A DNA stretch of 30,232 bases from Spartobacteria bacterium (GCA_043788785.1 JAYVTN010000170.1:1-30232), one strand, 5' to 3'; shown: positions 1 through 30,232, counted from the first letter of the stretch. The notes: a model not told the origin generated them from the letters alone. Program-made: numbers and translations.

Positions 1-1212
1 GCCGAATTGCTCCGAGATGGTGGGAAGGCTCGCGTCCCCGATCGTCAGGCCGGCTGTGTACAGCTTTTGCAGCATGTCCGACAGGGCAGCCATCTGGCCC
101 GGGGTCACAGATCCCCAGATCAGGCGCGGCACGCCCCCGATCTTGCCGTTGATTTGCAGCAGCTGGGCAGCCAGGCCGTCCCTGAGGGTAATCCCGAGGC
201 GCAACGCGTCCCATTGCCGGATGTCTTGACGCACATCTTCTTGCTGATCGCTGGCCCCGGATCCGATCCCGGTTGCCTGGGCCTCGGCGCTCATCGTCTG
301 GCCGAGGATCAGCTTGCTCTTCTCCTTTTGCGCCACGGAATGGAACGCCGCGAAGGCATCCCCGGCGTCCTTGGAACCGGCTTGCTGGATCTCCACATCG
401 GTCTCTTTGGAAATCACGATCCCGAAAAGCCGGGTCGCATTCGAAAAGGCCCGTTCCAGGATCGACCGGGAGCTATCGTCGCTTTGCGCGTACTTGCCGA
501 CCAAAAAGGGTGCGCCGTACCGGTCCAGAAACCGCGCCCATGCGTCGCGGTCCATCGCCGAGAAGAACCACCAAAAAACCAGCGACCGGAACGGCCCGCC
601 CCAGTTATCCGCAGTGCTTAGCAGATGCGCCCTATGGATAATGTACCGGGTGGTATCGGGTTCCAGCAGCTGCCCGTTGGGGTAGCCGGAGGCCGGATCA
701 GTGGCGCGGATCATCATCTTGCCCGTGGACCAATCCAGAAGCTGGTGCGGTACAGGGATCAGCTTGGCAATCCGGTAGCCGCCCGTTGGAAGTGGCGCGT
801 ACACCTTTTCCACCAGCGCCACAGGCCACATGCTAGAGTCCAGCAAGTGAGAGCAGGCATCCAGCCACCCGGGGCAAGCCTTGATCGCCGCATCCAGAAA
901 CTCGGCGGCCTCCACATCGGCCGGGATCTTCTTGTTGGCGGGCTGGACGCTCAGAACATCCCCCAGAACGGCCAGCTTGCGTTTCCCGAGCTCCGTTTGG
1001 ATATGGTTGTCAGCCAGGAGAACATCCCGGTACAGCGCAAACAGGCTGGACGGGTTCCCGGCCTCGGCCTCGGCAAAAATCTCATGGATGCGATCCACAT
1101 TGAGCAGCGTCGCGATGGCTGGCGGCTCGGATCGCGTGTTGTAGATCGTCCGGGTTTGCACCGGCAGACGGCTGAGCACGAATTGTTTGAAGCGTTCGCT
1201 TAGACTAGACAT
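1..1212 (-). CDS. Portal protein (DUF935 / Mu gp29 family), 3' end beyond the window
   Basis: Not in the ORF track; translated by hand from ATG at 1212: MSSLSERFKQ...LFALYRDVLLADNHIQTELGKRKLAVLG...YIIHRAHLL...WGGPFRSLVFWW...WARFLDRYGAPFLVGKY; follows TerL. Confidence 0.9.
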   Translation of the reverse strand, partial: MSSLSERFKQFVLSRLPVQTRTIYNTRSEPPAIATLLNVDRIHEIFAEAEAGNPSSLFALYRDVLLADNHIQTELGKRKLAVLGDVLSVQPANKKIPADVEAAEFLDAAIKACPGWLDACSHLLDSSMWPVALVEKVYAPLPTGGYRIAKLIPVPHQLLDWSTGKMMIRATDPASGYPNGQLLEPDTTRYIIHRAHLLSTADNWGGPFRSLVFWWFFSAMDRDAWARFLDRYGAPFLVGKYAQSDDSSRSILERAFSNATRLFGIVISKETDVEIQQAGSKDAGDAFAAFHSVAQKEKSKLILGQTMSAEAQATGIGSGASDQQEDVRQDIRQWDALRLGITLRDGLAAQLLQINGKIGGVPRLIWGSVTPGQMAALSDMLQKLYTAGLTIGDASLPTISEQFG

Positions 1213-1912
1213 TGAGATTCCTCTGGTTGATGTGAGACCCGGCATACGGGTTTTTGAGCCAACTGGCGGCACCGGAGCCTTTGGCCATCGGCGCGGTTGG
1301 GACCGCAGTAGCTTCAGCCCGTGCGCCGCCCGCCCCGATCAGCGCATGGAGGGCCGCCGAGATCGAGCAGAACCCATCCGCGTGATTGCCCACCTCATCC
1401 ACCTCGGCGCTAAACGTCCCGCCCGTGCGCACCGGCTGGCGCAGATCCGCTTGCACCCAGGGATAATCCGGCACCGCCAGATACCCATCCTCGATCGTAT
1501 TCACGACCAGGTTGCCGAGGTACGCCTTCACGCTCATCTTTTGCCCGAGATACATCGTGGCTTCGCTTTCAATGACCAGCTCCACCGGGCAGATCCCGGC
1601 CAGCTCCCGTTTCAGCGTTGCACAATAAAACCGCTCATTGGTAGCCAGCGCGCCCACACTCCGGGCCCGCAACCCATGCGGCAGCGTCACAACCTCCCGC
1701 ATCAGCCACGAGGTCACCCGTGGATCCGAGGTCTTGAACCTCAGCAGCAGCCGCACATAAAACATCAGCCCCACCTGTTGGATGACAGCAATCGAACTAG
1801 GGTTGCTTTTCTTGTTCGTCGTCGTGGCAGGATCCAGGCCCACGCCAATCCTCCGATGATCCGGCGAAAACGCGTCCCGCCAGCCAGTAGGCAGCACATC
1901 AGCGGGTTTCAC
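1205..1912 (-). CDS. Terminase large subunit, C-terminal RNase H-like nuclease module (separate ORF)
   Basis: IGVGLDPATT motif, late HADGFCS acidic motif; GTGA overlap with the ATPase ORF; lies directly before the portal. Confidence 0.8.
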   Translation of the reverse strand: MKPADVLPTGWRDAFSPDHRRIGVGLDPATTTNKKSNPSSIAVIQQVGLMFYVRLLLRFKTSDPRVTSWLMREVVTLPHGLRARSVGALATNERFYCATLKRELAGICPVELVIESEATMYLGQKMSVKAYLGNLVVNTIEDGYLAVPDYPWVQADLRQPVRTGGTFSAEVDEVGNHADGFCSISAALHALIGAGGARAEATAVPTAPMAKGSGAASWLKNPYAGSHINQRNLNV

Positions 1913-2817
1913 GCGGCATCCTCCGAGATCACAGCTTCCGTGATATTGCTACCCACGCAAAACGAGCGCCCGGCCACCATAGCGCGCTGGATCGCCGCCG
2001 CCGAGATCGCGGCAGTGCCCCCGGCCAGAAACTCCAGCGCATAGTTGCGGTCCCACCCGGCCCGGTCCGGTTCCGTCGACCGATGTTCCTCTGGAGTGAT
2101 TGGCAGACCCGAATCCGGATGATACAGCGGCACGCCCGCTTCGTGCGCATCCCAGGCATCCAGGCGATGCACCATGATCCCGCTTGGCGATTTGTACCAA
2201 TTGCCCGTTGCCGAGGTCTCCCATTCCTGTTCAGGCGGCTGGAAGAGTTCGAAAGAAAAATGCTTATCGTCCGGGGGCGGCGTAGTCGCCAGGCGCATCA
2301 CAAGCCCCGGATTACTCGACATAAACGGCGTGATCGCCTCAAAAACCGCCTTGGCATTTGGCCACCGCCCGATCTCATCACCATAGATATGGCTGGTCCA
2401 GCCGACCGCCGTATCCGGATTGGGCGCTATGACCCGGGAGCGCGAACACGTTGTGCGGTCATGCCAAAGCTTCGTCTCCAATTTCGAGTGTTCGAAGAGA
2501 TCCGTCATTGCGTCCAGGTCAAGGCCATCGGCATTGCTCTCAAATTTAAGGCCCACCTTTTCGGCAGCTTGCTTATAGAGCTTCAGGAACCCGGCCCAGA
2601 TCTGGGCTTCTTTGAGAATCACCTCAGAGCCCAGGGCAATACTTGCGCTGATGAAAGTCACCAGGCATCCCGGCGTGGCCATCATCCGATCCAGCGCTTC
2701 GCTTGCCAGCACATGCGACTTACCCTTTTGCCGACTCCACAGCATGAAGAGCCGTCGCAGCTTGTGCCGGAATACCGCCCGCTGGTAAGCCCGAAGTTGG
2801 ATCAGTGGCTGGCTCAT
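1909..2817 (-). CDS. Terminase large subunit, N-terminal ATPase module (Mu gp28-like)
   Basis: LRAYQ Q-motif, WSRQKGKS Walker A, HIYGDEIG Walker B, ATTP motif III. Confidence 0.88.
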   Translation of the reverse strand: MSQPLIQLRAYQRAVFRHKLRRLFMLWSRQKGKSHVLASEALDRMMATPGCLVTFISASIALGSEVILKEAQIWAGFLKLYKQAAEKVGLKFESNADGLDLDAMTDLFEHSKLETKLWHDRTTCSRSRVIAPNPDTAVGWTSHIYGDEIGRWPNAKAVFEAITPFMSSNPGLVMRLATTPPPDDKHFSFELFQPPEQEWETSATGNWYKSPSGIMVHRLDAWDAHEAGVPLYHPDSGLPITPEEHRSTEPDRAGWDRNYALEFLAGGTAAISAAAIQRAMVAGRSFCVGSNITEAVISEDAA

Positions 2818-2820
2818 CGC

Positions 2821-3468
2821 TCAATCCTCAATCACCGCGCCAAACATCAGCTGGCGGAGCTCGGCGATCTTCACATCCGGTTTGGAGGATTTGTCCGCGG
2901 CGATCTCGGCTGCCCGCTTATCGGCATACCACTTCAGGAAAAGCGTGCAGGTAGACACTTGGAACTTGGCTTCGTCCAATGCCAGCGCCCGTTCATCCAT
3001 CGCCAGCTTTATATCCTGTTGGCCCACCTTCTTCTCATTGGCCTTCGCAATTTGCAGCTTCGCCAGCTGCCCGAGGATCCCGATCCAGTTCTCCGGCTTG
3101 TCCGCCAGTAACCCCTTCAAATTGTCGGGATCAAATGCCTCCAAGACCTCCATCAGCTGGCCGCCCGCGATCGCGGCCGGCAGATCCATCGACCCGCCGC
3201 CGGCTTCCGCCATCCGCAGGCAATACTCACTGAGCTGCTTGGTCCGTTCCACCTTGTCTTGCTTTTGCAGCCAATCGGCAAACCCGCCGCCGCGCCACTC
3301 GCTCAGGTTTTGCGGGCTGATCGCCGCCGGGCCGTAGAGTTTCCCCGTCTTATTTAGCCAGGCTAAAATCGTGGGCCCGTCCTCATTGTCCAGGAGCCGC
3401 TGGTTGAGGCTCTCCCGGAGAGTGTGGGGCAGGCGTGCGATCTTTCCTCGGCGGGTTACATTGGGCAT
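2821..3468 (-). CDS. Terminase small subunit (Mu gp27 / DUF3486-like)
   Basis: RRGKIARLPHTLRESLNQRL N-terminus typical of the family; directly upstream of TerL. Confidence 0.75.
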   Translation of the reverse strand: MPNVTRRGKIARLPHTLRESLNQRLLDNEDGPTILAWLNKTGKLYGPAAISPQNLSEWRGGGFADWLQKQDKVERTKQLSEYCLRMAEAGGGSMDLPAAIAGGQLMEVLEAFDPDNLKGLLADKPENWIGILGQLAKLQIAKANEKKVGQQDIKLAMDERALALDEAKFQVSTCTLFLKWYADKRAAEIAADKSSKPDVKIAELRQLMFGAVIED

Positions 3469-3477
3469 GACAAAACT

Positions 3478-3527
3478 ACCCTACCGACAATGCCCGGGGA
3501 ATCATGGAGCGCTGGCAACGCTGGAAT
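3478..3527 (-). promoter_or_regulatory. Putative late promoter, copy 1 (terS)
   Basis: ATTCCAGCG TTGCCAGCG CTCCATGA N18 TAGGGT, then 9 nt to ATG; same spacing as the copies at 8347-8396 and 19533-19582. Confidence 0.65.
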
Positions 3528-3548
3528 CTCCCGGCCCGCCCGGCCCTC

Positions 3549-4172
3549 TCAGGGCAGGAAACGCACCGCGATACCGCGTTGCTGCATCCGCTTGAGCACG
3601 GCGCACACACCCAGCTGCGCATCCACGGCATTGGCGGAAAACCGGCCATCGGCCACAAACTTACCAGAGCGATAAATCGAAGTGCCGCTCCAAAGATAGG
3701 GCGAGACCAACCCCCGCGACTGATACCCAAGCCCGTTATAGCTTTCTGCCGCTTGCAGGGCAGGTGCCAGCTGGCTCCAATTCCGCAGGTGCAGCCGCTC
3801 GTACCCATACAGGGCATCCTCAGCCGATTGCCGCCAAGTATAGGGCGGCTCCACATTCGGGATCCGGCCTTTTGGAACCAGCCGGGTCCGCTGGTTCAGT
3901 GGCGACCCTTCATGCAGGTGGCACCGGAACGAGTTGTCCGACTCCCGCATATGGAGCGCGAAGATTACAGGCGCTGGCACGCCATTAGCCTGGCTCTTCT
4001 CCACAGACTCGTAGATTCCAGCGGTCCGCTGGTAGCGGGCCACCGCTTGCTCGAGCCGGATGAAGTCGCGGGGATTAAGCGTGGCTTGGTTCCAGCGCGC
4101 AGCGTGGTCAGGCTCAGCAGATGCAAATCCGCATGACAGGCAAAAGAGCGCAATCGAAAGCAGTACATTCAT
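3549..4172 (-). CDS. Endolysin, lysozyme-like family, with N-terminal signal peptide
   Basis: IFALHMRES catalytic-Glu region, ESYNGLGY, SPYLWSGT, GKFVADG motifs; hydrophobic N-terminus ending ASA-E. Confidence 0.8.
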   Translation of the reverse strand: MNVLLSIALFCLSCGFASAEPDHAARWNQATLNPRDFIRLEQAVARYQRTAGIYESVEKSQANGVPAPVIFALHMRESDNSFRCHLHEGSPLNQRTRLVPKGRIPNVEPPYTWRQSAEDALYGYERLHLRNWSQLAPALQAAESYNGLGYQSRGLVSPYLWSGTSIYRSGKFVADGRFSANAVDAQLGVCAVLKRMQQRGIAVRFLP

Positions 4173-4180
4173 GAATCCTT

Positions 4181-4369
4181 TCAGTGGCTTCGTGTCCGGA
4201 TCTGTGCGGCCGCTTCAACCAAAGCAACTAGCTCATTGCGACGGGCCGCCTCTTTAGCCGCCGCTAACGCGGCAAGCCTCGGCTCATGGAGCGCGCGGAT
4301 AATGTCCCCGCCGAATATCAGTGCCGCCACAACCAGCGCGATCACAGACGTTAGGAGGGAATCACCCAT
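4181..4369 (-). CDS. Small single-TM protein of the lysis cassette
   Basis: 62 aa, N-terminal hydrophobic helix, tight spacing in the operon. Confidence 0.55.
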   Translation of the reverse strand: MGDSLLTSVIALVVAALIFGGDIIRALHEPRLAALAAAKEAARRNELVALVEAAAQIRTRSH

Positions 4370-4375
4370 AACACC

Positions 4376-4708
4376 TCAGCGGCTTACCGAAGCCGCGATG
4401 ATGCAGATCCCGAGGAAAATCACACCCTTGGTCACCACAGTCAGGATCAACCGGGTCCGCGCATCCAGCGCCTGCCATTCGCGGTCGTACAGGCCCGAGT
4501 GGCTATCGGCATCGATCGTGTCCCGGTAATGCAAATGAACAATCAGCCGGCTCAGCACCGCAGCCAGGCTGGCCACCGCGAATATGAACAGCAGCGGGCC
4601 GAACAGATCAAACGCCCGATGATTGAGCGTCAGCAGCACGGACACAATGGCCAGCAAAATTAGATGCCAGGAGCGCCCGAGGAACGTGATGAACGGAATG
4701 TTCGGCAT
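4376..4708 (-). CDS. Putative holin (about 3 TM segments)
   Basis: 110 aa with three hydrophobic stretches, next to the endolysin. Confidence 0.55.
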   Translation of the reverse strand: MPNIPFITFLGRSWHLILLAIVSVLLTLNHRAFDLFGPLLFIFAVASLAAVLSRLIVHLHYRDTIDADSHSGLYDREWQALDARTRLILTVVTKGVIFLGICIIAASVSR

Positions 4709-4714
4709 AGTGGT

Positions 4715-5314
4715 TCAGATGAATTTGAGGAACGGCAAATACTGGCGGGCCACAAAAAACCCGGCCACGAGCAACACCAGCCCGAGGCAATATCCCCGCC
4801 AGCGCCATTTCAGCCCGGCCTCCACAGATGTGCGGGTCCGTTGCGTCGCCAGATCCTTGGTAAGCGTCTCCACCCGGTCCAGCGCTAGATTCTTTTCCGA
4901 GATGGTGGCCACCACCAGATCCGTTTGCCGGTCGATCTCGCCTTGCAGCGTGCCCGCCAGCGCATCGCTCTTGGCCAGCGCGGCTGACACCTCATCGACC
5001 TTGGTCGCCGCCCCGCTCAGCTCCGCCTGGGCCCCGGCCAGCTGGCCTTGCAGCTCAGTCACCACAGGCCGGGCTTCCACTGGCGACACGCGCAGCAGCG
5101 CGGCGGCGTTGGCTTGCGCAGCGCCAATATGCGTCCGGGCAGCCTGGACATGGCCCCGGCTTTCCACCAGCGCCCCCCTTGCAGCCAATGTCGCTGCACG
5201 GATCCCGATCGTGCTCGGCGGCGTATGGACGATCTGGCGGGCCGCCCGGTGCGCGCACCCGGCGACCATTGCCACCATGGCGCAGAGCATCAGCGAGCGC
5301 AGCGCGGGCTTCAC
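4715..5314 (-). CDS. Lipoprotein with C-terminal TM helix; candidate unimolecular spanin
   Basis: Lipobox VAG-C at residue 20, Ala/Leu-rich helical middle, C-terminal YCLGLVLLVAGFFVA; in the lysis cassette. Confidence 0.6.
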   Translation of the reverse strand: MKPALRSLMLCAMVAMVAGCAHRAARQIVHTPPSTIGIRAATLAARGALVESRGHVQAARTHIGAAQANAAALLRVSPVEARPVVTELQGQLAGAQAELSGAATKVDEVSAALAKSDALAGTLQGEIDRQTDLVVATISEKNLALDRVETLTKDLATQRTRTSVEAGLKWRWRGYCLGLVLLVAGFFVARQYLPFLKFI

Positions 5315-5580
5315 GCGACGCCCTCGCGTTCGGCAGCCAACACCCCTTCGCTGGTTGCCTGGTAATGCGGCGTCGCCCCGTCCCCGTCCGGCGTCATCGC
5401 CACATGCTTGCGCCCCACCAAAAATACCAGCGCATCATTGATTTGCTCCTGGCTGAAATCGTTGCCCTCGGCGTTGACCCGGCGCCGGATCGTCTCATTG
5501 GTGAATGCCAGGCGTTGCCGGTTGGCGAGCCATCCCCGCACTTCCTTCCGGCATTCTTCGCGGCGTTGTTGGTCGCTCAT
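5311..5580 (-). CDS. Mu gp26-like small winged-helix protein
   Basis: Probable start MSDQQRREECR at 5580; INDALVFLVGRKHV...YQATSEGVLAAE; typical of genes upstream of Mu-like TerS. Confidence 0.55.
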   Translation of the reverse strand: MSDQQRREECRKEVRGWLANRQRLAFTNETIRRRVNAEGNDFSQEQINDALVFLVGRKHVAMTPDGDGATPHYQATSEGVLAAEREGVA

Positions 5581-5945
5581 AGATATTCTTTCCCCCGCGA
5601 TTTGGATTCCAGTTTCCCGATCTCTCGACACACATCGTTGGAAAACGACTGGAGGGTTCGTTGCTGCGCATCCAGTTTGTCAAAAATGGCCGCGATGTCC
5701 TTGCTCTGCCTCTCTTCCATGGCGGCGAGCTCCCCCTTGGTCGCGTACACCGTGTGCATGGGGGGCTTGGACCGCAGCCGGTCCCAGATCGTCACCGCCG
5801 AAGAGAGCGCTCCTAGCAGGCTAACCCCGATCGCGCACAATAACCCCACCACGAGCATCTGCACATTGCCCGGCGTAGCATTGGCATCCGCCAGGGTGCT
5901 GATGTAGCCGACGAGCGGCAGGAATTGGATCAGGAGCAGTGTCAT
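5577..5945 (-). CDS. Membrane-anchored coiled-coil protein (Mu gp25 / DUF2730-like)
   Basis: Real gene is the C-terminal part of track ORF 5577..6401; TM segment followed by YATKGELAAMEERQ coiled coil; start at 5945 or 5954. Confidence 0.55.
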   Translation of the reverse strand: MTLLLIQFLPLVGYISTLADANATPGNVQMLVVGLLCAIGVSLLGALSSAVTIWDRLRSKPPMHTVYATKGELAAMEERQSKDIAAIFDKLDAQQRTLQSFSNDVCREIGKLESKSRGKEYL

Positions 5946-5953
5946 AGGCCCCA

Positions 5954-6004
5954 TCCATAAGCTGGCCCGCGCGTCCAGTCGCGGAGCCGTGGCGACCGTG
6001 GAAA
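5954..6004 (-). promoter_or_regulatory. Putative late promoter, copy 2 (lysis cassette), weak -10
   Basis: TTTCCACGG TCGCCACGG CTCCGCGA then N18-19 and TTATGGA; located in the gap ahead of the lysis genes. Confidence 0.45.
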
Positions 6005-6121
6005 CCTCGCCCGGTAAAAAGAGCTCCGTACTCTCCGCCTTATACCAGCGCCGCCGCCTGCCTGAACTTCTCCGCGATTTGGGCGGGAGAAAGCCCAGCG
6101 CCGCGCCGATACGCTTGTCGC

Positions 6122-6607
6122 TCAGGGCACCAACCCAAGGATTTGTTCGCGTCGCTCGCCGGTGATCACCCCGAGCTGCACGAGCGCGGACATCGCGGCT
6201 AGTAGGTCGGTGTCGTCGCTGCGGACCTCGGTGGTCGTGGTGAGCTTGAGCCGCATCAAGTCCACCTGCACGTTCGCGCGGGCGGACTTGATGAATGCCA
6301 GCAGTTCGGGGTCGGTGAACAGGCGGCGGAACACGCCGATGGTCCACGTCTTCACGGGCGCTGGCGGCTTGGGCCGCACGACCCAGCCCGCATCCGTCCA
6401 CATCATCCGGGCGTCGAGGATGGCTTTGATCGTGGTCACCGCCCCATTGAGCAACATCGGCAGTTGCTTGCTGGTGCGGAGAGTTGCGACCTCAGCCGCT
6501 TGCTCGTCGGTTAGTTCAGCGGTCGTGCAGTCTGGTGGATGCGAAGTGACGGGATGATCCAAGACCGTCATAATCTCTCCGCGCGGGCCGATCAGGGCGT
6601 AGTTCAT
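6122..6607 (-). CDS. Tail-fibre-associated or assembly protein
   Basis: C-terminal FRRLFTDPEL...VRSDD...LVQLGVITGERREQIL motif, seen in phage genes that follow fibre genes. Confidence 0.55.
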   Translation of the reverse strand: MNYALIGPRGEIMTVLDHPVTSHPPDCTTAELTDEQAAEVATLRTSKQLPMLLNGAVTTIKAILDARMMWTDAGWVVRPKPPAPVKTWTIGVFRRLFTDPELLAFIKSARANVQVDLMRLKLTTTTEVRSDDTDLLAAMSALVQLGVITGERREQILGLVP

Positions 6608-6616
6608 AGTGGAAAA

Positions 6617-7639
6617 TTAAAGGTCTGCGATAACAGTGAGCCCGCCGTAGGTGGAGCCGTAGCCCGTGGCTGCGGTGGGAACGTGGATTTCGGTGGCCGC
6701 GATGGCGGTAAAGGCGCCTCCCAATGTTGGCGCGGCAAGCGCGAGGCAACTCAGGTAGGTGAGGCCGTAGCAGTAGGCGAGTGCGGAATAGCCGATGCTT
6801 GTAAGTCCAGAGGGCAGGGTCAGGCTGGTGAGGCCGTCGCAGTAGAAGAGTGCGTAATCGCCAATGGTCGTGAGGCCATCGGGTAGCGTCAGGCTGGTGA
6901 GGCCGTCGCAGCCGTAAAGTGCGTAATCGCCAATGGTCGTGAGGCCAGAAGGGAGTGTCAGACTCGTGAGGCCGGTGCAGAGGGCGAGTGCGGAAACGCC
7001 GATGGACGTGAGGCCAGCGGGCAGGGTCAGGCTTGTGAGGCTGGTGCACTCGGTGAGTGCGTTATCAGCAAGTGCGGTCATGGCGACCAATGGCGACAAG
7101 TCCAAAGCCGTCAGCGACCAACGCCCGGTGAAGATCGTGACATTGACGCAGCCCGTGAAATCGAACACGACGCTGTCGGTGCCTTCTACGTGGAGGCTTG
7201 TCGCTTCCGCCGGATTCCCCAGATACACGTCACTTCCAACCAGATGAAAGGCCGTGCTTCCGCCCGTTACCGTCCACCCGGAGATGTCCATGACGTTCCA
7301 CGCAAAGAGTAAGGATACGACCGACTTCGTCAGCACGCCGCTGTTGAGGAAATACGTGCCATCTTGCGGGTCGGTGGTAGGGAGAGCGCCAAGCAGGTTG
7401 TCAAGCGCCGAGGGAACGTTCGTGAGGTCGGAGAGGTTACTGGCCTTCGCGAGTCTGTCCGCGCTGCTCGCGTCGCTTCCGTCGGTGCCGTTGGTCCCGT
7501 TGGCTCCCGGCAAGCCCGCCACGACCACCGCGCCCGCCGAGCTGATCACGCGCAGCGTGTCGGTATCGTCAATATACAGCCCCGCTTTTCCGGCCGGTGG
7601 CGCAACTGGGGCGTCTGCGAGTTTGGGTAGTTGGATCAT
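6617..7639 (-). CDS. Putative receptor-binding or fibre protein with BspA-type (LRR_5) repeats
   Basis: Short collagen-like GXY run (GLPGANGTNGTDG), then five 23-aa repeats CxxLTSLTLPxGLTxIGxxALxx. Confidence 0.75.
   Translation of the reverse strand: MIQLPKLADAPVAPPAGKAGLYIDDTDTLRVISSAGAVVVAGLPGANGTNGTDGSDASSADRLAKASNLSDLTNVPSALDNLLGALPTTDPQDGTYFLNSGVLTKSVVSLLFAWNVMDISGWTVTGGSTAFHLVGSDVYLGNPAEATSLHVEGTDSVVFDFTGCVNVTIFTGRWSLTALDLSPLVAMTALADNALTECTSLTSLTLPAGLTSIGVSALALCTGLTSLTLPSGLTTIGDYALYGCDGLTSLTLPDGLTTIGDYALFYCDGLTSLTLPSGLTSIGYSALAYCYGLTYLSCLALAAPTLGGAFTAIAATEIHVPTAATGYGSTYGGLTVIADL
6752..7066 (-). repeat. 69-bp coding tandem repeats (LRR units)
   Basis: Units start at 7066, 6997, 6928, 6859 and 6790. 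Confidence 0.9.
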
Positions 7640-7656
7640 AAAAAAAGAGGATGCGG

Positions 7657-8340
7657 TCAGAGAACTACGAGGCGGCCGGTGCCGGCGAATGTCAGGGTGC
7701 CTGCCACGTCGAATCCGCGCAGCACGATCAGATCCCGGCCATCGGGGATCACCAGTGTTTGCCCGGCTGGCACGCCCTGGGGGCTGCCGATCTGGGCCAG
7801 CGTTAGCACATCGCCGGGCGGCGGATATGGCGGGTCGCCTGCGACCGGCGCACCTTCGCCCCCGGTCACTCCCGAGCGGATCGTAGCGGGGAATTGAAAA
7901 CTGAGCCGCGACGTGTTGGCCGCGTTGCGGATCTGGACGGTCACCACGACTGCCAGGCGTCCGTCCGTTGTCGCCGTTACCGCCGCGATCAGCGGCACGG
8001 TGTTGAGGTCCAGCGCCGCTTCGTACCGGTAGCCGTCCTCGGCATCCGCCCCCTCGTGGATCTCCGTAAAGTCCACGGCCGAAAAAAGGAACCCGTCCGC
8101 ATCGGGATCATTGGCCGCCCGGCCCCCGACCAGGATCGTATCGCCCGCCTCAATGGCGATAGCCGTTAGCGATGTCAGTTCCGTGGACCCGCGTTTGAGG
8201 ATCCGCACGCGCAGCGTGAAATCGTCCCGCAAGATCCAGACCACCGCCGCCGCTGTGCTCGTCGATGTCGCGCCTGCCAGCAACGGGGCAGCCGGCCCCC
8301 GCGACGAGTCTAGGAATACATCAAAATACCGGCTGAACAT
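7657..8340 (-). CDS. Putative tail-fibre or baseplate attachment protein
   Basis: First gene of a late operon, beta-rich, immediately upstream of the LRR gene. Confidence 0.45.
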   Translation of the reverse strand: MFSRYFDVFLDSSRGPAAPLLAGATSTSTAAAVVWILRDDFTLRVRILKRGSTELTSLTAIAIEAGDTILVGGRAANDPDADGFLFSAVDFTEIHEGADAEDGYRYEAALDLNTVPLIAAVTATTDGRLAVVVTVQIRNAANTSRLSFQFPATIRSGVTGGEGAPVAGDPPYPPPGDVLTLAQIGSPQGVPAGQTLVIPDGRDLIVLRGFDVAGTLTFAGTGRLVVL

Positions 8341-8346
8341 CCCGAC

Positions 8347-8396
8347 ACCCTACCACCCATTGCCCCAAGGTCATGTCGCGGTGGCGATGCTGGAAA
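8347..8396 (-). promoter_or_regulatory. Putative late promoter, copy 3 (fibre operon)
   Basis: TTTCCAGCA TCGCCACCG CGACATGA N18 TAGGGT, then 6 nt to ATG 8340. Confidence 0.65.
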
Positions 8397-8432
8397 CTGC
8401 CCCGGGGGGCGGATGAAGAAGAGTCGGCGCTC

Positions 8433-9080
8433 TTAGCGATACAGGTCTTCGTACTTATCCGTCACGAAGCCATTTCCTGTGATTTCGCCGTCCGATGATT
8501 TTGCTTTCCACGAGAAAGAGGCCACCGACCAATCTCCGTGTATCTTCTGTGGGCCGGCGTTCGCGTCAATATGGCAGACGGCTCCGCCTTTTGCTGGAAT
8601 CGTTGTCGTGAATGTCTCGGACCCATTCCGAACGCCATTCTGTGTGTTCAATAGGGTAACCGTTACCTCTCCGACCCAGTCTTTGCTGGCCGGGTTGCGA
8701 AATGAGAAAAAGTACCGGAATTTTTGCGATTTTCCCAGGAACCCATCTTCGGCGATCCGCTTAACCATAAGGCTTACAGCCGTCAGGTTTTGGGGCTTGG
8801 CTGCCTCTGCCTCCGCTGCTGATGTCTTTTCCAGCTTGGGCCGTATTTGTTCGGCTAGTGCTACAGGCCAGCTTGCTCGCGCGAAAAAGCGGGGATCCGA
8901 TTTTTTCTTTTCTTCAAAACCGGCAATGAAAGCCTTGTTCCACTTGGAGTCTTTGACCCCGATATCAGGGTAACGCCTCACGGCCTCGGCCCGCCACTGA
9001 TCGGCTGTTTGAGCGCGCGCCGGTGCTGCGGCTCCCGCAATCAGCAAAATTGCCAGCCATATAAGGTGAAGGGGTTTCAT
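8433..9080 (-). CDS. Secreted hypothetical protein (moron-like)
   Basis: Signal peptide MKPLHLIWLAILLIAGAAAPARA-Q; AVRRYPDIGV...WPVALAEQ segment resembling a domain I recall from Chthoniobacterales proteins. Confidence 0.7.
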   Translation of the reverse strand: MKPLHLIWLAILLIAGAAAPARAQTADQWRAEAVRRYPDIGVKDSKWNKAFIAGFEEKKKSDPRFFARASWPVALAEQIRPKLEKTSAAEAEAAKPQNLTAVSLMVKRIAEDGFLGKSQKFRYFFSFRNPASKDWVGEVTVTLLNTQNGVRNGSETFTTTIPAKGGAVCHIDANAGPQKIHGDWSVASFSWKAKSSDGEITGNGFVTDKYEDLYR

Positions 9081-9121
9081 CTATTTGGGCTTTTTGTCAG
9101 GTTCGTGGGGCAACCCCCGGC

Positions 9122-9586
9122 TCAAGGCTGGGCGCCTTCAATAAGCAGGTAGACCGGTGTCCTCCAGTCTTCCGGGAGTTTCACCTTCGCGAACTGCAAG
9201 TACCTGTCCAAGTCAATGGGCCTGAAGTTTTTAGTTTCCGTCTTGGTTTCACCATTTGGAATGGTCGCAAGTGCCCAATGGTCCCCGAATGATCCGACCT
9301 CCATGCCGTATGCGTTGAAAATGCGGAATGTGTAATCAGGTTTCCGGGGCAGCTCGTTCGTGTTGAGGTAGGTAATGACCGCACTGGTTTTGCCGACCGT
9401 AATCCTTTTGATAAGGCCCCCATTCACCAGAATCTCCGGATCTGAAAGCGGGTACGCATGCAGGTGTAACTCGGGATTTGTTAGGACGACTTTCGGTAAA
9501 GTCGGCGCTTTCTCTTGAGCGCCCGGGGTCTGGCTGAAGGCGCAAACCGGCATCAGTAGGGCAAGGATTAGAATCAAAGGTTTCAT
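9122..9586 (-). CDS. Secreted hypothetical protein (moron-like)
   Basis: Real start MKPLILILALLMPVCAFS-Q at 9586; signal peptide. Confidence 0.7.
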   Translation of the reverse strand: MKPLILILALLMPVCAFSQTPGAQEKAPTLPKVVLTNPELHLHAYPLSDPEILVNGGLIKRITVGKTSAVITYLNTNELPRKPDYTFRIFNAYGMEVGSFGDHWALATIPNGETKTETKNFRPIDLDRYLQFAKVKLPEDWRTPVYLLIEGAQP

Positions 9587-9678
9587 GTTTTGGGTGGATT
9601 GGGGTTTCGGGGCTGTTGTTTTGCTTCTCGGCGCTCTGCCCGCTCGTAGATGTACCGACATTCCGCCAAGCGAACCCC
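9583..9678 (-). pseudogene. 3' remnant of an unidentified gene (possibly the repressor)
   Basis: GVRLAECRYIYERAERREAKQQPRNPNPPKT*; its TGA overlaps the ATG at 9586 (ATGA), which suggests a genuine gene end with no matching 5' part. Confidence 0.35.
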
Positions 9679-9679
9679 C

Positions 9680-9925
9680 CTCTTCAAAGCTAAGGAAGTA
9701 ATCGCGCGGATCGCGGTGGCCGAGACGGCAAGCGGTCCAGATCTTGTTTTCGCGCTCCATCTCGCCGCGTTTCCGCCCGATCTGGCCCCGGATGGTCTGG
9801 CAAGCGCGCTGGAAGAAATTGAAACGGTTCTCGATGATCTTGGTGGTGGGCGACTGGCTCTCAATGACGCGGAGCCCAAGGCCCTGCATGCCGCCGAGAC
9901 GCAGCATTTCATCGGTATTGGCGTT
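9680..9925 (-). pseudogene. Internal fragment of a MuA-like DDE transposase
   Basis: GGMQGLGLRVIESQSPTTKIIENRFNFFQ...GQIGRKRGEMERE...DPRDYFLSFEE resembles the K-x-IE-x-x-F region around the catalytic Glu; strong GC3 coding bias in this frame. Confidence 0.65.
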
Positions 9926-9941
9926 TGCTAATTTGGGTCAA
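9926..9941 (+). promoter_or_regulatory. Extended -10 promoter of the early operon
   Basis: TGcTAATTT with 7 nt to ATG 9942. Confidence 0.45.
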
Positions 9942-10139
9942 ATGTTACCGCGAAACAATATGGCGCAGGAACTGAAACGGAAAGGATGGAGTTATCGGCG
10001 GGCGGCCCAAGCCCTCGGCGTCAGTGTTGGACATCTATTCCTCGTTACCACCGGCGCCCGCAAAAGCAAACGGCTTACCGACCGCGTTTTCGCCCTCCCC
10101 GAAGCGCCTCGCCACACTCGCCGCACTCCCAAAAAATGA
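9942..10139 (+). CDS. Ner/Cro-like HTH regulator
   Basis: ELKRKGWSYRRAAQALGVSVGHL HTH; first gene of the rightward arm; start at 9942 or 9960. Confidence 0.75.
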   Translation: MLPRNNMAQELKRKGWSYRRAAQALGVSVGHLFLVTTGARKSKRLTDRVFALPEAPRHTRRTPKK

Positions 10140-10561
10140 TCACAGACTCCACAGCAAAGGCCACGCTCAAAGATCTCCAGTCTGAAGCCGCTAAGCCACA
10201 ACTAATCAATCGCGCCCCGGCGGCCTCGGGATCGCCTGAGCGGGAGACGCTCCGCAGCTTTCGGCCGTCCGAACCGGACGCGGCGCCCAGCCAGGAGGAG
10301 CGCCTGGGAGTAATCCGTACCGCTTCATTTACCCTGTGGTGCGACTCCAAACGCCGCTGGGAAAGCTGGCTCAAGCACCATCGCTGTGACCAGGCACCTG
10401 TTTCCGAATTGATCGGGCTGCCGGAGCCCCTGCGCGCCGCCGCCAAAGCCGAACACCTGCAATGGACGGCCGATACCGCAAAGCAACTCGGCAAAGCCCT
10501 TCGTTCTCTCCGCGCCTCCTACGCCATGGAGGTCGAAGCCTACGGTCTCTTTTCCAACTGA
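10136..10561 (+). CDS. Hypothetical early protein
   Basis: ATGA overlap with the Ner-like gene; MITDSTAK... Confidence 0.65.
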   Translation: MITDSTAKATLKDLQSEAAKPQLINRAPAASGSPERETLRSFRPSEPDAAPSQEERLGVIRTASFTLWCDSKRRWESWLKHHRCDQAPVSELIGLPEPLRAAAKAEHLQWTADTAKQLGKALRSLRASYAMEVEAYGLFSN

Positions 10562-10575
10562 TTTCCAATCCAAAT

Positions 10576-11025
10576 ATGCACACCACCACACCCTCCCAGC
10601 TGATTTCAATCAGCCCCGAGCTTCTCGAACCGCATCCCTCGCTGAGCGGTTTTCCGGAGTTGTCCAAGGACAAATACGACGCCCTACAGGCCTCCATCCT
10701 CGAACACGGCATCTTAGAGCCGATCGTGGCAGAGCAGCACGATCCGTTGGATTCCACTTATTACATCGTTGCTGGACGCAACCGCACGCGGATCGCAATT
10801 GAGCAGCACATTGCCGCTGTTCCGGTTCTGGTCCGGCCGGCCATGTCCCCGGACCAGGTGGTGGGCACATTGCCAGCCTCAACAGCGTCCATGACGAGCA
10901 GATCCAGCCCCTGCGCGAAGAGCTCGCCATGGTCGAGAGCAGTCTCCAGCTCTTTGTCACCAACAACCGCGCCACCCTCTTTCCCGAGGGCGGCAAGAAA
11001 TCAAAGGAATACGCCAACGCCGTGA
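10576..11025 (+). pseudogene. ParB/Srx N-terminal domain protein, truncated near 10850
   Basis: LEPHP...SILEHGILEPIVA...IVAGRNRTRIA...VPVLVR; the downstream sequence reads as Gam in another frame. Confidence 0.75.
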
Positions 11026-11303
11026 TCGGCTTCCGCGACACGCCCTTTGCGGTGCGAGCGCTGGTCAAAGGCGACAAAGACGCGATCATTGCCGAGCGCC
11101 TTTCGCAGTTGGACTGGGGCGACCCGTTCATGGACTGGGAGCCTGTCCTGGACAAAAAAGCCCTCATCGCCGCGCGTCTGGCGTTGACCCATGAGCAGCT
11201 CCAGACCGTTGGGATCCAGATCATCGACGGGGAGCAATTCTACATCGCGCCCAAAGCCGCCAGCGCCGAGCGCGTAGCCCACAACCTCGCGGAGGTCGGC
11301 TAA
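10866..11303 (+). pseudogene. gam: Mu Gam-like host-nuclease inhibitor, N-terminus missing
   Basis: IASLNSVHDEQIQPLREELAMVESSLQLFVTNNRATLFPEGGKKSKEYANAVIGFRDTP...VLDKKAL...GIQI...EQFYIAP; frame opens only at 10803. Confidence 0.7.
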
Positions 11304-11304
11304 C

Positions 11305-11580
11305 ATGTGCGACTGCATCAACAAGACCGAACAGGCTCTCAAGGAGTTTATGGCTTCTCCAAAGTCGCCCATGCGCACCGCACCCTCCGAGGTTTCCTGC
11401 GAAAACGTGATTAAGCGAATCAGCTTACGCCTGACACCCATCGGAAATGGTTTGAGGATCCCATTCAGTGCGGTCTGGAAAACGCCTGGCACGAAAAGCC
11501 GAAAGGTTCCGATCAACGTTGACGCCATCTTCTGTCCGTTCTGTGGAAACAGATTCCCCGAAGGAGTTGACTGCAAATGA
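11305..11580 (+). CDS. Small Cys-rich zinc-binding phage protein
   Basis: MCDC...FCPFCG. Confidence 0.7.
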   Translation: MCDCINKTEQALKEFMASPKSPMRTAPSEVSCENVIKRISLRLTPIGNGLRIPFSAVWKTPGTKSRKVPINVDAIFCPFCGNRFPEGVDCK

Positions 11581-11876
11581 GACTCAAAATTGTCCCTCGG
11601 GATCACGTTGCCGTTCCATTGGCTGTGACAACCTCCGGCCTCACGCTGGCGCAGATCGGCGCATTGGTCACGTTCAGCGCGTACCAAGAACTATGCCAAA
11701 GCCCGGAGCCCGATCCGAAAGCGATTGAGCAACTCAACTGGATCATGGGCACCGATGTCTTCGCGCTGGAAATGAAAGCGATGAAAGAGAAAGGCATCCT
11801 CAAGACCACCAAGGCAGTTGGATCGGACGGCAAAACGCTCTTCGTGCAAGTGGATCAACTTGGAGGCTGCCAATGA
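11577..11876 (+). CDS. Hypothetical protein
   Basis: ATGA-type overlaps on both sides. Confidence 0.65.
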   Translation: MRLKIVPRDHVAVPLAVTTSGLTLAQIGALVTFSAYQELCQSPEPDPKAIEQLNWIMGTDVFALEMKAMKEKGILKTTKAVGSDGKTLFVQVDQLGGCQ

Positions 11877-12484
11877 ATAGCCGCATCCGGGTTGAAAACA
11901 TCCCGGGCATGGGAATGGTCCGGACCGACCTGCCAACGGCCGGGGAACGCCGCTGCACAAGTGCCGCTAAAAAGCACCTGGGGCAAACACCCCAGGGCCG
12001 GACCCCGATTCCGAAATCCAAATCGGACCAGGCCGCAAAGCCGGATGTCAGGCAGGCGCCTGCCGGTGGCCTCAGCAAACCCCCAGAATCCGCAGAACCC
12101 CCAGAACGGCCTACAAACGCCGATCAGCCATCCGCCGCGCCTGAGCCCTTGCTAATCAATAAAAAAGCGTTTGCCGACTTTCGCGGGGCATTCCCGGGCG
12201 CGGCAAATGGCAAGTCAGAGTTCACATTAGAGAAATTCCGGGCGATGTACCCGGAGCCAGGCGATCAAACCCCATGTTTTGACCGGCTCAACGATTCCGA
12301 GCGGGCCTGTGATTATGAAGTGATCTTCTTCGCGATGCGGATCACAGGCGATCTCTGCTCATTGTTGAAGTCCCGCAATCTAGCCCAGACGGCTCAATAC
12401 CGGCTTGCCTCGGCATGCACGCATTTGATGGACGCCTTGGCCCATCGCCCAGTTCCCAATGCGAAAGGAGGCCAGCCATGTTAG
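11873..12484 (+). CDS. Hypothetical protein with Pro-rich linker
   Basis: Overlaps both neighbours; 203 aa. Confidence 0.55.
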   Translation: MNSRIRVENIPGMGMVRTDLPTAGERRCTSAAKKHLGQTPQGRTPIPKSKSDQAAKPDVRQAPAGGLSKPPESAEPPERPTNADQPSAAPEPLLINKKAFADFRGAFPGAANGKSEFTLEKFRAMYPEPGDQTPCFDRLNDSERACDYEVIFFAMRITGDLCSLLKSRNLAQTAQYRLASACTHLMDALAHRPVPNAKGGQPC

Positions 12485-12693
12485 CTGACATCCTGCACTG
12501 GCTAACCGCAAACCCCGGCGCCCTGTTCAGCGGCGTGCTCCTTTCTGGCATGGTCATGATGGCGCTCAGTTTCGGCCTCGGCTACGACGCGGGCCACGGC
12601 ATCGGCTATTGGCAGGGCCGCGACAAGCAAGAGGACATCGACCACGACGGGCAATCCCCCGCCATCGGCGGCGACCTGGAGGATCGTCCATGA
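12478..12693 (+). CDS. Small membrane protein
   Basis: MLADILHWL...TM segment...GYDAGHGIGYWQG. Confidence 0.6.
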   Translation: MLADILHWLTANPGALFSGVLLSGMVMMALSFGLGYDAGHGIGYWQGRDKQEDIDHDGQSPAIGGDLEDRP

Positions 12694-12977
12694 AGATCAT
12701 CCTAAAGATTGGTCGTATGACAGAGATCCTGCTCCCTGATGACAAAGGCGTTGCCACGGTCTTGAAAGTTCTGAGCCGTGGAATCGAGTGCAATGATCGT
12801 CTCTACCGGAAAGTGATCGTGGTCACTGACCAAGTGCCTGTGGAGATCAAGACTGTGCCCCGCGATGTAACCATCAAGCGGAGCGATGATCTCTACACGC
12901 CTAACTCTGAACTGGACGCCGATGCCCGTGGCCGCAAGCCGCTGGCCCTGCCCGAGCCCAAAAGCATCATCCTCTAA
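12690..12977 (+). CDS. Hypothetical protein
   Basis: MKIILKIGRM start with ATGA overlap. Confidence 0.6.
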   Translation: MKIILKIGRMTEILLPDDKGVATVLKVLSRGIECNDRLYRKVIVVTDQVPVEIKTVPRDVTIKRSDDLYTPNSELDADARGRKPLALPEPKSIIL

Positions 12978-12983
12978 ATCGCC

Positions 12984-13220
12984 ATGCCAAACTCAACCGA
13001 TCCACGAGACAAAGAGTACCTGAAGGAGATGGCCAGGGTCGTTGACTCCAAGTTACCCGATAACCATGGGTTCATCCTTCTGGCGTTCCCCTTCGGCGAG
13101 AGCCCGGACAACCGTTTGATCTACACGGCCAGCTGTCAGCGTGCGGACGCAATCAAAATGCTCAAGGAGTTCCTCTTTGCGCTCGGTGAATCGGAAGCCT
13201 GGATGAATCACATCCGCTAA
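12984..13220 (+). CDS. Hypothetical phage protein
   Basis: 78 aa, tight operon spacing. Confidence 0.6.
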   Translation: MPNSTDPRDKEYLKEMARVVDSKLPDNHGFILLAFPFGESPDNRLIYTASCQRADAIKMLKEFLFALGESEAWMNHIR

Positions 13221-13246
13221 CCCAAGAACCCGCCAGAACCCCCAGA

Positions 13247-13753
13247 ATGCGCCACTTCCACCTGCAACCCGCTCCCGACCGGATGACCACGCGCCCGGCG
13301 TCAAAGCCCCGGCCTGCAACGCCCGGCGCGCTCACTGGCCCGCTTTCGAATGAGCAGAAGGCCAGCGTCTGCATCCTGGCACGCGACGCGTACGCCTTGC
13401 AGTTTGTAGACCAGGAATACAGCGAGTGGCGCCGGGACCAGCAGCTGGCCGCCGTGGGCAAAGCCAGCCTATTGGATTGCACCCAGGACGATTTCCTTCG
13501 GCTGCGGAGCTGGTTCCAGAGGTTGGCAGGGGAAGAAGGCGACTCGATCCGGACCGGCACCCATCACACGACCGAGCCGCTGCGCGTGGCCATGCACAAG
13601 CTCTGTGAGCAGGTCCGCGAGCGCGGCCTTTCCATCGCTTACGCCGAGAGCATCTGCCAGCGCCAGTACAAGTGCCCATTGGAGAAGGCCAACGTCAAAC
13701 AGGTCTGGTGCCTAGTCTACACAATCCGCAACCGCAGAAAGCCAACCAAATAA
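13247..13753 (+). CDS. GemA/gp16-like regulatory protein
   Basis: LSNEQK...WRRDQQLAAVGKASL...Q.DF..LRSWF; position matches the Mu semi-essential region. Confidence 0.45.
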   Translation: MRHFHLQPAPDRMTTRPASKPRPATPGALTGPLSNEQKASVCILARDAYALQFVDQEYSEWRRDQQLAAVGKASLLDCTQDDFLRLRSWFQRLAGEEGDSIRTGTHHTTEPLRVAMHKLCEQVRERGLSIAYAESICQRQYKCPLEKANVKQVWCLVYTIRNRRKPTK

Positions 13754-13754
13754 T

Positions 13755-14093
13755 ATGCGCCCCATCGACATCCGAAACGAAAACTGGGAATCCATCCAAG
13801 ACCTTCTTACCGAGCAACGCGGCGAAGTCCTGGCTGCATGGCGAAACCTCGGCCCGGGCACAACCCGCGAAGTCGCGATCCGGTCCGGGATCGATCTGCT
13901 GAGCTTCCGGCCGCGCACAACCGAGCTACTGCAACTGTGCATGATCCAGTTGGCCGCCCGAAATGGTTTGGAAGGCGTTTACCAAGCCATCCCGGCGAGC
14001 TCTGCCCGCGCTTACTTCGAGACAACCCGCTTCGCAATCCTCAGCGAAGAGCAGCGCCGCCAAGAGCTAGCCTCCGCGCAATTTCCCACCTGA
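13755..14093 (+). CDS. Winged-helix DNA-binding protein
   Basis: GPGTTREVAIRSGIDLLSFRPRTTELLQL. Confidence 0.6.
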   Translation: MRPIDIRNENWESIQDLLTEQRGEVLAAWRNLGPGTTREVAIRSGIDLLSFRPRTTELLQLCMIQLAARNGLEGVYQAIPASSARAYFETTRFAILSEEQRRQELASAQFPT

Positions 14094-14097
14094 CTTT

Positions 14098-14241
14098 ATG
14101 ACAACCACCCTAATCCAAATCGCAGAAGCCACCGCCGCTACCAACGCCGCAAACGTCGATAGCATTTGCGCCGCAATCATAGGCTCTGTCGCGTTGATCG
14201 TCATCGGCGTTGTCGTGGTCTGCTTATCGAAAAATTCATAG
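14098..14241 (+). CDS. 47-aa single-TM protein (below track cutoff)
   Basis: MTTTLIQIAEATAATNAANVDSICAAIIGSVALIVIGVVVVCLSKNS*. Confidence 0.55.
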   Translation: MTTTLIQIAEATAATNAANVDSICAAIIGSVALIVIGVVVVCLSKNS

Positions 14242-14251
14242 CCCCGCACTT

Positions 14252-14288
14252 AGGTCCTTTTAGTCCCTTACGTCCCTTAGGTCCCTTT
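14252..14288 (+). repeat. Four 9-bp GTCCYTTNN tandem units
   Basis: ggtcctttt agtccctta cgtccctta ggtcccttt, upstream of dnaB. Confidence 0.8.
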
Positions 14289-14311
14289 CACACAACGCCC
14301 CACCCCCCAGA

Positions 14312-15763
14312 ATGCTCGAGCAACTCACACTGGAATCCGCCACCGCCCCGCGCAAGGCCCGCAAAGCGCGTGCCGAGTATCTGCCGGACATCCACCGTCT
14401 CCTGCCCCAGTCGGCGGATGCCGAGCGCGGCGTTCTCTCTGCGTTCCTTCTGGACCCGCGCGAAGTGGGCGGGATCTGCGCCGAAGCCAAGCTTGCGGCC
14501 GACAACTTCCACCTCGGCGCGCACAAGACCATCTACAGCGTTCTCATGGAGCTCTGGGACGCCACCAAGCCCATCGACTTCATCACGCTTACCCAGATCC
14601 TCAGTGATCGCGGCTCGCTCGAAGCCGTGGGAGGCGCGGCTTATATCACCGAACTCTTCACCTTCCTGCCTACCGCGGCCAATGCCGCCTATTATATTGG
14701 CATCGTAGAAGAGAAAGCCACCTTGCGCGGCATGATCCGGGTATGCGCCGAGTTCGGCGGCCGCTCCTACGACGAACAGGAAGACGTGCCTGCCCTACTC
14801 AGCGACGCCGAAGCCGCCATTCTCGGCATTGCCCAGGATCGGATCCGGGGCAAAGCCGCTGACATGAAACAAAGCGTGCTCGGCGCGCTTACCGCCATCT
14901 CCACCCTCCACGAGCGCCGGGGCGAGATCTCCGGGCTTTCCACCGGATTCGCGGACCTGGACAAAATGACCGATGGCCTGCACGGCTCGGAAATGATCGT
15001 CATCGCCGCGCGCCCGTCCATGGGCAAGACCGCGCTTGCCATGAACATGGCCGAACACATCGCTGTGGATCTGGGCAAAGCCGTGGCCGTGTTCAGCCTG
15101 GAGATGAGCACACAGCAGCTGGTGCAACGCCTGCTCTGTTCCCGGGCCCGGGTTAACATGGCCCGGGTCCGCGATGGGTTCCTGAACGAACGCGATTTCC
15201 CAAACCTGCAAATCGCCGCGTCAAAGCTGGCATCTGCAAAGATGTTCATCGACGACACCTCCGCCCTGAGCATTTTGGAATTGCGGGCCAAAGCGCGTCG
15301 GCTCAAGCAGCAGCACAACATCGCGGCGATCTTCATCGACTATATCCAGCTGTTGCGGTCCACATCCCGGCGGGGCCAGGACAACCGCCAGATTGAGATT
15401 GCCGAGATCAGCAACGGCCTCAAAGCGCTGGCCAAAGAATTGGATTTGCCGGTCGTGGTCCTCGCACAGCTCAACCGCAACCCGGAGAACCGCGGACCGA
15501 GCGGTTCTGGGGGGGGAGCAGGCCGGCCGCGTCTTAGCGATCTGCGCGAATCGGGTAGCATCGAGCAGGACGCGGACGTTGTTGGCCTATTGTTGCGGGA
15601 TGAGTATTATGCCGATAGCGACACGGAAAAGGAGGCGCTCAAGGGCATGGCCACGTTGATCATCGCCAAATCGCGCAACGGGCCCGTGGGTGATCTGCCT
15701 TTAACATTCCTCAAAGAATTTACCCGGTTCGAAACCCGGGCGTCTGAACCCTCAGAAGCCTAA
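14312..15763 (+). CDS. dnaB: Replicative DNA helicase
   Basis: PQSADAERGVL N-domain, AARPSMGKT Walker A, FSLEM, IDYIQL, LAQLNR, LSDLRESGSIEQDAD, IAKSRNGP. Confidence 0.97.
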   Translation: MLEQLTLESATAPRKARKARAEYLPDIHRLLPQSADAERGVLSAFLLDPREVGGICAEAKLAADNFHLGAHKTIYSVLMELWDATKPIDFITLTQILSDRGSLEAVGGAAYITELFTFLPTAANAAYYIGIVEEKATLRGMIRVCAEFGGRSYDEQEDVPALLSDAEAAILGIAQDRIRGKAADMKQSVLGALTAISTLHERRGEISGLSTGFADLDKMTDGLHGSEMIVIAARPSMGKTALAMNMAEHIAVDLGKAVAVFSLEMSTQQLVQRLLCSRARVNMARVRDGFLNERDFPNLQIAASKLASAKMFIDDTSALSILELRAKARRLKQQHNIAAIFIDYIQLLRSTSRRGQDNRQIEIAEISNGLKALAKELDLPVVVLAQLNRNPENRGPSGSGGGAGRPRLSDLRESGSIEQDADVVGLLLRDEYYADSDTEKEALKGMATLIIAKSRNGPVGDLPLTFLKEFTRFETRASEPSEA

Positions 15764-15803
15764 GCCCCCAGAACGAACCCCCCCAGAATCCAGAACTCTC
15801 CAA

Positions 15804-16235
15804 ATGGCCAAACCACCCACCCCAACGCAAGCGCCCCAGATGGTCACCATCTACCCGGCTGGCCTCAAGCTCCGGGTCAGCCCGGAGGAACCTCTGGCCC
15901 CGTGGCCCGCGCATGTCCCGATCCCCAACAGCATTGGCGTTTTCGAGTGGATCGCGGATCCTGCCAACCCGACCGCTTTCAAGCCCATGATCCGGGTCCA
16001 ATCGAGCATGGTCCGGATGCGGATGGGGATCACCGAAGAGCTGGGGCTCGGGCTGAGCTACAACAGCCTGCGCCGACTGATGCTGGCAGGGTTCGTGCGC
16101 AGCATCCAAGTAACCCCCGGCCAGAACGCCTTTTGTTTGCAGAGCTATTACAAGCACGTCGCCGCCGTCGCCGCCGATGCCGAGTTTTGGACCGGCCACA
16201 ACCTCAAGCGCTACATGGAGACCTTGGCACCATGA
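15804..16235 (+). CDS. Hypothetical protein with possible Xis/MerR-like wHTH; candidate late activator
   Basis: LGLGLSYNSLRRLMLAGFVRSIQVTP. Confidence 0.5.
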   Translation: MAKPPTPTQAPQMVTIYPAGLKLRVSPEEPLAPWPAHVPIPNSIGVFEWIADPANPTAFKPMIRVQSSMVRMRMGITEELGLGLSYNSLRRLMLAGFVRSIQVTPGQNAFCLQSYYKHVAAVAADAEFWTGHNLKRYMETLAP

Positions 16236-16498
16236 GCGAGGGAGCACGGATGATCCTTTCCCCTAAGCAGAGGGCTGTGATCCAGTTCGTTCGGGAATCA
16301 GGCTCCATAACTGTCGCGCAAGCTGTGAAACTGATTGGCGGGAACATCTACACCAATGAAGCGTTCCATTGCGGCAACGTGCTTCGGAATATGGCCAAGC
16401 GCGGATTGCTCGAACGATCAGCCCGGGGCGTCTATATCCATTTACAAGCGCCAGACCACGGATTGTTGGATGGGATGAACCCGAGGGCTCAGCGATGA
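16232..16498 (+). CDS. Small winged-helix protein
   Basis: LSPKQRAVIQFVRESGSITVAQAVKL...LRNMAKRGLLERSARGVY. Confidence 0.6.
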   Translation: MSEGARMILSPKQRAVIQFVRESGSITVAQAVKLIGGNIYTNEAFHCGNVLRNMAKRGLLERSARGVYIHLQAPDHGLLDGMNPRAQR

Positions 16499-17034
16499 GA
16501 AACGCCACATCAAAACCTCCGCGCCGATTTGTTCGGATGTTCAAGCCCCAGTTTGTTCCTTTAATTCAATCGGGCAGCAAGCGGACCACGCTTCGACCGA
16601 TCCCAAAGCGGAGGCCAGAAGCCGGGGATGTCATCGATATCCGGGAATGGGCATCGCTGCCTTATCGATCCAAACAACTCAAGATCCGCACCGCTCCGAT
16701 TGTGATTGTGCGCGATGCGGTGATTTGGGATGACGGCCTAGTTTTGGATGGTCTCATGCTCGGTTCCGAGGCCATGCTTGATGCTATCGCGAAAGCAGAC
16801 GGCTTCGATGGTTGGGAGCAAATGTACGATTGGTTCAAGCGTAGCTACAGCCTGCCCTTTCATGGAATCCTGATCTGCTGGGATCCTGATCGGGCGTGCC
16901 AATGGAGGCAGGTTCCCGATGGTGAAGAGTGCGGACAGATGGCAACGCATTGCCATTCAGAATCCACTTTGCGCTACTGCGACCGACATGCAGCGGCCTT
17001 TAGCGGCACGATCAAATTAGAACTCCTGGCATAA
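16495..17034 (+). CDS. ASCH/PUA-like domain protein with C-terminal Cys/His extension
   Basis: MFKPQFVPLIQSGSKRTTLRP...GD...AKADGFD; C-terminal C..C..HC..YC. Confidence 0.7.
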   Translation: MRNATSKPPRRFVRMFKPQFVPLIQSGSKRTTLRPIPKRRPEAGDVIDIREWASLPYRSKQLKIRTAPIVIVRDAVIWDDGLVLDGLMLGSEAMLDAIAKADGFDGWEQMYDWFKRSYSLPFHGILICWDPDRACQWRQVPDGEECGQMATHCHSESTLRYCDRHAAAFSGTIKLELLA

Positions 17035-17037
17035 TCA

Positions 17038-18579
17038 ATGAGTGAGTTTCTTTTCGGCCCAACGCCCCACCAAGAGGCGATCGACTTCCTCCAGAGCAAG
17101 CCGATCGTCAGCAAGGAAGTTTTCGACAAGCTTTTGCCTGAGCTCAAAGCCCGGGCCTTTGTCATTTCCGGAGTCGAAGATGCCAACGTGGTTGGCGCGA
17201 TCCGGCGCCGTCTCTCGGATCTCCCGGCCGGCGTGCCGTGGGATAAAATAAAGAAAGACATCGCCGATGACCTGCATCCCTTCCTGGCCAACCCGGAAGA
17301 TCCCGAAAGCCGGATCGCTGCCGAGCGCCGCGCCGAGTTGCTGCTGCGCACCCACGGCTTCCAGGCGTACCAGGCGGCCGCGTACGAAGTCGGTGAGCGT
17401 CAGGCTGACGTCTTCCCTTATCTCCAGTACAAGAGCATGGGCGACGGCAAGGTGCGCCCCGCCCATGCCTCCCTGGATAACATCGTTCTGCCCCGGGACC
17501 ACGAGTTTTGGAGCAGCCACACCCCGCCCTGGGATTGGGGCTGCCGATGCCAGGCTATCCCGATCTCCGAGGATGACCGGGCTGACCTGGTCGAAGCGGA
17601 CAAAGGCAAGCCGCTGGATAGTCAGAACGTCCTGGGCGAATACGCCCAGGCGGATCTCACCGCCACGCGCCGCCTGGTCCGCAACGGGGTGAGCCACAAC
17701 GTCTCCAGCCCGGCGGAGCTGGGCAAGCCCAACGCTTACCAGAGCCATGTCGGCGATCTGCGTTTGTCCCTGGACGAACTCAAAGGCCGGTACGATGCCC
17801 AGACATGGGCCGAGTTCCAAACATGGGCCCAGGGCCAAGCCATCCAAGAAGGTGTCAGCGTCTGGGACTGGTTGCAGGGCAAAGCCCTGGCAAGCTCGGG
17901 GACAAACCCTCAGCCAACTCCTCCCACAGCTCAGCAGTCGGCCAAACCCGCAAAAAAAGGGAAAGCGCCAAAGAAAGGCAAACCGGTTGCCATACCGTTG
18001 CGCCAGTCCCCTGTGAGCAACGCCTTGGATGTGATCATCAAAGGTCCGCAGAAAAAGCAGGTGATTAACGCGATCAATCAAATCGACATTGCCCACGACG
18101 ACGGCACCCTTCCCAAGATCCGCGTCGATGGCAAAACCGGGAAAAATGCTCTTGGCGAGTTTGATCCCACCAACCATAGGATCGGGATCCGGGCAAGTGG
18201 TACATGGCCAGGCCTGACGATGTGCCACGAGGCCGGGCACGCCCTGGACCGCCACGCGATGGGGGTCGTTGGAAAGTGGGCCTCAGCGTCCGCGCCGGAG
18301 TTTGCCGAGTGGCGGGCCGCCATGGATGTGAGCCATGCGATCGCGACAATCTCCAGCTTCCCGCCAAGCCCAACCCGCAACTATTTCCTGTCCAAGCATG
18401 AGCAGTGGGCCCGATCCTACGCCCAGTATATCGCCGTAAAGACACAGGATCCCCAGTTGCTCGCTGATCTGGACCGGGTCCGCACCTCGGGCGCCGGATG
18501 GCGTCAATGGGCCGACGATGACTTTAAGCCTATCGCCGAGGCCATAGATAAGGTATTCAAGGGGTACAACTGGATATGA
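17038..18579 (+). CDS. MuF (gp30-like) minor head protein with C-terminal zincin metallopeptidase-like domain
   Basis: EAIDFLQSK, YLQYKSMGDGKVRPAH, PPWDWGCRC (MuF); low-complexity linker; HEAGHALD and EQWARSYAQY. Confidence 0.85.
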   Translation: MSEFLFGPTPHQEAIDFLQSKPIVSKEVFDKLLPELKARAFVISGVEDANVVGAIRRRLSDLPAGVPWDKIKKDIADDLHPFLANPEDPESRIAAERRAELLLRTHGFQAYQAAAYEVGERQADVFPYLQYKSMGDGKVRPAHASLDNIVLPRDHEFWSSHTPPWDWGCRCQAIPISEDDRADLVEADKGKPLDSQNVLGEYAQADLTATRRLVRNGVSHNVSSPAELGKPNAYQSHVGDLRLSLDELKGRYDAQTWAEFQTWAQGQAIQEGVSVWDWLQGKALASSGTNPQPTPPTAQQSAKPAKKGKAPKKGKPVAIPLRQSPVSNALDVIIKGPQKKQVINAINQIDIAHDDGTLPKIRVDGKTGKNALGEFDPTNHRIGIRASGTWPGLTMCHEAGHALDRHAMGVVGKWASASAPEFAEWRAAMDVSHAIATISSFPPSPTRNYFLSKHEQWARSYAQYIAVKTQDPQLLADLDRVRTSGAGWRQWADDDFKPIAEAIDKVFKGYNWI

Positions 18580-18761
18580 ACGAAGATCCAAAGATAACCG
18601 ACATTCTGACCCGCCTCGGCCGGGAAGAGATTTCCGCCGAGGATGCCAAGAAGCAGCTCGTGGCCGCTGGCCTGCATCCCGCCGATGCCGATGACCTCGT
18701 TTTCATCGGTCAAGGCGGCTCGGATGTGATCGGGCCTTTGCCGGGGTCCGATGCTCTTTAG
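18576..18761 (+). CDS. Small acidic protein; candidate immunity partner of the MuF extension
   Basis: 61 aa, ATGA overlap with MuF. Confidence 0.5.
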   Translation: MNEDPKITDILTRLGREEISAEDAKKQLVAAGLHPADADDLVFIGQGGSDVIGPLPGSDAL

Positions 18762-18796
18762 TCCCTTCCGTCCCTTCCGTCCTTTAGGTCCCTTCC
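18761..18796 (+). repeat. Four 9-bp GTCCYTTNN tandem units
   Basis: gtcccttcc gtcccttcc gtcctttag gtcccttcc, ending 1 nt before ATG 18798. Confidence 0.8.
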
Positions 18797-18797
18797 A

Positions 18798-19238
18798 ATG
18801 AGTTTGCAGATCCGAGACGGCATCAGTCCGGAGCTGGCTCGCAAAGCAGCCGCGCTTCGAGATCGCAAACCGATCTTGGAAGCCATGGGGCTTCAACTCG
18901 TTAGCATTACCAAGCGGGCTTTCTCGGATCCCGGTCTCCGTCCTGCGCCATGGGCCGCGCGCAAAAAGCCAGCCTCGCACAGCCTTCTGCGACTCAGCGG
19001 GGCCATGTGGCAATCCATCCGGATCAGCGATCTCAACAACTGCCAGGTCACCGTGGGCAGCGACCGCATATACGCCGCGCTTCAGCAACTGGGCAGCGGC
19101 AAGGGCAGCGGACGCGGCTCAGGCGTTCCAGCCAGGCCTTTCTTCCCATTCACCAAGAGCGGCGTCATGACCGCGACCGCAGAAGACAAGATCCGCAAAG
19201 TGGCGCTGGCGAAACTCGCCAACCTGCTGCGCACATAA
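18798..19238 (+). CDS. Virion morphogenesis protein (Mu gpG / Phage_tail_S-like)
   Basis: WAARK...LLRLSGAMWQSI...VGSDRIYAALQQLG...VPARPFFP. Confidence 0.85.
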   Translation: MSLQIRDGISPELARKAAALRDRKPILEAMGLQLVSITKRAFSDPGLRPAPWAARKKPASHSLLRLSGAMWQSIRISDLNNCQVTVGSDRIYAALQQLGSGKGSGRGSGVPARPFFPFTKSGVMTATAEDKIRKVALAKLANLLRT

Positions 19239-19525
19239 AGCCCCCGATTCTCGGCGTTTCAGCTTTTAGCTTTCGGCTTTTAGCTTTCTCTTCAGCAGCA
19301 GCTGGGCAGCGGCAAGGGCAGCGGACGCGGCTCAGGCGTGCCAGCCAGGCCTTTCTTCCCATTCAGCAAGAGCGGCATCATGACCGCCACCGCAGAAGAC
19401 AAAATCCGCAAAGTGGCGCTGGCGAAACTCGCCAACCTGCTGCGCGCATAAAGCCCCCGATTCTCGGCGTTTCAGCTTTTAGCTTTCGGCTTTTAGCTTT
19501 CTCTTCGGCTTTTAGCTTTCTCTTC
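19082..19525 (+). repeat. 213-bp imperfect tandem duplication of the gpG 3' end plus downstream AGCTTT(T/C) repeats
   Basis: 19091 aligns to 19304; 7 substitutions in the coding part, non-coding part identical. Confidence 0.92.
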
Positions 19526-19532
19526 AAAAGGG

Positions 19533-19582
19533 TTGCCAGCGTTTCCAGCGCTCATAGGCGATCCCTAAAAGCGTGGCAGGCT
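19533..19582 (+). promoter_or_regulatory. Putative late promoter, copy 4 (head operon)
   Basis: TTGCCAGCG TTTCCAGCG CTCATAGG N18 CAGGCT, then 7 nt to GTG 19590. Confidence 0.6.
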
Positions 19583-19589
19583 CGCCCTT

Positions 19590-19897
19590 GTGCAAGCCGC
19601 CACATCCAAAACATCCCACCGCCTGCTAGCCCTTTCGGCTACGGCGTTTGCTGGGAAGCTTGTGGCGCTGCAAGCAATCAAGAATGACGCGCTGACCGGT
19701 GCCGCGCTGCCGACCCGGCTCAAGCTCCTGAACTGGGGCGACAACCAATCCACCCAGGGCGTCATCCGCGTAGGCGACGCCACGGTGGCCGCGCTCGCCG
19801 CCAACCAAGCCAAGTTCGGGTACGACCGGATCTGCCTGGACTTCGCGCACAACAGCCTCGAAGGGCATCCCAACTTCCAGCGGGATCCCCGCAAGGC
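19590..19897 (+). pseudogene. Mu gpI-like prohead protease, C-terminal half deleted
   Basis: LKLLNWGDN...ICLDFAHNS...DPRK, then an abrupt switch to the linker preceding the scaffold, in a different frame. Confidence 0.7.
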
Positions 19898-19933
19898 CCG
19901 AAAACACAACCCGCAACAAAACCCGCCTCATCT

Positions 19934-20383
19934 ATGGACTTCAAACTTCTGCTCATCACGCTCCTCGGCCTCGCCGCAACTGCCACCGATCCCGAGATCA
20001 TGGATGCCGCCAAAGCCTTTGCCGACAAGGAAAAGACTGAGGACAAGCCCGCCGATGATGCCAAGCCCGCCGATGGGGCAGAGATCAAAGCGCTCTCTGT
20101 CGCCGTCAAAGGCCTCTCGGATCGTTTCGATGACACGACCCGTGCCGGTCTCCTGGCTGGCGCTGCTGCTGCTGGCAAGCTTGTCCCGCTCAGCGTGCAG
20201 AAGCTGCCCATCGCGGATCTGACCGCGATCATTGCCGAGCTGCCCGCCGGCGCAGTGCCGATCACGGCGCAGACCACGGGCATCCAAGCCCATGCGGCCA
20301 CCGTCCAGATGGATGAATCCATCTCCAAGGATGTCTGCCGTCAACTCGGGATCTCCGAAGAGGACTACAAGAAGGCCAAGTAA
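19934..20383 (+). CDS. Scaffolding protein (Mu gpZ-like)
   Basis: LLGLAATATDPEI N-terminus and VCRQLGISEEDYKKAK C-terminus. Confidence 0.75.
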   Translation: MDFKLLLITLLGLAATATDPEIMDAAKAFADKEKTEDKPADDAKPADGAEIKALSVAVKGLSDRFDDTTRAGLLAGAAAAGKLVPLSVQKLPIADLTAIIAELPAGAVPITAQTTGIQAHAATVQMDESISKDVCRQLGISEEDYKKAK

Positions 20384-20431
20384 GTCCCGCGCCATCCACT
20401 CTCACACGCACCTCCCCGTACCTACTCAATT

Positions 20432-20980
20432 ATGATCTCCACTCCTTACAACGCTCCGCAACGCAACGGCGTTTTCCTTGTCCTGACTGTCGCCGCTGCA
20501 ACCTTGCTTTACCCAGGCGGACTCGTCGCGCTGAACGCTGCCGGGGCCGCTGTGCCAGCAACGGACACCGCCGGTCTCCAGGTGGTGGGCCGCTGTGAGG
20601 GCCTCTTTGATAACAGCACGGGCGCTGCCGGGGACATCGTCGCAACTATCCAGCGCGGCGTTTTCCGCTACGCCAACAGCGGGAGCGATCCCGTTGCCCA
20701 GGCTGATATCGGCAACATCGCTTTCATTGAGGATGATTCGATCATCTGCAAAGTCGGGGCCACCAACAAAGTGCGCGCCGGTCGCATCGTGGATGTCGAT
20801 GATGATGGTGTCTGGATCGACACCCGCCAGACCGGCCAGCCTTACACGCTCACCGCCGTCACCGTGGCAACCGCCAACGGCTCCGATGCCGGAACCACGC
20901 AGGCCCTGGCCAATGCGCTCAAGACGGCCGTCAACGCCGTCATCGTGGATCTGGCCGCCATCAACGCCCGCACGATCTAA
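20432..20980 (+). CDS. Capsid decoration or cement protein
   Basis: VAAATLLYPGGLVALNAAG...VVGR...RGVFRYANS...ADIG...AGRIVDVDDDGVWID; between scaffold and MCP. Confidence 0.7.
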   Translation: MISTPYNAPQRNGVFLVLTVAAATLLYPGGLVALNAAGAAVPATDTAGLQVVGRCEGLFDNSTGAAGDIVATIQRGVFRYANSGSDPVAQADIGNIAFIEDDSIICKVGATNKVRAGRIVDVDDDGVWIDTRQTGQPYTLTAVTVATANGSDAGTTQALANALKTAVNAVIVDLAAINARTI

Positions 20981-21043
20981 GCCGTACTTCTCAGCTCGCA
21001 GGTTCAGCCTTTTCCTTTTCATCCACCCAAGCCCCGCTCTTTT

Positions 21044-21955
21044 ATGCAAATCAATCAACCCGCTCTCAACGCCCTCACCAAGGGTTTCCGTGTCATCTAC
21101 GAAGCCGCCTTCCAAGCCGGCGACCCCATGTACAAGGGCCTGGTGTTGGAGGTGCCATCCACCAACAAGGAAGAGGTCTATGATTGGCTGGGGTCCATCC
21201 CGGGCATGAAAGAACTCGTGGGCGAGATCCAGCTCGGCAACCTCTCCGCGCACGGCTACACGATCCGCAACAAGGAGTGGGAGAACACGATCGAGGTCAA
21301 AGAGATCGACATCTCCACAGACCGCCTGGGGATCTACAACCCGCTCTTTGCCAGCCTGGGCCAAGTCGCTGCCCAGCATCCCGACGCACTCGTAGCCGGC
21401 CTGCTCATTGGCGGGTTCACCACCAAGTGCTACACCGGCAAGAACTTCTTCGATGCCAACCACGAGCCCGTGGCTGGCGGCACCAAGTTCAGCAACAAGG
21501 GCACCAAGAAGCTGAGCGCTGCAAATTTCGACACCGCCCGGACCAACCTCAAGAGCCGCCTCAATTCCGCAGGCCGGCCCATGAACTTGGGCCGCAAGCT
21601 GGTCCTGGTCGTGAGCCCGCAGAATGAGACCCTCGGCAAAGAGATCCTCCAAGCCGACTTCATCCAGGCCAACGCCGCCGCTGTGAGCAACGTCCGCAAA
21701 GGCGACGCCACTTTGGAAGTCTGGCCTCAGCTGGCCTCAAGCCCGGACATGTGGTTTCTCCTGGAGATCGGCTACGTCATGCGGCCCCTCATCTTCCAGA
21801 CCCATCAGGTGCCACGCTTGAACGCCTGCAACCAGCCCAATGACAGTCACGTCATCCTCAAGCACACCTTCATCTATCAGGCTTACGGCGTCTACAACGC
21901 CGGGTACGGCCTCCCAGAGTTCGCCTACGGCTCCACTGGCGCAGACGCTGCCTAA
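21044..21955 (+). CDS. Major capsid protein (Mu gpT family)
   Basis: YDWLGSIPGMKE, YTIRNKEWENTIEV, CYTGKNFFDANH, GYGLPEFAYGS. Confidence 0.92.
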   Translation: MQINQPALNALTKGFRVIYEAAFQAGDPMYKGLVLEVPSTNKEEVYDWLGSIPGMKELVGEIQLGNLSAHGYTIRNKEWENTIEVKEIDISTDRLGIYNPLFASLGQVAAQHPDALVAGLLIGGFTTKCYTGKNFFDANHEPVAGGTKFSNKGTKKLSAANFDTARTNLKSRLNSAGRPMNLGRKLVLVVSPQNETLGKEILQADFIQANAAAVSNVRKGDATLEVWPQLASSPDMWFLLEIGYVMRPLIFQTHQVPRLNACNQPNDSHVILKHTFIYQAYGVYNAGYGLPEFAYGSTGADAA

Positions 21956-21975
21956 CCGCAGCCCACAGATTCATC

Positions 21976-22001
21976 GCCCGGGCCCAGTAATGGGCCCGGG
22001 C
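21976..22001 (+). other. 11-bp GC stem with GUAA (GNRA) tetraloop after the MCP gene
   Basis: GCCCGGGCCCA-GTAA-TGGGCCCGGGC; no U tract. Confidence 0.6.
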
Positions 22002-22043
22002 AAGCTTCCAAAAAACGCTGCCCACTTTTAGCCCGCTCTCCAA

Positions 22044-22472
22044 ATGCCCGCCTACGTTCTGCTCTCCGATCTTTCTGGCAAGATCCCCAGCCCATTCCTC
22101 ATTGAGGCGCTGGACGATTCATCCTCGGGCTCTGCCGATGCCGCGATCTGGAACCAGATCGCTGCGGATGTGGCGCAGGAAATCAACGGCATCCTCGGCC
22201 AGCGGTTCACGGTCCCTTTCGCTAACCCGATCCCGGACATCGTTGCCAGCTCGGCAAAGACCCTGGCTTGCGAGGCCATCTACATGCGCCGCGGCAAAGC
22301 GGGCAAAGAGAATCCTTTCGATACCGCCGCCTCGGATGTTCGCAAGCTGCTCAAGGCCATCGCCAATGGCGAGAAGCCACTTACGCCCACAACCAACCGG
22401 GCCAAACCTTCCGCGTCTGTGGTGACCGAACCCGCCGCGACTTCCTCCAGCTCCAAACGACTCTCCGCTTAA
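22044..22472 (+). CDS. Head-tail adaptor (Mu gp36 / DUF1320)
   Basis: EINGILGQRFTVPF...LACEAIY.RR...LLKAIANG. Confidence 0.85.
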   Translation: MPAYVLLSDLSGKIPSPFLIEALDDSSSGSADAAIWNQIAADVAQEINGILGQRFTVPFANPIPDIVASSAKTLACEAIYMRRGKAGKENPFDTAASDVRKLLKAIANGEKPLTPTTNRAKPSASVVTEPAATSSSSKRLSA

Positions 22473-22479
22473 AATTGCC

Positions 22480-22839
22480 ATGGCCAATAATCCTACCATC
22501 AAGGGCGACACCACGGTTCTCTGGGGAACCGGGGGCGGCACAGAGATCAGCGGCATCATCGTCAGCGTGCGCAACCAGCGTACCTCCGAGATGGTGGAAG
22601 TCGCCGACAACGACGGCTTCACCGTCAGCGCCATCTTCTTCAACCAGAAGAACGAGTGCGAGGTGGAGATTATTGTTCAGACCGCGTACCCCGATCTGGA
22701 GAATGGCGATGACGTTACGATCATGGGCGTCGAGTGCATCGTACTCAACTCCGAGAAGATGTGGGAGCAGAAGGGTGTCCGCAAGCTACGCGTCAAAGCC
22801 ACCAAGTGGGATGGCATGGCCGCCCAACCCTCGATTTGA
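22480..22839 (+). CDS. Putative tail tube protein
   Basis: 119 aa, beta-rich and acidic; lies ahead of the chaperone pair. Confidence 0.45.
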   Translation: MANNPTIKGDTTVLWGTGGGTEISGIIVSVRNQRTSEMVEVADNDGFTVSAIFFNQKNECEVEIIVQTAYPDLENGDDVTIMGVECIVLNSEKMWEQKGVRKLRVKATKWDGMAAQPSI

Positions 22840-22921
22840 TTTTCGCCCCGTCTGCATTGTGGCGGGGCAAAGCAGGGCATAGAGCGCGGGGTATGGCCCG
22901 CGACGGGGATAGCCTCCCTGG

Positions 22922-23509
22922 ATGAACACCTGCTCATTTTTCCTAAATATCATGGCTAAACCAAATCCAAAGCACCGCCGGAAACCCGGCAAGACCGGCT
23001 CTGTGGAAACCGGTGAAACCGGCCCCCAGAACCCCCAGAACGGGTTCACGCCAGCGCAAGTCGAAGCGGCTGATAAAGCCCGCGAACGCAGCACGCAGAG
23101 CACGCCAACCGTTGTCATCGACGCGTTCCTGCCAAGCCGCGTCATGGCGGGCGACGTTGCCTTCCAGCCTATGACCATGTCCGTCATCATGGCCCTGCAA
23201 CGGGTCGGCTCCGGTCTGCTCCGCGCGGACGCCCACTTCTCCATGAGCGACATCGCAAACGCGCTCTGGATCATGATTACCCCGATCGCTGATGTCCGGG
23301 CCGCTCTCGCACAGGAACCCCAGCCGGGTGTTTTCCCGGCCATGGCCCGCGCCGTCGATGCCATGACCGATTCCATTCCGGTCAACCTCATCCCCAAGCT
23401 AGGCGAGCTCCTCAATGCGCGCCTGGTCGATGCTTTCAAAACGGCCGTCCCGTATGGAGTCGATAAATCCACCGGCGCGGATGGCGATTTTCCGGCGGCC
23501 CGGACGTAG
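22922..23509 (+). CDS. Tail assembly chaperone (G-like)
   Basis: Start at 22922 or 22952; follows the putative tube gene; has a -1 frame extension. Confidence 0.55.
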   Translation: MNTCSFFLNIMAKPNPKHRRKPGKTGSVETGETGPQNPQNGFTPAQVEAADKARERSTQSTPTVVIDAFLPSRVMAGDVAFQPMTMSVIMALQRVGSGLLRADAHFSMSDIANALWIMITPIADVRAALAQEPQPGVFPAMARAVDAMTDSIPVNLIPKLGELLNARLVDAFKTAVPYGVDKSTGADGDFPAART

Positions 23510-23727
23510 GGGCCGGGATCGGGTGGATCCTCACTCTCACCGACACACTGGCCCATGAGTACCCAGCTTGGAGCCCCGACCATGTTCAGGACCACGTCAG
23601 CCTCCCGAAATGTTTCGCCCTCTATTCGGCTATCTGCGCCCGGTACGATCTCAAGCCCCAAGGCCCCACGTACGCCGAGCAAGAAATGATCGCCGCCCTT
23701 AACCTGGTTGCACCGCTCGCACCATAA
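23488..23727 (+). CDS. Frameshift extension of the tail chaperone (GT-like)
   Basis: -1 frame open 23467-23727 with no early ATG: GWILTLTDTLAHEYPAWSPDHV...FALY; GATTTT at 23486-23491. Confidence 0.6.
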   Translation, partial: FSGGPDVGAGIGWILTLTDTLAHEYPAWSPDHVQDHVSLPKCFALYSAICARYDLKPQGPTYAEQEMIAALNLVAPLAP

Positions 23728-23729
23728 TC

Positions 23730-24218
23730 ATGGACGCCCTTTCGCCAGCCGGTTTGCTTTTAGATCTGGAGACTACCTTCAAGCCATGGATCTTGGCCCG
23801 CAAAGGCTTTTACTCCTTGGCCGGGGATCCCGGCGATGTGCTCGAAGCCCTTGCCGATAAGCCGCTGACCTTCCGCGTAGTGCTCGCGTGGGGCGGCGAC
23901 GAGGATCAGACCGGCCAGGAGCAAGCCGGGATCGTGACGAACACCTTCGAGGTCTGGATCATCAAAGCCAAGGGCTTGCGCCTAAAGGCCGGAGACCACT
24001 TGGTGCGCGGGGATCCCGCCTTTCTGGAACTGGTCAGCGATGTGCGCGCTTTCGTGCGCGCCCATGAATGGCCTGCGGAGATCACCCAGGAGCGGTGCCT
24101 GTACACGGGCTGCCGGCCGATCGATCCCGAGCTTAGCCTGGTCATGCCCACGAGCGGCTACAAGATGACTTTCCAGTTGATCGCCGCCATGCCCGTCTAT
24201 GAGGAGGCCGCGCCATGA
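23730..24218 (+). CDS. Putative tail completion or terminator protein (Mu gp37-like)
   Basis: VVLAWGGD...FEVWII...LELVSDVRAFV...YKMTFQL pattern. Confidence 0.45.
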   Translation: MDALSPAGLLLDLETTFKPWILARKGFYSLAGDPGDVLEALADKPLTFRVVLAWGGDEDQTGQEQAGIVTNTFEVWIIKAKGLRLKAGDHLVRGDPAFLELVSDVRAFVRAHEWPAEITQERCLYTGCRPIDPELSLVMPTSGYKMTFQLIAAMPVYEEAAP

Positions 24219-25765
24219 ATCTCGCCGCCATCATGACCCTGGAAACCAAAGGGTTTACCAACCCTTTGGCCGGAGCCCAAAGCGCTATGTCGGGGCTCAT
24301 GGCCAAGATGGGGCCCGCCGCCATCGCCCTGGCTGGCGTGGCCGCTGCCGGCGCTGTCGCGGGCGGCGCATTCTTCGGCCTCAAGAAAGCCATTTCCGAA
24401 GCCGCCGACATGGAAACGATGGAAACGAGCTTTTCCGTGTTGCTCGGCTCCATGGATGCCGCCAAGGCCCGCATGGCTGAGCTTTCCCAGTTCGCCGCCG
24501 CGACTCCTTTTGAGCTGCCCGAGATCGCGGCCGCCTCGCGCACACTACAAACGCTCACTAAAGGAGCGATGGCCACGGGCGACGGGCTGACTTTGATCGG
24601 CGACGCGGCCGCCGGCACTCAGCAGCCCTTCCAAGAAATGGCCAACACGGTCGGCAAGGCTTATGCCGCGCTAAACAACGGCGGCGCCGCTGGGGAGGCT
24701 CTCAACCGGTTGGTGGAGCTGGGGGTGGTTTCTTTCGAGGCCAAGACCAAGATAGAAGCCCTCCAGGCATCGGGCCAGAAAGGCGCGGCCGTCTGGGGCA
24801 TCGTTGCCCAGTCCATGGGCCAGTTTTCGGGCATGATGAAGCAGCAAAGCGGCACATGGAACGGGCTAATGAGCACGCTCCAGGATAGCATCAACGGGGT
24901 GTTCCGCGCATTTGGAACGCCGTTGCTTGATGCGCTGAAACCGATCCTAGGCGACACGATCATCATGACCGATCAGCTCTGCGCGAAAGCGACGCAATGG
25001 GGCCAGGCCATGGCCGATTCCATCACGTTCGCCCGCAACCTTTTTGCCGATGGTAAAATGGGTGAGACCGCCGGCCTGGCACTCCGGGTCGGCTTTGCAG
25101 ACGCCGTCAATTACCTGGCCAAGAAACTCAACGAGCTCTGGGATGCCACCGCTAAAATGGTCAGCGGCAGCGGCGATGGCATACTGTCGGGTTTGATCAC
25201 CGCGTTTGACGGGATCGGGAGCATGATATCAGCCAGCATCAAGCGCGCGTTTGTGGATGGTCTTAAGGATGTCAGCGTCCTGGGCATAGACGTGCTTTCG
25301 GATAAGAACGCCAAGGCCATCAACGCCAGCGCAAGTATGGATGATCTCAACGCCGAGCTGCAATTCAAGGAAAGCGGGGCGCAGATTAAGGCGGGGATCG
25401 GCAAAGGCTTCATCGGCGGCTTGATCGGCGGCCTCAACACGGATCTGGTTGAGGCTCGCCTGAAGCTCAAGGAGACGGTGAAAAAGTATATGCCCACCCG
25501 TGGGCCGGAATTTGAAGGCCCGCCGGTCCCGGCCCGCGGCGAGCCAGAGGGCGCCGCTGTTGTGAAATCCAAGAACGGTAATGCGCCCCAGGGCGACCGC
25601 CTTGCTAAGATTGGCCTCTTCGTGGGCGGCGGCGGCCCTGCCAACGAGCACGCCCGCAAGACCGCTGACCACACGGCCAAGCAACTGGTGCTCACTGAAC
25701 GCGTTATCAAGGCCTTAGGTAAACTGGTGCCGGACAATGACCAGCGCTTTGCGGCCTTCGCTTAA
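24215..25765 (+). CDS. Tape measure protein (516 aa)
   Basis: ETSFSVLLGSMDAAKARMAELSQFAAATPFELPEI tape-measure domain; Ala/Gly-rich. Confidence 0.92.
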   Translation: MNLAAIMTLETKGFTNPLAGAQSAMSGLMAKMGPAAIALAGVAAAGAVAGGAFFGLKKAISEAADMETMETSFSVLLGSMDAAKARMAELSQFAAATPFELPEIAAASRTLQTLTKGAMATGDGLTLIGDAAAGTQQPFQEMANTVGKAYAALNNGGAAGEALNRLVELGVVSFEAKTKIEALQASGQKGAAVWGIVAQSMGQFSGMMKQQSGTWNGLMSTLQDSINGVFRAFGTPLLDALKPILGDTIIMTDQLCAKATQWGQAMADSITFARNLFADGKMGETAGLALRVGFADAVNYLAKKLNELWDATAKMVSGSGDGILSGLITAFDGIGSMISASIKRAFVDGLKDVSVLGIDVLSDKNAKAINASASMDDLNAELQFKESGAQIKAGIGKGFIGGLIGGLNTDLVEARLKLKETVKKYMPTRGPEFEGPPVPARGEPEGAAVVKSKNGNAPQGDRLAKIGLFVGGGGPANEHARKTADHTAKQLVLTERVIKALGKLVPDNDQRFAAFA

Positions 25766-25783
25766 CCCGGCACACAGATTCTT

Positions 25784-26527
25784 ATGGCTAAAATCATTGT
25801 TTGGAAGGGTACAAAATCGCTTCAAGAGCAGCCCGATAGCCCTGTTTACGAGAATGGCAGCAGTGGCCCCAAATACACGCGGACCTGGGAAGGCCCGTAT
25901 GCTGCTTGCACGGCAGCCCAGCCGACGCGCCTGTCCACGATCCCCGGCACACCCGCCGGATTCCTGGTCGATACCGTGCGGGTTAATCGCGCGCCGGGGG
26001 AACGCGGGATCATGGTCGTTACCTTTGCCCCGGCTCCGGTCAAGGATTACACGTTTGAAAACAACGAGACCCTTGAGATCGAGTGGATCGAAGTCCAGAA
26101 GCCACTGGAAACCCATCCGATGTTCAATGCCGCCTCGGCCACTTCGGTCCATCCCAATGCGGGCCTATACGAGCTTAGCGACGATGACTGGGATACAATC
26201 GACGAATGGAAAAGCGCAGACCGCGCCCGCAAACGCGAAATCATCCTAGAAGAGTCCACTGCGGAAGCCCTGGCCTTCATTCACCGCCTACAGCGCGGGC
26301 AAGATAGTTACGTGCTTTACTGTCCCGTTGGCCGTCGAACCCGCAAATACGCCACGGCCCCGGTATGCACCCGAAGCGGGCTCCCGCAAAACCCTCCAGC
26401 CGCCATCAAGGTCTCAGGCTACGTCTACTTGAAGACTGCCGACCGGGCCACGCGCGACCGGACATGGACCCGCACCGAGGAATGGACCGGGGCGGATGAA
26501 ATCGATACCGAAGTTTACGCAGGCTAG
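25784..26527 (+). CDS. Tail or tail-tip protein
   Basis: Directly after the TMP. Confidence 0.55.
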   Translation: MAKIIVWKGTKSLQEQPDSPVYENGSSGPKYTRTWEGPYAACTAAQPTRLSTIPGTPAGFLVDTVRVNRAPGERGIMVVTFAPAPVKDYTFENNETLEIEWIEVQKPLETHPMFNAASATSVHPNAGLYELSDDDWDTIDEWKSADRARKREIILEESTAEALAFIHRLQRGQDSYVLYCPVGRRTRKYATAPVCTRSGLPQNPPAAIKVSGYVYLKTADRATRDRTWTRTEEWTGADEIDTEVYAG

Positions 26528-26530
26528 ACC

Positions 26531-27070
26531 ATGCAGATCCCCAACGAGCCAGAGAAGGGCCAGCCCATCACAGCCGAGTGGGCCCGCCAGATTGTACGGC
26601 TGCTCCGCGCGCTATATCCGCGCCCTTCGCCCGAAGTCTTCCCGCAAGTCCGCCCGGGCGGGACCACCTTTAAGATCCGAGCTCAATCTCCCGGCCGGGC
26701 CGCATCCGCGCCCTGCAACCTCAAATGCACCGCCGGGGCTGTGGAAGAGGTTAATAAGATCTTCGTGTCATGGGGCACGATCTGCGGACGCCAGCCCACG
26801 GGATTCAGCGCCAGCGACACTTTCAGCCTAACCCCGGCAGGCGATACGGGCTATGTCTATGCCAAGGGCGTTGCCAATACGGACACGCTGCAATGGGTTT
26901 CCGCTGCCGTTATCCAGTCCGCCAACCCATTTCTCCACAATACGACCACCATCGCCTACCGCATGATAGGCTCCTGGGACACCGTTGATGGCGCGCTCAA
27001 AGTTGAGCCCCTCTGCGGCAATGTGGATTTTGATCTCTGCGACCTGGCAGCTGCCGACATCGTGCCCTAG
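26531..27070 (+). CDS. Tail-associated protein
   Basis: 3-bp spacing in the tail operon. Confidence 0.5.
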   Translation: MQIPNEPEKGQPITAEWARQIVRLLRALYPRPSPEVFPQVRPGGTTFKIRAQSPGRAASAPCNLKCTAGAVEEVNKIFVSWGTICGRQPTGFSASDTFSLTPAGDTGYVYAKGVANTDTLQWVSAAVIQSANPFLHNTTTIAYRMIGSWDTVDGALKVEPLCGNVDFDLCDLAAADIVP

Positions 27071-27072
27071 CT

Positions 27073-28275
27073 ATGCGCGACTGCCTATGGCCCGTGAGCT
27101 CCATCGGAATCGCATTCACGTTCGATAGCGTTTACACTCCCCCAGGCGCCACGACTGTAACCACCACCGCTGCGGCGTCATTCACGCTCACTCGCAAACC
27201 CTTTGCCGATTACCTGATCGATTCCGGTTTAGGCCCTGCTGGGCTCTGCCAGGATTCTCCGCTGGCGCGTTATTCCGATGACGGTGCGGCGGGGCTGGCC
27301 CCCGGGGAGTTCGTGCTCGTCATGCCAGGCGATGGCGCATCGATCATACTCGCCAGCCCCGCCAGCGGCCAATGCTGTGCGCCGTGTTGGGCCGCCCTGA
27401 TCATGCGCCCGCCGGCGGATCGCCTGATCGCTGGCACGCAAACCACAGAGGAGGATGGCGAGGATCCCGTAACAGTCGATCTCTACGCGACAATAAATGC
27501 CTACGCCATTCACCCGGTCTCCAGCCGCTTCAACCGTCGCACCTCCCGGGCGTTGACCTGGGAGGGTGCCCAGGATGATCCGCCCGTCCCGCCCATCTTG
27601 GCGGATATTGCCCTAACCATGGCTGTGGCCGGCACGCCCGAAACCAACGCCGAGCTTACCATCATTGCCGATCCCGGCGCCGAGGCTACTGTCCTGGGCA
27701 GCTTCTCCTATCTTTGGACCGCTCCCGATGGCTGCGAGCTCCGTTTCCGTGGATCCCGCGTGTATGCGATCGGAACCAACATCCTTGTGGACCGCTGGAC
27801 AGGATCATTCCAGGTGCTTTCCGTGCCGGCGGGCCAAACAGGGCCCACTGATGCCGATATCCGCATAACCGCCGAGACGGGCGGGATCCGGATCGCCTTC
27901 ATCGGACGCTACGCGCATCTGGACGTTGACGAGCCCGCCCTCGAAACCAACGAGACCGTCTGCGGCTCTCTCGTGGATGTAAATACCCACACCAATTATC
28001 ATGGAGGGTATGCATCCGACTCGCCGCCCCCAGTCTCCGATAACGCTTTCAGCAAAATCGGCATCGATATCTACGATACCCCCGACCCCGAAGCTGGCCC
28101 CTTCATCGTGGGTATCCTCTCCGGACGCACGGTATTTGCCGACAGCGAGTGCCCCCAGGACTACAGCGGCTCCCACGATTGGTCTTTGACCGAGCGCGTC
28201 CAGCTAGACCCATTGCCCGCCGATTCCACCGTGATCCGCACAAGCGCCGCAACGATCACGGTCACATGGTCCTAG
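27073..28275 (+). CDS. Tail-tip or virion structural protein
   Basis: 400 aa, Thr/Asp-rich, beta-rich, 2-bp spacing. Confidence 0.5.
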   Translation: MRDCLWPVSSIGIAFTFDSVYTPPGATTVTTTAAASFTLTRKPFADYLIDSGLGPAGLCQDSPLARYSDDGAAGLAPGEFVLVMPGDGASIILASPASGQCCAPCWAALIMRPPADRLIAGTQTTEEDGEDPVTVDLYATINAYAIHPVSSRFNRRTSRALTWEGAQDDPPVPPILADIALTMAVAGTPETNAELTIIADPGAEATVLGSFSYLWTAPDGCELRFRGSRVYAIGTNILVDRWTGSFQVLSVPAGQTGPTDADIRITAETGGIRIAFIGRYAHLDVDEPALETNETVCGSLVDVNTHTNYHGGYASDSPPPVSDNAFSKIGIDIYDTPDPEAGPFIVGILSGRTVFADSECPQDYSGSHDWSLTERVQLDPLPADSTVIRTSAATITVTWS

Positions 28276-28321
28276 ATCGTGTATCCCCAGCCCACCCTTC
28301 GCGCTCGCTAATTCCCTCGCC

Positions 28322-28543
28322 ATGCCCTTAGAGCGCTGGATCCTCGATAAACGCCTGGCCGTCTGCCGTGCCTGCCCCCGCGCCCCGGCCTGCCCGGCTA
28401 TCGCCAGCACGCTCGCTCTGGAAACCCGATGCCCCGAGCAACGCCACCCCACCCGCGCCGCCGAGATCGCCGCCCGCGCCTGGCCCGCCGAAGCCCCCCG
28501 CCTCTCCGGCTGCTGCGACCCCATTCCCCCGCGCCCCGCCTAG
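28322..28543 (+). CDS. Small Cys-rich protein, last gene before the right end
   Basis: CRAC...C...CP...H...GCCD. Confidence 0.5.
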   Translation: MPLERWILDKRLAVCRACPRAPACPAIASTLALETRCPEQRHPTRAAEIAARAWPAEAPRLSGCCDPIPPRPA

Positions 28544-28672
28544 CCCCCGCGCCCGCTCCGCGCCGCCGCCGCCTAGCCGCAGCAAGCGACCCGCACCCAC
28601 CCCGCCGTGCCGCCGCTCCACCCCCGCGCGGCCCTCGAAACCCGACCCTTTCCCGCGTACCCCCTCCAACCC

Positions 28673-28731
28673 TTTTCAACTTCGCGCCAGCTATTTCAAC
28701 TAACCCTTTTCAACTTTTTCGCTGGGTTACA
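28673..28731 (-). mobile_element. Right end (attR) of the transposable phage
   Basis: Read inward: TGTAACCCAGCGAAAAAGTTGAAAAGGGTTAGTTGAAATAGCTGGCGCGAAGTTGAAAA, i.e. terminal TG plus three AGTTGAAA sites; gene content switches to host type beyond it. Confidence 0.8.
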
Positions 28732-28864
28732 GCTGATCGGCCCCAAACCCAGCCCCCCAGCCCCCCAGCCCCGATCCAACGGCCCCCACTCCCCCTGATA
28801 AGGTGGCAGACACTTTGGGCTCCGGGGAGGCGGCAGGGCGGGGGGCGCGGCCGATTCTGTTGGT

Positions 28865-29097
28865 ATGAGGCAACTACGACTCAAGGCGGACGAGGATTGC
28901 GACGCCGGCTACTACCACTGCATCTCACGGTTCGCCCACCAGGCGTTCCTCTTCCAGGACGCCCAGATGCAGGATCCCGCGCCGGCCCGAGCGCTTTCTT
29001 TACGAGGAAGGGCGCGAGGTGGGGGGCGGCCCTACCCCGGACGGGGTCGTGGCCCGGCGGGCCGGGTTTTCGGAGGCGGAGGTGGACTCGGTGGTCC
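28865..29097 (+). pseudogene. Fragments of an IS200/RAYT-like Y1 (HUH) transposase
   Basis: N-terminal AGYYHCISR..F and C-terminal-like RFLYEEG...GFSEAEVDSV; HUH core absent. Confidence 0.55.
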
Positions 29098-29450
29098 GCT
29101 CCAAGCGCTCATCCTGCTTAACGGCACGCAATACGTCGAAGCCGCGCGCGTGCTCGGGGAGAAGCTGCACCGGGAGGCAAAGGGTGACGTCGCCGCGATG
29201 ATCGAACTTGGCTTCCTGCGCTGTCTAAGCCGACCTCCCGATGCGCGCGAACGGGCGCGAACGGGAGATCATGCAGCAGCTCTACCGCGAGCAACTGGTT
29301 TACTTTCAAGGGAAGCCCGGTGAAGCCGCCGCGTTGCTCAAAACCGGCAACACCCAAGCCGGCGCCGACATACCCGCCCCCGAGGCCGCGGCTGCCGCAG
29401 TGCTCGCCCAAACATTGATGAACCACGACGCCTGCATCGTGAAACGCTGA
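29097..29450 (+). pseudogene. C-terminal fragment of a DUF1553 (PVC-type) protein, frameshifted
   Basis: PLQALILLNG.QYVEAAR...LSRPP...LMNHDACIVKR*; 10-bp tandem duplication GCGCGAACGG at 29245-29264 shifts the frame. Confidence 0.8.
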
Positions 29451-29457
29451 ACCGCCC

Positions 29458-30037
29458 ATGAATCCCGCATTCAACTTCCCCGGTCGCCGCCAGTTTCTTA
29501 ATCAGTTTGGCATGGGCTTGGGCGGAATCGCGCTCGCCGACATGCCTCTCATACGCGCCCGAGCAGCATCCGCAGTTGATCACGGCGTTCTCGGCCAGCC
29601 ACATTTTGCGCCCAAGGCCAAGCGCATCATTTATCTTTTCATGTCGGGCGGGCCGTCGCAACTCGACCTTTTTGATTACAAGCCGCTGCTCAATAAGCGC
29701 AACGGCGAGAAGCTTCCCGACTCGGTCCGCAGTGGGCAGCGGCTCGGGCAGGAAAATGCGAATCTTCCCTCCTTCGTCACCAGGACTGGGATCATCACGG
29801 CAACCTGCCGGGTTCTTTGCCCGGCCTATGCCGCGAAACCGATCAGCCCGCGGCCGCGCTGATCAAGGATTTGAAAGCGCGCGGTCTGCTCGACGATACG
29901 CTCACGTGCATGACTTCCATGCCACGCTGCTGCACCTGCTCGGCATCGATCACGAGCGGCTGACGTACAAGTTCCTAGGCCGCCGCTACCGGCTCACCGA
30001 CGTGGAAGGCAAGATCGTCAAAGGCATTCTCGCCTGA
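29458..30037 (+). pseudogene. DUF1501 (sulfatase-like) gene with several internal deletions
   Basis: [85 protein letters not shown] juxtaposed in changing frames. Confidence 0.85.
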
Positions 30038-30107
30038 GGAGCGCCCGTAGGCCGCTTGTGAGTTTCATCGCCGAGCCCGCCCGTCGCCCGACGCCGGTCG
30101 ACACTGG

Positions 30108-30232
30108 AAGGCCGAAGGCCTGAACTATTCTAGCCCAGGGCGTTGCCCCATAAGCGCTAACCCCCTAGAACTGAGATTAGGGTGCCCTTTCTGGGCTCCG
30201 CCGTCTGTGGGGCCCGCATCCCAGGGCGTTGC
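30108..30232 (+). repeat. REP-like intergenic repeats
   Basis: CCCAGGGCGTTGC at 30134-30146 and 30220-30232; GGCCGAAGGCC mini-hairpin. Confidence 0.5.

Follow-up and report, generated by a model that had tools for sequence, protein, structure and literature searches.

Direct-repeat elements before the late operons of a Mu-like prophage from a Spartobacteria bacterium are probable activator-dependent late promoters

To our knowledge an understanding of late-gene control is confined to a few model phages, with almost nothing known for phages of Verrucomicrobia-like bacteria, and translation initiation has hardly been studied in the host phylum. A Mu-like prophage carried by a Spartobacteria bacterium (GCA_043788785.1, JAYVTN010000170.1:1-30232; the whole stretch of 30,232 nucleotides is referred to here as the window) raises the question of how such a phage turns on its late operons. 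The sequencing runs listed for this DNA are four sediment metagenome DNA runs from a single study. The original prediction for this locus described a late-promoter motif of tandem 9-mers plus a -10 hexamer in four copies on both arms, and all four were found where claimed, each in the orientation of the gene downstream.

3478..3527, minus strand: predicted late promoter element of the putative terS; ATTCCAGCG TTGCCAGCG, 4 nt, ATGATT, 16 nt, TAGGGT, 9 nt, ATG at 3468
5955..6004, minus strand: predicted late promoter element of the lysis cassette, ahead of its holin-like first gene; TTTCCACGG TCGCCACGG, 4 nt, GCGACT, 16 nt, TTATGG; ATGs in frame at 5954 and at 5945
8347..8396, minus strand: predicted late promoter element of the fibre operon; TTTCCAGCA TCGCCACCG, 4 nt, ATGACC, 16 nt, TAGGGT, 6 nt, ATG at 8340
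19533..19582, plus strand: predicted late promoter element and counterpart of Mu PI, before the Mu I-like protease gene; TTGCCAGCG TTTCCAGCG, 4 nt, TAGGCG, 16 nt, CAGGCT, 7 nt, GTG at 19590

Each element is about 50 nt long and consists of two 9-nt direct repeats (TTKCCASSG) with a hexamer 26 nt beyond them, on the strand of the downstream gene. The terS, fibre and protease copies do have the identical spacing described for them (9+9+8+18+hexamer in all three), and the lysis copy, for which N18-19 TTATGGA had been proposed, shares this spacing once its hexamer is read as TTATGG. A 21-nt matrix built from the four sites was run on the window and on the 3.2-Mb host metagenome-assembled genome (MAG). 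The four sites score 26.5-29.6 bits while the runners-up reach 19.2 bits in the MAG and 13.8 bits in the window, a gap which indicates that there is no fifth site in the window and no copy in the host, so the motif is particular to the phage contig rather than general to the host. In leave-one-out runs on both strands of the window a matrix of three sites recovers the fourth as its top non-training match. A motif scan of the whole element and its relatives had been suggested as one check on this motif, and it came out site-specific, not matched in the host MAG and kept in relatives. Among broader searches, neither Rfam nor tRNA scans had any match, and 25 kb submitted to megablast matched nothing in a phage collection. 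Exact or architecture-level DNA patterns matched IMG/VR and JGI metagenome contigs only by chance and inside coding regions, the JGI contigs with 12 matches, about the chance number and none with the rest of the architecture. An 18-mer copy with 2 mismatches on contig C496 was taken as chance because it lacks the downstream half.

The elements lie directly in front of the putative terS-terL-portal, holin-like/lysis, fibre and protease-capsid operons, so that every copy heads a late operon as was proposed, the class "late" being assigned from annotation and synteny. The first genes of these operons are as follows.

2821..3468, minus strand: putative terS, so called from its position only, at the head of the terS-terL-portal operon; N-terminus conserved from residue 1 in the related phage G088
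5577..5954, minus strand: opens the lysis cassette, which extends down to 3549; membrane protein, holin-like, two hydrophobic helices, with a homologue in G135
7657..8340, minus strand: first gene of the fibre operon, followed by 6617-7639 and then 6122-6607
19590..20383, plus strand: Mu I-like protease/scaffold gene in two frames (19590 to about 19930, and 19934-20383); opens the head operon

Within the fibre operon 6617-7639 encodes a repeat-bearing protein (69-nt tandem repeat); neither it nor 6122-6607 matches a named family, and "fibre" is the label of the original prediction.

Eight related prophages or contigs show the architecture again where orthologous operons begin, which brings the total to 18 sites in 9 phages, and the expectation that the motif would be conserved in related phages thus holds. 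In G086 the matrix made from the window alone finds sites of 23.9 and 20.1 bits exactly upstream of the protease and fibre orthologues, and in G088 a loose regular expression whose background rate is 0.78 per 100 kb has 3 matches in 55 kb, all at the protease, terS and fibre orthologues; more sites are present in L042, L023, L043, G135, G100 and L052. Taken by operon, the protease site has orthologous sites in 8 relatives (alignment A2), the fibre site in G086, G088 and G135 before homologues of 7657-8340, the lysis site before holin-like genes in G135 and, in degenerate form, G088, and the terS site before terS in G088. Two further contigs, L021 and L022, have no clear tandem-repeat site before the protease gene; both carry a member of the candidate activator family described below. 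Across relatives conservation is limited to the repeat cores and the box at -35. When seven protease-upstream regions are aligned the only invariant positions are TT..CA, a second CA at a distance of 9 nt and, in the -35 box, TAG, and the 30 nt upstream of the element are unconserved. The repeat sequence varies between phages with the architecture being kept.

The absence of a canonical -35, a feature of the motif as first described, has to be revised, as degenerate -35-like hexamers (ATGATT, ATGACC, GCGACT and TAGGCG) sit 16 nt upstream of the -10-like hexamer. Counting the sites of relatives, a degenerate -35 (nTGACn/TAGACn) is found 16-17 nt upstream of the -10, and the two repeats, with an invariant CA core, lie 4 nt upstream of it and span roughly -57 to -40. 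Matches to consensus amount to 3-4/6 for the -35-like and 2-4/6 for the -10-like hexamers, poor examples of the latter being CAGGCT and TTATGG in the window and CAAGGC in G088, and a consensus promoter and terminator scan found no promoter at the sites and terminator-like matches at the level of shuffled sequence. The distance to the start codon is constrained: at 18/18 sites it lies 38-45 nt past the second repeat and 6-13 nt past a weak TAnnnT-like -10, and in the window each downstream ORF has its first possible start codon 6-9 nt past the hexamer. A Shine-Dalgarno sequence is missing from most genes of the window, one reason for which we rejected TAGGGT as a Shine-Dalgarno itself; the hexamers of relatives at this place (TTTACT, TAACGT, TAGAGT and TATCAA) are not Shine-Dalgarno-like yet fit TAnnnT. 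As read from sequence, this constrained distance implies that the late mRNAs would be leaderless or nearly so.

Taken together, we consider it probable from this arrangement that the four elements serve the Mu-like prophage as late promoters and are read by host polymerase with its primary sigma factor and a phage-encoded activator. Two copies of a phage DNA-binding protein would sit head-to-tail on the repeats beside the -35, where they would recruit or stabilise the host RNA polymerase, and transcription would start at the start codon or up to about 6 nt before it, yielding leaderless or near-leaderless late mRNAs. The 9-bp spacing places neighbouring sites about 310 degrees apart on B-DNA, so such binding would need distortion of the DNA, as in BldC. 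The pair of 9-bp repeats, the weak -35 and -10 and a start codon at the predicted transcription start would make up a compact promoter grammar, recognisable from sequence, that marks late operon starts throughout the clade and may be usable for annotating such prophages; it also predicts that whole late operons are expressed as leaderless mRNAs.

Other roles for the repeats were weighed against activator-dependent initiation. They may be the operator of a repressor or architectural protein, for example Cox/Apl-like, which stops or times late operons whose promoters fire without an activator; repression from direct repeats is often seen with Xis/Cox/Apl-type proteins and D29 Gp36 (PMC3936717, PMC12266134), and a -35-like hexamer is present. 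The repeats however lie upstream and clear of the -35, the -10 and the start, which is the usual place of an activator, and with -35 and -10 this poor and no promoter seen by the consensus scan unaided activity should be low, making a repressor improbable. Direct recognition by an alternative sigma factor or a phage-modified polymerase, with the repeats or the TAGAC box serving as the -35 and no separate DNA-binding activator, would account for a conserved block that adjoins the -10 with its spacing fixed in 18 sites, and is in our estimation quite improbable: there is no sigma-like or RNA-polymerase-like match among 46 candidate ORFs searched against PHROGs and roughly 25 against Pfam, and since no host site fits the matrix no host regulon uses the element. 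Sigma-54 promoters have the form TGGCAC-N5-TTGC with the start 12 nt downstream and depend on an AAA+ enhancer-binding protein. The repeats of some relatives (TTGGCACCC) superficially resemble their -24 boxes, but the window repeats lack GG, the GG-N10-GC spacing is not present, the start codon is about 40 nt rather than 12 nt downstream, and the scans of window ORFs found no enhancer-binding protein.

Should the conserved block work in RNA, as a 5'-UTR operator, a processing site or an antitermination signal on transcripts begun further upstream, it would be carried by read-through transcripts of the left-arm operons, which are contiguous and co-directional with no strong terminators between operons. 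Against this, direct repeats form no hairpin, the conserved parts are DNA-like boxes at promoter spacing, the protease site is preceded by a non-coding repeat region and not by an operon end, and a -10-like hexamer 6-13 nt before a start codon that is itself 38-45 nt from the repeats is the pattern of a leaderless promoter; we hold a role in RNA to be very improbable. The sites might instead have no part in expression and mark module boundaries, as shared sequences or recombination scars that are linkers for mosaic exchange or for site-specific recombination. This is suggested by the fibre operon, whose arm in the window differs from that in G088/G086 with its site along each time, although a promoter carried by its operon accounts for this equally well. 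Every site points the way its gene is read and keeps a fixed distance to the start codon, differing repeat sequences within a kept architecture fit a co-evolving protein-DNA pair better than homology-driven exchange, and no recombinase gene was found in the window, so that scars are hardly credible.

How the proposed activator-dependent promoters relate to known systems is best seen against Mu, whose C and Mor proteins bind dyad-symmetric sites as dimers. Shared with Mu are a set of three or four late promoters, those of the window being predicted, of which one immediately precedes the protease gene I, a recognisable weak -10 with a poor -35 at the heads of late operons, and a regulator gene, here a candidate, at the end of the early/middle region; the order GemA, Mor, C and late promoters (one before gene I) is paralleled by the layout of the window. 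An upstream-bound factor is required in Mu and would be so here. The site itself is, as predicted, unlike the dyad, with direct 9-mers and an inverted partner in 0/18 sites, and the start codons of the window fall at the predicted transcription start, whereas leaders and ribosome-binding sites are annotated for the late genes of Mu. Lambda CII also acts at a short T-rich box repeated directly (TTGC-N6-TTGC; TTGC occurs in two window copies) with a poor -35, and activation by a phage protein would be common to both, but the CII repeats have a 10-bp period, straddle the -35 and serve lysogeny functions, unlike the 9-bp period, the position of both repeats upstream of the -35-like hexamer and the late operons served here. 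Leaderless mRNAs are known from lambda PRM-cI and from many actinobacterial and mycobacteriophage genes; the start codon 6-9 nt past the -10-like hexamer without a Shine-Dalgarno resembles these in geometry, as judged from sequence alone, the difference being that the arrangement stands at all late operons of a phage clade and is coupled to an upstream direct-repeat operator. The form of the target also recalls BldC, whose protomers each cover 9 bp of a direct repeat head-to-tail (PMC5859096), as the two direct repeats with an exact 9-nt period in 18 sites of 9 phages would allow. P2 Cox, which binds boxes of 9 nt, is an activator of PLL, the late promoter of P4 (PMC3936717), with six or more repeats against two per site here and, for Cox and Apl, a spacing of 10-11 bp against 9 bp. 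As Xis/BldC/Cox-type binding to direct repeats is already known, the term "undescribed system" was too strong, and what is new is most likely a variant of the activator-dependent late promoter that yields messages with almost no leader.

Which protein would bind the repeats was considered from the early genes that lie ahead of the head genes.

13247..13753, plus strand: GemA-like early gene, a positional marker for the Mu-type early/middle layout
13755..14093, plus strand: alternative candidate activator, 112 aa, HTH_24/MarR-like winged helix; directly after the GemA-like gene, the Mor position in Mu
15804..16235, plus strand: best candidate activator, 143 aa, of a conserved family (alignment A1); beta domain at the N-terminus, Xis/MerR/BldC-type winged helix at the C-terminus; no conserved early gene lies between it and the head genes

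No member of the Mor/C family (PF08765) was found among about 25 window ORFs searched against Pfam at E up to 0.01-1, the other ORFs being searched against PHROGs only and the left end of the contig being incomplete; hhalign of family A1 with Mu C and Mor gave probabilities of 0.1% and 0.3%, and BLASTP of 13755-14093 with Mor gave an E of 1.5. Among the regulator genes originally proposed, 15804-16235 and 13755-14093 are conserved in relatives that keep the motif, while 16232-16498 and the adjoining ASCH-like gene are absent there. The 88-aa winged-helix protein of 16232-16498, our first candidate, and the ASCH-like 16495-17034 were dropped since neither has a homologue in G088, G086 or G135, which keep the motif.

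Co-occurrence, position and modelled fold type make 15804-16235 the likeliest activator, a choice that we hold tentatively. Members of A1 are present in 9/9 motif-bearing phages, these relatives not being independent, and 15804-16235 occupies the place that C holds in Mu, with nothing or one small ORF between the A1 member and the MuF gene in L042, L043, G088 and L052. It has no Pfam family at threshold, and the A1 profile gave nothing meaningful against PDB sequences. In the AF2 model (pLDDT 89.7) residues 66-139 align best with the winged helices of Xis, BldC, MerR and P2 Cox at Z 5.3-3.5, where Z below 8 can reflect a common arrangement. The best of these, in a consistent ranking, is Pukovnik Xis (residues 66-124, Z 5.3, below the caution level of 8, rmsd 2.2 A over 54 residues), followed by BldC (Z 4.3) and P2 Cox (Z 3.5), with GIsul2 Xis and MerR N-domains also matched; Foldseek against the PDB gave a probability of 0.82 but an E of about 1, with no match at E <= 0.001. 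The likeness to the BldC/Xis/P2 Cox/186 Apl group is one of structure only (Z 3.5-5.3), and the candidate differs from it in an extra N-terminal beta domain of about 60 residues, for which there was no structural match, and in having no evident recombination role. As a conserved candidate for a new activator family it would extend the head-to-tail direct-repeat binding of BldC, Xis and Cox to late transcription. It is possible, if still more tentative, that in one clade of Mu-like prophages, those of PVC-type bacteria, Mor/C gave way to an undescribed family of phage late activators with this domain pair (about 105 sequence clusters), which would bind head-to-tail on two 9-bp repeats that abut a weak -35 and switch on all late operons as leaderless mRNAs. 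The winged-helix protein of 13755-14093, in the Mor position, is our second choice and an unlikely one.

A Mu-like prophage is carried on the window, which is the entire contig C170 of a MAG of 520 contigs (3.2 Mb, 78.7% complete) and whose sequence is listed for four DNA runs of one sediment study and for no RNA run. Its genes are arranged as follows.

3468 down to 1, minus strand: putative terS, terL and portal
5954 down to 3549, minus strand: lysis cassette, the first gene encoding a holin-like membrane protein
8340 down to 6122, minus strand: fibre operon
Minus-strand arm, ahead of the fibre operon: two genes without assigned function
13247-13753, plus strand: GemA-like gene
13755-14093, plus strand: small winged-helix gene
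14312-15763, plus strand: DnaB-type helicase
17038-18579, plus strand: MuF-type head protein
19590-20383, plus strand: Mu I-like protease
21044-21955, plus strand: Mu T-like capsid protein
Plus-strand arm: ParB-like gene and Gam-like gene
Plus-strand arm: adaptor and tail genes
29617-30031, right contig end: DUF1501 gene fragments

At least 14 members of the family of these DUF1501 fragments are present in the MAG, so the right contig end is host DNA flanking the prophage. Distant homologues of the MuF protein bear Verrucomicrobiota names, and these names together with the multicopy family suggest a PVC-type host.

The original prediction described four sites of a shared motif, and all four were confirmed exactly as described, each in the orientation of the gene downstream: putative terS (3478-3527, minus strand), the holin-like gene of the lysis cassette (5955-6004, minus), the fibre operon (8347-8396, minus) and the protease (19533-19582, plus). 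Each consists of two 9-nt direct repeats with the consensus TTKCCASSG, then 8 nt, 18 nt and a hexamer. Scored with a 21-nt matrix the sites reach 26.5-29.6 bits, compared with 19.2 for the runner-up in the whole MAG and 13.8 in the window, and when each was left out of the matrix in turn it was the top non-training match on both window strands. The four sites are far beyond chance, and from the gap in matrix score it follows that there is no fifth site and that the motif is unused by the host genome. Where a canonical -35 had been thought absent we found degenerate -35-like hexamers (ATGATT, ATGACC, GCGACT, TAGGCG) 16 nt upstream of the -10-like hexamer, so that "weak -35" is the better wording. 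Each downstream ORF has its first potential start codon 6-9 nt past the hexamer, and the lysis gene has two in-frame ATGs, at 5954 and 5945, 0 and 9 nt past it.

Pattern scans of IMG/VR and JGI metagenome contigs returned chance matches only. Syntenic prophages turned up in a capsid-protein search of 151 genomes of the same bacterial family; the four further genomes that carry one belong to three other genera and are G088 (~70% identity), G086 (~50%), G100 and G135. The G088 genome is near-complete, and its prophage lies on a contig of 2.25 Mb. In G086 a matrix built from the window sites alone picks out a 23.9-bit and a 20.1-bit site, which lie exactly in front of the protease and fibre orthologues. 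With a loose regular expression, for which the background in the MAG is 0.78 matches per 100 kb, the 55 kb of G088 gave three matches, one each immediately in front of the protease, terS and fibre orthologues, and a degenerate fourth site lies ahead of a holin-like gene. In G135 the protease, holin and fibre sites, three in number, have in common a more diverged form of the motif, and the element is also found ahead of the protease gene in G100 and in four metagenomic contigs of related phages (L042, L023, L043 and L052). The expected conservation in related phages was thus borne out, with the same layout at 18 sites in nine phages: two 9-nt direct repeats with a CA core at fixed phase, 4 nt, a -35-like hexamer (nTGACn, TAGACn or TTAGCG), 16-17 nt, a weak -10-like hexamer and then the start codon, which falls 38-45 nt past the second repeat. 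When seven protease-upstream regions were aligned the invariant columns were confined to TT..CA in the first repeat, CA in the second and TAG in the -35 box, and the 30 nt upstream of the element were unconserved, a pattern we interpret as a phylogenetic footprint left by a functional DNA element. Between phages the repeats differ in sequence, with CCA in G086 as in the window and GCA in G088, L042 and G135, which would be compatible with a co-evolving protein-DNA pair. The feature is real, specific and conserved.

Judged by its geometry each site is a putative promoter of the sigma-70 type whose hexamers are weak, with a putative protein-binding site that spans about -57 to -40 and would directly adjoin the -35. 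Activators usually bind in that position. Reading the hexamer as a ribosome-binding site was rejected, as most window genes lack one and the hexamers at the equivalent place in relatives (TTTACT, TAACGT, TAGAGT, TATCAA) are TAnnnT-like and not GGAGG. Promoters of the lambda CII and sigma-54 types were likewise set aside on account of a misfit in period, position or spacing. The promoter/operator reading is the one we consider likely. Since the start codon lies 6-13 nt past the -10 at the 18 sites, we predict late mRNAs that are leaderless or carry a leader of only a few nt. We regard the element as most likely a novel version of the phage late promoters that depend on an activator, here combined with leaderless starts.

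Pfam scans of roughly 25 window ORFs did not find a protein of the Mor/C family. Among the regions originally put forward for binding or reporter assays, two small DNA-binding candidates (15804-16235 and 13755-14093) are conserved in the motif-bearing relatives. Another of these regions, encoding an 88-aa winged helix at 16232-16498, proved to be absent from relatives, as is the neighbouring ASCH-like gene, and both are unlikely activators. The 143-aa product of 15804-16235 is the better candidate of the two that are kept, although we assign it as the activator only tentatively. Its family (alignment A1) comprises ~105 clusters at 50% identity and has a member in nine of nine motif-bearing phages; the gene is usually at the end of the early region, with nothing or one small ORF between it and MuF in L042, L043, G088 and L052. 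In the AlphaFold model, which is confident (pLDDT 89.7), a beta domain at the N-terminus precedes a C-terminal helix-turn-helix and a beta-hairpin wing, with a helix at residues 86-95 and the wing at 100-111. The best alignments of the C-terminal domain model, of modest score and consistent ranking, are to excisionase and MerR-type winged helices, including Pukovnik Xis (Z 5.3, rmsd 2.2 Å over 54 residues), GIsul2 Xis, BldC, MerR N-domains and P2 Cox, and four of five homologues match a winged-helix family of Pfam in the corresponding region, below threshold. Winged helices of the Xis/MerR type are a fold class known for head-to-tail binding of direct repeats. BldC places one protomer per 9 bp of direct repeat (PMC5859096), and P2 Cox, which recognises boxes of 9 nt, acts as an activator of the late promoter of P4 (PMC3936717).

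Identity of the 15804-16235 product to its orthologues is 53-59% in G086 and G088, where the repeats are similar, and 33% in G135 and G100, where they are divergent, whereas that of 13755-14093 stays at 46-52% across all four. This drop alongside repeat divergence would lend weak support to the activator assignment, weak given that these relatives are not independent of one another. The second candidate, an HTH_24/MarR-like winged helix encoded directly after the GemA-like gene as Mor is after GemA in Mu, may control a middle step instead.

The sites and the candidate activator together would be the functional counterpart of the Mu late regulon, with which they share a small number of late promoters, one of them ahead of the protease gene, and a small (here candidate) activator whose gene closes the early/middle region. 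The distinction originally drawn from the Mu C/Mor dyad sites holds in that the site here is a direct repeat and the candidate activators are without similarity to Mor or C (hhalign probability <1%). We do not count the system as a member of the Mu late-regulon family; its putative mechanism resembles direct-repeat binding of the BldC/Xis/Cox type. Nothing established is overturned by the sites, and they make the control of late genes accessible to simple tests in phages of a phylum that has been little studied.

The virion genes lie on two divergent arms, one with lysis, terS, terL and portal and the opposite with early genes, MuF, head and tail, a layout conserved in G088 and G135 (window 1-19238 compared with G088:C2 and G135:C38). 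The fibre operon is on the other arm in G088 and G086 than in the window, and the promoter element has moved along with it. MuA/MuB-type transposase genes were not found in the early arm of the window (9986-17034), where there is a DnaB-type helicase instead, and the phage may have another replication mode or be a remnant; in the relatives L021-L023, L041 and L053 a large gene of 600-690 aa precedes an AAA_22 gene, a pair of the MuA/MuB kind. The large terminase (1205-2817) is split into two ORFs with a 4-nt overlap (2817..1909 and 1912..1205), and both parts match separately, in the same order, in G088 and G135. The protease lies in two frames (N-terminal 19590-~19930, C-terminal 19934-20383), and the switch, near a 12-nt tandem repeat at 19903-19926, is either a frameshift or a sequencing error.

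Other repeats were also observed. Three to four tandem 9-nt units GTCCYTTNN occur at 14249-14287, just upstream of the DnaB gene, and at 18756-18796, just upstream of the ATG at 18798. Such arrays are present on >80 MAG contigs, often as two facing arrays and at contig ends, and related phage contigs from other hosts have different 9-nt arrays in similar places (for example ATCCGTGNN in L021 and NNGACAGGA in L052); they look like a genome-wide class of host intergenic repeats shared by the prophages. Immediately upstream of the protease promoter element is a 213-bp tandem duplication (19083-19508, two copies, 96% identical), which could be real or an assembly artefact, followed by 19-nt repeats of TTCGGCTTTTAGCTTTCTC at 19485-19525. 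In L052 the palindrome TCATCGCCGGACGGGGCGATGA precedes both MuF and the protease promoter (3350-3760, 6780-6860) and may be a terminator or a second operator.
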